Shown here: positions 1-46,357 of the stretch, piece after piece
How positions within the stretch are numbered: position 1 is the stretch's first letter
Layout of the letters: the number at the start of each line of letters is the position of its first letter
Assembly (NCBI GenBank): GCA_030429935.1
Contig: JAUIGH010000001.1
Span: 1 to 46,357 of the forward strand
DNA length: 46,357 nt
From: a bacterium
Lineage (GTDB): Bacteria > Patescibacteriota > Saccharimonadia > Saccharimonadales > Saccharimonadaceae
Reading direction: 5' to 3'
Position numbers and translations under genes: made by a program
Notes under the pieces: model-generated
What the model was told of the DNA's origin: nothing
What the model saw: the letters and a program-made list of their open reading frames with translations, nothing else
Database searches by the model: none

Positions 1-261
<261 letters not shown>

Positions 262-272
262 GGTAGCCACTC

Positions 273-695
273 GTGAAGCTGCAACTGGTTACACTGACTG
301 GCACTAAACTCGACGCTGATGTGTATGAGGTAATATTGCCGACGGCCGAGGGCGAAATCGGTGTCTTTCCAGATCACGAACCGCTCATAACGCTGGCGAC
401 GCCGGGTGTCATCCAGGTCCGCACGCAAAAGTCGGATCCAGATGACCGCATGGACATCTACGCGATCGGCGGCGGTGTGATAAAGATCGATGCGGATGGT
501 ATCCGGGTCTTAGTCGACGAAGCTGATCACAGCAGTGAGATCACCGAAGCCGAAGCCCAAAAAGCTCTGGAGCGTGCTCAAGCTATGAAAGCTGAAGCCA
601 AAGACCAAGTCGAGCTGGAAAAAGCTTCAGCGCTGGTCGACCGCCACGCCGTGCGATTAAAAGTAGCTGACTTGAAACGTCGTCGACGACACTAG
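273..695 (+). CDS. atpC: F1 ATP synthase epsilon subunit
   Basis: GTG start. 140 aa. The N-terminal beta-sandwich signature (LVTLTG..DADVYEVILPTAEGEIGVFPDHEPLIT) and an Ala/Glu/Lys-rich helical C-terminus are present. It lies directly after atpD. Confidence 0.85.
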   Translation: MKLQLVTLTGTKLDADVYEVILPTAEGEIGVFPDHEPLITLATPGVIQVRTQKSDPDDRMDIYAIGGGVIKIDADGIRVLVDEADHSSEITEAEAQKALERAQAMKAEAKDQVELEKASALVDRHAVRLKVADLKRRRRH

Positions 696-702
696 AATAT
701 TC

Positions 703-1584
703 ATGCGCGAGCAACAATTCCATAATGCAGAGATGACTATGAATTTTGTGACATCACTTGGCAGTGCCGCTAATGGTTCGATCGAACCGAAATTTAAACA
801 ACATGAAAAAACTCCAGAAGTAAAAGAGCGAGTTGCAAATGGCGAGTTCTTACGGAAGGTAGATCATCAAATCATCTGTGGATGCATAGATGGCCGTTGC
901 GGCGGACAGCTACGTGTATCTTCAGCCGGCGGCACCATATCATTGATGGTGATGGATGATCTGACCACTAAGCGGTTTGCTGGTGAAGATGGCTCAACTC
1001 GTCAGGCATTAGGTAATGTTGTTGGCCACTTGCAGTCAAGTGGCTATGAGGTTGGTGGCCACACCGATGATCACGCTGCGGGCGAAAAAACTGGCTGTGG
1101 GGCGAACGATAAGTTGCCGACTATCTATTCGATGATGGTCTCGCAAGCTGCTGTGATTCGTCAGGTAGCTGAGAAAATGTCGGGCAAATCAATTGATGAT
1201 TCGGTACACAATAGTATTATTCGACAAGCATTCGCTAGAGGCTCATTTTCACCGAGTACAGACCTACGTGATGTATTGAACCAAGCCGATCAGAAAAAAC
1301 CAGCTCTCGACGAACTTCGAGGCAAACATAACGAAGTAGTCATATTAGTCAATACACGTTATGGTACGACCCTCGATCACCAGGCGCTTGAAGACGAATA
1401 TGGCCCCGACTATGAAGCATTCTGCGTGGATGCATGGGCATTTGATGCTTCCGCTTGTGCACTAGCCGAAGATCCTAATGACGAGCTAGAAATTGAAGAA
1501 AAAATTGTTGCCCTCACCTACTATAATCTCGCAACCGCATTGACATTGTGTGGGCCAAAAATGGAAGTTGTAACATCGCAATAA
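703..1584 (+). CDS. hypothetical protein with Cys/His clusters
   Basis: 293-aa ORF 8 nt after atpC. It contains CGCIDGRCGG and GGHTDDHAAGEKTGCGAND, which look like metal- or active-site clusters. I do not recognise the family. Confidence 0.5.
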   Translation: MREQQFHNAEMTMNFVTSLGSAANGSIEPKFKQHEKTPEVKERVANGEFLRKVDHQIICGCIDGRCGGQLRVSSAGGTISLMVMDDLTTKRFAGEDGSTRQALGNVVGHLQSSGYEVGGHTDDHAAGEKTGCGANDKLPTIYSMMVSQAAVIRQVAEKMSGKSIDDSVHNSIIRQAFARGSFSPSTDLRDVLNQADQKKPALDELRGKHNEVVILVNTRYGTTLDHQALEDEYGPDYEAFCVDAWAFDASACALAEDPNDELEIEEKIVALTYYNLATALTLCGPKMEVVTSQ

Positions 1585-1629
1585 TCATCTTGCGCTCGCT
1601 GAGCGCTGGCGCTAGACTAAATACAGATT

Positions 1630-3735
1630 ATGCTCTCCTCTGAATGGATATTGGCGTTATTTACGTTGCTCGCCCTGTCGGCGGGCGTGTATTTGCTATC
1701 CCAGCGCACACGGGTTCCATACACGCTGATGCTGGTATTCATCGGCTTGATATTGGTGCCGCTGGCTCAGGTGCCGGTGATCGGTCGGCCATTTACGTTT
1801 TTGGCTGAACTGCGATTGACGCCTGAGCTGCTGTTCTTGTTTTTCTTGCCGATGCTGATTTTTGAATCGGCGTTCAATATGGATATCCGCAAGATGCTCG
1901 ACAATGCCTGGACGATCACGCTGCTGGCGGTGGTCGGGCTATTGCTGTCAACATTCGGTATTGCCGCCGCGCTGTTTGTGCTATTACCGCTAGTCGGTAT
2001 CGAATTGCCGTTTGTCGTCGCGTTGCTATTTGGAGCCGTGATCTCGGCGACTGATCCGGTGGCGGTCTTGTCGTTGTTCAAGGAAATCGGCGCCCCGCGG
2101 CGGCTATCGATGATATTCGAAGGAGAAAGTCTGTTCAACGATGGTACGGCCGTCGCACTGTTTCTGGTCGTACTCGGTATTGTCCAGAGTGGGTTTGACG
2201 GGGCTGGGACGGTCGTCGATGGCGCTGGGTTGTTCCTGCAAATGGTTGGGCTCGGCATTGTATTTGGCTTGATCATGGCCGGTGTATTTACTGTTATCGT
2301 TCGTGCAGTCCGGGCCAATCCTTTCGTTTCGGCTACACTGCTGTTGGTGTCGTCGCACATCGTCTTTATCACCAGCGAATTGATCACAGAACATGGGCTA
2401 TTCGGTATGAATCTGTCGATCTCGTCGATCATCGCTACAACGATTGCTGGACTGTTCCTCGGAAATTATGCGCGCCACACGCTGACCGCTACCAGTGAGG
2501 ATTATCTAGGTAAAGTCACCGAACATTTCGCCTTCATGGCCAACTCGCTGGTGTTTATCCTGGCTGGTCTGCTCTTTGCGTCGTCAGGCATCGATTTTGG
2601 CAGTTTGATTGCGCCGATACTCATCACTGTCGCGGTCGTCATGGTTGTGCGGGCGCTGAGTGTGTTTGCGGTCACTCGTCCGATCCGGGTGCTTCGCTTG
2701 GAGCGCTCGATACCATTTAGCTGGGAGCTGTTGCTGTCGTGGGGCAGTCTGCGCGGTGCGCTCGCCATCATCGTGGTGCTACTGATCCCAGAAAACCTGA
2801 CCGTTATGAGCGGCGAGACCGAATACATCGTACGCGACTTACTACTAGCGCTGACGGTAGGCTGCATCTTGGTGACGTTGTTTATCAAAGCGCCGCTCAT
2901 CCCGTACTTGATCCGTAAGCTGCATATCAACGATCCCGAGCCGCTGGAACGGGCGCTCAATGCCGACCTGGGTATCTACTATTTGCTGGTTGCCAAATCC
3001 CGCCTGGGTACGCACCGGACGCGCGGATTTGTGCGCGAAGACGACTTTACCGACCTGGTGGCATCGCTCGACAAACGCCTCGACACCGCAGCGTCGGAGC
3101 GGTTTGCGCTGATATCTCGCCACGGCAAAAAAGTTTTTGAGCAGTCGCTGCATCTGATCGCTATCAACAGCGAAGAACATACGCTGAAGCAGCTCTATAC
3201 CAACGACGAAATTTCCGAGAGTGTCTACCGCAAGCTGATCGGCAAGCTCCACCTGCAGCGTGAAAAGATCGAAGCCGCCCAGCATGACACCATCGATCCG
3301 TCCAAATATTCCGACCAAAAAGATATCTTCGATGCGCTGGTGCGTTGGCTCAACCGCTTGATCCGTCGTCAGGTCACCGCTGACACCACGATCGGCAAGT
3401 TGCAATATTACCGCGCCCAGATGATTATGGCGCGCAAAGTCACTAAAGCCTTGGGCCTAATGCAAAAAGAAGCCGTCGAGGGCGTCTTCGTGCCAGAGAT
3501 TTATGACAAAGTCATCGCCCGCTACGACGGCTATCGCAGCCAAAACGCCGCCAAAGTCGACCGGATGCTCGAGCAGCACCCCGATGAATTATCACCATAC
3601 TTGGCGACGCTCGCCGGCCGGGCGCTCGATGCGTCTGGTGGCCGTGCGCTAGAATATCTTGAGACGCGAGGTCTGGTGGATGAGCACACCGAGGCTCGGG
3701 TGCGCGAAGTCTACGGCAGCTACGCTACCAAGTAA
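1630..3735 (+). CDS. CPA1-family cation/proton (Na+/H+) antiporter with long cytoplasmic C-terminal domain
   Basis: About 12 hydrophobic segments. CPA1 hallmarks are GAVISATDPVAV and FEGESLFNDGTAVALF. A soluble tail of about 270 aa follows. Confidence 0.8.
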   Translation: MLSSEWILALFTLLALSAGVYLLSQRTRVPYTLMLVFIGLILVPLAQVPVIGRPFTFLAELRLTPELLFLFFLPMLIFESAFNMDIRKMLDNAWTITLLAVVGLLLSTFGIAAALFVLLPLVGIELPFVVALLFGAVISATDPVAVLSLFKEIGAPRRLSMIFEGESLFNDGTAVALFLVVLGIVQSGFDGAGTVVDGAGLFLQMVGLGIVFGLIMAGVFTVIVRAVRANPFVSATLLLVSSHIVFITSELITEHGLFGMNLSISSIIATTIAGLFLGNYARHTLTATSEDYLGKVTEHFAFMANSLVFILAGLLFASSGIDFGSLIAPILITVAVVMVVRALSVFAVTRPIRVLRLERSIPFSWELLLSWGSLRGALAIIVVLLIPENLTVMSGETEYIVRDLLLALTVGCILVTLFIKAPLIPYLIRKLHINDPEPLERALNADLGIYYLLVAKSRLGTHRTRGFVREDDFTDLVASLDKRLDTAASERFALISRHGKKVFEQSLHLIAINSEEHTLKQLYTNDEISESVYRKLIGKLHLQREKIEAAQHDTIDPSKYSDQKDIFDALVRWLNRLIRRQVTADTTIGKLQYYRAQMIMARKVTKALGLMQKEAVEGVFVPEIYDKVIARYDGYRSQNAAKVDRMLEQHPDELSPYLATLAGRALDASGGRALEYLETRGLVDEHTEARVREVYGSYATK

Positions 3736-3738
3736 ACG

Positions 3739-4683
3739 CTAGGCTTCGTTGTATATGCTGGTGTCGGTGTCAAAGTTTTCGTCGAACAATGATGGAGATG
3801 ACGACGGAGTCTCTCCGGTCGCTGCAAGCAGTGCAAATGCCGCGATCGCAGCCAATACCAGCAAGTAGTTCAGTGGGTCAGTCGATTGTTTGGTCAGAGC
3901 GCCAGCGTGCGCCAGTGCTGACTGATGGTAACGAAAATACAATGGTGCTGAAGCCAGGACGTTGAGCAAGCCGAGGGCGACGTAAACGATTAAAACAATG
4001 ATAATAGTCGCCACATCTGGTAATCCTGTTGCGGCTGCGGCGGTCAGTGTAGCTGCAGCAGTGGCGAGCGATACGATAACTACCGCTGCCGATCCGGCGC
4101 CAATAATGTCCCACAGGTGACCAGACGTCAGTTTGAACGAACGTTTGATAGCGTCGATAGCACCGATGTCTTCGTTGGCGATGATCGCGTTCATGTACGC
4201 CAAGCGAAGAGCGATATATATGCCAGGCACGATCAGTAGGATAAAGCCAGCGATGATCATCAGGCCAGCTAGTATGTTAGCTACGATGTACGTAAATAGT
4301 CGCTGCAACCCACGGCGAAGTGCCGCGAGTATAGGCGTTTTCTGCATATTTTGGGCTTGGACATACATGTAGTCGACGGCGACATTGACGACGAAGATGC
4401 CAAACACAAATACAATTCCGACCAAAAACAGCGCGACACTGATCGTCGGTGCGACCACATCGCTCGCGGTGCTGTTGTCGCCAGTGACGAAGCTGAGAAA
4501 GCTGACGCCCGCAAAGCCCATAATTAGACCGAACCCGACGACGATAAAGCCGAGCACCATTGCGATCATCCGCCACAGATTAGTACGGTATATGCGGCGG
4601 ACGCTTTCCATAAACGCAGTGATAGGTTGCGAGACGTATGTTTCGTTTTCGATTGGTTGATTGATGACGCGGTCGGTGCTCAC
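3739..4683 (-). CDS. polytopic membrane protein, unknown function
   Basis: 314-aa ORF with several long hydrophobic stretches and no recognisable catalytic motif. Confidence 0.55.
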   Translation of the reverse strand: MSTDRVINQPIENETYVSQPITAFMESVRRIYRTNLWRMIAMVLGFIVVGFGLIMGFAGVSFLSFVTGDNSTASDVVAPTISVALFLVGIVFVFGIFVVNVAVDYMYVQAQNMQKTPILAALRRGLQRLFTYIVANILAGLMIIAGFILLIVPGIYIALRLAYMNAIIANEDIGAIDAIKRSFKLTSGHLWDIIGAGSAAVVIVSLATAAATLTAAAATGLPDVATIIIVLIVYVALGLLNVLASAPLYFRYHQSALAHAGALTKQSTDPLNYLLVLAAIAAFALLAATGETPSSSPSLFDENFDTDTSIYNEA

Positions 4684-4716
4684 TGCTCGGCTCCTCTGGA
4701 GTTAGTTGTATGCGCT

Positions 4717-5700
4717 CTAGTGTACGCTAGTCGTGTCGATGTGCGCAATAACCGCGCGCGCCTCGTCGGTGCTGGTGGTGTGCATCAATTGATCGCGCAC
4801 GGCTGCGGCGCCATCAAAATCGCGTACATAGATTTTATAGAATCGCTTCAATGTTTCGTACGGCCGGCCAGTTTTCTCACTCCAGATGTCATATAGATCG
4901 AGATGAAGCTGGAGAAGATCGATCAGGTCTCTTGTCGTGTGAGTTGTGTCCAGTGAAGCAAACGCAAACGGGTCATGAAACACGCCGCGACCGATCATGA
5001 CACCGTTGACCCCAGGATTGTCGCGGATGAGTTGCTCGCCGTGTGCCCTGTCCACGATATCGCCGTTGATGGTCAGCAAGGTATCCGGTGCGATCTCATC
5101 ACGTAACGCCACGATGTCTGGGATCAGCTCATGATGAGCCGGGACTTTGCTCATCTCTTTTTTGGTTCGCAAGTGGATCGTCAAGTTGACGATGTCTTGA
5201 GAGAGCAGTGTGGTCAGCCAGTCGCGCCACTCGTCGACGCGGGTGTAGCCGAGTCGGGTTTTGACACTGACCGGCAGGCCGGCGGTTTTGGCGGCTTTGA
5301 TACTAGCGATGGCGAGTTCTGGCTTGCGGATCAGGGCTGAGCCGCCGGATTTAATCGCTGACTTGGCTGGGCAGCCCATGTTGATATCGATGCCATCAAA
5401 GCCGAGCTCACGGCAATGCACCGCCAGTTGCTCCATGTCGCCTGGTTCCCCGCCCCAGATCTGAGCGATGATCGGCTGTTCGTCGTCGGTTTTGATCAAA
5501 CGGCCACCGATGGCTTTTTCGCCTGCGTGTACCCAGCCCGTGGCGTTGGTAAATTCGCTGTACCACAGATCGGGCGGCGCAGCCTGAGCGATAACATGAC
5601 GAAAAATCACGTCAGTGACGGCTTCCATAGGTGCCAAGATAAAAAATGGCTGCGGGAGCTGTTGCCAAACAGTGTTCATTGGTTTCATTATCTCATACAT
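4717..5700 (-). CDS. dus: tRNA-dihydrouridine synthase
   Basis: FILAPMEAVTD, DGIDINMGCPAKS and LTIHLRT are Dus/TIM-barrel flavoenzyme motifs. I chose the start at ATG 5700 (MYEIMKPMN...). The 65-codon upstream extension in the ORF track has no family similarity and runs through a terminator hairpin. Confidence 0.8.
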   Translation of the reverse strand: MYEIMKPMNTVWQQLPQPFFILAPMEAVTDVIFRHVIAQAAPPDLWYSEFTNATGWVHAGEKAIGGRLIKTDDEQPIIAQIWGGEPGDMEQLAVHCRELGFDGIDINMGCPAKSAIKSGGSALIRKPELAIASIKAAKTAGLPVSVKTRLGYTRVDEWRDWLTTLLSQDIVNLTIHLRTKKEMSKVPAHHELIPDIVALRDEIAPDTLLTINGDIVDRAHGEQLIRDNPGVNGVMIGRGVFHDPFAFASLDTTHTTRDLIDLLQLHLDLYDIWSEKTGRPYETLKRFYKIYVRDFDGAAAVRDQLMHTTSTDEARAVIAHIDTTSVH

Positions 5701-5728
5701 GGGAAAAGCCCGCGATTGCTCGCGGGCT
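5701..5728 (-). terminator. terminator-like hairpin directly upstream of the dus start
   Basis: The minus strand reads AGCCCGCG-agcaat-CGCGGGCT followed by TTTTCCC and then the ATG at 5700. Confidence 0.4.
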
Positions 5729-5996
5729 ACAGTGTGGGGAGGACGGGCATAGTCCTCACTTTGAATATCGATCAGTCTGATTATGGCGGTGGGAATCAGA
5801 ATGAGATTCAGACAAAGGATCGACCTGATCGGTCGGCGATCACCCTGGGTTGATATCGTATACGGCTGCACTGTTTCCACCTCGTGGTATCTCATGAGAG
5901 ATATTGACGAGACAGTGCCCTGGTTCGCGAGAAAAGCTCGCGGCGCCAGATACCGGCATCGATATCGATGTGTTTGGCTGAATGTGCTCTAGAAGT

Positions 5997-6262
5997 GCCA
6001 CCCTGCTGTGTTTTCCAGGCACAGCAGGGTGGCTCGTGCGCAGCATGTTGCGACAGAGGCCTTGATCCTCGGTCGAACTTGCGCACGGGCGCGGGGTGTC
6101 CCTTCCCGCGATTACACCAGCCAGACCGGGTAGATGGAGGAGCCCCGACCTGGCTGGCGGCTTTAGGTGCCGGGTGGCAAGCGTAGGTGCGACGAGGCAC
6201 TTGGCTCACTTCACCACCCGGCGGGGTCATGGGACCCCGGTCGCATAGCCCCGACGGCGTAT
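5997..6262. ncRNA. unassigned GC-rich, highly structured non-coding region (candidate ncRNA)
   Basis: No credible ORF. Multiple strong helices are visible: a 14-bp perfect hairpin at 5997-6033, a roughly 14-bp hairpin at 6117-6157 (ccagccagaccggg/cccgacctggctgg) and long-range ccgggtgg/ccacccgg pairing. It lies between a tRNA and dus. Strand and identity are unresolved. Confidence 0.3.
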
Positions 6263-6270
6263 ACGACCAG

Positions 6271-6342
6271 AGGACATGTCGGGAATCGAACCCGAGACCT
6301 ATACCCTGGTAGGGCAACGCTCTGCCACTGAGCTACATGTCC
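6271..6342 (-). tRNA. tRNA, apparent anticodon ACC (Gly-like identity), CCA not encoded
   Basis: Minus-strand cloverleaf: acceptor GGACATG/CATGTCC, D arm GCTC-AGTGGCA-GAGC, anticodon arm TTGCC-CTACCAG-GGTAT, variable AGGTC, T arm TCGGG-TTCGATT-CCCGA, discriminator T. Confidence 0.75.
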
Positions 6343-6372
6343 GAGGCCAGCCGGTGTGTCGGCTGGCAAATT

Positions 6373-6537
6373 TTACTTCAACACCTCCTTTCCGCAGTGA
6401 CAGCATTTGTAGCCGTCACTGCTTTGCAGGTCCAGACCATTGTAGTAGATGGTCTGGAAGCATTTGCCGCAGCTGGACTCGGTTATCCAAAGTCCCTGCG
6501 GCTTCGCCGAGGTATGGGTGTAGGTGTAGGCGTCCAC
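6373..6537 (-). CDS. possible small zinc-ribbon-like protein (54 aa)
   Basis: Minus-strand ORF below the track cutoff: VDAYTYTHTSAKPQGLWITESSCGKCFQTIYYNGLDLQSSDGYKCCHCGKEVLK. It has CxxC...CxxC spacing and GC-biased third codon positions like the backbone. GAAGGGAG lies just upstream of a GTG start with short spacing. Confidence 0.35.
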   Translation of the reverse strand: MDAYTYTHTSAKPQGLWITESSCGKCFQTIYYNGLDLQSSDGYKCCHCGKEVLK

Positions 6538-6641
6538 CTCCCTTCAAAGGTGAATTCAAGCACATTCTGTCAATGAACAACTCCACACGCGGAGCAGTCA
6601 AAGACTTCAATGCTACACGAATAGAATTATAAATTACTTTA

Positions 6642-9600
6642 TCAGCTACAAGTGTATTTGTCAATAATGTCCGCTTCGTATTGTTGGATGCCCCGTAAAT
6701 TTTGCTCATAGCCCGACACGTCCGGTAGGTTGAGCGTGGTGATACACTCCCAGACGCCAGCGATCAGACGACGAAATTCTGCTAGCTCATCAGAACTAAA
6801 TGATTGCTCGAGCGCTAAGATATCGCCGCTCTGTGTCGGCTCGACAAACTGCAGGACTCCCCCATCGAACTGGTAGTTGGTATAATCACGCGAGTTTTCG
6901 ACCAGCAGTTGGTAAAACATCAGTTGCTGACGATAGCGATGCAGTTTCATCTTTTCGTACTCGGTTTTGCCGCGCCAATCACGGCTGGGTTTGCCGGTTT
7001 TGTAGTCGGTGACGCGAATGGTTTTTGCCGTAGTATCTATGTCTACTAGGTCGAGTGCGCCGGTCAGCCGAGCATCGCCGACTACGACGTCTTGGCCACC
7101 AAAGCCGAGCTCGGTTTGCTGCGACGTGTCGAAGCTGTCATAGCGGTCGGCCAAAAACGCGCTCAGCGAATCGATGCCGCGTGCCAGGTAGGTGTCAAAT
7201 TCGTGCTCTGGCAGGTGCTGGTCGCCCAGGATGCGTTCGTAATCGCCCAGTATGTCTTCGACTGGACGTTTGCTGCCGGTCGCGCGGTAGGTGTCGTGCG
7301 CGCGCTGCAGCGTAGCGTGGATAGCGGTGCCGAATTGGGCCGAAGCGGATTTGGCCTGCGGAAAGCGCAGTAGGTTGCTCAGCAAGAAATGTTGCGGTCC
7401 ACCGCGTGTGACATCGAGGAAATTGCCTAGGTGGGTGGCGGATAGTTTGTAGCGCTCGAGTGTCGGCGCCAGCAGCTGACGCATATCGCTAGTCATCGGG
7501 CGAGTCAACGTGCTACGCCAGTCCAGCGCGGTTTGCTCGGTCAGTGCTTCGATCGACGGTGTGCTGTCGGTCGTCTGTGGCGATAGTGACAAATCGGTCA
7601 AGAAGCTGGCGGCCAGTGTGGCCCGAGCATCGGCGGATTCCAGGCTGTAGCTGATATCCAGGCTAGCCCGCGCGCGAGTCATCGCCACGTAAAACAGCCG
7701 CAGTCGCTCGTCGTAGCTGTCGCCGACAGGCGCTAGCGGCAAATTGTGAGGATAACTAATCAAGCGCGAACGGCCACGCACCCGCTCGCCCCACATGCTA
7801 TCGATGGCGCCGACGATGTAGACATGATCAAATTCCAGACCTTTTGATTTATGAGCGGTCATCAGATTGATCCGGCCGGCCGATTGGTCGCTGCGGTGGC
7901 GGATGATGGTTAGCGGTGTGCCCAGTTCGCGGTGCATGGTGAGGTATTCCAGAAAAGCCTGGACCGTCGGCTCGTCATGTCCAGCGTGTTCGCGTACTCG
8001 GTCACGGATGGTGCGCAGGGCTTCGAGCGCGTCGAGGTACAGGTCGGGTTGAGTAGCGAGTTTATCAGAGCTGAAGAAATAGTTATAGAGCGGCGAGGTG
8101 AACGAGTGTGGTGCGTCTACAGCATCGTTGGTGTCGTCCAGCTCCACTCTTCCATCCTCACCATCTCGGCTGGCTTCGCGCCCAGAATCGACCACGGCTT
8201 CAGCGCGTGTCGTTTCTGGGGCTGCAGATAGCGCTCGATGGTTGAGGCTGTCAGAGTACAACTCACTCTCAGCCGCCCGCGAACCATCACTCGCCGAAGA
8301 CTCCACGTTCCCCGTGGAGCGCGAGTAAGATGATAGTAACTGGCGCTCGCGCGTGTCTGAGGAGAGTGGTGGTCGTGAGGTGGCGGAAATAGCCTGACTC
8401 GACCCAAGCACTTCATCAATCTGCTGCTCTAAGCTCTCGATGTGGATGGCGGCCGAGCGGATGATCAGCCAGTCAGCGAATGGTTTGAATACAGGATTGG
8501 CTTGCATCAATTCTAGCCACAGCTGGCGGTTGCGGTAGCTCGCCAGGCTGAGTTGGTAGATGTTGACGGGATCGTAGCCAAAAGCTGGGTGCGCCAATAT
8601 CTCGGGTAGTAGCGCATCGGCTTCGTCGTGGGCGTCACGGTGCAACGCGTCGATGATCAGCAGTAGGTGTTCGATCAGTCGGATGACATCGTGGCTGAGT
8701 GCGTCGTCACGGCGTTCGTAGTTGACGGCAATCCCCTGCTGCGCTAGATACGGCAACAGCGCCACCAATTCGTGGTGTCGGCGGGCAAAGACGGCGATCG
8801 ACTCTGGTTCCGCGCCGTCGTCTATGCGGGAGCGGATGGCGGCTGCGACAGCCTGGCGCTCGGCCAGCGCCGACGAATACTCGTGCAGCTGGACGGTTGA
8901 TTCGCCGCTGCGATGCGCTGTCAGTTCTTTGGACAAGCCGTCCATCGTCTGCTCCAGTCGATCAGTTCCTTGGGTGATGACAGCTCGAGAGTGCTCGAGC
9001 ACTGGCTGACCAGAGCGGTAATTATCGGTCAGCACGAGCACCGGTGGGTCATCATAGCGCACCCGAAAACTATGCACATTTGATGTATCTGCGCCCTGAA
9101 AACTATAAATCGCCTGATCGTCGTCGCCGACCGCCATGATGTTGGCGTCAGCGTCCGGTGCCAGTGTGTACAGCAGACGTAGCTGCGCCAGGCTCGTGTC
9201 TTGAAATTCGTCGACCATCAGATATAGGTATTTTTCCTGGATGTTAGCGCGCAAATCCGACTGGGTTTCGAGCGCGTGAATGACCTGCAGGATCATGTCG
9301 TCGTAATCATACAGACCGGCTTCTTCCATGCGGCGCATGTATTCGTAGTAGATATGGCTGAGGGCGCGGAGTTTGGTGTGGCGTCGGCGATCTTTGAAAA
9401 CAAAGGCGCCTTCGGAGTCTTTTTCGAGCCATGTGGCTTTCCAGGCGCTGATAGGCTTAGTACTGTCGGCTTCGGTGGCTTGGTCGACAGCTTGGGCGAT
9501 CGATAGTGCCAAGGTGTTGGCCAGCGGTGTGATGCCGGCAGGCAATGAGGGCTGCGGGATGTCGGCGACGGTCTGAGCGATCGGCGCCAGTTGCTCGGCG

Positions 9601-10235
9601 GTTGATTTGCTGATGCGGTGCGCGAATACGTTGGCGACGTCACGCTCGACGGCATCGAGTACGGTTTCGTTAGCGTCGATGATCGCCCGCAATTCATCGC
9701 TGGTCAGACCGCTGCGCTTGAGTTCGGATATGGCGGTCAGACTGTCACGCAAATGCGTGTATTCATCGCCGTTCATGCCAGCCAGCGGATTGTTGTAGTC
9801 CAGCTCGGCAAATATCGACCGCAACAATTCGTACTGCGCTAGTTCGTCAGCTGGCTGGAACTGGGCGCCGCGGTAAAAATACTCACGGTTTTGATTGATA
9901 ATTTCGGTACCAAAACCGTGAAAGGTGTGAATGGCGACTTTGTATGCATCAGCACCGATGATGCCACGCAGACGTTCGCGCATGGCCACCGCGCCACTTT
10001 CGGTAAAGGTCAGACACAAGATACTCTGCGGCAGGGTGTCAGTCTCGCGCAGTATCCGCGCCGTTCGCATACTCAGCAGCTCCGTTTTGCCCGTCCCCGG
10101 CCCTGCTAGCACCAGCAGTGGGCCGTCGATTTGTTCGACGGCGCTCGCTTGGGCGTCATTCAGCTTACTCGCGCGGTTTTTGTAGGCCTCTTCCATCAGA
10201 TATATTGTAGCAGGTTGCACCAGATACGAACTCAT
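6642..10235 (-). CDS. UvrD/PcrA-family ATP-dependent helicase fused to a C-terminal PD-(D/E)XK nuclease domain
   Basis: Motif I LVLAGPGTGKTE, motif II MVDEFQDTS, motif VI YVAMTRAR. The C-terminal nuclease-like part is LDLVD...IRVTDYKTGKP...YRQQLMFYQLL. The start is uncertain (ATG 10235 or 10196; the ORF is open to 10295). Confidence 0.85.
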   Translation of the reverse strand: MSSYLVQPATIYLMEEAYKNRASKLNDAQASAVEQIDGPLLVLAGPGTGKTELLSMRTARILRETDTLPQSILCLTFTESGAVAMRERLRGIIGADAYKVAIHTFHGFGTEIINQNREYFYRGAQFQPADELAQYELLRSIFAELDYNNPLAGMNGDEYTHLRDSLTAISELKRSGLTSDELRAIIDANETVLDAVERDVANVFAHRISKSTAEQLAPIAQTVADIPQPSLPAGITPLANTLALSIAQAVDQATEADSTKPISAWKATWLEKDSEGAFVFKDRRRHTKLRALSHIYYEYMRRMEEAGLYDYDDMILQVIHALETQSDLRANIQEKYLYLMVDEFQDTSLAQLRLLYTLAPDADANIMAVGDDDQAIYSFQGADTSNVHSFRVRYDDPPVLVLTDNYRSGQPVLEHSRAVITQGTDRLEQTMDGLSKELTAHRSGESTVQLHEYSSALAERQAVAAAIRSRIDDGAEPESIAVFARRHHELVALLPYLAQQGIAVNYERRDDALSHDVIRLIEHLLLIIDALHRDAHDEADALLPEILAHPAFGYDPVNIYQLSLASYRNRQLWLELMQANPVFKPFADWLIIRSAAIHIESLEQQIDEVLGSSQAISATSRPPLSSDTRERQLLSSYSRSTGNVESSASDGSRAAESELYSDSLNHRALSAAPETTRAEAVVDSGREASRDGEDGRVELDDTNDAVDAPHSFTSPLYNYFFSSDKLATQPDLYLDALEALRTIRDRVREHAGHDEPTVQAFLEYLTMHRELGTPLTIIRHRSDQSAGRINLMTAHKSKGLEFDHVYIVGAIDSMWGERVRGRSRLISYPHNLPLAPVGDSYDERLRLFYVAMTRARASLDISYSLESADARATLAASFLTDLSLSPQTTDSTPSIEALTEQTALDWRSTLTRPMTSDMRQLLAPTLERYKLSATHLGNFLDVTRGGPQHFLLSNLLRFPQAKSASAQFGTAIHATLQRAHDTYRATGSKRPVEDILGDYERILGDQHLPEHEFDTYLARGIDSLSAFLADRYDSFDTSQQTELGFGGQDVVVGDARLTGALDLVDIDTTAKTIRVTDYKTGKPSRDWRGKTEYEKMKLHRYRQQLMFYQLLVENSRDYTNYQFDGGVLQFVEPTQSGDILALEQSFSSDELAEFRRLIAGVWECITTLNLPDVSGYEQNLRGIQQYEADIIDKYTCS
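8156..8380 (-). repeat. copy A of a ~230-nt GC-rich structured repeat, inserted in frame in the helicase gene
   Basis: It shares exact blocks with 36264-36502: tctcggctggcttc (8164-8177), gggctgcagatagcgctcga (8218-8238) and cgcgcgtgtctgagg (8348-8362). It encodes the low-complexity helicase segment TSRPPLSSDTRERQLLSS...REASRDGEDG. Confidence 0.8.
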
Positions 10236-10309
10236 AGGATAATAGCTGTATGGACGATGCATGGCTCGATGAAGTAGCGCTGGAGCGCGAGGCAAAGGCC
10301 GGCTTCGGG

Positions 10310-10738
10310 ATGAATATCGAGATCGATAAAGTCATCGCCCACGAGATCGATGTGTCGCGGGCCTCAAAAGCTTCGGTGTATCTGACCAAGAAAAAGCAGC
10401 TGCTTTGTTATATCCACGGTCAGAGCCGGTTGCAGCTATCAGATGTGCGCAAAATCGTCACTCGCATGGGCCTGCGTGCCGAACTGTACATGCCGCCCGT
10501 CGGCCAGCCGAATTATTTCGACGACATCGGCCGGGACAAATTCCGCGACGTCTTCCCTGGACGCTCTCACATATCTGATCACGACATCGCCTACTATCGG
10601 ACACTTGCGCCGTATAACCCTGCGCTGGTGCTGGTGGCCGAAGTCACCCATGGCGTCATCTACCAGTACGACAGCGACGCCAGCAGTGACTGGCGGCCGG
10701 CAGCCAAATTCGCCTATCGACGCATCAAAACTAGTTAA
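10310..10738 (+). CDS. hypothetical protein
   Basis: ORF divergent from the helicase. Start chosen at ATG 10310 (MNIEIDKVIAHEID...) because ATG 10250 sits only 15 nt from the preferred helicase start at 10235 and inside the longer open helicase frame (to 10295). No family recognised. Confidence 0.45.
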   Translation: MNIEIDKVIAHEIDVSRASKASVYLTKKKQLLCYIHGQSRLQLSDVRKIVTRMGLRAELYMPPVGQPNYFDDIGRDKFRDVFPGRSHISDHDIAYYRTLAPYNPALVLVAEVTHGVIYQYDSDASSDWRPAAKFAYRRIKTS

Positions 10739-10770
10739 ATTGACAATATGTAAATAAGTACGTAATAGTA

Positions 10771-10799
10771 TTGACATTTAGCTCATGCTATGATAATAT
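10771..10799 (+). promoter_or_regulatory. sigma70-type promoter
   Basis: TTGACA (10771-10776), 17-nt spacer, TAATAT (10794-10799), about 30 nt upstream of the AAGGAG RBS and ATG 10829. A second TTGACA-17nt-TAATAG lies at 10739-10767. Confidence 0.5.
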
Positions 10800-10828
10800 A
10801 CTAGTGTTTACTAAATCAAGGAGACGCT

Positions 10829-11005
10829 ATGTACGGAGAGGTTCAAGGAACAAGTATCGTTCCACCAGTCGTCGCGGGAGCAACCGTGACAGCCCTACCT
10901 ACTACCGGTGCCGGATTTATCACCAGCGCTGCTATCGCAGTTGCTGCTGGTCTAGTCGCCTGGGCGCTTGTCTATTTTTATCGACTAAAAGTAGCACAGC
11001 GATAA
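10829..11005 (+). CDS. 58-aa peptide with LPXTG-like motif, hydrophobic segment and basic tail
   Basis: AAGGAG RBS 7 nt upstream. Sequence: MYGEVQGTSIVPPVVAGATVTALPTTGAGFITSAAIAVAAGLVAWALVYFYRLKVAQR. Below the ORF-track cutoff. Confidence 0.5.
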   Translation: MYGEVQGTSIVPPVVAGATVTALPTTGAGFITSAAIAVAAGLVAWALVYFYRLKVAQR

Positions 11006-11034
11006 GGTAGCGCGCCAACTATCAATCAAAGTAA

Positions 11035-11056
11035 TTGCTCTAGTTCGCTAGAGCAA
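11035..11056 (+). terminator. hairpin between the mini-peptide gene and the deacetylase gene
   Basis: TTGCTCTAG-ttcg-CTAGAGCAA followed by gtgggttt. The U tract is weak. Confidence 0.3.
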
Positions 11057-11067
11057 GTGGGTTTACT

Positions 11068-11946
11068 ATGGCAAAAAATCGACGCAAATTAGGACTCGGC
11101 AGTATCGGACTGAATGTGTTTGCATTGGTCTTTACGCTGATGCCGATATTCACTATGAGCATGTGGACATACCAGATGTTTGTGAGTGATAGTGATACGC
11201 GCCAGGTCGCAGCGCTCACTCAGGTGAGCTATGATCACCAGCCGCGATTGTTTGACGAGCCGTTACTGTCGATTACCTTTGACGATGGCTGGGAATCTGT
11301 GTATTCCCAGGCAGCGCCGATCATGAGTCGCTACGATATCGTATCGACGCAGTATATCCTGCCAGGTACGTTTGATAACCCGCTGTATCTGTCGGCCGAG
11401 CAAGCTGTCTCACTCAAATACGCTGGTCACGAGATCAGTTCACACACCTATTCGCACGAGAAACTGACCGAGGCGTCGGATGCCACAGTTCGTCTACAGC
11501 TCGATCAGTCGCTGGAGATTATGCGGCGCTTTGACCTGCTTGATCAAGACCATCTGACCTTTGCCGCGCCAAATGGTGCGCTGGATGGATATTCCAGGCA
11601 GCAAGTCGAGCAGCGTTTTGCGCTGGCACGCAACGTCAAAGGTGACTTGGCTCACGACGTATCGGACAACGACATGAATGTGGCCGGTCAAACTGATCGG
11701 TACGATATTATCGGTTACACGGTCGGCCAGTATACGACGCTCGAGCAGCTGCGCCAAGCGCTTGACTACGCCGGCGAACATAACGCGTGGTTCATCCCGA
11801 TCTATCACCAGATTGATGATTCGGGTGAAGAATACAGCGTCTCGCCAGAGGTGTTCGAACAGCACATGAAATTATTCCGCGACAGCGGCATAACGATCGC
11901 CACTATGCGCGACGTCTACTTGAACAATCAGGAGGTGCTGCGATGA
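11068..11946 (+). CDS. polysaccharide deacetylase (NodB/CE4 homology domain), N-terminal membrane anchor
   Basis: ITFDDGWESVY and HEISSHTYSH motifs. Hydrophobic N-terminus. Confidence 0.8.
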   Translation: MAKNRRKLGLGSIGLNVFALVFTLMPIFTMSMWTYQMFVSDSDTRQVAALTQVSYDHQPRLFDEPLLSITFDDGWESVYSQAAPIMSRYDIVSTQYILPGTFDNPLYLSAEQAVSLKYAGHEISSHTYSHEKLTEASDATVRLQLDQSLEIMRRFDLLDQDHLTFAAPNGALDGYSRQQVEQRFALARNVKGDLAHDVSDNDMNVAGQTDRYDIIGYTVGQYTTLEQLRQALDYAGEHNAWFIPIYHQIDDSGEEYSVSPEVFEQHMKLFRDSGITIATMRDVYLNNQEVLR

Positions 11947-13166
11947 GTCGCCAGCTGCCGACGTTGACGCGCCGTGTCGTCGCGCCAGTCCGCCGGGCGC
12001 TTGAGCGAGCCGTGCCGCACAACACCGCGCTGCGCGAGCTGTCTGACATCACCTACACCCCCAGTGAGTACGCCGATCGTATCGTACGCAGTATCGAAAA
12101 CGGCTCAGCAGCCAAGCGGCCAATCGCCCTGATCATCTCCGCTTACAACGAAGAATTGGTGCTGGAGCACACGATTCGCTCGGCGATGGCGGCTGGCTTG
12201 TCGGCGCACGATATTTTCGTGGTTGACGACAAATCTGCCGATGACACGGCTGCTATCGCCCGCCGCGTTGTCGGCCCGCTCAATGTCCTGACGGTCAATC
12301 GCAGTGGCAAAGGCCTGGCCATCCACCAGATAAACGAAGCCCTACGTATCAGCCAGCGCTACGACTGGATCCATATCGCCGACGCCGATGGCGAGTTTGA
12401 TAGCCAGTATTTCAACGAATTGACCGCTCACCTCGACCCCGACTACGCCGCTGCGACCGGCTATGTTACTAGCTTGCCTGGCTCGTACATCAGCAAATAC
12501 CGTGGGTTTGAATACGCACTCGGCATGGATGTCACCCGCCGATTCCAGTCGATGGCCGACGTCATCACCATCGTGCCGGGACCGACATCGATTTTCCGCG
12601 CTGATGTGTTTGAGCAATTGGATTTCAACGCCAACGCCCTGTGCGAAGATTTCGACGTCACGTTGCAGATTCACCGCCAAGGCCTGGGCAAAATCCTATT
12701 CATCGAATCAGCCATCGCCCGCACCCAAGACCCTGGTACCATGCGTGACTATCTGCGCCAGATCACGCGCTGGAACCGCGGCGTCATGCAGATGTTTTTC
12801 AAACACCGCATCGGCAGCACTGCTAGCCGTGTTGACACCTATTTACTGTATCAACTGGCACAAAACTTGCTGTTTTTCTGTATGTACGCGATCTGGATTC
12901 CGGTGATCACGCTGATGACTGGTAGTATCGTCTACCTGGCGTTGGCGTTCTTGTCCGATGTTATCATCGTGCTCGGTTTTGTGCTGTTTGCGCAGATTCG
13001 TACTCGCCGTCGTGATATCTTGCCGGCCTTTCCAGTGGTATATTTGCTGCGCTGGGTTAGTTTAGCGGTGTTTATCAAATGTTTCGTCGAAGTATTTTTG
13101 CTCGGACGTCATCGCCTGGCAAATGGCGTCTGGGAAACCGTCCAGCGCCGCGTCAACCCTGCCTAA
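11943..13166 (+). CDS. family-2 glycosyltransferase of the processive (synthase) type
   Basis: ALIISAYNEE, VVDDKSADD, ADADG, CEDFDVT and QITRWNRG (QxxRW), plus C-terminal TM segments. The start overlaps the deacetylase stop (ATGA). Confidence 0.8.
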   Translation: MSRQLPTLTRRVVAPVRRALERAVPHNTALRELSDITYTPSEYADRIVRSIENGSAAKRPIALIISAYNEELVLEHTIRSAMAAGLSAHDIFVVDDKSADDTAAIARRVVGPLNVLTVNRSGKGLAIHQINEALRISQRYDWIHIADADGEFDSQYFNELTAHLDPDYAAATGYVTSLPGSYISKYRGFEYALGMDVTRRFQSMADVITIVPGPTSIFRADVFEQLDFNANALCEDFDVTLQIHRQGLGKILFIESAIARTQDPGTMRDYLRQITRWNRGVMQMFFKHRIGSTASRVDTYLLYQLAQNLLFFCMYAIWIPVITLMTGSIVYLALAFLSDVIIVLGFVLFAQIRTRRRDILPAFPVVYLLRWVSLAVFIKCFVEVFLLGRHRLANGVWETVQRRVNPA

Positions 13167-13250
13167 TCCGAGAGCCAGCGGTGGTCAACCGCCCCGGTTT
13201 CGTGGTATACTTGTCCAGCTGCCGCGTTGACCGCGGCACCGACATCGCAC

Positions 13251-13325
13251 TGGGGTGTCGCCAAGTGGTAAGGCACTGGATTTTGGTTCCAGCATTCGGG
13301 GGTTCGAATCCCTCCACCCCAGCCA
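13251..13325 (+). tRNA. tRNA-Gln (anticodon UUG), CCA encoded
   Basis: TGGGGTG-TC-GCCAAGTGGTAAGGC-A-CTGGA-TTTTGGT-TCCAG-CATTC-GGGGG-TTCGAAT-CCCTC-CACCCCA-G-CCA. Close to the canonical bacterial tRNA-Gln. Confidence 0.9.
13304..13320 (+). repeat. left copy of the 17-nt direct repeat (attL-like, inside tRNA-Gln)
   Basis: tcgaatccctccacccc, identical to 30149-30165. Confidence 0.8.
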
Positions 13326-13384
13326 AGATGTACACCAAAGGTGGCCCGAATGGGTCTAGGGTTTTGATATACATCCCGGTTCAG

Positions 13385-13413
13385 AAAAAGTGGCCAAGCA
13401 AGGCCACTTTTTG
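13385..13413. terminator. bidirectional rho-independent terminator
   Basis: AAAAA-GTGGCC-aagcaa-GGCCAC-TTTTT, between tRNA-Gln and the convergent GNAT gene. Confidence 0.6.
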
Positions 13414-13459
13414 GTTTGAAGCTCTTATGATTTGTACGAACAGGCAATCGGACGTATAG

Positions 13460-13979
13460 CTACAGGCTTATTTTAATATTTTTCCATACAAGGCCATTGT
13501 CGTCGATGTACGGCACGCCGTCCTCTTTGAAGCCTAGGGACTTGTTAAGGTTGATGACGGGCGTGTTATTGGCCAAGTGGCGAGAATAGATGGTTTTCAA
13601 CTCGAAGGTGTTCTTTATGTAATTAACAGCTGCTTGCATAGCAGACTTCCCGATACCCTTGCCGCGATAGTCAGGGTTACCGATCATGATATGAATACTT
13701 GGCGGCTGTACATGGTGATTCTCGAATAGCTCAATCCAGACAAGACCGATCGTCTTTTGATCGATAATAATCATGCGAGCCCTCTTGCTCTAGGCTGATA
13801 AACTCACGCATAATAGCCATTTCACCTTCAAGCGTGGATGGCTCAATTTCACTATTGGCGTTACCCATGCTTAAGAGTGTGGCGTGGCCTTCTGGCCTTT
13901 GAAACCAGCTTAGTGCAAAGAGCGCATCTCTATCTGGGTCGGGTGATAACAGTTGAATGCTCGAATCGTTAGATTGCAT
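13460..13979 (-). pseudogene. GNAT N-acetyltransferase split by one frameshift
   Basis: Two overlapping ORFs (13731-13979 and 13460-13774) join into one GNAT-like protein if 1 nt is removed near 13775-13785. The acetyl-CoA motif is IGNPDYRGKGIGKSAM. Confidence 0.55.
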
Positions 13980-13988
13980 AATGACTCC

Positions 13989-15200
13989 TCATTCATTTAG
14001 TGTAGAGTGTATGGCTTCTTCGAGTAGGTTAAGCCCCTCGATTAGCACCTCTTCACTAATAGTTAATGCTGGTATGAATTTAACAACCTCATCTTTTGCT
14101 CCTACTGTTTCAATGACGAGTTTTCTTCGAAACAAAGCTTTGTAATGGTTTTTGCCATCTCCGCTTCCGGAAAACGAGTCCACACGAGAGGCCGCGTCCT
14201 CGGACCGTCGTGAAGGTTTCGAGATAAAGATCTTTTATTCTCTCTAGTCTTTCGCGAACAATTTTCTCTTTTCATTTCACTTCCGCTGAAAGCTCGTCCG
14301 ACCGCCAGAACTTTTCAAGTGCCTTGAGGCCGGCGACAATGCAAGATTATTACCCCGAAATGTGCCGTTAGGCTGCCCTGGCTTCCATATATCTAACTCT
14401 GGTTTAAGGAGTACGAGCGCCATAGGTAGGCCAAAGCCGGAAATTGACTTTGATAAGACGACATCTGGGTGTGTTTCGGCAAACTCAAAGCTAAAGAAAT
14501 CTCCAGTTCGTCCGCACCCTGCCTGGACATCGTCGACAATAAGAAGAATGCCCCTCCTAGCTGTTAAGTCGCGAAGGCGCTTTATCCACTCGGCGCTAGC
14601 GACATTTACACCCCCTTCACCTTGAAAAAGTTCAACAATGACAACTGCTGGCAGATCGACGCCGCTACTTGGGTCATCAAGAACTTTTTCTAAATATGCA
14701 ATATTGTCTAATCCATCAAAGTAGTTGTCATAAGGGGGAAAGACGGTGTCACTTAAAGGGGTACTAGAGGCGTTCCGGAACCATGAGCTGGACGTTGCTG
14801 CGAGCGAGCCTGAAATGAGTGACTAAATGCAATGACATTATGTAGTCCTGTTGCAAGACGAGCGATTTCCAGGGCTGCTTCAACTGCATTAGTGCCAGTG
14901 GGGCCAGTAAATTGAAGTTTATAGTCAAGAACGCGAAGTGTGAGGATGGTTGTCGTAAACTCCTTGATGAACGTAGCCTTAACCCTAGTGGCCATATCAA
15001 GTCCATGGATAATGCCATTACTCTGGAGATACTCGATCAGTGCCCGGACCATCGTTGGTTCGTTGTGTCCGTAATTGAGTGCGCCAGCGCCACGAAGAAA
15101 TCGATATAGCGACGCCGCTCGTCATCCCATATATAGGATCCTTCTGCCTAAAAGAGCGAAACTGAGAAAGAGCGAACACATCTTATTACATTTGATTCGT
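13989..15200 (-). pseudogene. class-III aminotransferase (diaminobutyrate--2-oxoglutarate transaminase-like), multiply frameshifted
   Basis: Minus-strand fragments in different frames: IDFF/GAGALNYGHNEPTMVRALIEYL, LQFTGPTGTNAVEAALEIAR, LLIVDDVQAGCGRTGDFFSFEFAETHPDVVLSKSISGFGLPMA..GQPNGTFRGNN, VKFIPALTISEEVLIEGLNLLEEAI. At least four frameshifts and in-frame stops. Confidence 0.75.
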
Positions 15201-15276
15201 ACTGATCGATTACGTCTGACGCTGTATTCGTGCTGTAATTTTACCAGAAATCAGCTTGTACGGTTATAATGTAGGT

Positions 15277-16707
15277 ATGAACTACGATTATGTCATTGTT
15301 GGTGGCGGTGCAATTGGGCTGGCTATAGCTTATCGACTCAAGAAATCCCACGAAGAGCGATCAGTACTAGTGCTTAATAGTAATGAAACTGGCACGGCAA
15401 GTCTTGCTTCGGGTGCTATGCTTGGCTGTTTTGGTGAAGTTACAAAATACACACTGAAAAACGAAGCTGGCAAAAAGAAATTTGACCTGATGTACGCTGC
15501 TCATAAGCAATGGGCGTCATGGCGCGAGGAAGTCGAAGCTTCAGCGCAACAATCTATCAGGCATACGCCTGGAAGCTATGTAATTCTTAACACCCACGGC
15601 GGATCCCTTGACGATGAAAACTTTGATGCAATGGTGCAAGCTTTGGTTAACTACGAAGAGCCTTATGAGTATGTTGCGCCGAAGGATATCCCGGGCCTCC
15701 ATCCAAATAATCTAGCCCGTCCACTTCGTGCAATTTATCTTCCAAATGAAGGTTCAATTGAAAGTAATCAATATGTTGAAGTGTTGAGAGTTGCCTGCCG
15801 GAATATTGGCATTACTCTCACAGACATTCACTCTCTTGGGGCTATTGAGCGCCGTGGTAATGATTATGTCGTGACTATTGACGATGAAACAAATATAACA
15901 ACGTCATCGGTGATTATTGCTACGGGCGCTTATACGAGCAGTGTCTTAGCAAAGGTGACGCCTACTGTCGGTGCAATGCCGGTGCTTGCTGGTAATGGCG
16001 TAGCTGCAGTAACAAAGCGTCAACTTGGTGAAGGCTTCAAGGCGACAGTGCGTACCGCGAATCGCGCAGGCTCCTGTGGGCTTCACATCGTACCAATGAG
16101 TGATGGGTGTGAATATATCGGTGCTACTAACGTTCTCTACAGCGAGCCCGAGGCGCGTATGACCGTTGGTCTCTCCCACTTCTTGTCCCAGTGTGCAATC
16201 GAGCAGCTTGACCTCAATATATATCACTCCTTCGTACAAACATGGCGCACAGGTAATCGTCCTGTTTCTTTGGACACCTTGCCACTGATTGGAAAAATAG
16301 ACGATCTGGGACTGTATGTTGCAACAGGGACGTATCGCGATGGACTTCACTGCTCACCTGTTATTGCGGATGCGCTAGTGGCCGTGATCGATGAGAGGGA
16401 AGCTCCATTGATCGAAAGCTTTAACCCGCAGCGAACTTTTACAGAGTTGATGTCGAAAGAAGTTTCTATGGACGAGTATGCTATGCAGGCAGTGTCCGGT
16501 GCCTATGAGAACTGGTATCGACCCGCATACTACATGAATGATGATGAAGTCTATAAGAGCGCTCGTCAGAAAGCCGCTGATATATACGACCAACTTCAGA
16601 TAAATGTTGGCCTTCATCCAGATATTCTTCTGCTTCTCTCTTCCGACGACTCAGCTATCGAGCGAGTAAGAGAGTATCTTCTGATTAACGAGGTGCAGGC
16701 GACATGA
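15277..16707 (+). CDS. FAD-dependent oxidoreductase (DAO / glycine-oxidase-like family)
   Basis: N-terminal Rossmann motif DYVIVGGGAIGLAIAYRL. 476 aa from ATG 15277. Confidence 0.75.
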   Translation: MNYDYVIVGGGAIGLAIAYRLKKSHEERSVLVLNSNETGTASLASGAMLGCFGEVTKYTLKNEAGKKKFDLMYAAHKQWASWREEVEASAQQSIRHTPGSYVILNTHGGSLDDENFDAMVQALVNYEEPYEYVAPKDIPGLHPNNLARPLRAIYLPNEGSIESNQYVEVLRVACRNIGITLTDIHSLGAIERRGNDYVVTIDDETNITTSSVIIATGAYTSSVLAKVTPTVGAMPVLAGNGVAAVTKRQLGEGFKATVRTANRAGSCGLHIVPMSDGCEYIGATNVLYSEPEARMTVGLSHFLSQCAIEQLDLNIYHSFVQTWRTGNRPVSLDTLPLIGKIDDLGLYVATGTYRDGLHCSPVIADALVAVIDEREAPLIESFNPQRTFTELMSKEVSMDEYAMQAVSGAYENWYRPAYYMNDDEVYKSARQKAADIYDQLQINVGLHPDILLLLSSDDSAIERVREYLLINEVQAT

Positions 16708-16973
16708 CGTCGGGTCGAGACCTTATTGACGCCGAGGGTCGTGTGACTCGCTGGCCTAAAAAATCCACTGAGCGCGAGCAGGTGCTTGGCTACCTGGCTT
16801 CAAAGTTCCAAAGCGACCGCACATACACAGAAATTGAAGTAAATGATATTTTGCGCCAGTGGCATACATATGAAGATTGGTCGTCTCTAAGACGCGATCT
16901 TATCGGTTACGGCTACGCAACTCGGGATAGAAATGGGCTCAAGTATCAATTTAAAGGACAGGGAGACGAATAG
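16704..16973 (+). CDS. DUF2087-like small protein
   Basis: RVTRWPKKSTEREQVLGYLASKF..YTEIEVNDIL...LRRDLIGYGY matches my memory of the DUF2087 pattern. The start overlaps the upstream stop (ATGA). Confidence 0.6.
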   Translation: MTSGRDLIDAEGRVTRWPKKSTEREQVLGYLASKFQSDRTYTEIEVNDILRQWHTYEDWSSLRRDLIGYGYATRDRNGLKYQFKGQGDE

Positions 16974-17479
16974 TGGAACAGATTCGTGACTACAGGCCGG
17001 ATACGGATGAAGCTGAAGTCTCAACACTCTTGAAAGAGTTTCAAGAACATCTCGCCACTGTCGATCAAGAAGATGAAATCCGAAGCTTTGTTTCTGATGC
17101 GGACGCACGCCGCTACCTAGATAAGATGGTCAATGATAGTACGGAAATGAATGGTAAGTTTTTGGTGCTCGAGCTGGATGGAAAGCTCGTTGGTTTCATT
17201 CAGGGGATCATTGACCCACGCAATGACCAAAGTGATGTCATGTACCAAACTACACACAATGCACAGATTGAGGGTTGGATCGGACTTGTCTATGTACGCC
17301 CCGAATATCGTGGACGTCGGTTTGGTATCAAGCTGATTGAGGCGATTAAGCAGCACTTTATAGCCAATGGCTGTACTACGCTCCGCCTCTTGGTTGCTCG
17401 CGATAATACTAATACGGTCAACTTCTATCACAAATATGGATTTACTGACCGCGACGTAGAAATGGCTATGCCGTTATAG
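16973..17479 (+). CDS. GNAT family N-acetyltransferase
   Basis: VYVRPEYRGRRFGIKLIEAI...NFYHKYGF. The GTG start overlaps the upstream TAG by 1 nt. Confidence 0.8.
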   Translation: MEQIRDYRPDTDEAEVSTLLKEFQEHLATVDQEDEIRSFVSDADARRYLDKMVNDSTEMNGKFLVLELDGKLVGFIQGIIDPRNDQSDVMYQTTHNAQIEGWIGLVYVRPEYRGRRFGIKLIEAIKQHFIANGCTTLRLLVARDNTNTVNFYHKYGFTDRDVEMAMPL

Positions 17480-17482
17480 ATC

Positions 17483-20400
17483 ATGACTAAAGCAGGCCGA
17501 CCACTTTATGCGTTTGTAGATGATTGTGCAGTACAGTGGCCTGAGATGCCTGCGCTTAGGGATGAACAGTATGTATATACCTATGGTGAGCTGAGTAAGC
17601 TTTCAAGTTACTTTGCTCATCGTATTTGTGCGACAGGTGACGTTGCGGGAAAGCACATCGGCCTGCTGTACGATCGCTCGGCCCAAAGTATTATCTTGTT
17701 GTTGGCTATTATGAAAGCCGGGGGTGTGTATGTTCCTCTCAACCGGGCATTGCCAAAAGATCGTCTTATGGAAATGGTGAGTGGAGCGGATATCACCCTT
17801 GTCGTCACTCCGGATGAGCCTTCTATTGCTATGGACCAGCCCACTATTGCTCTTGCGCCGATTGATCCTTTGCATGTCGCTATTCAGCCTCCGCTGCTTG
17901 CTAGTGAGGCACTAGCCTATGCAATTTTCACCTCTGGCTCAACGGGAATGCCGAAGCTTGCTCTGTTGAGGCACGAGGCTGTTGTGCATGTTATGACAGC
18001 GTTAGCTGAACGATATTATATCGCACGCAATGATCGTATGCTACAGTTCGCTAATCTCTCATTTGACGGGTCAATATCAGAAATCTTTGGTGCTTTTATC
18101 GCTGGCGCCGAGCTTATTATTCCGGGTGAGCAAACGACGCAAAGTCTTACGCGGCTGGCTGCCTATTTTGATAGCGAGGCTGTGAGTGTTGCTGTTTTGC
18201 CACCCTCGCTTCTTGCACACCTTCCGCTTAGCTTTCGGTCCTTAAAGACTATCGTTGTTGCGGGCGAAGCGTGCTCCTCTTCTCTTGCAAGAACGGTCAC
18301 AAAGCAAGTGCCGCATTTTATTAATGCATATGGTCCGACGGAATGTTCAATTTGTGTTTCAACCTATGAGGTGCCAAAAGATTTCGACGGAAGCATCATT
18401 CCAATCGGCGAGCCGCTCCCCGGCGTGAATACGGTCATACTGGATGAAAAAGGCCAGCCCGTCGCAAATGGAGTGACCGGTGAGCTGTATGTGGGCGGCC
18501 CTAGTCTATTTGATGGGTACTATAATGACTCGGCAAAAACATCTGCTGCGCTCATTCAGCGCGGGGCTGAGGGCCTATTTTATAAAACAGGTGACTATGT
18601 GACTCTTGAGGGTAAAATCCTTACGTACGTATCTCGATCCGATGATTATATAAAACTCCACGGCCTTCGTATCTCTCCCCTTGAGATTGAGGAAGCGATT
18701 CGGCACTCGGACGATTCTATTCGTGGTGCAGCTGTGGTATTGGTTGAGGATGGAGACGACAATAGTCTTGCTGCTTTCTATGAGAGCGCGCACGAGCTAC
18801 CTGTTGATGATATTCTTCAGTCGATAAAGCGCCAATTGCCGGCATATGCGGTGCCGCATAAGATTGTGCATCTTGCACACCTTCCGCTGACTGACAACAA
18901 AAAGATTAACCGTCGTGCACTTGCTGCACAGGTGCGGCCAAGTCTCGAACCGGCGCCAGCTTCGGATTCCTCTCTACGCGCGCTTTGGCAAACTACTCTA
19001 CGGGTGTCCATTGACGATGCAACTGATTTCTTCTTGGCGGGTGGCGACTCGCTGAAGGCGATGCGGTTAATTGCTGAAGTTGATCGGCAGTATGGAACAA
19101 GCTTAAACCTTGTGGATCTCTATAACCACTCCACCTTTGGTGATTTTTCTGCTCACATTGAAGCCTCTTCACCTTCGGCGTCTTTACGATCATACAACCC
19201 ACAGGACCTAACTCCATACGAGGTAATGATGTGGAGCGCGTCTGCACACTCGGGTAACGCAGGGGCGTACACGCTTGTGGAGGTTGTAGAGCCATATTTT
19301 GATGTAGACCCTATGCGACTTAAGCAAGCTATTGCGGCACTGTCTGATAACTTTTCTGCTGCATCGTATCGCTACATCCTTGGTGAGAATGGGCTTGAGA
19401 AACAACTGGCTTCAGGAATTAGTTTTGTTAATCATGGCGATCTCACTAGGGCGGAAGGTGACGCACTCGCCACTTCTCTTGCAAACGCTGGCATAGACCT
19501 TGCTGCCGATGCGCTCATTACAGTTCATTTTGCGCTTATTGACGCGTCCCCTACTATTATCATTCATGCTCATCATATTGTACTTAGTGCAAGTATTCTG
19601 AAGCTCTTTGTGGATGAGCTCTGGCAACGCTATGCTGGCTTGGCCGTAGTGCAGAGGGTCGAGGAAGCGCCTCGAGAATTCACCGAAGACGATTTAGCGT
19701 TTTGGAAAAAAGCTTACGACTCCACCGCTGATTATGTGCAATTGCCATGGAGCGGTATTCGGCAGCCAAAACCAAAGAACGACGGAGCTACCTTTGTAAC
19801 GACAATCGATGTATCTATGAATCGGCTAGTGTCAGAGCTTGGTATTACAAAATTTGTCTTTTACCGAAGTGTCTTCGCTCTTCTCCTCCATAGGCTTACT
19901 GGCCAACCTTCTTTTTACATTGGTAGCTCAGTTGATGTGCGTCATGGTGACTTCTTAGGGGCTCAGCCGGCAATGCTTAATTCACTACCTATTCTCTCTG
20001 TTCTTGAAAGTGAGCAGACGTTTAAGAGTTTTATCCTCGAGACACAGCAGGCTGTGCGGGCCGCCCTTAGTCATTGCCATGTACCCCTTCATGACATTAT
20101 GAAGCTTCACATATTTGAGCAAGATCGTCTCGTCGGTCCTTTTAACGTCTTGTTTGATTACGTCGAGAAGCCTAACTCTTACGAAATGCCCGGGCTTGGC
20201 ACTATTGATAGCAAGCAGTGGTTTAATTCCAGCGCTAAGCACGACCTGACTCTTACAGTTGTTGAATCGTCGGGCACTGAGTTGCAGTGGGAGTACGATA
20301 CTGACCTTCTGGATGAACGAACTGTGCAGCAATTTGCAACTATCTTCACCCACCTCTGTCATACGGTTCTGCACGACTTGCACGCTCCGATCGCTTCCCT

Positions 20401-23400
20401 CCCGCTTCTTGACGAGGGTGAGCGAGTGGCTATGCTAAGCATTGGCAGGGGTGAGACTCGAGCCCGCTCGGCAAGCTCATTCTACGAGCGGTTCTCTGAT
20501 ATGGTGAGGCGGCAACCCGATGCAATTGCTGTGCGACACCAGGGGCACAGCACAACGTATCAAGATCTGCACTACCTCGTGGAGCACTTCTCGGCAATTC
20601 TTGTGGAACAGGAACTGTCCTCAGACGCTCCTGTGGGAGTTTTTATGGAGAGGTCTCCGGAAATGGTCGCCATCATTGTTGCGCTTTGGAGGCTGGGCTA
20701 TGCGTATGTGCCTATCGAAACAACCCTCCCATTGCAACGTATCCGCTCAATTATTGAAACAACTCGAATGTCGCTTATGGTGACGAAAGTTACGCACCGG
20801 GCAAAGCTTCCTGTTGATAATATGCGGATTATCGATGAAACACATCAGCCGAAGACGATCTATACTCCCGAGACTACAGTATCGCCAAATACGCTTGCGT
20901 ATGTCATCTTTACTTCGGGATCCACGGGAACGCCTAAGGGCGTCATGATTGAGCACGCGGGTATGATGAACCACGCTGAAGGTATGATCGAATATCTCGC
21001 GCTTGATAATGCGTCGACGATTGCGCAGACTGCCTCGCATTCATTTGATATTTCTGTGTGGCAATTAACTACAATACTTATTGCTGGTGGAACGATTGCA
21101 ATCTATTCGAAAGACGAGCAAAGCAATCTCGATAGTTTTACGACGCGGCTTTTTGAGGACCGGGTCACTTTGTTGGAGCTCGTGCCATCATACATCAATA
21201 TCCTCCTCGAATATCTTGAGGATACGCACAATCAGCAGAAGCTAAAGAACATTGACGCCCTCATCTCGACGGGTGAGAACATCTCGTGGCCTATTGTCGA
21301 GGGTTGGCTGCAAAACATGCCAGGGAGTCGTTTAATGAATGCCTACGGACCGGCCGAGGCATCTGATGACACTAACTTGTTTACATTTAAAGATCTATCG
21401 GCAATGCAGCGACGAGGTCTTCCGGTTGGTGCTTCCCTTGCTAATGTTAATGCTTACGTTCTAGATGAAGCGCTAAATCCTCAACCAATTGGTGTGCAGG
21501 GTGAAATCTATATTGCAGGCATTGCAGTGGGCCGAGGATATATTAATGATCCTGAGCGAACTCGCAAGAGCTTTATTAGCAATCCTCACACGGGTGAGCG
21601 TATGTATAAAACGGGCGACCTTGGCTATTGGTCCTCGGAGGGTCAACTTGTGTATTTAGGGCGCTCTGACTTTCAGGTCAAAATTCGAGGCTTCCGGATC
21701 GAACTCGAAGAAATTGAGGCCCACATCATTCGCTACCCTCATATTACGTCAGTAGCGGTAATGGTGGTTGACCGGAATAATTCCAAGCAGCTCCACGCTT
21801 ATGTCACTGCTGATATAGATATTGATAGTAGTGTGGTGCTAAGTCATCTTCGCGACCATCTCCCTGACTATATGGTTCCTTCGAGTATTGTTCAGTTATC
21901 GGCTCTGCCGTTAAACAATAGTGGAAAGATTGATCGTCATTTTCTTGCCAACAAAGAGCGTCTGCGTTTCAAGGAAGTTGAGGAAATTGCTGGGCCGAGC
22001 GTTGAAGAAGCAGCAGTAATGGCGGTATGGCGCGAAGTCTTTGGGTTGGATTATATGACGGTTGACGATGACTACTATGCGCTTGGCGGAGACTCGATTA
22101 CGTCTTTTCGCGTCTATGCCAAGCTCAGCGCAAAGGGCTACCAGCTTACTCTTCAGGACATCCTTGCCTTCCCTATCCTGAAAGACTTCGCGAGAACCAT
22201 GACATCTGAGTCAGTTGACGTGCGGCAGGTACCTCGGATCGACAAGGCATTATTGCCGACACCGATTCAATCCCGACTCCTGGCTGCCGGGTCTAAAGAA
22301 GTAATGGCGCAGAATATTAGTCTCAAAGGTCACTGGGAGCGTGAGCGACTTAATACTGCTATCCAGGCGTCGGCACGGAACCAAGGTGTCTTTTATCTGA
22401 TGTTCGACGCAGATGGACAGCGCTTTGGCCTGGAGCCCCAATTCAAAGAGGCATATGCATTCGTTGAGTCATCTGTTGCTGAGGATGATGCTTTTGACAG
22501 GCTGAACAGGGAGCTGACGCGGAGTGTGGTTTTTGCTTATGGTGCCGAGGGTGACGACACTACAGTAAGGGCGCTTTACCTGTCGGCGAATCATTTGGTA
22601 ATGGATGTAGTGTCATGGAATATCTTTATTGCCGCGGTGAACGATGCGTATGAGGCGACGTCACGTGTCGATAATGATATCGATTACACATTTGGCTCAT
22701 GGGCACAGGCCATGCAAGATGCTGATGACCCTTCGTCTGAAATATTAGACTATTGGCGGGGTGTTCTTTTGCAAACGGTTGATGCGACGCGTGCATTAAA
22801 GCAACTTTTTGTTTACGACATTCCTGATCGGCAACTCTTTACGATGGACGCACCCCTTCCTCTGGTACAATTTACAGACGCGTCGGTTTATCTAGCCGTA
22901 TTACAAGCGCTTGCGCAAGTCCTTGATATTGCTCAGTCGGGGATATTAATAGAAACTCATGGACGGTACGGGGAGGTGTTAGGCATTGACCTCTCAAAGA
23001 CGGTGGGGTGGTTTACTCACCTCTTACCCCTGACTGGGGCGACTAGCCGTGATATTGAATCTATTCTTCGTGTAGACAATATGACTAAAGTGGCTTATGG
23101 CTTGGCAACTCAACGAGATTTACTGAATCGCGAACTAGAGCCACTAGTGGTTGTAAACTATCTTGGCAAATCTTCTAATATGAGTGGCTATGCTATGCGC
23201 CATAGTGCCCAGGAGAGGCCGATCGGCAAAGAATTACTGGAGCTGTCTATCTATGAAGACGGCTCGAATTTGTGCATTAAAGTCGTGCTCTATGCGACAC
23301 CGAAGGAGGATGAATTTGTACAGAAACTCCTTACTGCTATTACCCGGCAGCTCTCTGCGGGTGAGGCTAATTTAGAAAAAAGTCGTCTTGATGCTATTTT

Positions 23401-23428
23401 GAAAAGAATCGGAGCAAACTGTGGATAG
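17483..23428 (+). CDS. non-ribosomal peptide synthetase, two modules: A-T-C-A-T-E
   Basis: A1 motifs: AYAIFTSGSTGMPK, FDGSISE, NAYGPTE, GELYVGG, YKTGD, SRSDDYIKLHGLRISPLEIE. T1 is GGDSL (Ser523, nt 19049-19051). C-like motif HHIVLSA (aa 697-703). A2 motifs: LAYVIFTSGSTGTPKG, FDISVWQ, NAYGPAEASDD, GEIYIAG, YKTGD, GRSDFQVKIRGFRIELEEIE, NSGKIDR. T2 is GGDSI (Ser1538). The E-like domain has LPTPIQ and NHLVMDVVSW. Confidence 0.9.
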   Translation: MTKAGRPLYAFVDDCAVQWPEMPALRDEQYVYTYGELSKLSSYFAHRICATGDVAGKHIGLLYDRSAQSIILLLAIMKAGGVYVPLNRALPKDRLMEMVSGADITLVVTPDEPSIAMDQPTIALAPIDPLHVAIQPPLLASEALAYAIFTSGSTGMPKLALLRHEAVVHVMTALAERYYIARNDRMLQFANLSFDGSISEIFGAFIAGAELIIPGEQTTQSLTRLAAYFDSEAVSVAVLPPSLLAHLPLSFRSLKTIVVAGEACSSSLARTVTKQVPHFINAYGPTECSICVSTYEVPKDFDGSIIPIGEPLPGVNTVILDEKGQPVANGVTGELYVGGPSLFDGYYNDSAKTSAALIQRGAEGLFYKTGDYVTLEGKILTYVSRSDDYIKLHGLRISPLEIEEAIRHSDDSIRGAAVVLVEDGDDNSLAAFYESAHELPVDDILQSIKRQLPAYAVPHKIVHLAHLPLTDNKKINRRALAAQVRPSLEPAPASDSSLRALWQTTLRVSIDDATDFFLAGGDSLKAMRLIAEVDRQYGTSLNLVDLYNHSTFGDFSAHIEASSPSASLRSYNPQDLTPYEVMMWSASAHSGNAGAYTLVEVVEPYFDVDPMRLKQAIAALSDNFSAASYRYILGENGLEKQLASGISFVNHGDLTRAEGDALATSLANAGIDLAADALITVHFALIDASPTIIIHAHHIVLSASILKLFVDELWQRYAGLAVVQRVEEAPREFTEDDLAFWKKAYDSTADYVQLPWSGIRQPKPKNDGATFVTTIDVSMNRLVSELGITKFVFYRSVFALLLHRLTGQPSFYIGSSVDVRHGDFLGAQPAMLNSLPILSVLESEQTFKSFILETQQAVRAALSHCHVPLHDIMKLHIFEQDRLVGPFNVLFDYVEKPNSYEMPGLGTIDSKQWFNSSAKHDLTLTVVESSGTELQWEYDTDLLDERTVQQFATIFTHLCHTVLHDLHAPIASLPLLDEGERVAMLSIGRGETRARSASSFYERFSDMVRRQPDAIAVRHQGHSTTYQDLHYLVEHFSAILVEQELSSDAPVGVFMERSPEMVAIIVALWRLGYAYVPIETTLPLQRIRSIIETTRMSLMVTKVTHRAKLPVDNMRIIDETHQPKTIYTPETTVSPNTLAYVIFTSGSTGTPKGVMIEHAGMMNHAEGMIEYLALDNASTIAQTASHSFDISVWQLTTILIAGGTIAIYSKDEQSNLDSFTTRLFEDRVTLLELVPSYINILLEYLEDTHNQQKLKNIDALISTGENISWPIVEGWLQNMPGSRLMNAYGPAEASDDTNLFTFKDLSAMQRRGLPVGASLANVNAYVLDEALNPQPIGVQGEIYIAGIAVGRGYINDPERTRKSFISNPHTGERMYKTGDLGYWSSEGQLVYLGRSDFQVKIRGFRIELEEIEAHIIRYPHITSVAVMVVDRNNSKQLHAYVTADIDIDSSVVLSHLRDHLPDYMVPSSIVQLSALPLNNSGKIDRHFLANKERLRFKEVEEIAGPSVEEAAVMAVWREVFGLDYMTVDDDYYALGGDSITSFRVYAKLSAKGYQLTLQDILAFPILKDFARTMTSESVDVRQVPRIDKALLPTPIQSRLLAAGSKEVMAQNISLKGHWERERLNTAIQASARNQGVFYLMFDADGQRFGLEPQFKEAYAFVESSVAEDDAFDRLNRELTRSVVFAYGAEGDDTTVRALYLSANHLVMDVVSWNIFIAAVNDAYEATSRVDNDIDYTFGSWAQAMQDADDPSSEILDYWRGVLLQTVDATRALKQLFVYDIPDRQLFTMDAPLPLVQFTDASVYLAVLQALAQVLDIAQSGILIETHGRYGEVLGIDLSKTVGWFTHLLPLTGATSRDIESILRVDNMTKVAYGLATQRDLLNRELEPLVVVNYLGKSSNMSGYAMRHSAQERPIGKELLELSIYEDGSNLCIKVVLYATPKEDEFVQKLLTAITRQLSAGEANLEKSRLDAILKRIGANCG

Positions 23429-26270
23429 TCCAATTACTGACATTGTGCCTGCAACTCCCGTACAGCATGGGTTGCTCTATGTTGAGCGTTCGTATGCAAA
23501 AGGCTCGCTCTATCATGAGCAGTACATTGCTAAGTTGGCGGGCCCCCTGGACCTGGGCCGTCTAGAAATTGCATGGCAAAAAACCGTTGCTGCACACACT
23601 ATTTTGCGAACTATTTTTGACTGGGATGGACAAAATGAACCGATGCAAATTGTACTGCGGCATTATGCTGCGCCGTTTGTTGTTATGGCTGATCCGCTGG
23701 AGGAGAATGAACGTACGGCATTTGTAGAGCGGGACGCTCAGGATTCATTTCAATTTGATACAACTCCACCCCATCGACTCACTCTCATGAAGCTCGATGA
23801 TCAGACGCACTGGCTAGTTTTTACCTACCACCATCTATTACTAGATGGCTCCTCAGTCTCGGCGTTATTTGATTACTTGGCATGGCAGTATAATCAGCCG
23901 TCCGAAGTGCGAGAAATTAATGACTACGGCGCATACTCTCGTTGGATACAGAGTTATAGGCAACAGGAAAATTCTGTTGATGCGTGGCATAGCTATGCCG
24001 AGGGTATTAGTCTCCCAGCTTCGCTGGTGCAAGAATATAGCAATGATCAGACTCGCGAGCATTATCAGTATATTGATCGCGAGGCGGTAGATCGGCTGGT
24101 CGCTGCGGCTCGTGCGCATCACCTCACGCTTAACAGTATTTGTCAGGTTATGTGGGCATATACATTTGCGCTGAGTCGTGAGCAGCCACAGGTGTGCGCT
24201 GGTTCACCGACAATGGTCAAGCCACTTGATAGCAGCCTGGATTCTGTAGTGGGTCTTTGTATTAATACATTGCCTTATATACTCTCGTTCGATCGCGAGC
24301 AATCTCTGGTTGATATTGCTGTGCGGCATCAACAGAACTGGGGAGGGCTTATCGAGCACTCTCGAATCGGGCTCGCTGAGATCAAGAAAGCTATTGGATA
24401 TCATCACTATGGCGATCCGTTCGACACCATACTAACGTACACGGACGCTCGTGACAGAATACTCCCTAGGCTTGATGGTGTAGATTGGCGGGTCCTGTCG
24501 CATAATGAAGTAACTCAATATCCCCTATCGCTGGACGTTGTTTATGATGTTCATTCAATTGAATTAAAAGCAACCTACAGAGATGCTCACTATAATGCAC
24601 CGACCATTTCACGTCTTGTGCAGTCTTTTGCTGATAATCTTAGCCTTTTCATTGAACACCCCGATACCATTCCTCACCTTCGGTCTTATACTGATGTAGA
24701 TGACGAGACTGTTGCCCCTCAGGGAAGCGGGCGTGAGGCACTGACCGAGAAAATTGCACAGATATGGACGGATGTATTCGGCGTTGAAGTTGGATATGAT
24801 TCAAACTTTTTCGACCTTGGTGGTGACTCAATTAGCTCTCTTCGTATTGTCAGTAAACTCCTTGAGGCGGGCGTTACGGCTTCGATGCGCGATGTCTTCG
24901 ATTCACCGACCCCGGAGCTGCTTGCTCGAGTGGTGTTATCGACCGCAATAGATGACCCTGTTACGCACATGGATCTGCCTGCAAGCGTTGAGGAGAAGGC
25001 TCGTCAGTTATACGGAAGCAATATTAGTGCAGTTGTCCGCGCTTCGAGTGTCCAGCAAGGCATTATCCGTCGTCCATCATCCAAGCAGAATTTATATCAT
25101 GACCAATCAACGTTTACCTACAAAGGCCGCTTGGACCCTGAACTATTTGAAAAAGCGTGGAACATTGCTGCACATAAAAATGACGCGATGCGCATGCGAT
25201 ATTTTTCGAAGGACGATGTGTGGTATGTGTGTGCGTTAAAAGACAGCGCCATATCTATGCGGTATTTCGACCTCAGGGATACACCACGACAGAGCGAGGC
25301 TATACAGCGCGCTATTGAAGACGACTTGGCGACGCCTTTTAATCTTCAGCGCGACCCACTTATTAGACTAAGGCTATATCGAACTGGCGATGAGACACAC
25401 GTTCTCTTTTTGAGTTTCCATATTCTTGTTACCGACGGTTGGAGCTTTGCTTTCATGATGGACGATGTTTTCACTGCCTACGAACACCTTATTGAGGAGC
25501 GATCGTTCGATCTTCCTAGTCGCCGCCTGACATATGTTGACTATCTCCACTCGCTTACGGTGAGCGATACTATTTCCGGTCGCCAGCATTGGTCTCAATA
25601 TCTCCATGATGCTGCGGGAGCTAAGGGTGTGTCGATCTCAAATTTTTCAAACCTTGACGTGGTTTTTGCTCATCTTGACGGAGACGAGACGGATGTAATT
25701 CAGCGGTTTGCAAGTGCAAAGAAGCTATCACTCAACTCGGTCGTGCAGGCTGCTTGGGCAACAATTAACGCACGACAATCGGAACCGGTTATATTTGGTG
25801 CAACAACGTCCGCTCGTTTGCTTCATGGTGTCAATTACGACGATACTGTTGGTCTTTTCTTTAATGACATCCCTATTATTGCTCATGTCGAGGGTCGGAG
25901 TATTGAGCAGCTGGCAAATATAATTCAGCGTGATTTTCAGACGAACCTAAAGTATAGCTACGTATCTTCTTATGATATTGCGGAGATGGTGGGTCGGGAT
26001 CCCGAAGAAGCGCCATATGATAGTCTTATTGTTTTCGAAAACTACCCTAAGATGCAGGAAGATAGCCTGAAAGAATCCCGCCGTGGTGGAGTGATGAATA
26101 CGGACTATTGGCGACGGGACATGGCCGACATTCCAATGACGTTGTATGTAGAGGTGCGCAATGGCGTGACAGACATTAAACTTTCTTATAACAATACCGT
26201 CGTTTCTCGTGATGTTGCTCAGGGGCTTGTCGATGAGTTTATGCGGACGTTAAAGGTATGTACATTGTAG
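23421..26270 (+). CDS. NRPS protein with C-T-C architecture (no adenylation domain)
   Basis: The GTG start overlaps the upstream stop. C2 has PATPVQHGLLY and a canonical HHLLLDG (aa 137-143). T3 is LGGDSIS (Ser470). C3 has SFHILVTDGWS (aa 665-675). Confidence 0.85.
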   Translation: MDSPITDIVPATPVQHGLLYVERSYAKGSLYHEQYIAKLAGPLDLGRLEIAWQKTVAAHTILRTIFDWDGQNEPMQIVLRHYAAPFVVMADPLEENERTAFVERDAQDSFQFDTTPPHRLTLMKLDDQTHWLVFTYHHLLLDGSSVSALFDYLAWQYNQPSEVREINDYGAYSRWIQSYRQQENSVDAWHSYAEGISLPASLVQEYSNDQTREHYQYIDREAVDRLVAAARAHHLTLNSICQVMWAYTFALSREQPQVCAGSPTMVKPLDSSLDSVVGLCINTLPYILSFDREQSLVDIAVRHQQNWGGLIEHSRIGLAEIKKAIGYHHYGDPFDTILTYTDARDRILPRLDGVDWRVLSHNEVTQYPLSLDVVYDVHSIELKATYRDAHYNAPTISRLVQSFADNLSLFIEHPDTIPHLRSYTDVDDETVAPQGSGREALTEKIAQIWTDVFGVEVGYDSNFFDLGGDSISSLRIVSKLLEAGVTASMRDVFDSPTPELLARVVLSTAIDDPVTHMDLPASVEEKARQLYGSNISAVVRASSVQQGIIRRPSSKQNLYHDQSTFTYKGRLDPELFEKAWNIAAHKNDAMRMRYFSKDDVWYVCALKDSAISMRYFDLRDTPRQSEAIQRAIEDDLATPFNLQRDPLIRLRLYRTGDETHVLFLSFHILVTDGWSFAFMMDDVFTAYEHLIEERSFDLPSRRLTYVDYLHSLTVSDTISGRQHWSQYLHDAAGAKGVSISNFSNLDVVFAHLDGDETDVIQRFASAKKLSLNSVVQAAWATINARQSEPVIFGATTSARLLHGVNYDDTVGLFFNDIPIIAHVEGRSIEQLANIIQRDFQTNLKYSYVSSYDIAEMVGRDPEEAPYDSLIVFENYPKMQEDSLKESRRGGVMNTDYWRRDMADIPMTLYVEVRNGVTDIKLSYNNTVVSRDVAQGLVDEFMRTLKVCTL

Positions 26271-26968
26271 CGCTTCTTGATATTAGGCTAGTAAATGATG
26301 GGATTAAGACAAAGGCCGTGTCCCTCTTGTCGCCTGAGGAAATGGAGCGTTATGGGAGATTCCGTCATGCGTCCGATGCTAATCTATTTCTTTTTGGTCG
26401 GTTTCTTGCGCGCTGTCTTGTTTCCCGTGTCGCCACGAGGCGACCTGAAGATGTTGCAATCCTGGTTGCCGGTACCGCAACTAAGCCCTATGAGTCGCAG
26501 CGGCTGATAGAGTTTAGCATTTCACACAGTGGAACCTTTGTGGCAGTTGCTGTCTCTCAGCGACCGGTTGGTATCGACGCACAGGTGCACGACCAGACAC
26601 GGACTGATGTGTTTGATAGATTCTTTACTGCTGAAGAAAAAGGCTACGCCCACCAGTCGTTGAAGAATTTTTATAGATTATGGACGTCTGTGGAGTCGCT
26701 AGCAAAGATTACAGAGCTCGGCTTCAATGAAGCGCTCATGAATCGTACCCCCCGGTTCAAGAGTGATTTGAGTGGCTACACTTTCAATCAGACAAGCTAT
26801 TACATAAGTACGCTCGTTCAAACAGAGGATCTGACATTATCTGTCGTTACAGCTGAAGACGTGCTCTTTCGGAAGTACCCGTCAGCGAGAGAGGGACTCC
26901 TTGCTGGGATCGATACTGATGAGCTTTCACTTGAAGTTTACTCTGGGAGTGTAGACTCTGACGTGTAG
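26258..26968 (+). CDS. 4'-phosphopantetheinyl transferase, Sfp type
   Basis: FSISHSGTFVAVAV...VGIDAQ and WTSVESLAKITELG resemble the Sfp-family core motifs. The start overlaps the upstream gene by 13 nt. Confidence 0.75.
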   Translation: MYIVALLDIRLVNDGIKTKAVSLLSPEEMERYGRFRHASDANLFLFGRFLARCLVSRVATRRPEDVAILVAGTATKPYESQRLIEFSISHSGTFVAVAVSQRPVGIDAQVHDQTRTDVFDRFFTAEEKGYAHQSLKNFYRLWTSVESLAKITELGFNEALMNRTPRFKSDLSGYTFNQTSYYISTLVQTEDLTLSVVTAEDVLFRKYPSAREGLLAGIDTDELSLEVYSGSVDSDV

Positions 26969-27975
26969 ACTTCGGCGTCACGTATATTGGCGCCGGTTTC
27001 AAATCCTCTTACAAATGAGGCGAATGCACCTGGTGTGACATCGTGGTTGTATCCACCGCCCATAATAACGAGAGTGCGCATGTTCATGTGACCAAGGCGG
27101 TCTCCAATTTCGGCATATTCCTGATCATCCAAATGGGTTAGTGGTGGCAGGCCTGGCCACTCGCGAGTATGGCCGTCAAACCCTGCTTCGATAATAAGGT
27201 AGTCGGCACCAAATGACTTAATCTTTTCTTGGGCACGTGCTAATAATTCGAAGTATTCCTCGTTTGAGATGCCAATAGGAAATGGAAGATTAAGGATGGT
27301 CCCCTCTCCTTCGCCAATGCCAGTCTCGTCTGCATGGCCAGTGTGTGGGAAGATCTCATTGGGATCGGCATGAAGGGATACGTAAAGGACCTCTGATTCA
27401 TCTTGAAAGATGTCCTGGATGCCATCACCGTGATGAACATCAAAATCCAGGATTGCAACTCGTTTGCCTGCTTCTTTGAATGCCTCGGCGGCAACGGCGG
27501 CATTATTGAAGAAACAAAAGCCATGATAGAACTCTCGCCCTGCGTGATGTCCGGGTGGTCGAGAGACGGCAATTGTAAGGCGCTTCTCTTCATCGTTCAG
27601 CAGTGCGTCGGCCGCAGCTAGAGATGCTTCGGCCGAAAAGAGGGCTTGCTCAAATGTGCCTGGATAAATTGCCGAAGCATTTGTCTCAGTGTCGCGGTCA
27701 TACGGCGACTTTAATGGGTTGTTATCTGTTGCTTGTAGACCAGTCTCATATATGGCTTGTATCATTACGGGTGAATGAAGTTTTGAGACAATGGCATAAG
27801 TTTCCTTGTGGACTTCAGGGACTACTACCCACTCTGTAGGAATGGTGTCGGAGAGGAGTTCATTTATGATGCCGTAAAGCCGCTCTGGAACATCCCATGG
27901 CTGTCCCTCGTCATCAATCCATCCCTTATGCTTGTAATGCTCGGAGTTATGGTACACGTGTCGTTCGGCTGGCAT
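26938..27975 (-). CDS. histone-deacetylase-family amidohydrolase (AcuC / acetylpolyamine amidohydrolase-like)
   Basis: RPPGHHAGREFYHGFCFFNNAAV, DFDVHHGDGIQDIF, SLHADP..FPHTGH. Start chosen at ATG 27975. The 3' end overlaps the PPTase 3' end by 31 nt. Confidence 0.8.
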   Translation of the reverse strand: MPAERHVYHNSEHYKHKGWIDDEGQPWDVPERLYGIINELLSDTIPTEWVVVPEVHKETYAIVSKLHSPVMIQAIYETGLQATDNNPLKSPYDRDTETNASAIYPGTFEQALFSAEASLAAADALLNDEEKRLTIAVSRPPGHHAGREFYHGFCFFNNAAVAAEAFKEAGKRVAILDFDVHHGDGIQDIFQDESEVLYVSLHADPNEIFPHTGHADETGIGEGEGTILNLPFPIGISNEEYFELLARAQEKIKSFGADYLIIEAGFDGHTREWPGLPPLTHLDDQEYAEIGDRLGHMNMRTLVIMGGGYNHDVTPGAFASFVRGFETGANIRDAEVYTSESTLPE

Positions 27976-28080
27976 AGTAGATTTTACTTTACAGTAATAA
28001 TGTAAACGTATCAATACAGCCACAATTTACACCAAAAGTGAACCAAATGGGTCAAAAGGGTTCATGTAAATCATGGATAG

Positions 28081-28108
28081 AAAAACGACCGATTTCGGTC
28101 GTTTTTTT
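28081..28108. terminator. bidirectional rho-independent terminator
   Basis: AAAAA-CGACC-gatttc-GGTCG-TTTTTTT, downstream of the recombinase-like gene. Confidence 0.55.
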
Positions 28109-28162
28109 GTTTCGATTCTCGCAAGCCGCTCACCCCAATAAGGAAGTGAGTCTAGGACTTTA

Positions 28163-29140
28163 TTAAACTCGTATCGATTCTCGATTATGGAGTGCAAGCT
28201 TTAAGTTAAGATTTCGTATGAGTTGTGTTTCCTCGAAGAGCGTTCCGTCCTGAACGACGTATTTTATGTAGGCACCAATTGCATCCTCTTCTCTATAAGA
28301 ATCACTTGTCGCTCTGATGATCTTTGTGAACTTGTCTATGGCAATACGTAGGTCTGGCTCAAGGGCCTCAATGTCTGTGATGAGATTATTGCAATGCTTG
28401 ATAAGCCCGTTTACAATATCTCGCTCGCGTCCAAACGGTTCTTTGCAGTCATAGTCAACCTGTCTTGAGCAATGATAGTACATAAAGACACCTACTGTGC
28501 CATTCTTGTACTTTTTCTTGCGTTCTTCGCAGACGATCGTTGAGCCGCAGCTGTAGCAGGTCATGAAGCGCTTATACGGAAATTCTTTTGCACCCCATTT
28601 GGATTTCATAGGCACTTTTAGTTGTTCTTGAACTATGTCAAACAAGTCCTTTGTAATTAGTGGCTCGTGACTGCCTTCGTACCATTGGCCACTGTCTTTG
28701 GGAAATTCAAATTTACCGTAGTAGTATGGATTTTTTAGTATTTTGTAAATCATACTCAGTGAGATGTGTTTTTCTTTTCGTGTCGTTACTGTATTATCTT
28801 CGAGCCATGACCGAATATGTCTTCCGCTCTTGCCGTTGGCTGACATTTCGAACATCTGCCTGATATATGGCGCTCGCAGCTCGTCAATAATGACATCTCG
28901 ACCATTACCACTTCCTCGCGTGAAGTAGCCGAGCGGTAGTATGCATAGCCGCCACCCCATTTCGCATTTGGCTCGGATGCCACGCTTTACGTTGATCGCC
29001 CGGTTATCGTTTTCAAGCTTTTCAATGTAGTCGTTAACCGCATGGGCTGGCTGTGATTTAACATGTTTATCTTTTTCCTGCAGGTTTTTACGCAAAGACC
29101 TAAGACTATCAATATAAGATGATAGCTGGTTCTTGCTCAT
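28163..29140 (-). CDS. large-serine-recombinase C-terminal portion (recombinase domain + zinc ribbon); catalytic N-terminal domain absent
   Basis: LPLGYF...IDELRAPYIRQMFEM..GKSGRHIRSWLEDN...IYKILKNPYYYGKF and CYSCGS...YYHCSRQ fit the recombinase and zinc-ribbon domains. No YxRVSxxxQ-type serine catalytic domain is found in the ORF or in the 260 nt upstream. Confidence 0.65.
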   Translation of the reverse strand: MSKNQLSSYIDSLRSLRKNLQEKDKHVKSQPAHAVNDYIEKLENDNRAINVKRGIRAKCEMGWRLCILPLGYFTRGSGNGRDVIIDELRAPYIRQMFEMSANGKSGRHIRSWLEDNTVTTRKEKHISLSMIYKILKNPYYYGKFEFPKDSGQWYEGSHEPLITKDLFDIVQEQLKVPMKSKWGAKEFPYKRFMTCYSCGSTIVCEERKKKYKNGTVGVFMYYHCSRQVDYDCKEPFGRERDIVNGLIKHCNNLITDIEALEPDLRIAIDKFTKIIRATSDSYREEDAIGAYIKYVVQDGTLFEETQLIRNLNLKLALHNRESIRV

Positions 29141-29380
29141 CGCAGTAAACTCTTCTAGTGGAGTAACATCAATGGCTAATTCTCTTTGCAGTCATGTCAC
29201 TTCAACGCGGACACTTTGTGCTATTTCTTTGAGCTTATCTTCCTTTTGCCACGGTAATTCAGGGAGGTTATAGTCTGCCATGTACCGTAGGTATTCCGAC
29301 CTATTGTCAAATGATTTTGGTTTATAGAATTCTTTGAGGTAAATATTAAGGGTGATCAAGGTACAATAAAAATGTCCTTA

Positions 29381-29410
29381 TAAAGAGAAGAGGCGCACCG
29401 AAGTGCGCCA
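29381..29410 (-). terminator. rho-independent terminator of the high-GC gene
   Basis: The minus strand reads GGCGCAC-ttcg-GTGCGCC followed by TCTTCTCTTT, 24 nt after the stop. Confidence 0.5.
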
Positions 29411-29433
29411 ATTCCCGAACTGCTGCTGTGGAT

Positions 29434-29856
29434 CTACACGGTCACCTTGGGGCGGTAGCCCATGATGGCGACCATGCCCATGCCGGCGAGCTCGCGACCA
29501 TGCGGGTCGTCGTACTCCATGCCGAGCATAGTGCGCGGGTCCAGGATGTCCCACCAGCCCATGATCTTGCCGAAGGCGAAGAGCATGAACGCGCGGCGCT
29601 GGTCCCCCAGGGCTCCACCGGCGACGAGGTAGTTGATCTCCTCGCCGAGTGGCGGAACTGGCTGACCCCAGCTATCGCTGGGCCACTCCTTGAGGAGTTC
29701 GATCATCTCGGCGGCGTGCTCGTGGACCTTGGCGGTCTTCAGGGCGAGCGCCATGACGAAAAAGTTGAACACCTCGCTGCCCTCGACGGGCCGCTGGTCC
29801 TCATCCACCTCGCCGAGCGAGTCGACGAGAATGGCGTTGATTCGTGCGATATCCAT
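29434..29856 (-). CDS. hypothetical protein encoded by a high-GC, high-GC3 gene
   Basis: 140-aa minus-strand ORF with an AAAGGAAG RBS and a terminator. Third codon positions are almost all G/C, unlike the surrounding island. No family recognised. Confidence 0.6.
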   Translation of the reverse strand: MDIARINAILVDSLGEVDEDQRPVEGSEVFNFFVMALALKTAKVHEHAAEMIELLKEWPSDSWGQPVPPLGEEINYLVAGGALGDQRRAFMLFAFGKIMGWWDILDPRTMLGMEYDDPHGRELAGMGMVAIMGYRPKVTV

Positions 29857-29979
29857 CGCGGGTACTTCCTTTCAGTCGGGAACAATTATACTATATCATA
29901 TACATCAAATATAATCAATAGCATAGAGTCTACATCTCGTGTCTCATTTCAGGTATCAGATCCGTATGCTTAGCCATGG

Positions 29980-30013
29980 AAAATTCCGTAGTTCTACTGA
30001 GCTACGGAATTTT
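29980..30013. repeat. 12-bp inverted repeat / orphan terminator-like hairpin
   Basis: AAAATTCCGTAG-ttctactgag-CTACGGAATTTT. No adjacent gene ends here. Confidence 0.35.
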
Positions 30014-30148
30014 TCTTTGCTCGATGTAGTGGATTCGAACTCCCGAATGCGAAGCATGAGGTGTGAAGACTGCCAGCGGCAGTCTGCAAGGCGATGTCAC
30101 ACGTGAACTATGTTCAAGAGACTGATTCGCGGGGTCGCGGAACGTGAC

Positions 30149-30165
30149 TCGAATCCCTCCACCCC
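30149..30165 (+). repeat. right copy of the 17-nt direct repeat (attR-like tRNA-Gln 3' remnant)
   Basis: tcgaatccctccacccc followed by gcca. The preceding bases (gtgac) cannot form the T stem, so this is a remnant and not a tRNA. Confidence 0.8.
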
Positions 30166-30226
30166 GCCAATGTGCTTAAGTTTGAGCACTTCTCTGAACT
30201 TCTTTTTATTGTGCTAGTATTTAAAC

Positions 30227-30661
30227 ATGGAAAAACAAGTAAAAGTTGGTGTAGGCATTTTTGTTTTTAAAGACGGCAAGTTTTTACTTCTGAAAAGGAA
30301 AGGCTCTCACGGAGGTGACACATGGTCATTGCCCGGTGGCCATCTTGAATTTGGAGAGTCGTTTGCTGAAGTAGGTGCACGTGAGCTGCTAGAGGAAACC
30401 GGACTTGTAGCAGGCAATATCCAATTTGGAGCTGTCTTAAATAATCATTTCATAGATGTCGATAAGCACTATGTTTCAGTATGGCTGACCAGTGATTGGA
30501 TGGAGGGTGAGGAGCACATTACTGAACCGGATAAGTGCCATGCGGTTGGTTGGTTTGATTTTGAATCACTCCCAGAGCCGTTATTCTTACCGTGGCAACA
30601 ATTTTTAGATTCAGATTTTCTGGAAGCTGTTGAGGGCAGGCTTAGACAAACGGCTGTTTAA
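30227..30661 (+). CDS. Nudix hydrolase
   Basis: Nudix box GGHLEFGESFAEVGARELLEETGL. Confidence 0.8.
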   Translation: MEKQVKVGVGIFVFKDGKFLLLKRKGSHGGDTWSLPGGHLEFGESFAEVGARELLEETGLVAGNIQFGAVLNNHFIDVDKHYVSVWLTSDWMEGEEHITEPDKCHAVGWFDFESLPEPLFLPWQQFLDSDFLEAVEGRLRQTAV

Positions 30662-30891
30662 TGCTTTATGAGATATATTCCCTGCCGTTAGAAACGCATC
30701 CAAAAGCCCCAGCCATGAAATTAGATTGAGTGGTTACTCGATCTTTTTTCAAATAAGCTGAGGAGCGAAGCGCTATCCCTCCACTATCTCTCAACTCTAA
30801 CTATCGACCGGAAGACTCACGCAACCCCGTACTTTGTAGACGTTATATAACCAAAGATCGAGAGCAGCATATCTACGGTATAATCTGTGTC

Positions 30892-31254
30892 ATGGGAATC
30901 GACTACACGCTGTTCGTGAGCGCGCTACTGTATTTCTTCGTCGTGAAGATCTTTGTATCTTCGAAACTCAGCATAGTATCGGCGAGTCTGATCGTCGTTC
31001 TGGGCTCGTTCGCTTTTTCGCTCCTCACCCGCTGGATTATCCTCAGTTCATAAGGCGTATCCGCTTTTGAGCTCATCAGTGTCTCAGCGATACTCACTGT
31101 GATACTTCAGCTCATGGCTGCTGTCTTCGTGTTTTATAAATTACAAGAAACCGAAGAGACGTATATGGCTTGGATGGGTTGGAGTATTTTGGGATTTGTG
31201 ACCTTATTTTTCATCATCCCATTCGTATCGAACAAATTTGTAGCATTGTTCTAG
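30892..31254 (+). pseudogene. small hydrophobic ORF interrupted by one in-frame TAA (or two separate mini-ORFs)
   Basis: MGIDYTLFVSALLYFFVVKIF...RWIILSS-TAA(31051-31053)-GVSAFELISVSAILTVILQLMAAVFVFYKL...FVALF, all in one frame. Confidence 0.3.
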
Positions 31255-31323
31255 ATTGACGTTAACGTCGAATAATTGCGGAACGCGCGTCGAGTGTAGT
31301 CGTGCTCATGCTACAATCACCAC

Positions 31324-31626
31324 ATGCACCACAGCCACAAACACATCGCTCACATCCACAAAAAACAGAATAAAAAGCCTCAGCACCTCGTCGTACTGGC
31401 GGCGAGCGTGCTGTATCCGCTGACAACGTTGCCGCAGGTGTATTTGATTTACACCAATCACTCGGCTGAAGACGTCTCGCTGTCGATGTACGTTATGTAC
31501 GTGTTATTCGCGTTCGTATTCCTGTACTACGGCATCAGCGAAAAGCTGCGCCCGGTCATCGTGCTGCAGCTGCTGTGGATCGTGATGTACGTCCCGGTGC
31601 TGGTCGGCATCCTGCTCTACGGCTAG
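31324..31626 (+). CDS. PQ-loop / SemiSWEET-like small membrane protein
   Basis: 100 aa, three hydrophobic segments, TLPQVYLIY PQ motif in the first segment. Confidence 0.5.
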   Translation: MHHSHKHIAHIHKKQNKKPQHLVVLAASVLYPLTTLPQVYLIYTNHSAEDVSLSMYVMYVLFAFVFLYYGISEKLRPVIVLQLLWIVMYVPVLVGILLYG

Positions 31627-31680
31627 TGGGTTTGCTATAGTAGTCAGTAGAATTATTCAAATCAGCTGCAGGGGGATGAT

Positions 31681-32595
31681 ATGAGTCGAGAGATGGTGCT
31701 ACAGGCGCGCGGGTTGGTCAAGGAATTTGGGGGGTTTCGGGCGCTCGATGGGTTGGATCTGGAGCTTCGGCGCGGTGAAGTCATGGGATTTCTAGGGCCA
31801 AACGGCTCGGGAAAGTCAACCACGATTCGCATCTTGCTGGGCTTGCTCAAAAAATCTGCCGGAGACGTGACATTGCTGGGTGAAGACCCGTGGAAGCACG
31901 CCGTCGAGCTGCATCGCCAACTGGCTTATGTGCCGGGTGATGTCGAGCTGTGGCCAAATCTCAGTGGTGGTGAATGCATCGACCTACTGGGTGATCTCCG
32001 CGGCGGGCTGGATGAGACTCGGCGAGCTGATCTACTAGAGCGATTTAGCCTGGATCCGACCAAAAAATTCCGCACCTACTCCAAAGGTAACCGCCAAAAA
32101 GTCGCCCTCGTCGCGGCGCTGGCGTCTGACGTCGACCTGTACATATTGGACGAGCCGACATCAGGTCTGGACCCGCTGATGGAAGCGGTATTTCAGGACT
32201 ATGTGCGCCAGCTGAAAGCTGACGGCAAGACCGTCTTGCTATCGAGCCACATCCTAGCTGAAGTCGAAGCATTGTGTGACCGGGTGACCATCATCCGTGA
32301 TGGCCGCACCGTCGAGACTGGCAGTCTGGCTGATATCCAGCAGTTGCAGCAGACGCATTTTGATATCACTACTGTCAAATCTCCCGAAAACTTGGCGGAG
32401 ATGCCGGGCGTCCATAATTATCAACACAGCGATAATACAGCGTCGTTTCAGGTCGAGCCAGATCAGCTGGCTGCCGTCACCGAAGCTGTCGCGGCGCTGG
32501 GCGTGACGCATATCACGTCGCACCCGCCCAAACTCGAAGAATTGTTCTTGCGCCACTACGACAAACAACCTGAGACCGCCACGCGGGAGTCTTAG
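31681..32595 (+). CDS. ABC transporter ATP-binding protein (ABC-2 exporter type)
   Basis: Walker A GPNGSGKST, signature-like YSKGNRQKV, Walker B LYILDEPTSGLD, H-loop SSHIL. Confidence 0.85.
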   Translation: MSREMVLQARGLVKEFGGFRALDGLDLELRRGEVMGFLGPNGSGKSTTIRILLGLLKKSAGDVTLLGEDPWKHAVELHRQLAYVPGDVELWPNLSGGECIDLLGDLRGGLDETRRADLLERFSLDPTKKFRTYSKGNRQKVALVAALASDVDLYILDEPTSGLDPLMEAVFQDYVRQLKADGKTVLLSSHILAEVEALCDRVTIIRDGRTVETGSLADIQQLQQTHFDITTVKSPENLAEMPGVHNYQHSDNTASFQVEPDQLAAVTEAVAALGVTHITSHPPKLEELFLRHYDKQPETATRES

Positions 32596-32597
32596 CG

Positions 32598-34232
32598 GTG
32601 GGCGCGTTTACTGGCACCGGACGACTGCTCAAATTAGCGCTGCGGCGCGATCGTATCGTGCTGCCGGTCACGATCGTCATCGCCGTCGCATTGGTGGCTG
32701 GTTCGGCACCCGCCCTGGCCGAAGTCTACAATACGCCAGCCGCAATCAATAGTTATGTCGCGTCGGGTGCATCGAGCGCCGTGGGACGGGTCTTTCAAGG
32801 ACCAATACAAGGCGCCACGCTCGGTTCGATATTGATTGCCGAAGTGTTCCTATTTGGCGCCATTATCTTGGGTATCATGAGTGCGTTTATCATCACCCGA
32901 CACACTCGCCACAACGAAGAACTCGGTGCGGCGGAGCTGCTGGGTGCTGGGGTGGTCGGACGGAGCGCGCCGCTGAGTGCTGCAGTCGTATTGGCGCTGC
33001 TGGCAAATGGCGTTACGGTGATCGCGTTGTATGCGAGCTTTACGCTGATGCCGGATTTTGATCAGATAGGTAGTCTGTACATGTCGCTGGCGCTGGGTGG
33101 GTTTGGCCTGGCGATGGCAGGCGTGGCAGCCGTCACAGCCCAGCTGAGTGACTATTGGCGCGGTGCTAACTTGCTAGCGATGGCGGCGCTGGGCGTGTTT
33201 TTTATCGTGCGCGGATTTGGCGACGTACTCGGTGAATTATCGGCTGACGGATTGAGTGTCACATCACATTGGCTGAGCTGGTTGTCGCCAATGGGCTGGG
33301 CGTATCTGGTGCTGCCCTACGCCGATAATCGTGTCATGCCGCTGTTACTACTCGGTGGTCTATTTGTCGTGTTGACGGCGATTGGCTACGCGCTGCTATA
33401 TCGACGTGATGTTGGCTCGAGTCTGTTTGCGTCACGCCCTGGGCGAGCCCGAGCGTCTGCACTGCTCAGCGGTACGTGGGGACTAGCCGCGCGTTTACAG
33501 TGGAGTAATTTGCTCGCATGGGGTGCAGGTTTCGTCGTGTCGGGTATCTTGATCGCCGTCGTGGTTAATGATTATCAGCAGACGTTCCAAGAAAACGAGA
33601 TATTTCGTCAGCTACTGGCCAGTACCGGCAGTACGACAGCCAGCTTTCTGGAATTGATCATCGCCCTGATGTATCCGCTGATGGCGACGTTCTTGGCCGG
33701 CTATGCGGTCGCGGCACTGATAAAACTGTCCGACGAAGAAACATCGGGCCGACTAGAAGCATTGCTGGCGACGGCTACGGACCGAACCCGCTGGCTATGG
33801 AGTCATGTGGGGTCGACTATGATAGGCAGCGTTCTGCTATTTGCAGCCATGGGCGTGACGGGAGCGTTGGGATTTGCTGCCGTCAGCGGTACAACCGAGG
33901 TCGATCCGTCGATGATCTGGTGGGCGTCACTGATCATCGTGCCAGCTATGTTGGTGTTCATCAGCGGTATTGCACTGGTATATGCGTTGTGGGGACGATG
34001 GGTCAAGCCGTTCGCGTGGACGTGGTACGCCTACTGCGCGTTCATCGGGAGTTTTGCGGGCATATTCAGCTGGCCGGATTGGGTGACCAAATTGTCACCG
34101 TTTGACTACACACCCGCCTACCCTTCGGACACAGTCGAATGGTCGATACTCGCGGCATTAGTTGCGGTTGCAGTGGTAATGAGTCTGGTGGCAACAGTGA
34201 TCTTTCGACAGCGCGATATCACGACCGAGTAA
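32598..34232 (+). CDS. ABC-2 family exporter permease (large 12-TM type)
   Basis: GTG start 3 nt after the ATPase stop. 544 aa, entirely hydrophobic-segment rich. Size and layout resemble the putative polyketide-antibiotic exporter permeases. Confidence 0.7.
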   Translation: MGAFTGTGRLLKLALRRDRIVLPVTIVIAVALVAGSAPALAEVYNTPAAINSYVASGASSAVGRVFQGPIQGATLGSILIAEVFLFGAIILGIMSAFIITRHTRHNEELGAAELLGAGVVGRSAPLSAAVVLALLANGVTVIALYASFTLMPDFDQIGSLYMSLALGGFGLAMAGVAAVTAQLSDYWRGANLLAMAALGVFFIVRGFGDVLGELSADGLSVTSHWLSWLSPMGWAYLVLPYADNRVMPLLLLGGLFVVLTAIGYALLYRRDVGSSLFASRPGRARASALLSGTWGLAARLQWSNLLAWGAGFVVSGILIAVVVNDYQQTFQENEIFRQLLASTGSTTASFLELIIALMYPLMATFLAGYAVAALIKLSDEETSGRLEALLATATDRTRWLWSHVGSTMIGSVLLFAAMGVTGALGFAAVSGTTEVDPSMIWWASLIIVPAMLVFISGIALVYALWGRWVKPFAWTWYAYCAFIGSFAGIFSWPDWVTKLSPFDYTPAYPSDTVEWSILAALVAVAVVMSLVATVIFRQRDITTE

Positions 34233-34710
34233 TTGTCCGCGACGGCGTGACGATGATGTCGACCAGTCGATCGTGTGCTTCGTGAGGGATGGAGTCTAGC
34301 AGCTGGACATCGTAGACTGGCGTAATGCTGATTGCAGATGGATAGTTGGCGAGCAATCGGTCGTACCAGCCGGCTCCCCTACCCAATCGGTTTCCATGTC
34401 GATCGACGGCCACGGCAGGCAGGATGATCACGTCTGGTGCGCTCGGCGGTATATTGGCATCGGCGGTCACGGCAACAAATTCGAGGGTGATGTGTGGGTG
34501 CTCCTGGGTTATCCAATCAGTGAAGGTGTCGAGCGGCAGCTCATGCCAAGCTGATTGTGCACGATAGCAAAGCAGATTCGTAATAGTTCGCCAATCAACA
34601 GTACGCTGCAACGCGCTATTGACGTCGCGCGCTTGTTGCTGTTTTTCAGTCAATGTGAGCTTAGCCAATCGGCGAGCAATGTCGCGTCGCTGTGCCGATT
34701 TATCTCGCAT
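34219..34710 (-). CDS. 5-formyltetrahydrofolate cyclo-ligase
   Basis: ILPAVAVDRHGNRLGRGAGWYDR matches the MTHFS C-terminal motif. Start chosen at ATG 34710. Confidence 0.7.
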   Translation of the reverse strand: MRDKSAQRRDIARRLAKLTLTEKQQQARDVNSALQRTVDWRTITNLLCYRAQSAWHELPLDTFTDWITQEHPHITLEFVAVTADANIPPSAPDVIILPAVAVDRHGNRLGRGAGWYDRLLANYPSAISITPVYDVQLLDSIPHEAHDRLVDIIVTPSRTITRS

Positions 34711-34771
34711 ATATACAGTATACGCCTGAGTAACGCTTGTGCTTTCGACAACGCACAGGTATAGTGGTGGC

Positions 34772-35071
34772 ATGGCTCAGAAAAAATCTACGACGAAGAA
34801 AACATCGACGCGTAAATCTCCATCGACGCGTGCAAAATCAACCAAGTCGACGAAAGCGTCAACTGCTCGCAAGTCGCCGGCAACGAAAACAACAGCGCGT
34901 AAGACGACCACAAAAGCACCAGCAAAGAAGTCGACTCGCGCAAAGTCAACCACCGTTCGCAAAGCTCCGGCTGTCGACAAAGTTGACTACTACCCGAATC
35001 GTGTCGCCTTGCTGACTGCGACCGCCGCAGTCCTGATATTGCTCGCGCTCGGCATGATTACCGCTCTCTAG
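34772..35071 (+). CDS. Lys/Thr/Ser/Ala-rich basic protein with C-terminal transmembrane anchor
   Basis: MAQKKSTTKKTSTRKSPSTRAKSTKSTK... followed by LLTATAAVLILLALGMITAL. Start at ATG 34772. Confidence 0.5.
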   Translation: MAQKKSTTKKTSTRKSPSTRAKSTKSTKASTARKSPATKTTARKTTTKAPAKKSTRAKSTTVRKAPAVDKVDYYPNRVALLTATAAVLILLALGMITAL

Positions 35072-35096
35072 GCTGTATCTGTAGTATACTGACTAC

Positions 35097-36230
35097 ATGA
35101 AAGTACGAATTGAAATCGACACCAAGACCTTCGTGCGGTTTTGGTTGGTGGTGATTGGTTTTGCCTTTGCGATATTTGGCATGTATCTCGCACGCACAGC
35201 TCTGATTATTGTTGGTGCTTCAGCATTTCTCGCACTTGCTCTTAATGCGCCAGTCAATGCACTGGCAAAACGCATTCCTGGTAAGTCACGCATCTTAGCT
35301 ACCGCAGTGGCATTCCTCGCGATCGTTGGGTTTCTTGGACTGTTTCTGTTTTATGTCATACCGCCGATTACGCAGCAGACGCTTCGGTTCGTCGATCAAG
35401 CGCCCCAAATGGTGCAAAGTGTATCATCGCAGTGGGCGGGTCTGGGCGATCTGGTTGATCGATATAATATCCAGCCAGAAGTCGACGCGGCAGCTGAATC
35501 GATCCGTGAAAATGCCTCGCGCTGGGCTACCGACTTCGGGACTAGTGTGATCACAGGTATCGGATCAGTCTTCTCAGCCTTGGCGGCCGTATTCTTGGTG
35601 CTCGTCATCACGTTCTTGATGCTCGTCGAAGGCCCATCATGGGTCAAGCGAATCTGGACACTGTACGAAGATCCGCACAAAATGAAGCTGCATCAAAAGC
35701 TCGCGACGCGCATGCATCACGTGGTGTCTGGCTATGTGGTCGGGCAGCTGTCTGTCTCAGGTATCGGCGCACTGACCTCAGGTTTAGTGGTGTATATCAT
35801 GAGCTTCTTTTTCGCCGAAGTGCCGGCCAACTTGGCGCTGCCGACGATCGCGATCACCTTTATTTTTGCGCTTATCCCGATGTTCGGTTCGACCATCGCT
35901 GGCGTATTGGTGTCGCTGCTGCTGGTGGTGAATAGCTTGCCTGCAGCGATTATCTTTGCGATATTCTTTGTCGTCTATCAGCAGATTGAAAACAACTTCA
36001 TCTCACCAGCGATTCAGTCGAAATACCTCGAGCTAACGCCACTGACGGTGTTGGTTGCCGTGACGATCGGTTTGTATCTCTTTGGCTTGATAGGCGGTAT
36101 TATCTCGATTCCGATTGCTGGCTGTATCAAAGTCCTGGTCGAAGAATATCTCGCGCATACCAAAGAAACCCGTAAAAAGCATGACAAGCCGATGGCCAAA
36201 CTCGCCAAAAAGCTGACTGGCGAATCGTAG
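35097..36230 (+). CDS. AI-2E family transporter (PerM/UPF0118-like permease)
   Basis: 377 aa, about 8 TM segments. The overall pattern, including LIPMFGSTIAG and the ISPAIQSK region, is typical of the family. Confidence 0.75.
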   Translation: MKVRIEIDTKTFVRFWLVVIGFAFAIFGMYLARTALIIVGASAFLALALNAPVNALAKRIPGKSRILATAVAFLAIVGFLGLFLFYVIPPITQQTLRFVDQAPQMVQSVSSQWAGLGDLVDRYNIQPEVDAAAESIRENASRWATDFGTSVITGIGSVFSALAAVFLVLVITFLMLVEGPSWVKRIWTLYEDPHKMKLHQKLATRMHHVVSGYVVGQLSVSGIGALTSGLVVYIMSFFFAEVPANLALPTIAITFIFALIPMFGSTIAGVLVSLLLVVNSLPAAIIFAIFFVVYQQIENNFISPAIQSKYLELTPLTVLVAVTIGLYLFGLIGGIISIPIAGCIKVLVEEYLAHTKETRKKHDKPMAKLAKKLTGES

Positions 36231-36263
36231 ACTCAAAGACTCTGGGGCTTGCAGCTTCCCCCA

Positions 36264-36502
36264 GCTTCACGCCCATCAATCCCCTCAGACACGCGCGGCC
36301 GCAACCTGCTGTCTTCTTGTCCGCGCTCTGCAGGGAATGCAGAGTCTTCGTGGCTTGATGGTTGCGAAGCTGGGCTCGACCCAGTGCCAGCTGACACCAG
36401 TGAATCGCCCTTCACGATTCGAGCGCTATCTGCAGCCCGAGTATCGATGGGCGTTGAGACCCCATTCGGTACCCGGAGTGAAGCCAGCCGAGAATGTGAA
36501 GG
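36264..36502 (+). repeat. copy B of the ~230-nt GC-rich structured repeat, filling the AI-2E/cysS intergenic gap
   Basis: The reverse complement of blocks in 8156-8380 is found at 36480-36493, 36419-36438 and 36283-36297. Hairpin CTCTGCA-GGGAA-TGCAGAG at 36326-36344. Closing helix CTTCAC (36265-36270) / GTGAAG (36496-36501). Confidence 0.8.
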
Positions 36503-36530
36503 ATGATGAACGGACACGACCAAGTGTCGT

Positions 36531-37958
36531 CTAAATGAAAGACCAAACTGTACCGCGAGCAGTATCGCGGACAGCGATACCCTCGGCGGTCAGCTCATCA
36601 CGCAAGCGGTCTGATTCGGCCCAGTCTTTGTTGTCGCGGGCTCGAGAGCGGCTGATGATCACATGTTTTTGCTCATCCGTAATGTCTGGTGTCGAGGACA
36701 GTAACTGAAGCCCGAGCAGCTCATCAATCATTTCGAGCAGCTGGACGAGTGCATGCCGATGGATATCGTCTGGCGTTCGTGATTCGAGTCGGCCGAACGC
36801 CTCGTCGATGATCGCTAGTGCGGCGGGCGTGTCCAGATCATCAGACAGCGCCTCGAGTACGGCTTGAGAGGTCGCAAGCAAGCTGACGCTGCGCTCATCG
36901 CTCGACTTTTCGTCATCGTCGCGCAGTGTATCGTGTGTCTGGTGCCTGAGCGCCGCGACATTGCGCCAGTTGCGCAGACGATTGGCTTGGGCGTCGAGAA
37001 TTTCCCAGGTGAAGTTGCCTTCGGTCCGGTAGTGGCTAGATAGAACTAGCAGCTTAAACGCATCCAAATCATAGCCGCGGTCGGCGATGTCAGCTAGCGC
37101 GTAGCTGTTGCCGAGCGATTTCGATAACTTAGTGCCATCGACTTTCATGTGATTGTTGTGAAACCAGTGTCTGCTTAGGGGCTTGCCTGTGACAGTTTCA
37201 GACTGCGCAATTTCGTTGGTGTGATGAACGGGTATATGGTCGATGCCGCCGCTGTGGATGTCGAGCGTGTCGCCCAATAACGCGCGCGCAATGACGCTAC
37301 ACTCGAGGTGCCAGCCGGGGAAACCTGTACCCCACGGACTATCCCACTCCATGTCGCGTTTGGCGTCTGCCGGGCTAAATTTCCAGAGCGCGAAATCAGT
37401 TGGATGCTTTTTGCCGCTGTCGGTGACGCGGGCGCCAGACTGCAGTCCGGCGATGTCGAGCCGGGCGAGCTTGCCATAGTCACTCAATTTGCTGGTATCA
37501 AAATAAACCCCGTCTTCTATTTTGTATGTGAAACCTTTTTTCTCCAATTCCTGGACAAAGGCGATTTGCTGCGGGATATAGTCGGTCGCGCGCGGCATGT
37601 GGTCAGGTCGCAGCAGGCCGAGTTGTTCGTAGGCTTCCTCATCGGCAATCTTGATGAACTTCTCAGCTACATCCCAGGCGGTCAGATTTGCCGCGCGGGC
37701 GCCCTTTTCCATCTTGTCCTCGCCATCGTCTTCGTCGCTGACCAGGTGCCCGACGTCGGTGATGTTTTGTACTCGTGTCACCTCGTAGCCGTTTGCGATT
37801 AGCACTCGCGTCAAAACATCCGCGTAAATATACGCCACCCAATTGCCGATTTGCGGCTGTGAATACACCGTCAAGCCACAGGTGTACAAACCGATCTTTT
37901 TGCCGTTCAGTGGTGCAAGTTCGTCGTTGGATCCGGTGAGTGTGTTGTGGAGTTTCAT
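36531..37958 (-). CDS. cysS: cysteine--tRNA ligase
   Basis: GFPGWHLECS, HSGGIDHIPVHHTNEIAQS, KLSKSLGN (KMSKS). The N-terminal TCGLTVY aligns with the class-I fold. Confidence 0.9.
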   Translation of the reverse strand: MKLHNTLTGSNDELAPLNGKKIGLYTCGLTVYSQPQIGNWVAYIYADVLTRVLIANGYEVTRVQNITDVGHLVSDEDDGEDKMEKGARAANLTAWDVAEKFIKIADEEAYEQLGLLRPDHMPRATDYIPQQIAFVQELEKKGFTYKIEDGVYFDTSKLSDYGKLARLDIAGLQSGARVTDSGKKHPTDFALWKFSPADAKRDMEWDSPWGTGFPGWHLECSVIARALLGDTLDIHSGGIDHIPVHHTNEIAQSETVTGKPLSRHWFHNNHMKVDGTKLSKSLGNSYALADIADRGYDLDAFKLLVLSSHYRTEGNFTWEILDAQANRLRNWRNVAALRHQTHDTLRDDDEKSSDERSVSLLATSQAVLEALSDDLDTPAALAIIDEAFGRLESRTPDDIHRHALVQLLEMIDELLGLQLLSSTPDITDEQKHVIISRSRARDNKDWAESDRLRDELTAEGIAVRDTARGTVWSFI

Positions 37959-38935
37959 GATTCTGTCGCCAAAGCTTTCTCTGTGGCGTTGATTAATTCT
38001 GGGACAACGTTGTCGTATGTCTCGTACACGCGGAAGCCTGCGGCGTATTTGTGGCCGCCACCACCGAAGTAGCCGGCAATCGCATCAGAGACTGGCGAGT
38101 TAGAACGCAATCGGGCAGTCAGTTTGCCGTCAGGATAGGTTTTGATAACACAGCTGATTTCGACACCTTCGACCAGACGCAGTTCATCACCAATCAATGC
38201 ACCAGGATTATACGAATCCGAATACTGTTCGATTTCCTCAAACGGCACGTGAACGAGTGCCAACTTGCCGCCTGCCAGGTATTCGATGCGCTCGATCAAC
38301 TTGCCTTTGTATTCCAAGATCTCGGGTGATTTTTTCATGAATTCACGACGACGCTCTTCGATCTCGGCATTTGATGCTCCCAGTTGAGCGAGCTTACCGG
38401 CAACCGCAAAGCTGTCTGGCGTGACATTTGGCGTCGTTAGTCCCAAACTGTCGCTCATCAGCGCAATCATCAGGTGCTCGGCGGCTTGTTTGTTGATCGT
38501 CCAGCTAGCATCGACCGCCAAATCGTGGATGATGTGGCTAGTGGCGATGACATCGGCTGACAGCATGGTGTGGTCAAAGCTGAGCGTGCTGTCGCTGGCG
38601 TGATGATCGATGACAACGACTGGATGTGTCTCGAGGAAGTTGCGTACACCGGGCGTCTCGAGGACCTTTGAGATTAATACATCAGCGCTAGTGTCGACGA
38701 TGATCGCTAGATCCGCACTGGTGTCAAAATCGCTGGTGACGCGATCCCAGCCGCGGATGTAGCGCAAGTAGCGCGGGATGTCGACTGGACAGTACAGTGT
38801 GACGTCTTTGCCCAGGTCGCCCAGGATTTCTTCCAGCGCCATCGCACTACCGAGGCTATCGCCGTCCGGGTTTTCGGCTTGGATAACAACTATTTTCTGA
38901 GTTGTCTTAATAAGGTCTATTACCGTGTCAAACAT
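37955..38935 (-). CDS. nrnA: DHH/DHHA1 phosphoesterase (NrnA-like oligoribonuclease / pAp phosphatase)
   Basis: NPDGDSLGS, VIDHHAS, GGGHKYAAG. Confidence 0.8.
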   Translation of the reverse strand: MFDTVIDLIKTTQKIVVIQAENPDGDSLGSAMALEEILGDLGKDVTLYCPVDIPRYLRYIRGWDRVTSDFDTSADLAIIVDTSADVLISKVLETPGVRNFLETHPVVVIDHHASDSTLSFDHTMLSADVIATSHIIHDLAVDASWTINKQAAEHLMIALMSDSLGLTTPNVTPDSFAVAGKLAQLGASNAEIEERRREFMKKSPEILEYKGKLIERIEYLAGGKLALVHVPFEEIEQYSDSYNPGALIGDELRLVEGVEISCVIKTYPDGKLTARLRSNSPVSDAIAGYFGGGGHKYAAGFRVYETYDNVVPELINATEKALATES

Positions 38936-38939
38936 AAAA

Positions 38940-39410
38940 CTATTGTATCAAAGCGTGTTGTTCAGGCTCATAGAAGCGATCAGAAAAACGTACCCCATCC
39001 CTGATATCATTTATCGCTAGTCGCAAAATTGGCACGAGTTTATCAGGCAAATCGTCGGCCTCAAACCATTCGCCTTGGTCTGCTTTGTGTGGTTCAGTAA
39101 CCCGGGGCGTGCCCGAGTATGATGACACTTCGTAAAATAATGAAACGCGTTCATCAGACAGGTCGTCTGACGGATAGATATATATCAATGGGTCGCCAAG
39201 CGCGTCCGCATCGATAACAACGCCAGCTTCTTCCTCTAGCTCTCGGATCGCAGCAGTAGTCGGCGATTCGCCTGGTTCTACATGGCCGGCTGGTACCGTA
39301 TACCAGCCATCACGCCACCCGGTATTGAATCTTCTGAGTAGAAATATCCGTTGATTTTCGTCGCGGATAATCATCCAGACAGCTGGAATTATCGCATGTC
39401 GTTTGCTCAT
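38940..39410 (-). CDS. Nudix hydrolase
   Basis: Nudix box GHVEPGESPTTAAIRELEEEAGV. Confidence 0.75.
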   Translation of the reverse strand: MSKRHAIIPAVWMIIRDENQRIFLLRRFNTGWRDGWYTVPAGHVEPGESPTTAAIRELEEEAGVVIDADALGDPLIYIYPSDDLSDERVSLFYEVSSYSGTPRVTEPHKADQGEWFEADDLPDKLVPILRLAINDIRDGVRFSDRFYEPEQHALIQ

Positions 39411-40021
39411 AGTTTGCGCCTACCTTCTAGTGCATGCGTCAGTGTGATCTGGTCGGCATATTCCAGGTCAACACCGACTGGGATGCCGCGAGCCAAGCGG
39501 CTGATCTGGGTGTCGATGCCGGCATCGGTGATCTGGCGCTGAATGAATAGCGCCGTCGACTCGCCTTCGACTGATGCGTTGGTGGCGATGATGACTTCAC
39601 TGACTTTATCGTTTTTGAGGCGTTCGAGTAGTTCGGGGATATGTAGCTGCTCCGGGCCGACGCCATCAATCGGCGAAATCACGCCGCCTAGCACATGGTA
39701 GGTGCCGCGAAATTGTCCGGTGCGCTCGAGGGCGACGATATCGAGTGGTTCCTCGACGATACAGACTGTTTGCTGGTCACGGTCAGCATCAGTGTACAGC
39801 GGCGACACATCTTCGCCGGGATTGATCAGTGCGAACGTCTTTGGACAGACCTGTACACCGTCTTGCAAGCTATCGATAGCCGACGCAAGCTGCCGCGCAG
39901 TCTTAGCATTGTGGCGCAGCAAATAATAGGCGTAACGCTCGGAAGTGCGAGCCCCAACGCCGGGTAGTTGACCGAACTCCTCGATCGCATCGAGCAGTGC
40001 TTGCGGCAAAATCTGCGCCAT
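39407..40021 (-). CDS. recR: recombination protein RecR
   Basis: HhH LPGVGARTSERYAYYLL. Toprim VCIVEEPLDIVALERTGQFRGTYHVLGG. C-terminal ATNASVEGESTA. Confidence 0.9.
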   Translation of the reverse strand: MAQILPQALLDAIEEFGQLPGVGARTSERYAYYLLRHNAKTARQLASAIDSLQDGVQVCPKTFALINPGEDVSPLYTDADRDQQTVCIVEEPLDIVALERTGQFRGTYHVLGGVISPIDGVGPEQLHIPELLERLKNDKVSEVIIATNASVEGESTALFIQRQITDAGIDTQISRLARGIPVGVDLEYADQITLTHALEGRRKL

Positions 40022-40034
40022 ACTCGCCTACGAG

Positions 40035-40325
40035 CTACAGTCCTAAGTTGCCGAGTCCGCCCATCAGCGGCTTCATTTTTTCAGCAGCGATTTCTTGGGC
40101 TTTGGCCATGCCGTCGCGGATGGCGATCTCGATCCAGTGTTCGAGTTGCTCGATGTCCTCGAGGTCGACGTATTCTGGGTCGATTTTGACTGAGACAACT
40201 TTGAGCTCACCGTTGACTTGCACGACGACTGCGCCGTCTCCAGCTTCGACTTCGATGATTTCCTTTGCCAGGTCTTTTTGAGCCTTACGTAGGTCGTTGA
40301 GCATCTTCATTTGGTTTAATGCCAT
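40035..40325 (-). CDS. ybaB: YbaB/EbfC nucleoid-associated protein
   Basis: 96 aa. Pattern MLNDLRKAQKDLAK...VEAGDGAVVVQVNGELKVVSVKIDPE. Lies between dnaX and recR as in many bacteria. Confidence 0.85.
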   Translation of the reverse strand: MALNQMKMLNDLRKAQKDLAKEIIEVEAGDGAVVVQVNGELKVVSVKIDPEYVDLEDIEQLEHWIEIAIRDGMAKAQEIAAEKMKPLMGGLGNLGL

Positions 40326-40365
40326 AGTAAGTAATTCCTCCTCTTTGTACTCTGGTTAGTATACG

Positions 40366-41829
40366 CTATTCGTCGGCGGCTGTATAGAGGTAGAAGCGGT
40401 CGGCGTCCTGACTTTTGGCGTCGACAGCGATGTAGCTCGGATCGACACCAGAGTGGCGCGATGAAACCGCGGCGTCATGCGCTCGGATGTATGGCAGCGG
40501 CACGTCGCTCGACTGACTCGTGACGCTGAAACGACGATCATAGTTAGCCAGTAGTTGGTAAAACGGCGCCCGGTCACTCGGCACGACGACGTTGATTGGT
40601 TGATCAGTCGTAGCGTCAGTCTGCTCGATGGTTTGCTTAAGCAAAGCAGTGTCGGTGCTAAAGGCTGATACGAGCTCCGGGTTGTAATAATAATTGAGGC
40701 TATAGCGTGACGTACTGGACAGGACCACGCCGATGACGATGATGGTCAACGGAATCAAACCCAGGATACGAGCGTATGGGTTATACGGAAATAGTTTGTA
40801 CCATTCAGAAATCAGCGTATTCATGCCCATCGCCACCATCAGTAGCAGGAGCGGAATGATCATGATGGCGTAATGGGGATTGATCAAGAGCAGCGGCAAC
40901 AAAATCACGCCCCATAGCCAGATGATGTAGCTGCGCGCCGTGTACTTGACCTGCAAAAACCGCACGAAACCAATGCCTGCAATCACCAAAATGCCAATCG
41001 GGATGAGCGGGTGTAGCAGCGCATTTGTACTGCCCTGCTGCCAGATGTATGTTTTGGCTAGTTCGATGGCATTCGCGCCAAAATCAGGCAGCTCCGGCGG
41101 GATACCGACGAGTTGTAGTGCGACCTGCGGACTGGTGCTGACGCTATAGAGTAGCGGCGCCAGCACTATCAGAGCTACAGAGCTAGCGATGGCGATGCGG
41201 TTAGGGTTGAGCCGCCGAGCCAAGTGACGAATATGTGGGTGGAAAATCAACGTCGACACAACCGCCAAGTTCAGATAAATCCCGAGCGGCGCGTACATGT
41301 TAAGCGCCAGCATGATCAAAAAAAGCGTCTTCCAGAGCAGATGCGGCGTGTGCCGGCGCGATACGTACGTGCCTGTGACCAAGAGCCAAATCGATATCGC
41401 CACGCTGTAGATGTACGGCGTGGCGTCTTGGGCGATGAAGATGTACGCCGGCAGCGTGGCGGTCAGTAGGACGGTGATGACCGCGACGTTATTGCGAAAC
41501 CATTCGCGTACTAATAGGAACATGCCGATGACGCCGAGAAAACCGAGGATCAGAGACGGCAGTTTGAGCGACAATTCGCCGACACCGAACACAGCGAAAC
41601 CAGCCCGTTGCAAGATATGATACGGCAAGTTGACGACTGAGTTTGGGTCGAACTGCTGAAATGCCAATGAACCGCTGATGACGGCGTTGTCCAGTTCGGC
41701 AGTACGTAATCCACTGGGTACGTATAATGCAGCAGCGGTCAGTGCTGCACCAATTGACAGTAACGCCAACGAGTACCCCAGCACATAGCGGTGCTTGTAC
41801 AGCCAATAATCAGTCACGTGACGCTTCAT
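40366..41829 (-). CDS. GT39/ArnT-like membrane glycosyltransferase (lipid-carrier dependent), tentative
   Basis: 487 aa with about 11 N-terminal TM segments and a soluble C-terminal domain. The assignment rests on topology only. Confidence 0.45.
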   Translation of the reverse strand: MKRHVTDYWLYKHRYVLGYSLALLSIGAALTAAALYVPSGLRTAELDNAVISGSLAFQQFDPNSVVNLPYHILQRAGFAVFGVGELSLKLPSLILGFLGVIGMFLLVREWFRNNVAVITVLLTATLPAYIFIAQDATPYIYSVAISIWLLVTGTYVSRRHTPHLLWKTLFLIMLALNMYAPLGIYLNLAVVSTLIFHPHIRHLARRLNPNRIAIASSVALIVLAPLLYSVSTSPQVALQLVGIPPELPDFGANAIELAKTYIWQQGSTNALLHPLIPIGILVIAGIGFVRFLQVKYTARSYIIWLWGVILLPLLLINPHYAIMIIPLLLLMVAMGMNTLISEWYKLFPYNPYARILGLIPLTIIVIGVVLSSTSRYSLNYYYNPELVSAFSTDTALLKQTIEQTDATTDQPINVVVPSDRAPFYQLLANYDRRFSVTSQSSDVPLPYIRAHDAAVSSRHSGVDPSYIAVDAKSQDADRFYLYTAADE

Positions 41830-41862
41830 AAACTGCTACACATTGTAGCATGGATGACCGGT

Positions 41863-43212
41863 CTATTCGTGGCGTTTGTCGAGTGACATAAAGCGCAATC
41901 GCTCGGGGTGGAAGTACAGCTGGACTTTACCGACGGGACCATTACGGTGCTTGGCGATGATCAGGTCGGTGATGTTTTGCACGTCGGGATTATCGGGTTC
42001 GTAGTAGCCGGGGCGATAGATAAAGCTGACGATGTCGGCGTCTTGCTCGATCGAACCAGATTCACGCAGGTCAGATAGTTGCGGGATCGGCGGTGTGCGG
42101 CTTTCGACGGTACGTGATAGTTGGCTCAGTGCGATTAGCGGCACGTTCAGCTCACGAGCGATCAGTTTCAGGCCACGGCTGATTTCCGAGACTTCTTGGA
42201 CGCGGTTGCCTTGGTGGTTGCCGGCGGCTTGCATGAGTTGTAGGTAGTCGACGATGATGAGGCCGAGCGGTGCTTCGTGGTGTTTGCGGCGGGCTTTGGT
42301 GCGCATCTCGAGCACGCTGAGACCCGGCGTATCGTCGATGTAGATCGGTGCTTCGGCCATCTCGCCCATGGCTTCGGACAGTTTGCCAAAGTCGTCGTCC
42401 GACAGGTTACCGGTGCGGATGTTCCAGCTATCGACACCGCTGGCGTCAGATAGCATACGGTCGACCAGCTGCTCTTTACTCATCTCGAGTGAAAAGAACA
42501 GCACGGGTTGTTTAGCAATGGTCGCCACGTTGTAGGCCAGATTGGTGACCAGCGTCGTCTTACCCATGGCAGGTCGGGCAGCCAGGATGATCAAATCACT
42601 GCGCTGCAAGCCGGCCGTCATGTTGTCCAGGTCGCGGTAGCCAGTGCGTACGCCGCGCAGCTGGCCTTTGTTGCGGTGCAGTTCTTCGAGTCGGTCAAAA
42701 CTCTCGGTCAGGATGCTCTCGAGACTGATCAAATCTTGCTTGAGTGATTGATCTGACACGCTAAATAGTTCAGCTTCGGCACGCTCCAGTAGCTCTTGGG
42801 GCGTGGTATCTTCGTCGTAGCCCAGCTCAGAGATGTCCGTACTGGCGCGGATCAAGCGACGACGTACAGCAGCGGCCGCCACCAGCTCAGCATAGGCTTT
42901 GGCGTGCGCAGCCGTCGGCACATACTGCGTCAGCTCGGTCAGGTAGGCTGAACCGCCGACCATTTCCAGTTCGTCTTTTTTCTTGAGCTGATCGGTCAGC
43001 GTCAACAAATCGACCGGCTTGTGCCGCTCGTACAGACGCATCATCGCGCCGTATATCACCTGGTGTTGCTTGTCGTAAAAATCCTCGGGGTGCGCGATTT
43101 CGGCAGTATCTGCCAAGACTTCTTCATCAATCAAAATCGCACCGAGTAAACTTTTCTCGGCGTCGACATTTTGCGGCGGAATGCGCGCGGCATCAACTTG
43201 CTTCTTAGCCAT
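41863..43212 (-). CDS. dnaB: replicative DNA helicase
   Basis: PPQNVDAEKSLLGAILID, Walker A ARPAMGKTT, IIVDYLQLM, SQLSR. Confidence 0.9.
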   Translation of the reverse strand: MAKKQVDAARIPPQNVDAEKSLLGAILIDEEVLADTAEIAHPEDFYDKQHQVIYGAMMRLYERHKPVDLLTLTDQLKKKDELEMVGGSAYLTELTQYVPTAAHAKAYAELVAAAAVRRRLIRASTDISELGYDEDTTPQELLERAEAELFSVSDQSLKQDLISLESILTESFDRLEELHRNKGQLRGVRTGYRDLDNMTAGLQRSDLIILAARPAMGKTTLVTNLAYNVATIAKQPVLFFSLEMSKEQLVDRMLSDASGVDSWNIRTGNLSDDDFGKLSEAMGEMAEAPIYIDDTPGLSVLEMRTKARRKHHEAPLGLIIVDYLQLMQAAGNHQGNRVQEVSEISRGLKLIARELNVPLIALSQLSRTVESRTPPIPQLSDLRESGSIEQDADIVSFIYRPGYYEPDNPDVQNITDLIIAKHRNGPVGKVQLYFHPERLRFMSLDKRHE

Positions 43213-44617
43213 CGTATGCTACCTCTTCTCCTCCCCCCATCATATCAGCTACGTCGGCCAGTTGGGAATCTGCCAGGGGTACTTTGTCTGCGAGGATGTC
43301 GACGGTGATGTCACCGGCCCCGATTTTTTCGAGTGCAGCGTGGAGTTTCGGCAGTTGTTTGGGGCCATTGAGCAACTTTGCGTTGAGTTTGTTGCCGGCG
43401 TAGATCGTCAATGTGTCGTTTTTTAGCGTGTGGCCAGCTTTTGCCAGTAGCGATCGAAATGCCGCATCGCCATTAGCGGCCGCGATCAAGGCGTCCCAGT
43501 CGAAATCGGTTTTCTCGGTGGCTGGTTGCGATTTCTTTGCGGCTTTAGTCGGTTTTGGTGACGTTGTCGCAGCTTTTTTTGGCTTTTCCTGCGGCCGAGT
43601 CTCGATCGGGTCTGCAGGTGCTGTCGGCTGTGGTGGGGGCAAGGCGATCGGTTCAACTGTCGGCCGCGTCGGTCGGTCGACGTTGTGCGCCAGTACGGTG
43701 AGTAGCCGAATGTACGGATAATGACTCGAACCCGCGCTAAGTAACTCATCCAGTACCGACAAATCCTCGGGGTGCTTAGCGATCGTCTGGTGCAGCGCGC
43801 CGACCAGCTGCTGGGTGACGACGCCAGCATGCGTGCCGGTTGACTCGAGCTCGTTCAGAGTCTGCGTCAAACCATGCAAATCACCCTGGCGATAGTGAGC
43901 GATCAGGGAGTCGATTGTGTCTTGACTGGTAGCACCTAGCGCAGCGCGTACGTCATCAGCGCCGATCGTTTCGCTGCCGGCGCTATGTCTCACCTGATCG
44001 AGCAAACCGATACTGTCACGGAAGCTTCCCTGCCCATGCTGTGCGATCAGCTCCAGTGCTGCGTCGTCGATAGCGATGTCTTCTTGGTCGGCGATACGAC
44101 GTAGATGCTCAGTAGCGAGCTCGTGGCTGATGCTACGAAAGTTGAAGCGCTGCACGCGGCTGATAATTGTAGCCGGCAATTTATCGACATCGGTCGTGGC
44201 CAAGATGAACACGACATGATGTGGTGGTTCTTCGAGCGTCTTGAGCAGCGCGTTAAAGGCTGGTTTTGACAGCATGTGGACTTCGTCGATGATGTAGATT
44301 TTTTTGCGCGCACTGCTGGGCGCGATGTGGACTTTGTCGCGTAAATCCCGCACGTCTTCGACGCCGTTATTGCTAGCGGCGTCGATCTCGATGATGTCCA
44401 GGTGTTGTGATTCGTCGCTGTACTCCAGGCCATTGATCTCGTGGGCGATGATACGCGCGATCGAGGTCTTGCCGACACCACGCGGACCAGTCAACAGATA
44501 GGCATGCGACACGCTATCAGCAGTAATCGCCGCACTTAGCAGCGACGTAATATGGTCTTGCCCGACAATCTCATCGAGCGACCGCGACCGGTATTTGCGG
44601 TACAATGCTTGGCTCAT
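43205..44617 (-). CDS. dnaX: DNA polymerase III subunit gamma/tau
   Basis: YRSRSLDEIVGQ, GPRGVGKTS, IIDEVHMLS, SRVQRFNF. Pro/Lys-rich linker after domain III. Confidence 0.9.
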   Translation of the reverse strand: MSQALYRKYRSRSLDEIVGQDHITSLLSAAITADSVSHAYLLTGPRGVGKTSIARIIAHEINGLEYSDESQHLDIIEIDAASNNGVEDVRDLRDKVHIAPSSARKKIYIIDEVHMLSKPAFNALLKTLEEPPHHVVFILATTDVDKLPATIISRVQRFNFRSISHELATEHLRRIADQEDIAIDDAALELIAQHGQGSFRDSIGLLDQVRHSAGSETIGADDVRAALGATSQDTIDSLIAHYRQGDLHGLTQTLNELESTGTHAGVVTQQLVGALHQTIAKHPEDLSVLDELLSAGSSHYPYIRLLTVLAHNVDRPTRPTVEPIALPPPQPTAPADPIETRPQEKPKKAATTSPKPTKAAKKSQPATEKTDFDWDALIAAANGDAAFRSLLAKAGHTLKNDTLTIYAGNKLNAKLLNGPKQLPKLHAALEKIGAGDITVDILADKVPLADSQLADVADMMGGGEEVAYDG

Positions 44618-44701
44618 ACTCCCCTTTTGTATCTATTGTACCGCAGTCGTCGTGATGTGTGCGTTGTCAAATCTTACATGGTCGTTTACAGCAGCCCTGT
44701 A

Positions 44702-44729
44702 TTGATTAATGTTTAAAAAATGATAAAAT
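44702..44729 (+). promoter_or_regulatory. candidate sigma70-type promoter
   Basis: TTGATT, 16-nt spacer, TAAAAT, in the AT-rich dnaX-divergent intergenic region. Confidence 0.35.
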
Positions 44730-44852
44730 ATACTCAGACTATGGAGTACCAGGTCTTGCACATTAACTGTGCGTGTCTTTTCTGTTGTTCGACCGATGCT
44801 CGTCTTGTACTACACGAGGCCAGCTAGGCCGAACAACATCGAGGAGGCACCA

Positions 44853-45629
44853 ATGGAAAGGAAATCACTACCGAGAGGTAGTTTGGTCATCACGGCCATC
44901 GCTGCCGCCATCTTGTGCGTACTAGCGCTGGTAGTCATGCCTGATGCGACCCGATTGTGGGCCGTGTCAGAGTTGGGAGTTCTCACTGCTAATCGGCTTA
45001 GGGCGTTCTATTACGTTCTAGGTTGCGTGTTCGGTCTTTTGGGCGTCGCATCCGGTTTCTTGCTGGTCAAACAGCATATCACCGATCGACGCAACGAAGC
45101 GGCTGAACGACGAGAGCGTGAGAACCCGTACAGGTTACCTGCCCGGACAGAGACAGATCCGCACATCATCCGAGACGGCTTGACGAGGGTTGCTGATAGG
45201 CATCCTGATGCACAAGACAGCATCGATCAGGTGCACGAGATGCTCGATTCCACAGATAGAGATCTCGCATCTATCGAGCAAATTTTTGCGGTAAACGTCG
45301 GAGTAGTAACCGATGGTGATCCGATGTTTAAGTTCGCGGTATACGAAGAGCTCGTGACGCGAATTCAACAGGGCATGTATGCAGAGCTTGTGACCGTCAT
45401 CTACGCTGGTCACACTGCAAACTCTGCAGATTATGTCCTTGATGCCGTCTCGGAATATACACAGCGCAACCAGCATCAGGCGGAAGCTATCCATACGCTG
45501 GCGCTAGAGACTGCTCGGCTCGTGCCGCAAGTCAAGGACGACAAGCAGCTGCAACAGCAAGCGAGCAAGCAACTCAAGCAACTCCTGCAAAACCTGTCGA
45601 GCAACAACCCCCGAAAGGAATCAGCATGA
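44853..45629 (+). CDS. hypothetical membrane protein
   Basis: GAGGAGG RBS 5 nt before ATG 44853. Two N-terminal TM segments, then a helical soluble part. Confidence 0.5.
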
Positions 45630-46333
45630 AACGCATTTCGGCAATCAGCAGTCTACTGACACTGTCGGTATTGGCTGCTTGTAGTTCGGCGGTCAGTGAC
45701 CCGGCAGAGGTCCTGACCTATGATGAAGCTGTCGAGCAGGTCAACGCCTATGTCGAGTCCGACAAGGTTGAATACACGAGGATGGCGCACGAGCCCGACA
45801 ACAGTTGGGTTGGTGTCGACACGTCTGTGACTGATCTGCCAGACATCGAGAACTATCCGCTCAGTGTCGAAGGCCGTGGCGACATCGTCGTCACGATCGC
45901 CTCGTCGACTGAAAAGTCACATGTGAACGGTGATCGTTGGTTCGATCGGATGGCCGAGGAGTTCAACGACTCTGGAGTCACGATCGATGGGCGCAGCGTT
46001 GCGGTATCCATCCAGCCGATGGCATCTGGGGTGGCGCACGAGTACATCACGTCGGGAGCGTACATTCCTGATGCTGTCAGTCCGTCCAACGAACTGTGGC
46101 TGCCTCTCATCGAGGCATCCGGCGTGGAGACTCTCATGATTCAGGATCGACTGGCAGGTAACACTGCCGGCATTCTGATGTCCGATGAAGTTCACGCTCA
46201 GTTCGTCGAGAGCTACGGAGCGGTCACCGTCGAGTCAGCTATTGACGCCGTCATGGCCGGTGATTTGACGCCGGTGACCGAAGCGCTGATCGAATACGAC
46301 CGTGATCAACTCCGCGGAGACATGATTGATTAA
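45626..46333 (+). CDS. putative lipoprotein
   Basis: Signal peptide with lipobox LSVLAACSS. The start overlaps the upstream stop (ATGA). Confidence 0.6.
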
Positions 46334-46357
46334 ATGGCTGATACACAAACGTCCGAT

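Follow-up and report, generated by a model that had tools for sequence, protein, structure and literature searches.

The window analysed here is one whole contig of 46,357 bp, and the copy counts given for the source genome cover that contig only. On its minus strand, a gene at 6642-10295 encodes a UvrD-type helicase with a C-terminal PD-(D/E)XK nuclease, as judged from Pfam, the orthologous proteins and a phmmer search of the PDB. The open reading frame comprises 1217 codons, the true start being probably the ATG at 10196, and it contains in frame, without any stop codon, a structured segment designated composite copy A (8146-8392; delineated by blastn, repeat search and alignments against its counterpart). 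Composite copy B (36252-36512; blastn and repeat search) has the reverse orientation. It fills the 300-nt gap between two convergent genes, that of an AI-2E family transporter (35097-36230, plus strand; identified by Pfam and by synteny in the related loci L085 and L086) and cysS (36531-37958, minus strand; Pfam), whose stop codons abut it on either side. In the relatives L085, L086 and L087 these two stop codons lie 3-6 nt apart, and copy B is therefore an insertion.

The two copies are 70% identical over 252 nt (E = 3e-17, blastn) and were aligned by a repeat search of the window in two arms, 8143-8238 with 36419-36514 and 8282-8389 with 36256-36363. A sequence-only reading had described them as one element of about 230 nt, with three blocks identical in both copies and two helices preserved by compensatory changes. 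The segment is indeed repeated, structured and GC-rich. Each of the exact blocks (8164-8177/36480-36493, 8219-8238/36419-36438 and 8348-8362/36283-36297) has two occurrences in the window and no more, one on each strand, where none is expected by chance; only the start of the second block, a 20-mer, had to be corrected from 8218 to 8219. Both helices were recovered as well. A 7-bp hairpin reads CTCCACG/CGTGGAG in copy A (8301-8319) and CTCTGCA/TGCAGAG in copy B (36326-36344), and the closing helix, formed in copy A by CCTCAC (8156-8161, plus strand) and GTGAGG (8375-8380, plus strand), is CTTCAC/GTGAAG in copy B, a C-G pair in A corresponding to U-A in B. RNAalifold predicted 60-71 pairs from two-copy alignments, 16-19 of them changed on both sides. 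What did not stand is the notion of a single element: the unit is a composite of about 245 nt, made of two modules, H1 and H2, and a variable hairpin under a terminal helix, and both modules recur independently and also occur alone. The central hairpin of copy A, GGCTGTCAGAGT..ACTCTCAGCC (8246-8274), was defined from alignments and folds; the corresponding segment of copy B is unlike it in sequence and forms hairpins too.

Compared with insert-free orthologs, the segment adds an in-frame peptide of about 85-90 residues to the helicase, not the about 75 first proposed. As had been claimed, copy B has no stop in this sense frame either, and both copies are open in a second sense frame as well. 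The phmmer search of the PDB places the insert in the part of the protein equivalent to domain 2B of PcrA. In an AlphaFold2 model, residues 603-696 (8109-8390 of the window) form a 94-residue disordered loop that lacks secondary structure, at a pLDDT of about 30, with well-predicted helices on either side. Judging from these predictions, the insert would occupy a structurally permissive surface position, in a disordered loop of the 2B-like region.

Structure and distribution of modules H1 and H2

Module H1 is a hairpin of 90-130 nt in which a conserved asymmetric core is accompanied by variable paired stems. A covariance model, R1, comprises 91 positions, to which the outer stem adds a median of 14 bp. 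It matches copy A at 8156-8247 on the plus strand, antisense to the helicase (76.8 bits, E 2e-21), with the core ..GGCTGGCTTCGCGCC.. / ..GGGCTGCAGATAGCGC.., and copy B at 36410-36501 on the minus strand (78.8 bits). A metagenome scan with the core pattern returned 63 loci against a rough chance estimate of about 7. Five pattern matches in viral contigs were rejected as H1; all represent an unrelated family of human-gut coding sequences that recurs among the metagenome matches. Of the 69 pattern matches that the loci from the two scans contain, about 35 are true hairpins, a count of 32, or 29 distinct ones, without the coding-family and high-GC matches.

Further copies elsewhere, which the suggestion of a repeat family had led one to expect, were found with covariance models: 49 or more of H1 and 10 matches to H2. 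Model R1 detected 49-54 H1 copies at 50-98 bits in 300-365 kb of Saccharibacteria contigs, including some that the pattern had missed. Copies are sparse away from the helicase neighbourhood; the 52.6 kb of L084-L087 gave 0 matches. A scan of 185,579 species genomes for the exact 20-mer of the window yielded 7 matches of 20-25 nt, all attributable to chance, and it says nothing on the spread of H1, because the canonical core reads GATGTCG and that of the window GATAGCG.

The proposed covariation is strong. In an alignment of 49 H1 copies, 95.6% of cells are paired compared to 77.9% after shuffling, a value reached in none of 500 shuffles; cells changed on both sides number 263 compared to 70 in shuffles, and slid controls lay at 34-49%. 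The conserved part of the module is internal. No terminal sequence is conserved among copies, and the outer stems are entirely different from copy to copy, also within one contig. Freedom from stops in all six frames is confined to the core, and whole intergenic copies are not clearly enriched in open frames (2.1 vs 1.8 of 6).

Module H2 adopts a Y-shaped fold of about 100 nt (99 model positions) and is present in four related genomes. Model R2 locates it at 8278-8377 on the plus strand in copy A (102.2 bits) and at 36268-36366 on the minus strand in copy B (102.4 bits), where it includes the hairpin 36326-36344. The fold is composed of an outer stem CCATCAC/GTGGTGG, a tandem G.A internal loop, a GCGCGAG/CTCGCGC hairpin and the 7-bp hairpin at 8301-8319, which carries a TTCCC loop. 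An RNAalifold analysis of four copies gave 32 pairs, 13 of them changed on both sides. Further R2 matches lie at 6406-6504 of L013, within a methyltransferase gene, at three places in L014 and at one in L015, and H2 occurs on either strand of its host gene. The motifs CUGAGGA and GAA suggested a hammerhead ribozyme. This candidate was dismissed on inspection; the helices do not follow the order required for the three-way core, and the positions vary (CUGAGGG, CUGAUGG).

Host sites in related genomes

Most orthologous helicases are 1083-1100 aa long and have no insert. The expectation of one insertion with definable borders proved too simple, because the helicase site carries H1 alone, inverted H2 or other modules in relatives and is thus a recurrent hot spot with differing contents. 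H1 alone occupies the helicase linkers of L009, L011, L012 and L014; L013 has H2 alone, inverted, and L010 an inverted H2 beside a partial H1. Relatives may have no module, H1, H2 or different ones at this site, in two reading frames and in both orientations. The encoded peptide is not a conserved feature, contrary to what its similarity in copies A and B had suggested: the same nucleotides of the H1 block are read as ..SAA.. in the window, L012 and L014 and as ..ERHLQP.. in L009, L010, L011 and L044.

Two neighbouring genes behave in the same way. The gene of the tRNA dihydrouridine synthase, Dus (4717-5895, minus strand; protein alignment and covariance model matches), has an insertion hot spot that is empty in the window and occupied by H1 in L012 and L044 and by other modules in L009 and L013. 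A site in a tRNA methyltransferase gene is empty in L011, and the resident module differs between genomes, being H1 in L012, H2 in L013 and a third module, H3, in L009. In L012, H1 is found in the methyltransferase, helicase and Dus genes at once. Similarity among the copies does not follow the host site: the methyltransferase copy of L012 is 85% identical to the helicase copy of L014, and the helicase copy of L012 only 47%. Between-gene copies within one genome reach 84% identity for H2 in L013 and 89% for H3 in L009.

Modules are thus read through in frame in three genes. In the neighbouring genes, whose cases were not chosen via a protein search, the host frame is open in 6 of 7 (Dus four times, methyltransferase three times), the exception being H3 in the L009 methyltransferase gene, where an in-frame TAG splits the open reading frame. 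No target-site duplication is visible at copy B compared with the empty site, in the helicase or at the methyltransferase site, the borders being blurred by divergence. A presence/absence difference between L025 and L042 spans a 600-nt segment and is not a clean test.

Origin and possible function of the modules

The feature is probably a composite of two dispersed hairpin-forming repeat modules, whose families spread duplicatively through the genomes of Saccharibacteria (TM7, candidate phyla radiation), and the best reading of these families would be selfish or neutral palindromic DNA of the kind known from Rickettsia. The modules would land both between and within genes, and intragenic ones would persist only if the frame is kept and the loop tolerant, to be translated into a disordered low-complexity peptide. 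In the source genome, a common closing helix would have come to unite three parts, the hairpin H1, a short variable hairpin and the Y-shaped H2; the resulting composite of about 245 nt may then have been duplicated whole, in the simplest case out of the helicase gene into the cysS/transporter junction. Pairing could be kept by selection on a DNA or RNA hairpin that is needed in copying, or by template-switch correction between the palindrome arms, and the conserved asymmetric core is a putative recognition site of a protein.

A possible, if rather unlikely, alternative is that the hairpins are functional cis-acting RNA modules on the sense strand, serving as processing or stability elements, unconventional terminators or protein docking sites at the asymmetric core, and that intragenic copies are tolerated by-products or regulators of the host mRNAs. 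Such a role would suit a core conserved with invariant non-Watson-Crick positions next to stems that need only pair. It would also suit the retention of intergenic H1 hairpins at orthologous positions in related genomes, with compensatory changes in the outer stems, and the divergent-promoter loci, which hold two hairpins, each facing its nearest gene. Transcripts usually carry 5'-ACGACAUCUGCAGCCCGAG...GCGAAGCCGUCU-3' (29 vs 8 raw counts; about 19 vs 8 by a hand count with orthologous loci collapsed), and mismatches in the outer stems are mostly wobble-compatible on the same sense strand (56 vs 18, seen on the model strand as A.C and G.U, respectively). This wobble asymmetry could, however, arise from transcription-linked mutation bias alone, and the variable helices of the model show no asymmetry (G.U 13 vs A.C 12). 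Moreover, eight copies have the other orientation to transcription, and comparison of the collinear loci L076 and L021 reveals the whole hairpin inverted in place. The three invariant G.U pairs of the core are found on the strand opposite to the orientation-favoured one, and on that opposite strand the composite of copies A and B also folds better, at -86.5 kcal/mol antisense to the helicase compared to -70.4 kcal/mol on the sense strand. The stems are not followed by a U-tract, and H1, H2 and H3 swap at the same protein sites, which are empty in most orthologs. The strand evidence is thus split, with core G.U pairs and folding energy favouring the helicase-antisense strand and orientation bias and outer-stem wobble the sense strand. 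If the hairpins do act in RNA, they would represent a new class of bacterial mRNA element.

Orthologous retention, orientation bias and wobble asymmetry together form the pattern that a functional RNA element would give, and in weighing the readings they were counted against selfish DNA.

A broader and doubtful proposal is that H1, H2 and H3 are what can be seen of a modular nucleic-acid system of a so far undescribed kind, either confined to the candidate phyla radiation or enriched there, in which the conserved asymmetric core of structured elements would be read by a dedicated protein. Such a system would need neither terminal repeats nor target duplications to move and might, for example, use template switching or a hairpin intermediate made of DNA or RNA; its modules would invert in place and might serve as sense-strand processing or regulatory modules even within the coding regions of essential genes.

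The sequence-only reading had also raised an excised RNA element. An RNA-level intervening sequence, intron-like or endonuclease-excised, would be removed from the helicase transcript and its in-frame appearance would be incidental. In its favour, the insert has a high degree of structure with a terminal helix that closes it and is located at a conserved position in an essential-looking gene, and one related module, the H3 of the L009 methyltransferase gene, contains the in-frame TAG. Still, this origin is very improbable because the host frame stays open in six of the seven cases unselected by protein search; a hand estimate puts the likelihood of such an outcome by chance at a few in 10,000, each case of 100-290 nt at this G+C content counting for about 0.2. 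Embedded copies are also richer in stop-free frames than intergenic ones (3.1 vs 2.1 of 6), insert lengths vary freely among helicase orthologs, and even a cutoff of E <= 10 brought no match to models of group I or group II introns or of other ribozymes. Least probable of all is a fast-evolving disordered protein linker under protein-level selection, in which copy B would be duplicated coding DNA in decay and the hairpins would be incidental. Many orthologs have a linker of variable length at this site, and the AlphaFold2 model predicts the peptide to be disordered, but this explanation is already contradicted by the occurrence of the same nucleotide blocks in different frames and on both strands among hosts, by identical modules in unrelated genes and intergenic DNA, by pairing covariation far above controls, and by a phmmer search of 1.84 billion representatives, in which the only relative of the insert peptide was the same helicase in a close strain.

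In diversity-generating retroelements, differences fall at template adenines, a reverse transcriptase is encoded nearby and the variable repeat lies at the 3' end of the target gene. A template/variable pair of this type was rejected for copies A and B; their paired compensatory changes involve all base types and are not adenine-specific, the window has no reverse transcriptase, and the insert lies mid-gene.

Relation to known repeat systems

Genomes of Saccharibacteria and of the candidate phyla radiation measure about 1 Mb and are thought to hold little dispensable DNA. Palindromic repeats in the coding regions of another group with small genomes are described: the Rickettsia palindromic elements, "selfish DNA in protein-coding genes", comprise ten families of about 150 bp (PMC10969869; see also PMC1779305). 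These short palindromic repeats are both intergenic and inserted in frame in unrelated housekeeping ORFs, whose proteins gain a surface peptide, and they have no known associated transposase (PMC10969869). The resemblance proposed at the outset holds at the level of behaviour. As in Rickettsia, several palindromic families, alike in kind and not as sequence homologs, occur in a small-genome, host-dependent bacterium; H1 and H2 are palindromic units of about 100-150 bp that form a long hairpin; several copies lie at unrelated intergenic and intragenic loci (the helicase and the cysS/AI-2E spacer of the window, the genes of L012); and, apart from the H3 with its TAG in L009, intragenic modules keep the host frame in genes with insert-free orthologs (helicase, Dus, methyltransferase). 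Unlike each Rickettsia family, which corresponds to a conserved peptide, the modules vary in frame by host and, for H2, in orientation; H1 combines a conserved internal core with copy-specific outer stems, and modules join into composites and take one another's place at shared protein sites. The difference in phylum and in G+C content makes sequence homology to the Rickettsia families unlikely.

The defining features of MITEs are terminal inverted repeats common to their copies, target-site duplications and, in most cases, a cognate IS. Neither a conserved terminal repeat of this type nor a target-site duplication was found for the modules, which sets them apart from classical MITEs. H1 copies share no termini, the terminal helix CCTCAC/GTGAGG is shared by composites A and B only, and no IS was found in the window. 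The likeness lies in small repeats that fold into stem-loops and are fused in frame with ORFs, as prokaryotic MITEs are small non-autonomous stem-loop repeats that sometimes create translational fusions (Coxiella QMITE1, intragenic ERIC and Anabaena elements; PMC5896051, PMC10969869).

The modules also share hairpins in both orientations, mosaic units and maintained pairing with REP and BIME sequences. REP/REPIN elements with their RAYT transposases and BIME mosaics are extragenic hairpins near gene ends, in both orientations, with mosaics and maintained pairing; REPs measure 20-40 nt and the arms of REPINs are two copies of one conserved sequence. In contrast, the arms of the H1 core are conserved but asymmetric, the units measure 90-130 nt and enter ORFs, and no RAYT gene was seen in the window. 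Template-switch correction of quasipalindromes and inversion mediated by inverted repeats are general DNA mechanisms, which would explain arm compensation and in-place inversion without selection on RNA but leave the conserved asymmetric core and the spread to new loci unexplained.

At gathering score, Rfam 15 recognized tRNAs only and no family matching the elements, and at E <= 10 only generic long-hairpin miRNA models appeared, well below threshold. A literature search revealed no description of the modules in Saccharibacteria or Patescibacteria, and they are apparently undescribed in the phylum. Next to the Rickettsia elements, the paradigm of selfish DNA within coding sequences, they would constitute a second and phylogenetically remote case. 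Repeat families are not known to combine module swapping at a single site with an internal core that is conserved while the outer stems are free, and both traits call for a mechanism. Several structured-repeat families repeatedly colonise the same loops of the helicase, the tRNA dihydrouridine synthase and the tRNA methyltransferase, which accounts for many odd low-complexity inserts in proteins of the phylum. Annotators and structure predictors should be cautious with such segments, which are nucleotide-level elements and not protein domains; the modules also provide ready-made markers of strain-level variation. No gene for a transposase, a RAYT-type protein or a reverse transcriptase was found among the ORFs of the window. 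Its sole recombinase is a serine-recombinase ORF, located 8 kb from copy B beside an NRPS island.

The composite repeat and its modules

The window, a complete contig of 46,357 bp, contains two copies of a repeat in opposite orientation, copy A at 8146-8392 and copy B at 36252-36512, each with a G+C content of 60% compared to 52% for the window. Three exact blocks listed by an earlier, sequence-only reading each occur twice, once on each strand, where chance predicts none; the 20-mer among them starts at 8219, one base after the position first assigned to it (8218). BLASTN aligned 8153-8388 with 36505-36256 (70% identity, 252 nt, E = 3e-17), and a repeat search of the window returned the same two arms. 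Copy A lies in frame and without a stop, as had been proposed, inside the 1217-codon ORF of a UvrD-type helicase with a C-terminal PD-(D/E)XK nuclease (6642-10295, minus strand). Copy B occupies the whole 300-nt gap between the convergent genes for an AI-2E transporter (35097-36230, plus strand) and cysS (36531-37958, minus strand). Named homologs of the helicase and of CysS belong to Candidatus Saccharibacteria. Both copies are stop-free in two of the three sense frames. RNAalifold folding of the two sequences predicted three domains and a closing helix CCUCAC/GUGAGG, and recovered the compensatory pairing noticed earlier, with 16-19 of 60-71 pairs changed on both sides.

A comparison with the DNA of eight helicase orthologs upheld the repeated structured unit of about 230 nt and divided what had been taken for a single element into module H1, a variable hairpin and module H2 within one closing helix. 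H1, the left part (8156-8247 in A; 36410-36501 in B), is a hairpin and stands alone in the helicase genes of four relatives (loci L009, L011, L012 and L014). H2, the right part (8278-8377; 36268-36366), is Y-shaped, with an outer stem, a tandem G.A internal loop and two hairpins, one of 7 bp with a UUCCC loop and a second that is G+C-rich. In helicase genes it stands by itself in L013 and beside a partial H1 in L010, in both with the opposite gene-relative orientation, and only a rearranged remnant is present in the closest ortholog, L008 (74% protein identity). Copies A and B share the derived features CTCGGCTGGCTTC and GATAGCGCTCGA, which are absent from canonical H1; this shows that the composite was duplicated as a unit.

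A covariance model of H2 (R2), built on four sequences with 32 pairs of which 13 changed on both sides, matched both window copies (each at 102 bits), H2 in the helicase genes of L010 and L013, three sites in L014, one in L015 and, as a new copy, H2 in the L013 gene for tRNA (U5) methyltransferase; no H2 was found with R2 in the JGI loci carrying H1. A third structured module, H3, of about 290 nt and 91 predicted pairs, was seen in L009 in the methyltransferase gene (7912-8194), in the Dus gene (14929-15220; 89% identical to the methyltransferase copy) and as a partial inverted copy (4008-4098).

Spread and covariation of H1

A two-block pattern of the H1 core retrieved 63 loci from JGI metagenomes, compared to about 7 expected by chance on our own rough estimate. 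Both scans together gave loci with 69 matches, about 35 of them true long hairpins with the core, and a filter on core context and G+C below 56% kept 32, 29 of them distinct. The remaining matches were rejected as one unrelated coding family and high-G+C chance matches. A conserved sequence of human-gut and viral contigs without a hairpin (TGCAAGCTCGTCCACTGTTTTTCCGGGCTTCGCGTTCACAAG...) accounts for the unrelated matches in L018, L020, L022, L024, L037, L041, L050, L059, L060, L070, L075, L077 and L079-L082. The gene adjoining one H1 locus falls into a 90%-identity cluster with NCBI proteins named Candidatus Saccharibacteria.

The H1 consensus on the strand of its covariance model (in copy A the plus strand, antisense to the helicase) is ..AGACGGCUUCGCNCCGGG-apical stem-CUCGGGCUGCAGAUGUCGU.. 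and is flanked by an outer stem of near-perfect pairing, which has a different sequence in different copies, including those of a single contig, and reaches past the model by a median of 14 bp and a maximum of 38 bp. The model R1, built from 31 copies, detected 49-54 H1 copies with 50-98 bits in 300-365 kb, including some missed by the pattern; the window copies score 77 and 79 bits. The DNA-level searches covered JGI metagenomes and fetched loci, many of them picked for the H1 pattern or the helicase, so that copy densities are biased. These H1 copies and the H2 copies outside the window bear out the repeat family suggested from two members. Covariation was likewise confirmed across 49 H1 copies: 95.6% of cells are paired compared to 77.9% in shuffles (0 of 500 reach the observed value) and 34-49% after sliding of partners, 263 cells are changed on both sides compared to 70 in the control, and 21 of 28 pairs covary. 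Rfam holds no family for H1, the weak matches being generic plant miRNA hairpin models only, and 52.6 kb around cysS in relatives (L084-L087) contain no H1 or H2 copy.

The colonised genes for tRNA U5 methyltransferase, helicase and Dus are neighbours within about 9 kb. Module-rich neighbourhoods are L012 4729-14011, with three H1, L013 5349-16090 and L014 1-7293, with two H1 and three H2 matches in 7.3 kb. This crowding could reflect local spread or merely the sampling of where searches were made.

Insertion sites, strand and inversion

Most of the best 120 helicase homologs (1083-1100 aa; for example in L084) have no insert, and in a minority (1109-1181 aa) the very same position is filled by about 15-90 residues of low complexity. 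The methyltransferase site (LRDM / DLYSGVG) is empty in L011 and filled with H1 in L012, H2 in L013 and H3 in L009. The Dus site (GRGVFHDPFxFA / LIDLL) is empty in the window and is occupied by H1 in L012 and L044, and by other modules in L009 and L013. The cysS and AI-2E stop codons lie 3-6 nt apart in three relatives compared to 300 nt in the window. Judged by clean empty counterparts at these four sites, the modules are evidently insertions, not ancestral sequence. Grouping of H1 copies by sequence does not follow the host site: between the methyltransferase H1 of L012 and the helicase H1 of L014 identity is 85%, with a common 1-nt deletion, compared to only 47% between the helicase H1 copies of L012 and L014. 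A different apex is common to H1 of L009 and L011 and to an intergenic one in L014. The copy now resident in the helicase gene has thus been exchanged or acquired anew, and not just passed down by descent.

The modules probably form a new family of hairpin DNA that is selfish or neutral; its pairing would be kept because copying requires it or through correction of one arm by the other in template switching. The main rival, a functional RNA module on the sense strand, is a possible but rather doubtful reading, to which orientation bias, retention at orthologous sites and a conserved non-canonical core lend weight. Evidence on the functional strand points both ways. The sense strand is favoured by the model strand being antisense to host or flanking genes in 29 of 37 classifiable H1 copies (about 19 versus 8 after collapsing orthologous loci, by our own count) and by outer-stem mismatches, which on the model strand are A.C in 56 cases and G.U in 18 and are thus wobble-compatible on the mRNA strand. 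The model strand is favoured by three nearly invariant G.U pairs in the H1 core, by the composite folding energy (-86.5 versus -70.4 kcal/mol on the other strand) and by the composite G.U cells (9 versus 2, own count). Inside the variable R1 helices these two kinds of mismatch are equally frequent (13 versus 12), which is neutral. Equally neutral is a whole hairpin inverted between collinear orthologous loci (L076 1669-1763; L021 5422-5516); the outer-stem mismatches are inverted with it, and the arrangement implies that the palindrome inverted in place.

Adjacent H1 pairs on opposite strands, about 40-75 nt apart, lie between divergent genes (L053 10632-10881; L047 636-888; L065 543-765; L035 1658-1910), each model strand being antisense to the nearer gene. 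The mRNA-sense strand of the core contains GCGAAGC (window 8171-8177, complement), a heptamer known as an unusually stable DNA mini-hairpin, and the other arm the palindrome CTGCAG.

Reading frame and known elements

The frame is kept open by six of seven embedded modules in neighbouring genes, which were not picked by protein similarity. Only H3 in the methyltransferase gene of L009 interrupts it, through a TAG in the hairpin loop CCAACUAGUUGG (CAG in the Dus copy) that splits the ORF into 7027-8028 and 8164-8607. Embedded H1 copies have on average 3.1 of six frames free of stops compared to 2.1 in intergenic ones, and all six frames of the core are stop-free. Embedded modules are, by these frames, most likely translated and not excised, and intron-like excision is highly improbable.

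The helicase inserts of four homologs (P0008, P0009, P0012 and P0021) contain SE(R/Q)HLQP, which is the 20-mer block in another frame; the window reads ERYLQP. This difference in frame was the first sign that conservation in the insert lies in nucleotides rather than amino acids. AlphaFold2 with a 37-sequence alignment gave a mean pLDDT of 79.7 for the helicase and about 30, without secondary structure, for residues 603-696 (window 8109-8390), which are flanked by confident helices in the all-helical part equivalent to PcrA domain 2B. The 84-residue insert peptide has no relatives beyond its own helicase among 1.84 billion representatives, the single match being an incomplete sequence of that helicase in a closely related strain; a purely protein-level linker is the least credible explanation.

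As hairpin DNA, H1, H2 and H3 behave as the suggested likeness to Rickettsia palindromic elements would have it. Those elements, which inhabit a reduced genome, fall into several families of palindromes about 100-150 bp long; they are scattered over intergenic DNA and unrelated housekeeping genes, which they enter in frame at permissive sites, and no transposase is known to go with them (PMC10969869); dispersal, in-frame entry and permissive sites are the same here. In contrast to them, the Saccharibacteria modules have no conserved peptide, a conserved and asymmetric core with free outer stems, an orientation bias and inversion in place, and at a given site they join up or take one another's place. 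Hallmarks of a classical MITE, namely terminal repeats common to all copies, a duplicated target and a cognate IS, were absent or not demonstrable. Literature searches yielded no description of such elements in Saccharibacteria or Patescibacteria, and Rfam no model; going by these sources, elements of this kind are known already, and the variant and its phylum are new.

Elsewhere in the window, the helicase is closely followed downstream by a tRNA-Gly with anticodon ACC (6270-6342, minus strand; ARAGORN; Rfam tRNA 59.8 bits); glycine tRNAs with A34 are unusual in bacteria. An NRPS cluster at 17483-29140, downstream of tRNA-Gln (13251-13325), resembles an integrated island; an NRPS would not be expected in Saccharibacteria. 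The cluster encodes proteins of 1981 aa (adenylation, carrier and condensation domains) and 949 aa (condensation, carrier), a phosphopantetheinyl transferase, a histone-deacetylase-like gene, GNAT acetyltransferases and a serine-recombinase-domain ORF (28163-29140).

Follow-up and report, generated by a model that had tools for sequence, protein, structure and literature searches.

Stacked, partly decayed mobile DNA carrying an NRPS cluster at the 3' end of a tRNA-Gln gene in Candidatus Saccharibacteria

Introduction

Islands and prophage remnants linked to tRNA genes, such as P4-like elements and pathogenicity islands, have an intact tRNA at one border and a copy of its 3' end at the other, deviate in composition, carry accessory cargo and a decayed integrase, and occupy a locus that varies among relatives. 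Elements and phages of large serine recombinases (LSRs), among them phiC31, Bxb1, TP901-1 and phiRv1, encode an enzyme with Resolvase, Recombinase and zinc-ribbon domains from a gene beside one att site. Their attP and attB, ~40-50 bp long, have imperfect inverted half-sites on either side of a 2-nt crossover and share only a short core. A tRNA gene is an unusual target for serine integrases (PMC10654092). SCCmec (CcrAB), which may be stacked in tandem, uses the rlmH 3' end as its insertion site and has direct repeats of ~15 nt at its borders. Accretion of CIMEs and ICEs at one att site, with same-site elements in tandem, att remnants between them and some elements without a recombinase of their own, has been described for Streptococcus thermophilus ICESt1/ICESt3. 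Finally, NRPS clusters on mobile islands move together as self-contained blocks. Clusters of any kind are seldom reported in CPR bacteria (PMC7298704), and no such clusters were reported in cultured Saccharibacteria (PMC8694215).

Here we describe an island of a known, ordinary kind with unusual cargo and an unusual host: ~17-18 kb of stacked, partly decayed mobile DNA lying just 3' of tRNA-Gln on a chromosome fragment of Candidatus Saccharibacteria (TM7), a bacterium with an ultra-small genome; the NRPS cluster among the cargo is a rarity in this phylum. The window, that is, the whole stretch of DNA analysed, is 46,357 nt long. Its island shares the above features of tRNA-linked islands but has a large serine recombinase as its only recombinase, is built of three or more modules with att-like remnants inside the stack, and has a CPR/Saccharibacteria host. 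The domain order of LSR elements returns in intact orthologues of its recombinase, a half-site-like motif of ~25-28 nt abuts the target, and one orthologous locus (L036) is a prophage with terminase genes; it differs from LSR elements in its tRNA target, in a window copy without the catalytic domain, and in an attP and a crossover dinucleotide that are putative here. As in SCCmec, the 3' end of a conserved gene is the apparent insertion site and the direct repeat is longish. The likeness to CIME-ICE accretion extends to an NRPS module that has an arm (A) but no integrase, whereas conjugation genes are absent, the elements are phage-like or pure cargo, and mobilisation would have occurred in trans. 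The cargo is likewise a self-contained block (NRPS, C-T-C protein, PPTase, oxidoreductase, acetyltransferases, aminotransferase and deacetylase) but differs from other NRPS islands in that the named members of its family are almost all from Saccharibacteria, with at most 33% identity in other phyla.

Results

Host, locus and composition

The nearest relatives of the flanking glycosyltransferase (GT) are Saccharibacteria MAGs, and among 5.8 billion proteins the best match of any window backbone protein is 79% identical. Both flanks are syntenic with a single 808-kb contig (L008), with which they share the gene order Dus-UvrD-deacetylase-GT-tRNA-Gln ... AI-2E-CysS-DHH-RecR-YbaB-PMT-DnaB; the GT-tRNA-Gln arrangement recurs in L002, L007, L008, L009 and L015. 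The distance from tRNA-Gln to AI-2E is 21.7 kb in the window versus 2.5 kb in L008 and 9 kb in L015, in which the intervening genes differ from those of the window, and between these two genes the island has no counterpart in either of these distant relatives. The nearest backbone relatives are only ~68% identical in DNA, so that gene content alone shows the island to be absent from them; the sequence of an empty site in a close relative (>90% identical) was not found.

The base composition of the island deviates from that of the host chromosome. The flanks have a G+C content of 0.546 and 0.541, compared with 0.478 in 13326-28017 and 0.472 in 28018-30148, and tetranucleotide usage correlates with that of the backbone at 0.86-0.92 outside the island versus 0.43-0.63 inside. 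The first-pass annotation had described the DNA between two copies of a 17-nt repeat as lower in G+C, and the G+C and tetranucleotide profiles, which are far from flat, bear this out (0.47-0.48 versus 0.54-0.55). It had also taken these copies as the limits of the island: the left border at the tRNA-Gln 3' end stands, but the right border has to be moved, as anomalous G+C (0.47 versus 0.55) and tetranucleotide usage span 13.3 to ~31.3 kb and so reach ~1.2 kb beyond the second repeat. Judged from its sequence, the DNA after tRNA-Gln is horizontally acquired.

The tRNA-Gln gene and its 3' remnant

13251..13325, + strand: tRNA-Gln(UUG), intact, with encoded CCA; putative integration target and attB side of attL (ARAGORN; Rfam RF00005)
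13304..13325, + strand: R, tRNA 3' segment from T loop to CCA; exact 17-mer at 13304-13320, octamer cccagcca at 13318-13325
30149..30169, + strand: R3, tRNA-Gln 3' remnant, exact 17-mer plus gcca with one A missing; att-type repeat

The tRNA-Gln(UUG) annotated at 13251-13325 is intact by its ARAGORN call and by an Rfam match (RF00005, 13251-13322, 63.6 bits). The window has two exact copies of the 17-nt sequence TCGAATCCCTCCACCCC, at 13304-13320 and 30149-30165 and both on the + strand, and tolerating two mismatches adds no further match; 0 of 100 shuffles gave two matches. With agcca after the first copy and gcca after the second, the repeat is really one of 22 nt with a 1-nt deletion; the exact recurrence and the one-nucleotide offset before gcca had thus been read correctly. 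At the second copy no tRNA was found by ARAGORN or at the Rfam gathering score, nor by Rfam at E<=1 over 27900-30400, and the bases 5' of it (cgtgac) are unable to pair with ccctc. The earlier view that no T stem can form here, and that the copy is an att-type remnant of a tRNA 3' end, is therefore right in kind: the intact tRNA marks one boundary, and its 3' end is directly repeated at the opposite one.

Arm A1 and the NRPS cluster

13326..13420, + strand: A1, ~95-nt element-side arm (alignment, nhmmer)
13460..13979, - strand: pseudogene of a GNAT acetyltransferase; compared with the 176-aa orthologue, an 11-nt deletion splits it (Pfam: C-terminal half only)
13989..15231, - strand: class-III aminotransferase pseudogene with six frameshifting or deleting indels, one a 13-nt deletion
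15256..17479, + strand: FAD-dependent oxidoreductase (DAO), DUF2087 protein and second, intact GNAT (Pfam)
17483..26270, + strand: NRPS genes of 1981 aa (A-T-C-A-T-C) and 949 aa (C-T-C) (Pfam)
26258..26968, + strand: 4'-phosphopantetheinyl transferase (PPTase; Pfam)
26938..28023, - strand: HDAC-type deacetylase, right end of the retained cluster (Pfam)

The first ~28 nt of A1 (agatgtacaccaaaggtggcccgaatgg) form a conserved motif inside an imperfect palindrome of ~55 nt, followed by the bidirectional terminator that had been noted to open the island (A5-hairpin-T5 at 13385-13412); A1 DNA folds with z-scores of -2.9 to -4.5. The ~28-nt A motif was found only directly 3' of tRNA-Gln ends, in the window and in L021, L022, L023, L031 and L036, and is a candidate P' half-site of a serine-integrase attL. 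No symmetric partner half-site to it was recognised; breakpoints lie at cccagcca, and R and R3 share 17 nt, which is longer than usual.

The cargo is accessory, as first described, and combines adenylation (two AMP-binding), thiolation (PP-binding) and condensation domains, including the C-T-C protein, with a PPTase. Identities across the NRPS orthologues run 97, 88, 74, 70, 59, 58, 50 and 48%, versus at most 33% in other phyla; three of the eight have a named source, namely Ca. Microsaccharimonas, Ca. Saccharibacteria and Dongiaceae, the last probably through mis-binning. Comparison with other metagenomes delimits the NRPS module alone to 13318-28019, which is 96.25% identical to L021; neither flank of this L021 locus is related to the window. 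Homology to L021 sets in at 13318, and that to L022 at 13308 (blastn); these two loci are 99.95% identical to each other over 15 kb from cccagcca onward and unrelated upstream of it, and the unit of A and cluster occurs in four different left contexts. On the right, homology with L021, L023 and L026 stops at 28016-28019, the next gene in L021 and L023 being PrnB-like. The G+C content of the cluster (0.48) fits its own flanks in L021, L023 and L026, unlike the window backbone, and the 97% identity of the NRPS contrasts with best identities of at most 79% for backbone proteins. The same DNA is thus present in another context (L021/L022) and absent from this locus in L008 and L015, the 'empty' relatives being distant.

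Not all genes of the cluster are intact. The first-pass annotation had listed acetyltransferases; two are indeed present, but they are not equivalent, as the 13460-13979 copy is frameshifted, with an indel at 13780 relative to L021, while L021-L026 have an intact 176-aa gene. The aminotransferase is reduced to short ORFs with a faint Aminotran_3 trace, although an intact 420-aa gene is found in L021, L023, L026 and L029; the Microsaccharimonas version of the cluster also lacks it. All eight indels relative to L021 are confined to these two genes, within 13780-15256, and the PrnB-like neighbour is missing. The order of DAO, DUF2087 and GNAT is kept in all orthologous clusters.

An internal junction, a recombinase remnant and the right end

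28018..28114, + strand: internal junction, agcca (with c at 28017, cagcca) followed by A2, a diverged second arm (nhmmer E=2.8e-23)
28163..29140, - strand: large serine recombinase remnant (Pfam Recombinase domain only; phrog_95 integrase)
29434..29856, - strand: 140-aa gene, 64% G+C, compositionally foreign to island and backbone
29957..30016, + strand: r2, degenerate tRNA-end-like sequence (tcagatccgtatgcttagcca) followed by a terminator hairpin (sequence reading; alignment with L023)
30021..30148, + strand: E, conserved structured element of ~130 nt directly 5' of R3
30227..30661, + strand: Nudix hydrolase gene of low G+C, 0.434 (Pfam)
30706..30715, + strand: r4, gccccagcca, followed by a terminator at 30723-30750

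The island had been read as one 16.8-kb element between the two 17-mers. Horizontally acquired DNA at the tRNA-Gln 3' end is what we find as well, but in several stacked modules with an internal junction at 28018. Here A2 is 68% identical to A1, with compensatory changes in both hairpins and a fold z-score of -4.4.

Next to A2 lies the recombinase, rightly called a remnant in the first-pass annotation, which did not recognise it as a serine integrase. Its homology (28166-29020) corresponds to residues 131-415 of intact 415-aa orthologues, with 85% identity in tblastn with P0241, and no trace of residues 1-130 was found at the window locus in the same search; the catalytic Resolvase domain is absent. 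Orthologues P0241-P0360 have PF00239 and PF07508, with or without PF13408, whereas the window protein retains only the Recombinase domain of the Resolvase, Recombinase and zinc-ribbon set. Since the sole recombinase lacks the Resolvase domain, and no functional one is present in the window, the island is a remnant rather than an active element. Intact homologues of ~420 aa are abundant, and the few named ones are from Saccharibacteria/Patescibacteria. In L031, beside Saccharibacteria backbone genes, tRNA-Gln(CUG) is followed by the A motif, a phage-family small ORF and a convergent LSR, which is an intact orthologue of 77% identity; the L036 orthologue (49% identity) likewise stands behind the A motif, at a distance of 125 nt from tRNA-Gln(UUG), and terminase and methyltransferase genes adjoin it. 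With the window order cagcca-A2-integrase, these loci place an integrase gene beside an att site with a reproducible target. An unrelated LSR lies 80 nt from tRNA-Gln in L007. The 140-aa protein encoded further right belongs to a real family (221 clusters at E<=1e-3) and has no match in Pfam, PHROG or PDB.

At the right end, r2 is identical to R at 13 of 22 positions by eye and resembles the arrangement of agcca, tagaaaaa, hairpin and ttttt that follows tRNA-Gln in L008 and stands at the start of L023. E is ~70% identical to L023 46-172, has no Rfam match, and in its consensus fold 8 of 37 pairs are kept via changes on both sides; the E-R' unit of L023, which carries a tRNA-Gln(CUG)-type 3' end, is analogous to E-R3. 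Within 13-35.5 kb, CCCAGCCA occurs only at 13318 and 30708, and the Nudix segment and r4 possibly represent an older part of the island in which the native tRNA end survives out of place, a reading of r4 that is suggestive only since the chance expectation for a 9-mer is ~0.08.

Discussion

Our results support a model, probably correct in its main lines, whereby serine integrases repeatedly integrated at the 3' end of tRNA-Gln and the resulting tandem stack of modules then decayed. The foreign composition, the exact repeat and the module boundaries argue for this model, as do the identical modules that break at cccagcca in different contexts and the recurrent succession of tRNA-Gln, A motif and convergent integrase. 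In this model, the tRNA-Gln(UUG) 3' end would be a site-specific integration hotspot, and the region from the tRNA to ~30.2-31.3 kb would consist of acquired modules in tandem, now immobile and decaying. Module I (13326-28017) would be a 14.7-kb NRPS cluster of a Saccharibacteria-specific family, with arm A1 at its left abutting the tRNA, that arrived recently from a relative of lower G+C; module II (28018-29977) what is left of a phage-type element with its own arm A2, coding for a large serine recombinase that has lost its catalytic domain; and module III (29978-30169) a terminator and E, ~170 nt ending in the 17-nt tRNA remnant, with the Nudix segment and r4 next.

Mechanistically, the tRNA-Gln 3' end would be the partner with which a serine integrase of this family recombines a site carried by the element (E, tRNA-like core, A), the crossover probably falling at the terminal cccagcca or immediately beyond it. 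The tRNA would be kept intact with arm A next to it (attL), and the other element end would be joined to tRNA-3'-like sequence (attR). Successive integrations would have displaced older elements downstream. Later deletions would have cost the NRPS element its right part (PrnB onwards) and the integrase its N-terminus, along with the att site between the elements. Because the 28018 junction keeps only cagcca of the tRNA end, tandem stacking needs an extra deletion. Further observations run against the model: no tRNA-Gln is nearby in 10 of 12 of the other integrase orthologues on viral contigs, and the order of the L023 unit, (tRNA end)-terminator-E-R'-A-cluster, is the reverse of the window order, which fits tandem stacking or secondary-site integration, neither explanation being unique. 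For both the NRPS element and the intact integrase element, the contigs stop short of the right end.

It is unlikely, if the strongest of the alternatives, that the locus is instead a classical tyrosine-integrase island (P4-like or ICE-type), with an attP containing the last ~22 nt of tRNA-Gln, a 17-nt direct repeat created by integration within that shared stretch, an integrase that has since been deleted and the serine recombinase as an unrelated passenger. A tyrosine integrase is the textbook source of an exact repeat of this length and position (T loop to CCA). These enzymes account for most use of tRNA genes as targets (16 of 23 Int-Y sites versus none reported for Int-S; PMC10654092), and, as the common cores of serine integrases are usually short, an attL/attR identity of 17 nt (22 with one gap) is long for a serine integrase and typical of a tyrosine integrase (PMC10654092); with the recombinase being a serine integrase, the 17-nt identity is atypical. 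However, no island ORF has a tyrosine recombinase (Phage_integrase) domain, and the leftover stretches 29021-29433, 29857-30148 and 30662-31323 (<700 nt) are too short for such a gene. Serine integrases, moreover, repeatedly lie beside tRNA-Gln behind the same arm motif, and L021 and L022 differ directly upstream of cccagcca, placing the breakpoint at the very 3' end and not in the T loop, where a crossover at the identity segment would put it.

Less probable still is that nothing was inserted, the region being ancestral and lost in the sampled relatives, and the second 17-mer being a decayed tandem tRNA-Gln or the relic of a local duplication. With relatives as distant as ~68% DNA identity, gene content is compatible with loss, and the NRPS family, with its 48-97% series of identities, is old within Saccharibacteria. 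Against this reading stand the sharp composition break at both ends, a cluster 96% identical in an unrelated context versus backbone proteins of at most 79%, the integrase remnant and arm repeats, and the conserved non-tRNA element E, rather than a decayed tRNA body, 5' of the remnant. Least credible is an assembly chimera that joined populations at short tRNA-derived repeats and left the island unlinked to this backbone, since, although R, A1/A2 and R3 fall exactly on module borders and public contigs break at this tRNA (L002, L009, L022, L023 and P0005 contigs), both flanks lie together on one relative's contig, so that two compensating misjoins would be needed, L031 and L036 show the tRNA-A junction again at a genuine tRNA-Gln and L023 the E-R junction, and the repeats (17-22 nt; 95 nt at 68%) are shorter or more diverged than those that usual assembly k-mers collapse.

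The interest of the stacked, serine-integrase-derived island that we favour lies in a Saccharibacteria-specific mobile NRPS cluster and in a serine integrase targeting a tRNA gene. We tentatively speculate that phage-derived serine integrases of Saccharibacteria use the tRNA-Gln 3' end as their natural attB and shuttle the NRPS cluster between lineages, in cis or in trans. Should this be so, the element-side site would be E, tRNA-like core and A, and E would not be debris but would function within that site or as a small RNA. Some episymbionts would then gain a secondary metabolite for use against or with their host bacteria, possibly a peptide derived from polyamines or amino acids.

The tRNA-Gln gene, its direct repeat and the foreign region

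The window comprises an entire contig of 46,357 bases. ARAGORN calls two tRNA genes in it, one of which, tRNA-Gln(UUG) at 13251-13325 on the forward strand, is also recognised by Rfam. The 17-mer TCGAATCCCTCCACCCC, which spans the T loop to the last-but-one acceptor-stem base of this tRNA, occurs in two exact copies in the same orientation, at 13304-13320 and 30149-30165, and nowhere else in the window at up to two mismatches; none of 100 shuffles contained two matches, and the intact tRNA gene and exact 17-nt direct repeat of the first-pass annotation are thereby confirmed. Because the first copy continues with agcca and the second with gcca, the repeat is 22 nt long and lacks one base in the second copy. 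As had been proposed, this copy is not a tRNA: the preceding bases do not allow a T stem, and neither ARAGORN nor Rfam (at the gathering score or at E ≤ 1) finds a tRNA or known RNA there or in element E, the structured element directly upstream; weak Rfam matches to small RNAs at these positions (E 0.1-0.3) were treated as chance. The other tRNA of the window, at 6270-6342 on the reverse strand, is called as tRNA-Gly with anticodon ACC (loop CUACCAG), and A34 is unusual in bacterial tRNA-Gly; at the syntenic position of the comparison contig L009, ARAGORN calls an 89-nt "tRNA-Ser(ACU)" whose D arm is similar and whose middle part is longer, which could reflect an intron or a miscall.

The G+C content is 0.546 and 0.541 in the two flanks versus 0.47-0.48 between the repeats, and the tetranucleotide correlation with the backbone is 0.86-0.92 outside the island and 0.43-0.63 inside it, the left and right flanks correlating with each other at 0.92. 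Both profiles support the AT-richer island that had been placed between the repeats, but not its right boundary, as foreign composition reaches ~31.3 kb, ~1.2 kb past the second repeat. The reading as a single island got the kind of element right but oversimplified its unit and extent, the region being a stack of modules.

The locus in related Saccharibacteria

The glycosyltransferase just 5' of tRNA-Gln has its nearest relatives in Saccharibacteria MAGs, and an 808-kb relative contig (L008; 75% protein identity) matches the gene order of the window on both sides of tRNA-Gln:

Left flank, common to window and L008: Dus, UvrD/AddA-type helicase, polysaccharide deacetylase, glycosyltransferase, tRNA-Gln
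Right flank, common to window and L008: AI-2E transporter, CysS, DHH phosphoesterase, RecR, YbaB, PMT-family glycosyltransferase, DnaB

The gap from tRNA-Gln to the AI-2E gene is 2.5 kb in L008, 9 kb with other genes in a further relative (L015) and 21.7 kb in the window. From the common gene order and the differing gap sizes it follows that the two flanks belong together and that a variable hotspot lies downstream of tRNA-Gln. A number of public contigs from relatives stop at, or tens of bases from, this tRNA-Gln, as strain-level variation there would produce. Scans with the glycosyltransferase over genome and metagenome contigs gave only distant relatives (≤74% protein identity) and no nucleotide-level empty site, and an exact look-up of the protein gave no match; the variable presence of the island is thus seen at the level of gene content, in relatives (L008 and L015) ~68% identical in DNA. 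In another relative (L007), glycosyltransferase and tRNA-Gln are separated by one HTH-Nudix and one HD-domain gene (11273-12578), showing that the upstream side is also not wholly fixed among relatives.

A mobile NRPS module

The first module after the tRNA carries a nonribosomal peptide synthetase (NRPS) cluster:

13460-13979, reverse strand: split GNAT (GNAT-176)
~13989-15231, reverse strand: dead class-III aminotransferase
15256-16707, forward strand: FAD oxidoreductase
16704-16973, forward strand: DUF2087 protein
16973-17479, forward strand: intact GNAT
17483-23428, forward strand: 1981-aa NRPS
23421-26270, forward strand: 949-aa C-T-C protein
26258-26968, forward strand: PPTase
26938-28023, reverse strand: HDAC-type deacetylase

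The NRPS has eight orthologues of the same length (97, 88, 74, 70, 59, 58, 50 and 48% identity), the next matches, from other phyla, reaching at most 33%. Source names exist for three of the eight: Candidatus Microsaccharimonas, Candidatus Saccharibacteria and one MAG labelled Dongiaceae. The contigs encoding the orthologues hold the same cluster in different surroundings. DNA identity to window 13318-28019 is 96.25% for L021 (ERR2709782; 25.8 kb) and equal for L022 (DRR836188), 84.5% for L023 (SRR35255168), L024 and L025, and 73.5% for L026, and the flanks of L021 resemble no window sequence. Given the span of this match, the common block begins within the last 8 tRNA bases (cccagcca) and stops 2.1 kb short of the second 17-mer, in the intergenic DNA 5' of the deacetylase gene. 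L021 and L022, from different sequencing runs, are 99.95% identical over 15,053 nt beginning exactly at cccagcca, and the 22 nt upstream of this point in L022 are unrelated to L021. Altogether, the unit of cluster and preceding arm (arm A) has four different left neighbours (those of L021 and L022, the real tRNA of the window, and E-R' of L023), each joined at the tRNA 3' octamer. The G+C content of the cluster is 0.48 in the window, L021, L023 and L026; the flanks of the latter three are at 0.45-0.49 and the window backbone is at 0.55. The best match anywhere is 79% for a backbone protein versus 97% for the NRPS. From cluster G+C, contexts and matches together, we conclude that the cluster was acquired recently from a lower-G+C Saccharibacteria lineage.

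The window copy of the cluster is, in addition, in decay. Compared with L021 it has eight indels, among them deletions of 11 and 13 nt; all fall within 13780-15256, with none in the remaining 12.7 kb, and they have ruined the GNAT-176 and aminotransferase genes. A PrnB-like gene comes next on the right in L021 and L023 and is missing from the window, indicating that the window cluster is truncated and joined to "cca" and a second arm, A2.

Other versions of the cluster differ in content. In the Microsaccharimonas version (L027) the aminotransferase is wholly absent, and this gene, broken in the window, may be dispensable or repeatedly lost. L023 carries extra genes between arm A and GNAT (331-3658), encoding a Peptidase_M15/CntK_N protein, a Trp-repressor-like protein and two further ORFs, and the PrnB-like gene lies past the deacetylase at 18269-19318 in L023 and at 19369-20755 in L021, where it is seemingly fragmented; the full biosynthetic unit may thus be larger than the part retained in the window. 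The Dongiaceae (Alphaproteobacteria) label belongs to L024 (NCBI DATMTU010000124.1), an 18-kb contig with an 88%-identical NRPS cluster. It is 100% identical to 2424-20433 of L023, a 74.7-kb Logan contig of 0.45-0.48 G+C with Saccharibacteria-type tRNA-Gln/E/A units, and the label is likely a mis-binning.

Arms, a candidate half-site motif and a serine integrase remnant

Arm A1 (13326-13420), directly after tRNA-Gln, is ~95 nt long and made up of an imperfect palindrome of ~55 nt plus a bidirectional terminator. At 28018-28114 comes "cagcca", then A2, which is 68% identical to A1 (nhmmer E=3e-23), with compensatory changes in each of the two hairpins. The stop codon of a recombinase gene remnant is 50 nt away from A2:

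28163-29140, reverse strand: serine recombinase fragment

The fragment corresponds to residues 131-415 of intact orthologues of 415-420 aa (85% identity to the best), matches a PHROG serine-integrase family and retains no trace of the catalytic Resolvase domain. In L031 (SRR31729303), tRNA-Gln(CUG) is followed by the A motif, a short ORF belonging to a phage protein family and a convergent intact integrase (77% identical), with Saccharibacteria backbone genes on the opposite side of the tRNA. In L036 (IMG/VR 3300025000_003383, a viral collection), tRNA-Gln(UUG) has an orthologue of 49% identity at a distance of 125 nt; the genes after this orthologue encode large and small terminase and DNA methyltransferase, identifying a prophage. 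Among the neighbours of the intact integrases, the 216-aa ORF of L031 and the ORFs of the contig L032 have no match in the window. L007 has a serine integrase of another subfamily 80 nt from tRNA-Gln; at only 25% identity it is not the same element as the window remnant, and it represents an independent serine integrase at the same tRNA.

A ~25-28-nt motif after the tRNA end is common to A1, A2 and L031 (agatgtacaccaaaggtgacccgaatgg) and takes the form agactggacactaagcgaccggaag in L036. As a motif following tRNA-Gln it is given as AGAYNGNACACYAARG, and among all sequences compared a pattern for its start has six matches, each directly after a tRNA-Gln 3' end. From these arrangements we infer that the serine recombinase family is tied to the tRNA-Gln target and would be the enzyme acting there. 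Motif length and position would be as expected for the element-side half-site of a serine-integrase attL, and the cccagcca breakpoint would fit a crossover right at the tRNA terminus. By eye, no symmetric P half-site (reverse complement of the A motif) was seen next to R3 (30149-30169, which opens with the second 17-mer) or next to two further tRNA-end-like sequences, r2 and r4; scans of viral contigs for the E and A motifs gave no matches.

The main alternative, a tyrosine-integrase island that has since lost its integrase, would account for the 17-nt identity between the ends, which is more typical of tyrosine integrases, the users of most tRNA sites (PMC10654092). However, no island ORF has a tyrosine recombinase domain and the unassigned stretches are too short to hold one, leaving this origin improbable. 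Differential loss without any insertion is less likely still, and an assembly chimera, with flanks in the gene order of L008, is the least credible of the three.

The right end of the island

The island ends in a series of short elements that follow a 140-aa gene (ORF140):

29434-29856, reverse strand: 140-aa gene, 64% G+C inside a 41-47% G+C stretch

ORF140 has no match in Pfam, PHROGs or a PDB profile search. It is a member of a genuine protein family (221 clusters at E ≤ 1e-3) whose full-length homologues measure 135-145 aa and in which G96, W102, P107 and G127 are invariant. At 29957-30016, r2 is a degenerate tRNA-end-like sequence (13/22 identical by eye) that ends in agcca, is followed by a terminator and resembles the native "agcca-tagaaaaa-hairpin-ttttt" after tRNA-Gln in L008. 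E (30021-30148, forward strand; ~130 nt) is about 70% identical to L023 46-172, and its 3' end runs directly into the 17-mer. In L023, E, R and A are contiguous (46-285), and the remnant matching R3 is the 3' end of a tRNA-Gln(CUG) type. The predicted fold of E has three conserved hairpins and a closing helix, with 8 of 37 pairs kept via changes on both sides between the only two copies known; E may act as an arm of a recombination site or as a small RNA. A tmRNA/tRNA-like RNA was rejected, as acceptor-type pairing (by eye) is not conserved between window and L023 and only internal hairpins covary.

At 30706-30750, after a low-G+C Nudix gene, r4 consists of "gccccagcca" and a terminator. CCCAGCCA occurs within 13-35.5 kb only at r4 and tRNA-Gln, with ~0.08 chance matches expected, which is suggestive of a tRNA-end remnant at r4. 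Shuffled windows contain 1-11, typically 4-6, ungapped tRNA-end matches of at least 15/23, and the copy at 30693 (15/23) is not significant against them; the r2 copy at 29957 falls under the scan threshold. Both are read from their context. Promoter and terminator scans gave counts not above shuffles. The stretch 30170-31320 (G+C 0.43-0.46) holds the Nudix hydrolase gene, r4 and two small membrane-protein ORFs (30892-31053, 31099-31254), and may be an older island layer with a displaced native tRNA end.

Discussion

We propose a model whereby elements with an (E)-tRNA-like core-(A) site would integrate repeatedly at the tRNA-Gln 3' end, displacing earlier arrivals downstream. The first arrival would have been a serine-integrase element of prophage type, extending from A2 to E-R3, although the terminator-E-R3 end may alternatively be a still older unit, and the A1-NRPS element would have come later. 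Three losses by deletion would have followed: that of the right-hand portion of the NRPS element along with the inter-element att site, that of the N-terminal part of the integrase, and that of most phage genes. The unit order in L023, terminator-E-R'-A-cluster, is reversed relative to the window and fits stacking in the opposite order or integration at a secondary tRNA-like site.

tRNA-linked islands are textbook knowledge, and the architecture described here is not new; the cargo is the unusual part. The locus resembles a tRNA-linked genomic island or prophage remnant in its target tRNA, direct repeat, composition and variable presence, and differs in having no functional recombinase, which makes it a fossil, not an active element. 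Like SCCmec-type serine-integrase elements, it lies at the 3' end of a conserved gene, has a rather long direct repeat and is stacked in tandem, and the stack is similar to accretions of cis-mobilisable elements.

Genomes of CPR bacteria, including Saccharibacteria, are minimal. Reports of biosynthetic clusters in CPR bacteria are rare (PMC7298704), and no NRPS or PKS was present in cultured Saccharibacteria (PMC8694215); in the part of the literature covered, we found no description of this NRPS cluster family or of tRNA-Gln-targeting serine integrases in Saccharibacteria. The cluster family, represented in two or more named lineages (Ca. Microsaccharimonas and Ca. Saccharibacteria), is mobile and phylum-specific in a minimal genome. 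Identity of 96% between organisms of different G+C content implies that one copy moved recently, and this move suggests that a diffusible metabolite is under selection in an obligate episymbiont. Genome engineering makes good use of serine integrases whose sites are defined, and to our knowledge none exists for Saccharibacteria; the integrase family, its tRNA target and the half-site motif provide a candidate attB/attP pair. Finally, the locus illustrates how elements that stack and decay at a single tRNA shape the flexible part of a genome of less than 1 Mb.

Follow-up and report, generated by a model that had tools for sequence, protein, structure and literature searches.

A non-ribosomal peptide synthetase cassette on an immobilised tRNA-Gln island of a Saccharibacteria chromosome

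As Saccharibacteria are a tiny-genome, host-dependent lineage in which secondary metabolism is thought to be almost nil, a non-ribosomal peptide synthetase (NRPS) locus is unexpected there and raises the question of whether it is genuine, whether it is still maintained and what it would make. We analysed such a locus in a stretch of 46,357 nucleotides (the window), whose host is Candidatus Saccharibacteria (TM7/CPR). The kind of cassette is known, but the host is not one in which it would be expected. We consider it highly probable that this is a genuine NRPS cassette, kept by selection on an immobilised tRNA-Gln island of a Saccharibacteria chromosome, with a putative mechanism leading to a 2,4-diaminobutyrate (Dab) peptide. 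Its assembly line may supply a small molecule used in interaction with host bacteria.

Seven intact genes

Six open reading frames lie on the plus strand (15256/15277-16707, 16704-16973, 16973-17479, 17483-23428, 23421-26270 and 26258-26968) and one on the minus strand (26938-28023, start probably at 27975). Their junctions were as the first-pass annotation had described them: an ATGA overlap at 16704-16707, a TAG/GTG overlap at 16971-16975, a 3-nt gap before the start at 17483, a GTG at 23421 and an ATG at 26258 within the ends of the previous genes (eight and thirteen nt before the previous stops), and a 31-nt overlap of the PPTase 3' end by the convergent HDAC-family gene. The two large reading frames are uninterrupted, as claimed, and no frameshift or stop occurs across the 12.7 kb of the seven genes. 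A promoter-like site (TTACCA-18-TATAAT, 15241..15270, plus strand) is the best in the region and ends 6 nt before the first gene; the total of such sites is not above chance, which makes this weak evidence. In the domain search all expected Pfam families matched above their gathering cut-offs: DAO (134 bits), DUF2087 (78 bits), GNAT (68 bits), AMP-binding (two), PP-binding (three), Condensation (four), AASDHPPT_N with ACPS, and Hist_deacetyl (216 bits).

The first gene (15277..16707, plus strand), previously called an FAD oxidoreductase, can be named more closely as a glycine-oxidase-like homologue of the Orf1-type N-formimidoyl synthases. It scored 228 bits against structures 7xqa/8gri versus 61 bits against glycine oxidase, and the equivalents of six catalytic residues (C281, T298, F316, R342, R368 and E426; PMC10156733) are all conserved. 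The 89-aa DUF2087 protein that follows (16704..16973, plus strand) probably adopts a winged-helix fold, to judge from an AF2 model (pLDDT 68, topology H-E-H-H-E-E) whose top Foldseek matches are all winged-helix domains, none of them significant. In L003 and L004, two contigs carrying related genes, it is fused to the next gene, a GNAT N-acetyltransferase (Acetyltransf_1; 16973..17479, plus strand). Downstream of the NRPS genes, the Sfp-type 4'-phosphopantetheinyl transferase (PPTase; 26258..26968, plus strand) was recognised by its Pfam domains together with its GID and WTSVESLAK motifs, as previously proposed. The convergent gene (26938..27975, minus strand) had been annotated as an HDAC-family amidohydrolase; the family held, and the name was narrowed to a Zn-dependent deacetylase of the acetylpolyamine-amidohydrolase (APAH) type, as APAH structures (150-160 bits) are its best single-domain structural relatives. 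Its motifs PPGHHA, DFDVHHGDG, GFDGH and GGGY are intact.

Domain organisation and predicted substrates

From its motifs and domain matches, the assembly line reads as A-T-C-A-T-E on one protein and C-T-C on a second. NRPS1 (1981 aa; 17483..23428, plus strand) comprises A1 (17522-18922), T1 (18974-19159, with Ser523 at 19049-19051), C1 (19229-20434), A2 (20501-21928), T2 (~22013-22207, with Ser1538 at 22094-22096) and a terminal domain at 22208-23425. NRPS2 (949 aa; 23421..26270, plus strand) comprises C3 (23439-24668, motif HHLLLDG), T3 (24747-24932, with Ser470 at 24828-24830 and no cognate A domain) and C4 (25038-26255, motif FHILVTDGW). The adenylation core motifs and all three GGDS carrier serines are readable, as had been noted. 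The earlier A, T and C calls hold except at the end of the 1981-aa protein, where the supposed condensation domain is assigned as an epimerase because it carries E-domain motifs (TPIQ, xHLVMDVVSW, ETHGR, TVGWFT and NYLG) and its PDB matches are TycA E domains only. C3 and C4 are closest to the C domains of McyB-N, TycB, SrfA-C and BacC.

We read the ten-residue pocket codes by hand and set them against published codes. The A1 pocket, DGSVVAAICK, suggests a hydrophobic or aromatic alpha-amino acid. The A2 pocket, DIWLITADDK, places two Asp at positions 330/331 in the pocket base and differs at only two positions from what we take to be a Dab code. Its likely substrate is a basic amino acid, most probably Dab, because of these two Asp and because an EctB-type gene belongs to the ancestral cassette. 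The A2 code is unchanged even in the 33%-identical contig L008.

A nine-gene cassette

All seven genes of the proposed cluster are present, but the conserved cassette comprises nine genes and starts ~1.8 kb further left. Further Saccharibacteria contigs carry it in other genomic settings: cassette genes were found in L001-L008 and L013-L016, with flanks that differ on both sides. The family is rare: 5.8 billion proteins yielded 11 relatives, of which the named ones are nearly all from Saccharibacteria. In line with the first-pass annotation, which matched the locus to no known cluster, a near-identical characterised cluster was looked for and none turned up, nor was a published description of the cassette found.

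The window is collinear with L001 (96.3% over 13451-28019), and comparison with the intact L001 copies showed that the two leftmost cassette genes are pseudogenes here. A second GNAT gene (Acetyltransf_3, 176 aa when intact; 13460..13979, minus strand) is broken by an 11-nt deletion, and a gene for an EctB-type diaminobutyrate-2-oxoglutarate transaminase (420 aa when intact; 13989..15231, minus strand) by deletions of 1, 1, 1, 3, 13 and 1 nt. The deletions fall outside homopolymers. The description of the locus as self-contained therefore stands for its own PPTase, but not for Dab supply or the second GNAT. The intact L001 EctB orthologue scores 640 bits on TIGR02407 (equivalog cutoff 552).

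Proposed product

These predictions outline a short cationic peptide in which a hydrophobic or aromatic residue would be followed by D-Dab, with amines formimidoylated and acetylated/deacetylated. The Sfp-type PPTase would prime the three carrier domains; an own PPTase would be needed because Saccharibacteria, to our knowledge, lack fatty-acid synthesis and hence a housekeeping PPTase. A1 would load the hydrophobic or aromatic residue and A2 the basic one, most likely Dab, after which C1 would form the dipeptide and the E domain epimerise the residue at the Dab position. C3 is of the D-donor type and would hand the chain to T3; this carrier may receive an amino acid in trans from A1 or A2, or may serve as a way-station. 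In a line lacking both TE and R domains, C4 is the candidate release domain; it would form an amide, with either a separate amine or one of the peptide's own Dab amines as the nucleophile. The Orf1-type enzyme would use glycine to place an N-formimidoyl (amidine) group on a free primary amine, and N-acetylation by the GNAT and its reversal by the APAH-type deacetylase could provide self-protection and activation. As the ectB-type gene is dead in the window, Dab would have to come from elsewhere, for example from the host bacterium or another pathway. Because ectB is dead here and absent from L002, yet the A2 pocket has stayed the same, Dab would have to be scavenged unless A2 in fact uses a different substrate.

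A working NRPS might instead make a conjugate of peptide and polyamine, or a peptide with some other amine cap, with the GNATs and the APAH-type enzyme acting on a C4-attached polyamine tail and A2 activating another basic residue. The structural relatives of the deacetylase fit such a product, as do the weak best matches of both GNATs among spermidine/spermine acetyltransferases, the terminal C domain without TE or R domain and the dispensability of ectB in two lineages. However, an EctB-equivalog gene accompanies the other cassette genes in six of eight contexts, among them L008, which branches deepest, the cassette has no polyamine-synthesis gene, and the paired Asp of A2, with a pocket presumably so close to a Dab code, speak for Dab. 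We regard the conjugate as unlikely, though worth keeping in mind, and favour the Dab peptide.

Selection on the cassette

A less probable reading, to which we give little credence, is that the cassette is a decaying relic, acquired and now being lost in a shrinking genome without making a product. Two of the nine genes are indeed pseudogenes with seven indels between them, the integrase is truncated (see below), and the genome is apparently still reducing, with the pyrimidine operon of relatives missing from the window. The catalytic motifs of C1 and E are also non-canonical: HHIVLSA in C1 is missing the Asp of HHxxxDG, and E reads NH in place of HH. Apart from the question of a relic, C4 of one relative (L004) has FN in place of FH, and because of such deviations some domains may work unconventionally or not at all. 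However, the deviating C1 and E motifs are shared throughout the cassette family and are therefore not decay, and catalytic motifs are intact in A1, A2, T1-T3, C3, the PPTase, the deacetylase and the Orf1-type enzyme. Whereas the 1.78-kb pseudogene stretch has accumulated seven indels, the 12.7 kb of intact genes contain none; at the rate of the pseudogenes, ~50 would be expected (P about 2e-22). On the window branch, 112 synonymous changes stand against 57 nonsynonymous ones, a balance far removed from the 1:3 or so of neutral evolution; comparison with the L001 branch showed no difference (p = 0.12), and dN/dS is 0.09-0.33 in all seven intact genes. L002 has likewise lost ectB yet retains everything else. 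Together, these substitution and indel patterns show that the seven genes are under purifying selection and argue that it keeps the NRPS cassette intact.

A tRNA-Gln island in a Saccharibacteria chromosome

The surrounding backbone is that of a reduced-genome organism, as proposed from the sequence earlier. In protein comparisons the flanking CysRS is 65-75% identical to TM7 proteins (69% to RAAC3_TM7_1, 68% to a Saccharimonadales protein, 75% to the best match), and the flank gene order DnaB-PMT_2-RecR-NrnA-CysRS-AI-2E is common to the window and the TM7 contigs L017 and L018, with similar GC content (0.54 in the window flanks, 0.535-0.548 in L017/L018).

The NRPS locus lies within a genomic island of 16.8 kb that is inserted at the 3' end of a tRNA-Gln (UUG) gene (13251..13325, plus strand; ARAGORN; Rfam tRNA 63.6 bits). 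The last 22 nt of this gene (13304-13325) form the left copy of an attachment-site repeat, and the right copy, TCGAATCCCTCCACCCC, lies at 30149..30170 on the plus strand; the direct repeat is exact over 17 nt and matches at 21/22 positions with one indel. GC content is 0.478 in the island versus 0.541 in the flanks, with a sharp step at both edges. Acquisition on an island, with edges near 13.3 and 30.2 kb, was thus correctly anticipated. The left end of the island (13326..13459) has the junction CCCAGCCA|AGATGTACACC, identical in two independent contigs, L013 and L014. In L014 this junction adjoins the 3' half of a tRNA-Gln, a fragment 94% identical to that of the window. At the right end, a hairpin (29972-30021) and a conserved junction segment X (30022-30148) make up 29972..30148, for which no Rfam family matched; in L014, a homologue of X lies between the tRNA-Gln and the island.

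The island is now immobilised. Its sole integrase is a large serine recombinase remnant (28163..29140, minus strand; Pfam Recombinase only) without the N-terminal catalytic (resolvase) domain, aligning to residues 134-333 of 542 in CcrB and 225-447 of 651 in a phrog_95 integrase. As serine integrases are not usual at tRNA genes, which tyrosine integrases usually target, the island may have been inserted by an enzyme other than this remnant. An empty attachment site was looked for in relatives (L017 and L018 were compared), and none was found.

That a foreign island, for example from an alphaproteobacterial 'Dongiaceae' bin, was mis-joined to Saccharibacteria flanks is barely credible: the sharp GC step and an 84%-identical relative in a Dongiaceae-labelled MAG, with at least three contigs of that organism in the bin, would fit it, but both edges carry the tRNA-Gln repeat (the signature of site-specific integration, not of an assembly join), the left junction is the same in two independent assemblies, copies of the cassette are embedded in a Saccharibacteria MAG (160-kb contig) and in Microsaccharimonas (54-kb contig), many Saccharibacteria genomes, one of them on a 1.26-Mb contig, encode proteins at least 90% identical to those flanking the 96% copy, and the 'Dongiaceae' contigs have a GC of 0.48, with L014 abutting its tRNA-Gln fragment. 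The contig is accordingly most unlikely to be chimeric at 13.3 or 30.2 kb.

Comparison with known systems

The island resembles tRNA-integrated genomic islands in its 3'-end insertion, far-border repeat, deviating GC, recombinase gene and accessory distribution among relatives. It differs from them in that its only recombinase is of the large serine type without catalytic domain, and neither an empty site nor an excised form was observed here.

As in AusA/AusB (aureusimine/phevalin), a compact line with two A domains (A-T-C-A-T-...) stands beside a dedicated Sfp-type PPTase; AusB is the best NCBIfam match of the PPTase, at 50 bits far below the 225 cut-off. AusA ends in a reductase domain, whereas the present line contains an E domain, carries C-T-C on a protein of its own, lacks both R and TE and is accompanied by five accessory genes. 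With PvdL/PvdH (pyoverdine chromophore) it shares a predicted aromatic and Dab pairing, an E domain and a cluster-encoded diaminobutyrate-2-oxoglutarate transaminase, and the A2 pocket resembles what we take to be the PvdL Dab code. Unlike PvdL, it has no acyl-starter module, Glu module or chromophore-maturation genes, and its E domain follows the predicted Dab module, not the aromatic one. Separately, the PvdL structure matched by A2 covers an N-terminal part of the protein that is probably not its Dab module, and this match was not counted as evidence.

In viomycin and capreomycin synthesis, VioA (A-T-C-A-T-C) works with VioI, a T-C module lacking an A domain, on non-proteinogenic diamino acids. 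The present line similarly has a carrier module without its own A domain that would need loading in trans, and CmnI and CmnG are among the weaker PDB matches of its domains. However, there is no close sequence relationship, the C-T-C unit is a separate protein and the accessory genes differ.

Finally, the FAD enzyme resembles Orf1 of BD-12 (streptothricin-type) and N-formimidoyl fortimicin A synthase (PMC10156733; 7xqa, 8gri) over residues 4-424, and the catalytic Cys (CGLH[IL]VP) and the T298, F316, R342, R368 and E426 equivalents are shared by 56-60 of 60 homologues. In the window enzyme, G and L stand where Orf1 has the acceptor-binding E312/E313, so its acceptor probably differs, and its predicted activity would be exerted in an NRPS context rather than in an aminoglycoside or streptothricin pathway.

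An NRPS cassette with its own PPTase

The first-pass annotation had claimed an NRPS locus with its own PPTase on an acquired island in a reduced genome, and the ORF map gave exactly the same genes. Their junctions read as described: the ATGA overlap at 16704–16707 (GACATGACG), the TAG/GTG overlap at 16971–16975 (AATAGTGG), the gap TAG-ATC-ATG ahead of 17483, the GTG start at 23421 inside the 3′ end of the 1981-aa ORF, the ATG start at 26258 inside the 3′ end of the 949-aa ORF and a 31-nt tail-to-tail overlap between the PPTase gene and the minus-strand HDAC gene. All expected Pfam domains scored above their gathering thresholds: DAO, DUF2087, GNAT, two AMP-binding, three PP-binding, four Condensation, AASDHPPT_N plus ACPS, and Hist_deacetyl. 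The NRPS finding is real and its initial interpretation correct; the conserved cassette, as seen in eight genomic contexts, is larger, with two more upstream genes. The best sigma-70-like site (within 15241–15277) ends 6 nt 5′ of the ATG of the first operon gene, so that a transcript from it would be nearly leaderless; its spacer is 18 nt in the window versus 17 nt in L001, a related contig carrying the cassette, because of a 1-nt insertion in the window. Promoter and terminator scans returned counts no different from chance.

Domain architecture of the assembly line

Piecewise Pfam searches resolved NRPS1 (17483–23428, plus strand) as A-T-C-A-T-'C' and NRPS2 (23421–26270, plus strand) as C-T-C, where A, T and C are adenylation, carrier and condensation domains. 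Both A domains match AMP-binding (228 and 234 bits) and carry SGSTGxPK, NAYGPxE and YKTGD; for A8 and A10, A2 has canonical motifs and A1 diverging ones (SRSDDYIKLHG, NKKINR). In each of the seven family members compared, the GGDS serines of the three PP-binding domains are unchanged. The C domain motifs are conserved across the family as well: C3 has a canonical HHxxxDG (HHLLLDG), C4 keeps the second His (FHILVTDG, followed by W) and C1 has no Asp (HHIVLSA). The C4 motif of L004 (equivalent to L003 and L010) reads FNILVTDGW, without the catalytic His that other members keep (FHILVTDGW).

The last 406 aa of NRPS1 contain TPIQ, xHLVMDVVSW (NHLVMDVVSW in the window), ETHGR, TVGWFT and NYLG, which are signatures of epimerization (E) domains. 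The sole PDB matches of this C-terminal domain are TycA E domains (E = 7e-5), and T2, the carrier ahead of it, is of the GGDSI type; the first His of the E domain is Asn in the window, with HH in the divergent cassette of L008. Together, the signatures, the GGDSI carrier and the TycA matches indicate the line A1-T1-C1-A2-T2-E / C3-T3-C4. Among the best structural relatives of C3 are McyB-N, TycB and SrfA-C, C domains that follow an E domain, and C4 resembles the same set. No A domain for T3 was found in its module, nor a free-standing A domain in any genomic context. The line has no TE or R domain and ends in every family member in a terminal C domain, C4, the candidate release domain. The PPTase matches AASDHPPT_N and ACPS above cut-off and carries the GID105-107 and WTSVESLAK motifs of the Sfp type.

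Predicted substrates

Alignments to LgrA with GrsA-numbered anchors gave the pocket residues. The A1 pocket, DGS[VI]VAAICK, is identical at 6 of 10 positions to what we take to be the GrsA-Phe code (DAWTIAAICK) and at 7 of 10 to a presumed Tyr code. The A2 pocket is DIWL[IL]TADDK, with two basal Asp residues unchanged even in L008, and is identical at 8 of 10 positions to what is presumably the PvdL code for 2,4-diaminobutyrate (Dab). A2 is predicted to load Dab, mainly on the strength of its acidic pocket and of the EctB gene in the cassette. A PDB match of A2 to PvdL was dropped as support for Dab, the deposited fragment (1653 aa, A domain at 1030–1541) probably not being the Dab module.

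Loss of the ectB-type gene and maintenance of the remaining genes

In eight genomic contexts the conserved unit starts on the minus strand with an Acetyltransf_3 GNAT gene and an Aminotran_3 gene, continues on the plus strand with DAO, DUF2087, GNAT, NRPS1, NRPS2 and PPTase, and closes with HDAC on the minus strand. L008, at 33% identity, has a rearranged set of DUF2087, HDAC, NRPS1, NRPS2, PPTase, Aminotran_3 and Acetyltransf_3; since these seven genes are kept despite such divergence, they represent the deep core. From 13451 to 28019 the window aligns collinearly with L001 (96.3% identity). Within 13460–15231, deletions of 11, 1, 1, 1, 3, 13 and 1 nt relative to L001, which are not homopolymer slips, destroyed both upstream genes. 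The intact aminotransferase of L001 is an EctB equivalog (diaminobutyrate-2-oxoglutarate transaminase; 640 bits, cut-off 552), and five frameshifting deletions plus an in-frame 3-nt deletion make the ectB-type copy of the window a pseudogene. The Microsaccharimonas copy (L002) is also without ectB. The upstream GNAT was ruled out as an EctA orthologue, as it gave no EctA match and its best match was SpeG at 30 bits. The cassette version with 84% identity has a PrnB-like (PF08933) gene directly behind the deacetylase gene (L005:14602-15651, L006:10932-11981); this PrnB-like gene may be an extra tailoring gene of that lineage.

The seven remaining genes of the window are equal in length to those of L001, with dN/dS values of 0.09–0.33. 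When changes were polarised with L005 as the outgroup, the window branch carried 112 synonymous and 57 nonsynonymous changes and the L001 branch 89 and 29 (Fisher p = 0.12). Not a single indel occurs in the 12.7 kb of intact genes, versus ~50 expected at the rate of the pseudogene stretch (P ~2e-22), and catalytic motifs are intact in the deacetylase, the PPTase, both A domains and all three carriers. The selection signal, the lack of indels and the intact motifs together indicate that the seven genes are maintained without ectB.

Candidate tailoring enzymes

The protein initially described as an FAD oxidoreductase matches N-formimidoyl fortimicin A synthase/Orf1 (BD-12 pathway) at 228 bits, versus 61 bits for glycine oxidase. 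Orf1 oxidises glycine and passes a glycine-derived formimidoyl group to a primary amine via a Cys281 N-O-S adduct, with T298, F316 and E426 as partners of the catalytic Cys281, R342 and R368 as glycine site and E312/E313 as acceptor site (PMC10156733). Orf1 residues C281, T298, F316, R342, R368 and E426 correspond to C267, T284, F302, R328, R354 and E411 in the window protein, and these six catalytic or glycine-site residues are conserved in 56–60 of 60 homologues. E312/E313 are replaced by G and L, a substitution that would imply a different acceptor. The next relatives of the enzyme (53–41% identity) include a Levybacteria (CPR) protein and actinomycetes.

The deacetylase carries PPGHHA, DFDVHHGDG, GFDGH and GGGY, comprising the Zn ligands (D, H, D), the tandem His and the catalytic Tyr, and among single-domain structures is closest to acetylpolyamine amidohydrolases (APAH, 150–160 bits). 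Both GNATs gave weak, generic matches only. DUF2087, which in one lineage (that of L004) is fused to GNAT, is probably a winged-helix domain, an assignment of low confidence; as its model is of modest confidence and had no significant structural match, 'winged helix' is only a lead.

A Saccharibacteria host chromosome

What had been taken for a reduced-genome backbone is a Saccharibacteria (TM7, CPR) chromosome. Among the flank genes are those for ATP synthase epsilon, an Na+/H+ antiporter, Dus, a UvrD/PcrA-like helicase, CysRS, NrnA, RecR, DnaB and DnaX, together with glycosyltransferases and transporters, and their NCBIfam scores lie well below equivalog cut-offs, indicating a divergent lineage. 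CysRS shows 65–75% identity to a large protein set in which every named member is from Candidatus Saccharibacteria or Saccharimonadales (69% to RAAC3_TM7_1). The order DnaB, PMT_2, YbaB, RecR, NrnA, CysRS, AI-2E is common to the window and the two contigs with the closest CysRS, which have a GC content of 0.535–0.548 versus 0.54 in the window flanks. CysRS identity, shared gene order and GC thus identify the host, by homology for the right flank and by matching GC for the left (0.546 versus 0.537).

In these relatives, a pyrimidine operon (DHOase, DHO dehydrogenase, OMP decarboxylase, PRTase, ATCase) lies between recR and nrnA (L017:2830-9418, L018:394-9418), whereas the counterpart in the window (37955–40021) holds a Nudix gene only; without this five-gene operon, the genome appears to be further reduced than those of its relatives. 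One related Saccharibacteria contig (L017:12801-15300) has, adjoining the AI-2E gene, genes for aspartate kinase and aspartate-semialdehyde dehydrogenase, which lead to the EctB substrate; neither was seen in the window. A 293-aa ORF (703–1584, plus strand) has a weak Pfam match to the cadmium carbonic anhydrase (CDCA) repeat (34.8 bits, cut-off 29.2), which is unexpected for this lineage.

Integration at tRNA-Gln

The left border of the island is tRNA-Gln(UUG) at 13251–13325, exactly where GC drops from 0.546 to 0.478; it returns to 0.537 beyond 30170. The last 22 nt of the tRNA are repeated at 30149–30170 (17 nt exact, 21/22 matching with one indel), the sole other near-match to the tRNA end within the window, which delimits an island of 16.8 kb at ~13326–30148. 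The left junction, CCCAGCCA|AGATGTACACC, is the same in two independent assemblies, L013, where 8 nt of the tRNA end are left and there is no tRNA, and L014. In L014, the 3′ half of tRNA-Gln at the contig end is followed by a hairpin, a segment with 70% identity to window 30010–30170, the repeat and the left end of the island. The corresponding junction segment X of the window (30022–30148) is thus either the right arm of the island or a scar left there by an earlier insertion. Whichever holds, the 3′ end of tRNA-Gln is the attachment site of this element family.

The hairpin and the ~130-nt segment X (window 29972–30148, L014:44-204) are 70% conserved between the two elements, lying 3′ of the island in the window and between tRNA-Gln and the island in L014. 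X holds an inverted T-arm-like stretch (30031–30050; 19/20 complementary to the tRNA), and matched Rfam families at chance level only. No match in Pfam, PHROGs or PADLOC was found for the 181-aa ORF (29428–29973, plus strand) that separates the recombinase remnant from the right junction.

The sole recombinase (28163–29140, minus strand) aligns to CcrB 134–333 and to PHROG integrase family 95 225–447 and has no catalytic domain; a search for the missing resolvase domain in the 29.1–29.9-kb region gave no Pfam, NCBIfam or PHROG match in its ORFs. L014 retains a recombinase remnant of only 34 residues. The island, having no functional integrase, is now fixed in place. tRNA targeting is more typical of tyrosine integrases, and as the remnant is of the serine type, the enzyme that placed the island may be gone. 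No empty tRNA-Gln site was found via the two CysRS-anchored relatives, in which synteny stops at the AI-2E gene. PADLOC gave no defence-system match for the recombinase, the 181-aa ORF, DUF2087 or HDAC.

Distribution and origin of the cassette

Among 5.8 billion proteins, the C-T-C protein has 11 full-length relatives (97–30% identity), beyond which matches are generic NRPS fragments (27% over half the length); an exact look-up of the window protein in the contig index returned no record. Species-representative genomes gave at least 2 matches among 185,579, a lower bound because the scan used two exact peptide patterns. The JGI metagenome scan yielded generic NRPS only, with no close relative among the matches listed (best 32% identity), and the IMG/VR scan gave no match. 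The family members that carry a name come from Ca. Microsaccharimonas, Ca. Saccharibacteria (two cases) and one 'Dongiaceae' MAG. The latter, a soil MAG assigned to the Alphaproteobacteria (L009/L015, DATMTU010000124.1), encodes HWT39845, HWT39848 and HWT40005. At least three contigs of its bin, with a GC of 0.48, are joined to the cassette in other assemblies, and the corresponding Logan contig borders on a tRNA-Gln fragment with 94% identity to that of the window. This GC and the Saccharibacteria-like tRNA-Gln fragment suggest a contaminated or mislabelled bin, so that the label is probably a binning error.

Cassette GC equals flank GC (0.44–0.50) in every other locus and is foreign in the window only. 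Proteins encoded beside the 96% copy share at least 90% identity with counterparts on dozens of Saccharibacteria contigs and fall into Saccharibacteria protein clusters of 51–95 members, while the NRPS of that copy occurs on one contig. Nothing points to a donor from another phylum. Outside the family, the best matches to the C-T-C protein have 27–33% identity. The picture is one of a rare accessory cassette swapped among Saccharibacteria and recently imported into the higher-GC lineage of the window.

A possible product and its meaning

In the mechanism we infer, the PPTase would prime the carriers, a hydrophobic or aromatic residue would be joined and then D-Dab, and the chain would cross the A-less C3-T3 module before C4 releases it by amide formation. 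A free amine would be formimidoylated, with acetylation and deacetylation serving as protection and activation. It is possible, if rather unlikely, that Saccharibacteria use a lineage-specific, horizontally exchanged NRPS cassette to make an N-formimidoylated (amidine-bearing) D-Dab peptide effector acting on host bacteria (killing, attachment, nutrient release), and that some lineages, including that of the window, dropped Dab synthesis and take Dab from the host. If so, metabolite production would depend directly on the symbiosis.

CPR/Patescibacteria are regarded as metabolically minimal symbionts almost without secondary metabolism. Published surveys list hardly any BGCs or none at all, and no NRPS (PMC7298704, PMC11613949, PMC8694215). 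None of the three BGCs that Sharrar et al. recovered from CPR MAGs was an NRPS, and these authors term BGCs rare there; a long-read deadwood study found no BGC in Patescibacteria, and two cultured Saccharibacteria had none. Our literature search on Saccharibacteria, Patescibacteria and CPR with NRPS or antiSMASH, itself incomplete and so only absence of evidence, found no NRPS description. The NRPS costs ~13 kb, more than 1% of a ~1-Mb genome, brings its own PPTase, is kept intact by selection and moves among Saccharibacteria, all of which implies that its small molecule truly matters for fitness. The cassette is a concrete, clonable candidate for the chemistry of epibiont–host interaction.

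Overall, an NRPS gene cluster on a tRNA island is already known in kind. Its unusual features here are the organism that carries it, its maintenance by selection in a minimal genome, and the fact that the precursor gene has been lost. Unusual, too, is that the NRPS is paired with an Orf1-type formimidoyl synthase, which places in a peptide pathway an enzyme so far characterised only in aminoglycoside and streptothricin pathways.

Follow-up and report, generated by a model that had tools for sequence, protein, structure and literature searches.

A two-protein NRPS cluster with an adenylation-less carrier module and a histidine-less terminal condensation domain on a tRNA-Gln island of a Saccharibacterium

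The stretch of DNA analyzed here (the window) comprises 46,357 nucleotides, positions 1 to 46,357 of contig JAUIGH010000001.1 (assembly GCA_030429935.1, Saccharimonadaceae), and the DnaB encoded on this contig shares 86-90% identity with that of Ca. Saccharimonas. Saccharibacteria are ultrasmall epibionts without the capacity for making most amino acids. The window carries a nonribosomal peptide synthetase (NRPS) cluster on a 16.9-kb island of low GC content (0.477, versus 0.541 in the flanks), which lies at a tRNA-Gln gene and whose edges are formed by an exact 17-nt repeat. The tRNA-Gln (UUG; 13251..13325, + strand; ARAGORN, and Rfam tRNA with 63.6 bits) contains the left att copy in its 3' end (13304-13320), and the right copy, TCGAATCCCTCCACCCC (30149..30165, + strand), marks the right edge of the island; the repeat search returned these 2 matches in the window, versus 0 expected from 100 shuffles. 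Adjoining the distal att site is the remnant of a large serine recombinase (28163..29140, - strand), reduced to the "Recombinase" domain (PF07508), to which the CcrB profile aligned only from position 134. Upstream of it, no N-terminal resolvase catalytic domain and no YxRxS motif were present in any frame. Since the recombinase has no catalytic domain, the island has probably become immobile. The tRNA at one edge, the exact duplication of its 3' end at the other, the recombinase beside the distal att site and the GC shift are all found in tRNA-integrated islands with serine or tyrosine recombinases, whereas the truncated recombinase and the cargo, an NRPS cluster in a CPR genome, set this island apart. 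The att 17-mer was absent from every other fetched locus, so that this comparison gave no sign of a common insertion site. Megablast searches of the island against PLSDB plasmids and of its flank against E. coli genomes gave no match, and an IMG/VR scan with the family profile returned no relative, so the element is no recognizable phage. Rfam found two tRNAs in the window and nothing else, and promoter-like and terminator-like sites were no commoner than in shuffles. In the relative locus L090, a tRNA-Gln also adjoins the cassette.

The left part of the island holds two pseudogenes on the - strand. The first (13460..13979) is a GNAT of the Acetyltransf_3 type, 176 aa long in relatives, which tblastn with the intact protein of the relative locus L085 recovers in two frames, and the gap map shows it to be split by an 11-nt deletion at 13779. 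The second (13989..15230), recognized by tblastn and the gap map, corresponds to an EctB-type L-2,4-diaminobutyrate (Dab):2-oxoglutarate transaminase, which deletions of 1, 1, 1, 3, 13, and 1 nt have left as pieces in three frames; its intact L085 orthologue scores 640 bits with TIGR02407 (cut-off 552). An FAD-dependent oxidoreductase of the DAO family, distantly ThiO/glycine-oxidase-like (15277..16707, + strand; PF01266, 134 bits; TIGR02352, 124 bits, below cut-off), is the first gene of the + strand operon. It is followed by an 89-aa DUF2087 protein (16704..16973, + strand; assigned from the precomputed Pfam annotation of orthologues) and a 168-aa GNAT N-acetyltransferase (16973..17479, + strand; PF00583, 68 bits), two proteins that are fused in L002 and L003. 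The GNAT gene ends 3 nt before NRPS1 (17483..23428, + strand; 1,981 aa), the stop of which is overlapped by 8 nt by the GTG start of NRPS2 (23421..26270, + strand; 949 aa). The stop of NRPS2 is in turn overlapped by the start of an Sfp-type 4'-phosphopantetheinyl transferase (PPTase; 26258..26968, + strand; PF22624 and PF01648). The last gene before the recombinase remnant encodes an HDAC-family Zn deacetylase (26938..27975, - strand; PF00850, 216 bits) that is nearest to bacterial acetylpolyamine amidohydrolases (APAH; PDB 6phr, 3q9b, and 3men at 150-160 bits), has the catalytic RPPGHHA, DFDVHHGDG, GFD, and GGY motifs and has no signal peptide. No MbtH-like protein is encoded here.

The domain layout was obtained by running Pfam on both whole proteins and on nine sub-segments, together with motif inspection. 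It agrees with the order that the original prediction had read from motifs, namely A-T-C-A-T-E on the first protein and C-T-C on the second. That prediction had not recognized the Saccharibacteria host, the tRNA-Gln island or the two pseudogenes. In NRPS1, the Pfam matches are AMP-binding (residues 14-474), PP-binding (498-559), Condensation (583-984), AMP-binding (1007-1482), and PP-binding (approximately 1511-1571), corresponding on the + strand to A1 (17522-18904), T1 (18974-19159; Ser523 at 19049-19051), C1 (19229-20434), A2 (20501-21928), and T2 (22013-22195; Ser1538 at 22094-22096). The C1 motif, HHIVLSA, departs from HHxxxDG by a change of D to S. The C-terminal domain (22250-23407, + strand) is a weak Condensation-superfamily match (38.9 bits) with the E motifs NHLVMDVVSW, ETHGRY, TVGWFT, and NYLG, and its PDB matches are E domains only. 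The catalytic His and the Glu of EGHGRE are kept in nine sequences ([N/H/S]HxxxD and E[T/S/R/K][H/N]GR), and judging by these motifs the E domain is intact.

The two adenylation domains are AMP-binding matches of 228 and 235 bits and have the A3, A5, A7, and A8 motifs. Their Stachelhaus residues, read by alignment to the 1AMU sequence, are DGSVVAAIC(K) for A1 and DIWEITADD(K) for A2, identical to those picked out by eye beforehand; at that time neither domain was considered assignable, whereas the present comparisons point to a substrate for each. The A2 pocket is identical in eight of nine positions to the Dab pocket of PvdL A3, DIWELTADD (HMMER alignment to 9up2/9lcp, the solved PvdL E2-C3-A3), and in the relatives L088, L089, and L095 the identity is complete (9/9). 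With acidic residues at 278, 330, and 331, by which together with the string D-I-W-E-L-T-A-D-D we define a PvdL-type Dab pocket, A2 belongs to this type and is predicted to activate free L-Dab. In two unrelated loci (L007 and L084), A domains of the same code class are paired with EctB-like genes. A full-text literature search found no paper containing the code strings DIWELTADDK, DIWEITADDK, or DIWELTAD. A pocket for free Dab would leave the roles of the two GNATs and of the deacetylase without explanation. As for A1, its pocket region has its best matches in two Phe domains, that of GrsA (67 bits) and that of TycA (65 bits), Ser takes the place of Trp239, and the nearest codes among the fetched loci are DASVVAAVC and DTSKVAAIC; A1 is thus Phe/Tyr-like, with an aromatic substrate predicted.

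One of the closest known systems is PvdL, the NRPS of the pyoverdine chromophore (Tyr-E / C-Dab), with which the cluster shares the Dab pocket, the placing of an aromatic residue beside Dab and the succession of an E and a DCL domain. However, in PvdL the E domain follows Tyr and not Dab, every carrier has its own A domain, assembly starts with an acyl-ligase module, and the chain is handed on to further NRPSs. According to the PDB entry titles, the solved structure of PvdL A3 is a complex with an MbtH-like protein, for which the island has no gene.

NRPS2 is built as C2-T3-C3 (Pfam Condensation at residues 7-416, PP-binding at 443-504 and Condensation at 540-945). C2 (23439-24668, + strand) has the motif YHHLLLDG and starts with PATPVQHGLLY (residues 10-20), which, coming after an E domain, had been taken as the sign of a D-to-L condensation junction. 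The subtyping supports this: 25 of the 30 top matches of C2 are post-E C domains, whereas such domains make up 31% of the in-house reference set (79 post-E and 177 post-T C domains). This set, also the reference for the codes, consists of generic NRPSs from the 79 loci of a scan of GTDB representatives (identity of at most 31%). The best PDB matches are likewise post-E C domains (McyB, PvdL C3, BacC, and TycB1). By these similarities, C2 groups with the post-epimerase (DCL) domains, and E-C2 is predicted to be a D-to-L junction. COM-type docking motifs comprise TPSD at the E end and L(T/S)P(M/L)QEG at the C start (PMC11546977). At the corresponding ends, NRPS1 has TPKED with a conserved DRLxxILxRI tail and NRPS2 begins with ATPVQHG, a likeness that carries no statistical score; the two proteins would dock through this E/C junction.

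Between the end of C2 (about residue 416) and the start of T3 (about residue 443) lies a short unconserved linker without an A domain. T3 (24747-24932, + strand) has its serine, Ser470, at 24828-24830, as originally located, and no cognate A domain exists in the island or in the cassette of any relative. The serine is invariant in the family, as are 26% of the T3 columns. Three carriers therefore stand against two A domains, and the colinearity of one A domain per carrier does not hold. The Pfam and HMM searches also recovered no third A domain and no TE, R, or Cy domain in the island or the rest of the 46-kb window (no PF00975, alpha/beta-hydrolase, or NAD_binding_4 match in the NRPSs or the island ORFs), in line with the original reading, and no TE occurs in any of the relatives' cassettes. 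Compared with modular type A NRPSs, the cluster has the A core motifs with readable pockets, the GGxS serines (Ser523, Ser1538, and Ser470) and an Sfp-type PPTase, but its carriers outnumber its A domains, not all of its C domains have HHxxxDG, and it ends in neither a TE nor an R domain.

As neither the 46 kb nor the conserved cassette offers an alternative, T3 is probably charged in trans by a resident A domain, most probably A2. Of the two carriers of NRPS1, T2 is the one more similar to T3 in five of six lineages, a modest similarity that fails in L001. Modules of the C-T type without an A domain that are charged in trans are found in yersiniabactin synthesis (HMWP1 PCP3), in viomycin and capreomycin synthesis (VioI/CmnI) and in WS9326A, and the tuberactinomycin systems among these handle diamino acids and have no TE. 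The likeness lies in a C domain followed directly by a carrier without an A domain, which requires a resident A domain to load more than a single carrier, and CmnI is one of the top structural neighbors of C3 (TM 0.81). In contrast to these systems, the A-less module here is on its own protein, flanked by a canonical DCL domain on one side and by a terminal C domain without the catalytic His on the other, and there is no stand-alone A domain or MbtH partner. Loading of T3 by the GNAT was considered and set aside, as the position of T3 is that of an acceptor for C2 and a donor for C3, and no test supports GNAT loading. It could also be that the enzyme charging T3, whether an A domain, an acyl-CoA ligase or a transferase, is encoded beyond the island, and that the third building block is one activated by neither A1 nor A2. 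SyrB1/SyrC and stand-alone A domains are precedents for loading in trans, and only 46 kb of the genome are visible. We consider this very unlikely, since the mobile cassette keeps its gene set, including the PPTase, across GC differences of phylum-level size (0.37 to 0.62) and never includes a third A domain. Moreover, a Saccharibacteria genome of about 1 Mb would hardly hold a spare NRPS A domain, none having been reported (PMC8694215).

The last domain, C3 (25038-26255, + strand), is a Condensation domain by Pfam, and its active-site motif, F666-H-I-L-V-T-D-G-W674 (25416..25442, + strand), was located by HMMER alignment to the C domains of SrfA and BacC and by family alignments. Where SrfA has YHHIILDGW, C3 reads FHILVTDGW, with Ile668 at the catalytic second His of HHxxxDG. 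The family motif is F-[H/S/N]-[I/L/V]-x-x-x-D-G-W: the second His is missing in every member, and the first is variable as well. The invariant His560 (LYHDQS) was tried as a compensating base and rejected, as it aligns with an ordinary YxEQ motif also present in C2, SrfA, and BacC. By its motif, C3 is not a canonical condensation catalyst. The expectation that release goes through C3 stays plausible, but not by the textbook mechanism, which is barred by the replacement of the catalytic second His with Ile668. A literature search gave no characterized catalytic precedent for a C domain with an aliphatic residue at the second His. The top 30 matches of C3 comprise 11 DCL and 19 LCL domains, which leaves its subtype ambiguous.

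It could be argued that C3 is a non-catalytic scaffold or dimerization domain, such as the first C domain of VibF, and that release would be spontaneous (by hydrolysis, or by self-lactamization of a chain ending in a Dab thioester) or be catalyzed by an enzyme encoded elsewhere. Dab and Orn thioesters cyclize readily, the cluster has no TE, and the loss of the catalytic His throughout the family would agree with this view. However, C3 is conserved like the catalytic C2 (15% versus 13% invariant columns), with invariant D672-G673-W674, FFND, ENYPK, and WRR motifs, and is thus under constraint beyond what a mere spacer would need. The model also shows a complete, confidently predicted C-domain fold (pLDDT 83.8), with TM scores of 0.81-0.83 to PvdL C3 (the best structural match), SrfA-C, TycB1, and CmnI. 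A purely structural C3 is thus decidedly unlikely. The C-T-C end had initially been likened to that of VibF (Cy-Cy-A-C-T-C) of the vibriobactin system, and the C-terminal C-T-C string and the absence of a TE are indeed shared. VibF loads its carrier with the A domain of the same protein, its first C domain is inactive and its last one is active. Here the situation is reversed, with C2 canonical and C3 non-canonical, NRPS2 has no AMP-binding domain, and neither Cy domains nor genes for DHB/ArCP or norspermidine occur in the window or in related loci. The analogy thus fails on every defining feature but the string itself.

A further comparison is with the amine-capturing C domains of streptothricin ORF18, VibH, and AngM/BasB, in which, as here, the last C domain has no carrier downstream of it. 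ORF18 is a T-C protein with the motif HQxxxDM that joins the chain on a carrier to a free amine, so that the second His is not always essential (PMC11546977). The solution in C3 is a different one, with Ile instead of Gln in this copy, an aliphatic residue (I/L/V) in the family, a variable first His and no recognizable pathway for an amine scaffold. By analogy with these enzymes, C3 might release the chain onto a free soluble amine, which could be a polyamine or else an unbound amino acid, N-acetyl-Dab for instance, with the APAH-like enzyme supplying the amine or unmasking it later. Amide formation with a free amine was also the option named first in the original prediction. The deacetylase, with its catalytic motifs intact, accompanies the NRPS genes in all family contexts seen, even those at 30% identity with shuffled gene order, which would fit such a role. 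Nevertheless, the cassette encodes no polyamine biosynthesis gene or decarboxylase, and acetylation of the Dab side chain explains the deacetylase and the GNATs equally well. Release onto a free amine is thus unlikely in our view, and an amine belonging to the chain itself is preferred (see below).

Both ORFs, with an unchanged domain order, were found again on independent contigs at identities from 97% down to 30%, and the architecture is thus no assembly or frameshift artifact. The family is a rare one of about 15 sequence clusters, its named members are almost all Saccharibacteria, and the cassette occurs in roughly ten Saccharibacteria lineages. The GTDB-representative scan gave one true homologue, in a Saccharibacteria MAG, the other 79 loci being the generic NRPSs mentioned above, and a profile search of a 5.8-billion-protein set added no family member beyond the first 11. 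One member labeled "Dongiaceae" (P0002) is 84% identical to the window protein at a locus GC of 0.48, and on this identity the label is probably a binning error. Where the flanks were assembled, one or more GNATs accompany the NRPS genes, usually with the PPTase. The Dab transaminase gene is part of the cassettes of L085, L086, L088, and L002 and is absent in L001, while in L089 and L095 an Aminotran_3 gene takes its place beside GNAT3; in these six loci the gene is intact. Exporter genes adjoin the cassette in L088 (ABC and FtsX) and L092 (MFS). Besides the att sites of the present island, signs of mobility are the IS and plasmid genes in L092 and the different neighborhoods of the cassette elsewhere.

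Since the Dab transaminase and the adjoining GNAT are pseudogenes, the copy in the window may be without a supply of its precursor, or its decay may have begun. Taken to the extreme, the cluster would be a decaying relic whose product is no longer made, as the seven separate deletions in these two genes and the loss of the recombinase catalytic domain might suggest. Against this, all 32 gap positions relative to a 96%-identical relative lie within 13779-15256 (31 in the two pseudogenes and one at the start of the DAO gene), with none in the remaining 12.7 kb, and the 8.8 kb of NRPS reading frames are intact. The dN/dS values in comparison with L085 are 0.17 for NRPS1 and 0.25 for NRPS2, and range from 0.09 to 0.33 over all seven intact genes; the NRPS cassette is under purifying selection. 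In addition, L001 keeps everything else while also having no transaminase, so this enzyme looks dispensable, for instance if Dab is scavenged. A relic is therefore highly improbable.

Our leading reading, which we put forward tentatively, is that the NRPS operon on this tRNA-Gln island of a Saccharibacterium is functional, was acquired horizontally and produces an aromatic-D-Dab-X chain, with T3 charged in trans and C3 off-loading onto an untethered amine. A1 would load a Phe/Tyr-like aromatic amino acid onto T1 and A2 would load L-Dab onto T2, C1 would couple the two residues, and the E domain would epimerize the Dab residue. Upon docking of the two proteins, C2 would transfer the aromatic-D-Dab chain to the aminoacyl group on T3, which, if charged by A2 as we consider most probable, would give aromatic-D-Dab-Dab. 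Because C3 has neither the catalytic histidine nor a carrier downstream, it must pass the acyl chain to an amine that is not carrier-bound. The first choice would be a Dab side-chain amine, leading to a lactam or a cyclic amidine, and the second a free amine. The GNATs and the APAH-like enzyme may acetylate and deacetylate primary amines of the product (or of Dab), serving in protection or self-resistance.

CPR bacteria, or Patescibacteria, are generally described as having no NRPS or PKS chemistry: none was found in cultivated Saccharibacteria (PMC8694215), Patescibacteria MAGs yielded no BGCs (PMC11613949), and the BGCs of CPR are mostly of the RiPP type (PMC12153355). The intact cassette described here contrasts with this view and, at about 13 kb, would exceed 1% of the genome in a typical Saccharibacterium. 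The cluster is a variant of a kind of NRPS already known, and what makes it notable is its host. For NRPS enzymology, the cluster offers a compact natural two-protein system in which to study the charging in trans of an A-less module and a conserved terminal C domain without the catalytic His. In a bolder version, which we regard as unlikely, Saccharibacteria would keep and exchange a self-contained NRPS island for an aromatic-D-Dab-Dab cationic peptide or cyclic amidine (a tetrahydropyrimidine, as in ectoine and the pyoverdine chromophore) used against or on host bacteria. C3 would then represent a new functional class of the C superfamily that cyclizes or off-loads without the HHxxxDG histidine, and the Dab amines would be protected by acetylation and deprotected again by the GNAT and APAH-like pair. 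As regards the organism itself, the Saccharibacterium probably makes a small cationic diaminobutyrate peptide, which, as its building blocks are predictable (an aromatic residue and D-Dab), could be searched for by mass spectrometry and would be a concrete candidate molecule for the effects of these epibionts on their hosts or competitors.

The assembly line is encoded by two intact reading frames, NRPS1 (17483-23428, 1981 aa) and NRPS2 (23421-26270, 949 aa, GTG start), which overlap by 8 nt. Pfam searches with both whole proteins and with nine sub-segments gave the order AMP-binding, PP-binding, Condensation, AMP-binding, PP-binding and a weak Condensation-superfamily domain for NRPS1, and Condensation, PP-binding, Condensation for NRPS2. 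The weak final domain of NRPS1 carries the motifs NHLVMDVVSW, ETHGRY, TVGWFT and NYLG, its PDB matches are epimerase (E) domains only (TycA E and TycB3 E), and it is assigned on these sequence features as an epimerase. There are thus two adenylation (A) domains, three carriers (T1 to T3, with Ser523 and Ser1538 in NRPS1 and Ser470 in NRPS2, the latter at nt 24828-24830) and one E domain, and neither a TE, R or Cy domain nor a third A domain was found in the island or the rest of the window. The original prediction had read the order A-T-C-A-T-E plus a separate C-T-C protein from the motifs, placed Ser470 at the same nucleotides, and noted the lack of TE, R and Cy domains and of an A domain cognate to T3. 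Pfam and motifs agree with that layout, HMM annotation of the window turned up no missed A or TE domain, and the observation is confirmed in all particulars.

The flanks hold housekeeping genes (ATP synthase epsilon, Dus, an AddA-like helicase-nuclease, CysRS, RecR, DnaB and DnaX), and DnaB is 86-90% identical to that of 'Candidatus Saccharimonas sp.' and of Patescibacteria MAGs, on which basis the contig is assigned to Saccharibacteria (TM7, CPR). GC is 0.541 in the flanks versus 0.477 between ~13.3 and 30.2 kb, and this 16.9-kb low-GC island holds the whole NRPS cluster. It starts inside the 3' end of a tRNA-Gln gene (13251-13325) and is bounded by exact copies of a 17-nt direct repeat, TCGAATCCCTCCACCCC, at 13304-13320 (the tRNA 3' end) and 30149-30165; the 17-mer occurs at these two places in the window, and 100 shuffles gave no match. 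A serine-recombinase gene (28163-29140, minus strand) adjoins the right repeat, and these features together are the hallmark of an island integrated at a tRNA gene. The recombinase has a 'Recombinase' domain only, the N-terminal resolvase catalytic domain being absent with no remnant upstream in any frame, and the island is probably immobile now. Between this gene and the right att site, two candidate ORFs without Pfam match overlap (29428-29973, plus strand, 181 aa, and 29434-29856, minus strand, 140 aa). Just beyond the site lie genes for a DrrA-like ABC ATPase and for a protein of 544 aa with no Pfam match (31681-34232, plus strand), which may form an exporter or else belong to the core genome. 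Elsewhere in the window, a 293-aa protein (703-1584, plus strand) weakly matches the cadmium carbonic anhydrase repeat (PF18484, 34.8 bits), which is odd for a Saccharibacterium. The att 17-mer is in none of the other fetched loci; tRNA genes lie a few kb or less from the cassette in L090 (Gln-CUG, 9785-9856) and L001 (Asn, 16077-16151), which hints at tRNA-targeted insertion repeated across lineages.

Within the island, a compact plus-strand operon, in which most neighboring genes abut or overlap, encodes a DAO-family FAD oxidoreductase, a DUF2087 protein, a GNAT, NRPS1, NRPS2 and a dedicated Sfp-type PPTase. The 3' end of the PPTase gene is overlapped by a convergent gene for an HDAC-family deacetylase that is nearest to bacterial acetylpolyamine amidohydrolases, with full catalytic motifs and no signal peptide. 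The related locus L085 is 96.3% identical to the window and colinear over 14.6 kb, and all 32 gap positions between the two fall within 13779-15256, covering two genes intact in L085 and the DAO start. These two are minus-strand pseudogenes in the window (both within 13460-15230): an Acetyltransf_3-type GNAT (176 aa in L085) and an EctB-type diaminobutyrate transaminase (420 aa in L085, where it scores 640 bits on the EctB equivalog TIGR02407, cut-off 552). Seven deletions (11, 1, 1, 1, 3, 13 and 1 nt), none of them in L085, leave remnants that read in two frames for the GNAT and three for the transaminase. The remaining 12.7 kb of the cassette is free of indels, and the other seven genes are under purifying selection (dN/dS 0.09-0.33). 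Thus, the precursor-supply genes are dead in the window, with the assembly line itself kept. In L001 the transaminase is likewise lost and the remainder kept.

Full-length NRPS2 relatives are rare: a search of 5.8 billion protein clusters gave only 11, at identities from 97% down to 30%. A profile search added none, scores dropping from >1290 bits to 610. HMMER run exhaustively against 1.8 billion representatives gave four more (27-30% identity) and a JGI scan one more, on a 250-kb contig. Members with a taxonomic name comprise 'Ca. Microsaccharimonas', 'Ca. Saccharibacteria' and an uncultured Saccharibacteria MAG; this MAG is the sole true match among 185,579 GTDB species representatives. One member labelled 'Dongiaceae' is probably mis-binned, given its 84% identity to the window protein and locus GC of 0.48. 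The recurring set comprises NRPS1 (A-T-C-A-T-E), the C-T-C protein, a PPTase, an HDAC-like enzyme, DUF2087, one or two GNATs and an Aminotran_3 gene. It is kept at 30-33% identity, in reshuffled order, in L089 and L095 (GC 0.37), where a methyltransferase takes the place of the DAO gene; in L088 an ABC/FtsX exporter adjoins the cassette. A further member (L092/L093; JGI 3300050308, 3300050305) shares the A2 code at a GC of 0.62, has a C3 that likewise lacks the catalytic second His, and lies among genes for an MFS transporter, ISL3 and DDE transposases, Phage_rep_O, ParA and an S24 repressor; thus, the NRPS pair is also found on a mobile element outside low-GC Saccharibacteria. In an 84%-identical relative (L086, 14602-15651; L087, 10932-11981), a gene for a PrnB/IDO-like haem enzyme (PF08933, 38.7 bits) directly follows the deacetylase gene and may encode a further tailoring enzyme that acts on an aromatic or indole residue.

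Both A domains were aligned to the 1AMU sequence from the PDB, and the resulting pockets, DGSVVAAIC(K) for A1 and DIWEITADD(K) for A2, are identical to the codes originally read by eye. In a HMMER alignment of the A2 pocket region with the solved PvdL E2-C3-A3 structures, the PvdL A3 pocket (D-I-W-E-L-T-A-D-D) is identical to A2 at 8/9 positions and to the family members L088, L089 and L095 at 9/9. The last PvdL module incorporates L-2,4-diaminobutyrate (Dab) into the pyoverdine chromophore precursor. In L007 and L084, two unrelated loci, A domains of this code class also have EctB-like genes beside them; together with the PvdL match and the cassette's own EctB gene, this makes Dab a well-supported prediction for A2. 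As the E domain is placed after T2, the second residue of the product would be D-Dab. For A1, the nearest pocket regions are the Phe domains of GrsA (67 bits) and TycA (65 bits), from which it differs by Ser in place of Trp239, Gly at 236 and Val at 278. Among ~270 A domains of the fetched loci, the nearest codes are DASVVAAVC and DTSKVAAIC, which we take to be Tyr- or hydroxy-Tyr-like. With lower confidence than for A2, A1 is predicted to activate Tyr or another large aromatic residue.

The C domains were compared with 79 post-E and 177 post-T domains collected from the fetched loci as a reference set. C1 is divergent (95 bits) and leans towards the LCL type (23/30 top matches); its motif HHIVLSA, and the variants HHIVTDA and HHIIMDA of distant members, retain the catalytic His. 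C2 has an invariant YHHxxLDG motif. Its best PDB matches take D-configured donors (McyB, PvdL C3, BacC and TycB1) and 25 of its top 30 matches are post-E domains, both supporting the D-to-L junction proposed earlier between E and C2. In C3, residue-by-residue alignment of SFHILVTDGW with SYHHIILDGW of SrfA puts Ile668 at the position of the catalytic second His, and all family members read F-[H/S/N]-[I/L/V]-x-x-x-D-G-W. Despite this loss, C3 is as conserved as C2 (15% versus 13% invariant columns). Its predicted structure is a complete C domain (pLDDT 83.8, pTM 0.82), with TM-scores of 0.81-0.83 to PvdL C3, SrfA-C, TycB1 and CmnI. The most conserved segment is T3 (26% invariant columns, Ser470 invariant), which is nearer T2 than T1 in 5/6 lineages.

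From these features, A1-T1 would start the chain with an aromatic residue, C1 would add Dab, E would invert it, and C2 would move the dipeptide onto an aminoacyl group held by T3. Considering that the cassette is mobile, self-contained and never accompanied by a third A domain, T3 would be charged in trans by A2 or A1, its resemblance to T2 weakly favoring A2. Yersiniabactin and the tuberactinomycins provide known A-less modules of this kind, and the tuberactinomycin protein CmnI is among the structural neighbors of C3; Kitasatospora (P0012) and Actinophytocola (P0035) proteins unrelated to the family also have A-less modules (C-T-E-C, no A between C and T). C3 is served by a donor carrier but lacks an acceptor carrier, so its nucleophile would not be carrier-bound. 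According to a recent review, the second His is dispensable in some C domains, and the streptothricin T-C protein ORF18 (HQxxxDM) joins a carrier-bound chain to a free amine (PMC11546977). Our tentative first choice is the intramolecular Dab side-chain amine, which would release a lactam or cyclic amidine. Release by C3 onto a free amine is ranked below it, as rather unlikely. Less probable still is a C3 that acts as a scaffold with spontaneous release. The HDAC-like enzyme and GNATs most plausibly add and remove acetyl groups at the primary amines of Dab or the product, which may serve protection, self-resistance or precursor handling.

In its working, the island system is comparable to a short NRPS that includes an A-less module and uses a C domain for off-loading. 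The likeness to VibF suggested in the original prediction does not hold, since T3 has no cis A domain, genes for Cy domains, DHB and norspermidine are missing from the island cluster, and the order of canonical and non-canonical C domains is reversed in NRPS2. The parts resemble PvdL modules but differ from them in arrangement, in the presence of an orphan carrier and in how the line ends. No prior description of the NRPS1/NRPS2 cassette was found in the literature searched, where no NRPS is recorded for cultivated Saccharibacteria and Patescibacteria are described as having few BGCs, if any. The system is of interest mainly because it joins an unexpected host with mobility, with a product whose Dab content can be predicted, and with a terminal C domain that lacks the second His and yet is conserved.

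Follow-up and report, generated by a model that had tools for sequence, protein, structure and literature searches.

Unusual catalytic motifs in an intact nonribosomal peptide synthetase cluster on a mobile island of a Saccharibacteria genome

Results

A small NRPS cluster on a mobile island

The window, by which we mean the whole stretch of 46,357 nucleotides analysed here (contig JAUIGH010000001.1), contains a small NRPS cluster with four genuinely unusual catalytic motifs. The cluster lies on a mobile island in a small-genome Saccharibacteria host (about 0.9 Mb, with 823 kb in an 88%-complete assembly). Two copies of a 17-nt direct repeat, the left one within a tRNA-Gln gene, define the island boundaries, and the GC content is 47–48% inside the island compared with 54.5% in the flanks. 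The genes and boundary features are as follows.

13304–13320, plus strand: left copy of the 17-nt direct repeat, within tRNA-Gln (13251–13325); right copy at 30149–30165
13463–13979, minus strand: second GNAT gene, a pseudogene with one frameshift
13995–15235, minus strand: ectB-type diaminobutyrate-2-oxoglutarate transaminase pseudogene, spread across three reading frames and carrying at least 4 stops
15256–16707, plus strand: FAD-dependent oxidase of the ThiO/DAO family, operon gene 1
16704–16973, plus strand: DUF2087 protein of 89 aa (PF09860, 78 bits)
16973–17479, plus strand: intact GNAT N-acetyltransferase (Pfam Acetyltransf_1)
17483–23428, plus strand: NRPS1, 1981 aa, A1-T1-C1-A2-T2-E, intact ORF
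23421–26270, plus strand: NRPS2, 949 aa, C2-T3-C3, without an A domain
26258–26968, plus strand: Sfp-type (group II) PPTase, 236 aa
26938–28023, minus strand: intact HDAC-type (acetyl-amine) deacetylase (PF00850, 216 bits)
28163–29140, minus strand: truncated serine-recombinase remnant, consisting of the Recombinase domain alone and matching the middle part of CcrB/XisF

NRPS1, NRPS2, and the PPTase have intact ORFs, with overlaps of 8 and 13 nt between neighbours. NRPS1 matches the Pfam families AMP-binding (twice), PP-binding (twice), Condensation, and AMP-binding_C and has eight full-length relatives at 48–97% identity; NRPS2 matches Condensation (twice) and PP-binding and has nine relatives at 48–97% identity and four more at 27–31%. 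The upstream oxidase scores 134 bits against Pfam DAO and 124 bits against TIGR02352, which is under the cut-off of that model. Pfam searches of the island found no P450 or alpha-KG dioxygenase, and none of the 400 sampled genomes of the same class contains the cluster. No RNA run with the stretch was found. The cluster appears to typify a small family in Saccharibacteria and other Patescibacteria, whose assembly line would run A1-T1-C1-A2-T2-E to C2-T3-C3 and be served by its own PPTase. The domains and motifs considered below are these.

17483–18952, plus strand: A1 adenylation domain, pocket code DGSSVAAICK (aligned to GrsA PheA)
19193–20467, plus strand: C1, LCL-type condensation domain in which many near-universal residues are substituted
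19571–19591, plus strand: C1 motif HHIVLSA (NRPS1 residues 697–703), both His kept, Asp replaced by Ser and Gly by Ala
20468–21967, plus strand: A2 adenylation domain, pocket code DIWS(I/L)TADDK
22208–23425, plus strand: E-like domain, read as an epimerase
22589–22618, plus strand: E motif NHLVMDVVSW (NRPS1 residues 1703–1712), first His replaced by Asn, second His and Asp kept
22952–22969, plus strand: ETHGRY, the counterpart of EGHGRE, first Glu kept
23829–23849, plus strand: canonical C2 motif HHLLLDG (NRPS2 residues 137–143), in a DCL-type domain
24696–24965, plus strand: T3 carrier domain, GGDSIS (Ser470; PP-binding match at residues 443–504), without its own A domain
24966–26267, plus strand: C3, terminal condensation-like domain that lacks the catalytic His
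25416–25439, plus strand: C3 motif FHILVTDG (NRPS2 residues 666–673), Ile668 at the second-His position
26567–26584, plus strand: PPTase VGIDAQ (residues 104–109), Asp107 and Gln109 of the Asp-Gln-Glu metal triad
26690–26707, plus strand: PPTase VESLAK, with Glu146, the third member of the triad

Substrates and carrier loading

The A domains retain their core motifs and pocket codes, and the carrier domains their serines. The pocket segment of A1, whose code is invariant in nine family members, finds its best matches in 1AMU GrsA and TycA, both Phe-activating, and the code points to an aromatic amino acid as the probable substrate. For A2, whose code is conserved in the family, the pocket segment best fits 9n1u and the Dab-module A domain of PvdL, agreeing at the anchored positions, and the code suggests that L-2,4-diaminobutyrate is probably activated. 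The 823-kb genome contains only two AMP-binding domains, both in NRPS1; with no third A domain at hand, T3 would probably be loaded in trans, by A2, a route open to modules that lack an A domain (PMC12400406). No thioesterase was found in the island, and the assembly line has neither a thioesterase (TE) nor a reductase. An alpha/beta-hydrolase-like match is present elsewhere in the genome.

Motif register in the condensation superfamily

An earlier note on this DNA had listed five motif strings in intact ORFs, with only C2 canonical, and direct translation returns every one of them. It had left room for a register error that would put His, Asp, or Glu back at the catalytic positions; alignments to solved structures and to a background set restored none of these residues. 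The background comprises 1,259 C-superfamily domains, taken from 304 unrelated NRPS proteins and aligned to one HMM. In this sample, which is biased in that its C domains came from matches to these queries, position 1 is His in 97% and position 2 is His in 94% of the 1,259 domains, Asp is present in 99.8% and Ser at its position in 0/1,259, and Gly is present in 86%. Given these frequencies, the departures in the window are real, and for C1 and C3 they are rare. Scores against the C-superfamily HMM are 115 bits for C1, 32 for the E-like domain, 330 for C2, and 265 for C3. C1, C2, and C3 all match PF00668, yet the canonical HHxxxDG, second His and Asp included, occurs in C2 only and not in C1 or C3. 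For both C1 and C3, AF2 predicts a C-domain fold with confidence. Neither domain contains the DxxxxD motif of Cy domains, and a Cy structure, 5T3E, comes far down the list of fold matches.

C1 has both His but neither Asp nor Gly

The LCL-type assignment of C1 comes from subtype HMMs (LCL 122.8 versus DCL 60.6 bits), and the AF2 model has a pLDDT of 83 and a pTM of 0.83. HHIVLSA aligns without gaps to HHIASDA of the TomB C domain, so the loss of Asp and Gly reported for this motif stands. The motif is rare in the background, but HH(I/L)VLSAS is invariant in nine family sequences at identities down to 42%. A fused outgroup protein of 3017 aa, P0135, reads HHIVTDA in C1, HHLVCDI in the E domain, and NVIIMDG in C3, and on this sequence comparison the loss of the C1 Asp is a derived state within the Saccharibacteria clade. 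Mutation of the HHxxxDG Asp in EntF, AmbB, TycB, and SrfA-B abolished activity or folding (PMC8968710), and every C domain tested so far with such a change lost product formation or much of its activity; with the Asp so essential in these domains an active C1 would need compensation. C1 can be pictured as a remodelled domain in which the structural Asp and several near-universal scaffold residues have been replaced while both His are kept. It most likely still couples the aromatic amino acid of A1 to the diaminobutyrate of A2.

C3 lacks the catalytic His in every relative found

C3 is modelled with a pLDDT of 88 and a pTM of 0.84 and superposes on SrfA-C and PvdL C domains with TM scores of 0.82–0.86. 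Its motif aligns ungapped with PvdL IHHLVVDG, SrfA-C YHHIILDGW, and YHHLLLDG of its own C2, which places Ile668 on the second His, as the earlier note had it. Across 10 close and 5 distant relatives the motif reads (H/S/N)(I/V/L)xxxDGW, with DGW invariant. The catalytic His is absent from C3 in all relatives found, including the distant ones and the fused P0135, and this makes its absence, as read from the alignments, the ancestral state. Polar residues of active-site motifs that are invariant over 27–97% identity are the DG, the C5-motif Asn with an adjoining Asp, and those in ENYPK and WRR; FFND, ENYPK, and WRR serve as family signatures.

Because C3 is terminal and the line has no thioesterase, chain release is its most likely role. 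Most likely, C3 would free the chain through attack by an amine nucleophile that can act without a His base: a terminal diaminobutyrate on T3 could close a lactam through its side-chain amine, or a free amine could capture the chain. The second His is not universally needed in C domains, and His-less C-like domains are known in other roles (PMC10510592, PMC13638107). Two known classes were considered and set aside: fungal terminal CT domains, whose SHxxxDx keeps the second His (PMC10510592) that all C3 members lack, and glycopeptide X domains, which read HRxxxDD rather than (H/N/S)(I/V/L)xxxDG, whereas C3 has nothing downstream and no P450 in the island.

The E-like domain and the PPTase carry ordinary variants

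The E-like domain scores 69.2 bits against the E subtype HMM versus 34.3 for LCL and gives weak phmmer matches to the TycA and TycB E domains. Its motif aligns to TycA HHLVVDGISW, with the first His replaced by Asn as previously noted, and ETHGRY aligns to TycA LEGHGRE. The family pattern is (N/D)HxxxD(V/L/I/A)(V/I)SW, with His and Asp invariant, and E1824, H1826, G1827, and R1828 are likewise invariant as E(T/S)HGR. Thus the residues H1704, D1708, and E1824 are all kept, and only the first His is changed, to Asn or Asp. All 263 background E domains have the second His and the Asp, 2/263 have Asn at position 1, and 4/263 have Val at the Gly position; the His, Asp, and Glu, and indeed every residue invariant across this sample, are retained here. 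The domain is followed, as expected for an epimerase, by a DCL-type C domain: C2 scores 232.6 bits for DCL versus 204.2 for LCL, with models built from context-labelled domains, and its best solved match is a PvdL C domain downstream of an E domain. On its sequence, the E-like domain has retained its catalytic residues and would be an epimerase of the usual kind, in which the first position, itself not essential, carries a rare Asn.

The PPTase matches PF22624 and PF01648, is the only PF01648 match in the genome, and aligns to Sfp, with VGIDAQ against PIGIDIE and Gln109 on Sfp Glu109, so that the reported Gln-for-Glu exchange is correct. GxDxQ is present in 11/12 relatives (Gln109), and D107, E146, and K150 are invariant. 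The protein has the group II features, namely two domains, the Asp...Glu ligands, and WxxxE(S/A)xxK; the Gln separates it from the three-ligand Asp-Glu-Glu subgroup to which Sfp itself belongs. Sequence alignment instead assigns it to the known prokaryotic Asp-Gln-Glu subgroup, with both essential metal ligands present. This subgroup is active and its middle residue non-essential; Gln occurs in all known prokaryotic two-ligand PPTases, including the active Sppt of Synechocystis PCC 6803 (Wang et al. 2014, PMC4103896). Sppt shares the Sfp-type two-domain form, the Asp and distal Glu, and the middle Gln, so the likeness is one of triad and architecture; Sppt serves fatty-acid ACPs, whereas the window PPTase is the genome's sole one and sits in an NRPS operon.

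Selection on the line and decay beside it

NG86 omega was calculated between the window and a relative, L001 (84–88% identical), at a dS of about 0.4–0.5. The values are 0.15 for A1, 0.16 for T1, 0.14 for C1, 0.07 for A2, 0.06 for T2, 0.24 for the E-like domain, 0.15 for C2, 0.32 for T3, 0.15 for C3, and 0.19 for the PPTase; the oxidase, the intact GNAT, and the deacetylase give 0.03, 0.11, and 0.03. Bootstrap upper limits are at most 0.33, except for the 90-codon T3 (0.62), and every interval stays well under 1. A soil contig of 25.7 kb, independent and 97% identical, covers all 9.5 kb of the NRPS and PPTase genes with 277 substitutions and 0 indels, about 96 amino-acid changes, and a rough pN/pS of 0.16–0.2. 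These codon-level estimates come from one full DNA relative and a rough second estimate, which very recent strain-specific relaxation could escape. Every odd motif is conserved in relatives at identities down to about 27–50%, which makes the motifs far older than this genome.

Erosion of the island falls on accessory genes, the ectB-like transaminase and the second GNAT, a point absent from the earlier note. The intact L001 ectB-type homologue lies beside the cluster and scores 629 bits against TIGR02407 (cut-off 552). With the window copy a pseudogene and no further ectB-type transaminase found in the 88%-complete assembly, this strain may lack the diaminobutyrate precursor. The second GNAT was traced by tblastn with the intact 176-aa L001 protein, in two pieces in frames -1 and -3; Pfam matches its C-terminal fragment alone.

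Discussion

We consider it likely that this locus encodes a functional, horizontally mobile NRPS line and that its odd motifs are family signatures under purifying selection and not signs of decay. The motifs of the PPTase and the E domain are ordinary known variants, and C1 and C3 are atypical condensation domains. That the genome's only PPTase and its only two A domains are placed here, with no thioesterase in the island, is counted as support, by necessity. It is possible, though we hold this only tentatively, that Patescibacteria own an NRPS family in which C3 represents a new class of His-independent release catalyst (by diaminobutyrate lactamisation or amine capture) and C1 works without the HHxxxDG Asp.

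The earlier note had offered functional erosion of the NRPS and PPTase genes, or else atypical chemistry. According to the former, the line is dying in a reduced genome, its ORFs open by chance and its motifs inactivating; the pseudogenised ectB-like transaminase and second GNAT, the truncated recombinase, the highest omega values in the E-like domain and T3, the lack of an RNA run with the stretch, and the absence of the cluster from all 400 genomes would fit. However, omega is 0.06–0.32 throughout, with C1 and C3 matching the canonical C2, the independent soil sample shows 0 indels over 9.5 kb, the odd motifs are common to relatives down to 27–50% identity, and neither the A domains, in their pocket codes and core motifs, nor the carrier serines show damage, so that erosion of the line is very unlikely. 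Atypical chemistry remains plausible for C3 and perhaps C1, but not for the PPTase, whose triad is known to be active (PMC4103896), or for the E domain, which keeps the invariant residues.

Within a working line, C1 could still be catalytically dead, with the first module skipped or used otherwise and the product made from A2 alone. The requirement for the Asp wherever it has been mutated (PMC8968710), the additional loss of the near-universal HMM residues R63, R123, and G290, and the low superfamily score all speak for this. Yet the omega of C1 equals that of C2, and both His and 60-odd further positions are invariant down to 29% identity. A1 and T1 would serve no purpose without C1 but show the same degree of constraint, with an invariant pocket code in A1, and AF2 confidently predicts a C fold for C1, with pLDDT >90 around the motif. 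We regard a dead C1 as very improbable. Somewhat more weight, while still short of likely, goes to C3 as a non-catalytic scaffold of the X or interface kind that recruits the FAD oxidase, the GNAT, or the deacetylase to a T3-bound intermediate, with release occurring spontaneously by diaminobutyrate lactamisation or through another hydrolase. Recruitment and interface functions have been described for C-like domains missing the second His (PMC11546977, PMC13638107), the operon has three stand-alone tailoring enzymes, the predicted C fold of C3 is complete, and the hydrolase-like match elsewhere in the genome could supply the release step. But X domains precede a TE, the invariant DG, C5-motif Asn and Asp, ENYPK, and WRR exceed what a docking surface needs, and the typical P450 or dioxygenase partners are missing from the island.

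The preferred reading of C3 as a release domain has a possible functional parallel in MbtF of the mycobactin family. We found 47 MbtF-named proteins that end in a C-like domain reading HVxxxDP; like C3, the MbtF domain is the last one of an NRPS without a TE, has an aliphatic residue at the second His, and keeps the Asp. The terminal domain of MbtF has been proposed to release the product by lactamisation through the side-chain nitrogen of a terminal lysine derivative, the same logic as we propose for the terminal diaminobutyrate at C3. The likeness is at most one of function, and C3 was not placed in the MbtF type: identity is only 22–27%, MbtF has Pro where C3 keeps Gly, and MbtF modules have their own A domain. 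X domains (HRxxxDD), interface (I) domains, and CMxgE (HPxxxDG) likewise combine the C fold with loss of the second His and are retained under selection in working lines (PMC11546977, PMC13638107). They stand before a TE or inside the line, with P450s, alpha-KG dioxygenases, or an FMN monooxygenase as partners, none of which is present here, whereas C3 is terminal and has Ile or Val at the position where X and CMxgE carry Arg and Pro. CmnI and VioI of the capreomycin and viomycin pathways (PMC12400406) resemble T3-C3 in pairing a carrier with a C domain without an A domain, one A domain of the cluster serving twice there and probably here too, and T3-C3 matches CmnI in both sequence and fold; the CmnI C domain, however, is internal with a canonical HHxxxD, and C3 is neither.

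The line as a whole recalls PvdL of pyoverdine biosynthesis, which combines an aromatic residue with diaminobutyrate and whose Dab module has the A2 pocket. PvdL, organised as Tyr-E / C-A(Dab), differs in order and stereochemistry from NRPS1, which begins with the aromatic residue and has its E domain in the Dab module; PvdL also has canonical C domains and passes its chain to further synthetases. For C1, the best solved sequence match is TomB of tomaymycin (E-value 6e-14), which shares the Ala in place of Gly but, unlike C1, keeps the Asp and takes its donor from an anthranilate-type acid.

Checks of the HHxxxDG motif are a common basis for calling NRPS domains 'inactive'. Here is a natural line under selection in which two of three C domains fail that test, while the PPTase and E-domain motifs are ordinary and give no reason to be flagged as defects. 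Candidate-phyla-radiation bacteria are seldom reported with biosynthetic clusters (PMC7298704), and the host lends weight to the finding: a genome of roughly 0.9 Mb that carries, on its tRNA-Gln island, a complete NRPS together with its own PPTase. If C1 works without the Asp, the HHxxxDG Asp would be compensable in nature. If C1 and C3 are both active, they would provide natural test cases for the long-debated roles of the Asp and His and for product release in TE-less bacterial lines.

Motif register and gene integrity

The window is one entire contig, C49, and the host genome to which it belongs is 823 kb long and 88% complete. Three genes, each overlapping the next and all of them intact, encode its NRPS line:

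17483-23428, NRPS1, 1981 aa, A1-T1-C1-A2-T2-E
23421-26270, NRPS2, 949 aa, C2-T3-C3
26258-26968, Sfp-type PPTase, 236 aa

Translation gives exactly the motif strings that had been read from the sequence in an earlier note, namely HHIVLSA in C1, NHLVMDVVSW in the E-like domain, HHLLLDG in C2, FHILVTDG in C3, and VGIDAQ in the PPTase. Their register, which the note had set beforehand as the point on which its own reading turned, is correct, and a register error in the odd motifs is ruled out by four independent alignments. The C1 motif aligns to HHIASDA of the TomB C domain, and the E-like motif to HHLVVDGISW of TycA, with ETHGRY opposite EGHGRE. C3 aligns without gaps to IHHLVVDG of PvdL, YHHIILDGW of SrfA-C and its own C2, and the PPTase motif aligns to GIDIE of Sfp, with the distal Glu and Lys present.

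As a background, we aligned to one HMM a set of 1,259 C-superfamily domains taken from 304 NRPS proteins that are unrelated; these domains are matches to our own queries, and the frequencies are therefore rough. In this set, His occupies motif position 1 in 97% and position 2 in 94% of domains, Gly occupies its position in 86%, and the Asp position holds Asp in 99.8%, the exceptions being two Glu and one Gly, with no Ser.

Purifying selection on the synthetase

The earlier note had proposed either erosion of a still-open line or atypical chemistry. One DNA relative, L001 (DATMTU010000124.1, 18 kb), permitted a full comparison; it carries the same gene order at 81-94% protein identity, and we computed omega per domain between the window and this contig by the Nei-Gojobori method, at a dS of 0.40-0.62.

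Omega per domain, window versus L001
A1: 0.15
T1: 0.16
C1: 0.14
A2: 0.07
T2: 0.06
E: 0.24
C2: 0.15
T3: 0.32
C3: 0.15
PPTase: 0.19

Bootstrap upper limits do not exceed 0.33, save for T3 (90 codons) at 0.62, and the values for C1 and C3 are indistinguishable from that of the canonical C2. A 25.7-kb contig from an independent soil assembly spans the entire 9.5-kb stretch with 277 substitutions and no indel, including about 96 amino-acid changes (rough pN/pS 0.16-0.2). With omega far below 1 and no indel in the soil contig, erosion is rejected for the synthetase and the PPTase. No RNA runs carrying the stretch are listed. The samples in which the island occurs come from soil, rhizosphere and biofloc.

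Protein searches returned nine C-T-C relatives (48-97% identity), of which two bear the names Candidatus Microsaccharimonas and Candidatus Saccharibacteria, together with eight NRPS1 and eleven PPTase relatives; several of these lie on common contigs. Across the relatives, C1 is invariant as HH(I/L)VLSAS. The E motif reads (N/D)HxxxD(V/L/I/A)xSW, with the His, the Asp, E(T/S)HGR and VNYLG invariant, and C3 reads (H/S/N)(I/V/L)xxxDGW, so that its first His is also variable. In the PPTase, Gln109 is found in 11 of 12 sequences, and D107, E146 and K150 are invariant.

The PPTase and the E-like domain

In a survey of 556 group II PPTases, the first and third residues of the metal triad were essential and the middle one dispensable; all prokaryotic two-ligand enzymes (10 of 369) were Asp-Gln-Glu, and one Gln-bearing PPTase, Sppt, was active (Wang et al. 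2014, PMC4103896). In human AASDHPPT the position of Gln109 is taken by Met. No other PPTase was found in the host genome, and the motif of this one is a known functional variant.

In the review PMC10510592 the E motif is written HHxxxD, with no Gly. All 263 background E domains have the second His as well as the Asp; Asn occupies the first position in two of them, and Val occupies the Gly position in four. The E-like domain is the most divergent of the line (32 bits to the superfamily HMM, omega 0.24); it retains every residue that is invariant in background E domains and scores highest with the E-subtype HMM, built from context-labelled domains, and C2, directly after it, scores highest as DCL. 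From its sequence, we read the domain as a normal epimerase whose motif begins with a rare residue. The atypical chemistry that the earlier note had invoked need be assumed neither for the E domain nor for the PPTase; it stays reasonable for C3.

Remodeling of C1

C1 is an LCL-type domain that is heavily remodeled. Both His residues are retained, Asp146 is replaced by Ser and Gly147 by Ala, and replacements are also found at HMM positions R63, R123, S149, G278 and G290, the last being Gly in 99.7% of the background and Pro in C1. A joint loss of the Asp and its partner Arg is one possibility, HMM positions 63 and 123 being non-Arg; but the Arg of SYRY, two residues further on, may be a shifted equivalent, and R279 is retained. 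The Asp of HHxxxDG is structural and clamped to a conserved Arg, and when it is mutated, AmbB, TycB, SrfA-B and EntF no longer form product or condense, the fold of EntF is also disrupted, and VibH activity drops 300-fold (PMC8968710). Since loss of the Asp is so damaging elsewhere, a C1 maintained by selection without it is notable. AF2 models the domain confidently as a C fold, with pLDDT >90 at the motif. C1 perhaps carries out atypical chemistry.

Substrates, C3 and chain release

For A1, the nearest pocket segments are those of Phe-activating GrsA and TycA, and in its code, DGSSVAAICK, Ser replaces Trp239, giving a larger pocket. For A2, they are those of 9n1u and of the A domain in the diaminobutyrate (Dab) module of PvdL; in a direct alignment to PvdL, on which the substrate call is based, the A2 pocket DIWS(I/L)TADD equals the Dab module at the anchored positions (PvdL assignment from PMC11267755). 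The product would take the form of an aromatic residue followed by D-Dab and possibly by a second Dab via T3. Only two A domains are found in the host genome, both in NRPS1, so that A1 or A2 would have to load T3; trans-loading of an A-less module has been shown for CmnI (PMC12400406). The carrier motif has the form GGDSI(S/T)S in T3 (24696-24965) as in T2 (21968-22207), the two domains being 32% identical, and T1 (GGDSLKA) gives no match to T3. This weakly favors T3 having its partners in common with T2.

No TE was found within the island, and C3 is the sole candidate release domain. Its release step would use an amine nucleophile. This could be a free amine, or the one on the side chain of the terminal Dab, which would give a five-membered lactam; such amine-driven release could plausibly proceed without a His base. 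In the background, non-His residues at position 2 of non-E domains are enriched at the C-terminus (53 of 130 terminal versus 24 of 866 internal domains), and MbtF-named proteins, with their HVxxxDP domain, account for 47 of these 53. Amine-driven release by C3 would parallel the mechanism proposed for this terminal domain of MbtF. The main rival to a releasing C3 is that it acts as a scaffold, like an X- or I-domain. The C3 model (AF2, pLDDT 88) has ordinary C domains, those of SrfA-C, PvdL and TycB, as its best structural neighbors (TM 0.82-0.86), and its subtype likeness is slightly greater to DCL than to LCL. Recent duplication of C2 is ruled out as the origin of C3 by an identity of only 24%. 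His560 is likewise ruled out as a substitute base, as YH(E/D)Q is also found in canonical C2, and SrfA-C and BacC read Y-x-EQ there.

The operon also encodes a ThiO-like FAD oxidase, a GNAT and an HDAC-type deacetylase. Downstream of the deacetylase, L001 carries a PrnB-like gene (L001:14593-15651, plus strand; PF08933, a tryptophan-modifying family), whose place is occupied in the window by a truncated recombinase. Some versions of the cluster may, on this hint, use a building block derived from tryptophan.

A mosaic island with decayed accessory genes

The island (13304-30165) is delimited by a 17-nt direct repeat at tRNA-Gln and has a GC content of 47-48% versus 54.5% in the flanks; its serine recombinase is truncated. 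Two accessory genes within it are pseudogenes:

13995-15235, minus strand, ectB-type diaminobutyrate transaminase pseudogene, three frames, at least 4 stops, several frameshifts
13463-13979, minus strand, second GNAT pseudogene, one frameshift

In L001 both genes are intact, just upstream of the line (ectB-type at 553-1815 and second GNAT at 14-544, both minus strand), the transaminase scoring 629 bits where the cut-off is 552. No second copy of the ectB-like gene was found in the 823-kb, 88%-complete assembly. Because the accessory genes are broken and no other copy is present, the strain may rely on external diaminobutyrate, or its production may have been lost recently; the NRPS genes so far show no sign of recent loss.

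The lower identity of the pseudogene region is ruled out as a sign of relaxed constraint, the adjoining intact oxidase being equally diverged (78% nt). This oxidase (15256-16707 versus L001:1740-3287) is 48% identical at third positions, with a dS of about 2.3, and the deacetylase (26938-28023 versus L001:13515-14552) has a dS of about 0.9; the NRPS genes are 85-89% identical in nucleotides, at a dS of 0.4-0.5. Amino-acid identity is nonetheless high, at 87-94%. The island is a mosaic, which suggests recombination or parts of different age. L001 is labelled as a Dongiaceae bacterium MAG; this alphaproteobacterial assignment probably stems from a binning error, the alternative being transfer.

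Outside the island, the flank shares 63-69% protein identity with a same-genus genome of 0.9 Mb (G397). Positions 4717-10738, a helicase and its two neighbors, are syntenic with G397:C4. Beyond them synteny is lost, and within 10740-13250 the polysaccharide deacetylase and GT2 genes beside tRNA-Gln (11068-13166) are without counterpart in the 40 kb of G397 that were compared. At 21668-21717, contigs of other organisms from three metagenomes match over about 40 nt only and then diverge; the stretch encodes A8, a conserved core motif, in A2, and the match is therefore a trivial cross-match and no joint.

Origin of the non-canonical states

We found no description of this NRPS family, and no report of any NRPS in Saccharibacteria, in the literature searched. 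A C-T-C homologue was found in 0 of 400 sampled genomes of the same class, and a metagenome scan with the family alignment (generic patterns) returned ordinary NRPS loci only, at ≤30% identity to C3. An exhaustive HMMER search with C3 yielded four further C-T-C proteins at 27-31% identity, one of them encoded in a Patescibacteria MAG on a contig of 396 kb. P0135, a 3017-aa protein from a JGI metagenome that the search likewise recovered, holds the entire A-T-C-A-T-E-C-T-C line in one polypeptide. It shares with the four distant proteins the His-less C3 motif together with FFND, ENYPK and WRR; its C1 reads HHIVTDA with a normal RHxxLRT motif, and its E domain reads HHLVCDI. C1 (HHxxxDA) and E (HHxxxD) are thus canonical in P0135, and its terminal C domain is His-less, as here.

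As all five proteins share the His-less C3 and P0135 differs in C1 and E, the C3 state is, on sequence comparison, ancestral to the family, and by the same comparison the C1 Asp-to-Ser and E His-to-Asn changes are derived, having arisen within the Saccharibacteria clade and later become fixed. P0135 is of use as an outgroup and in expression work.
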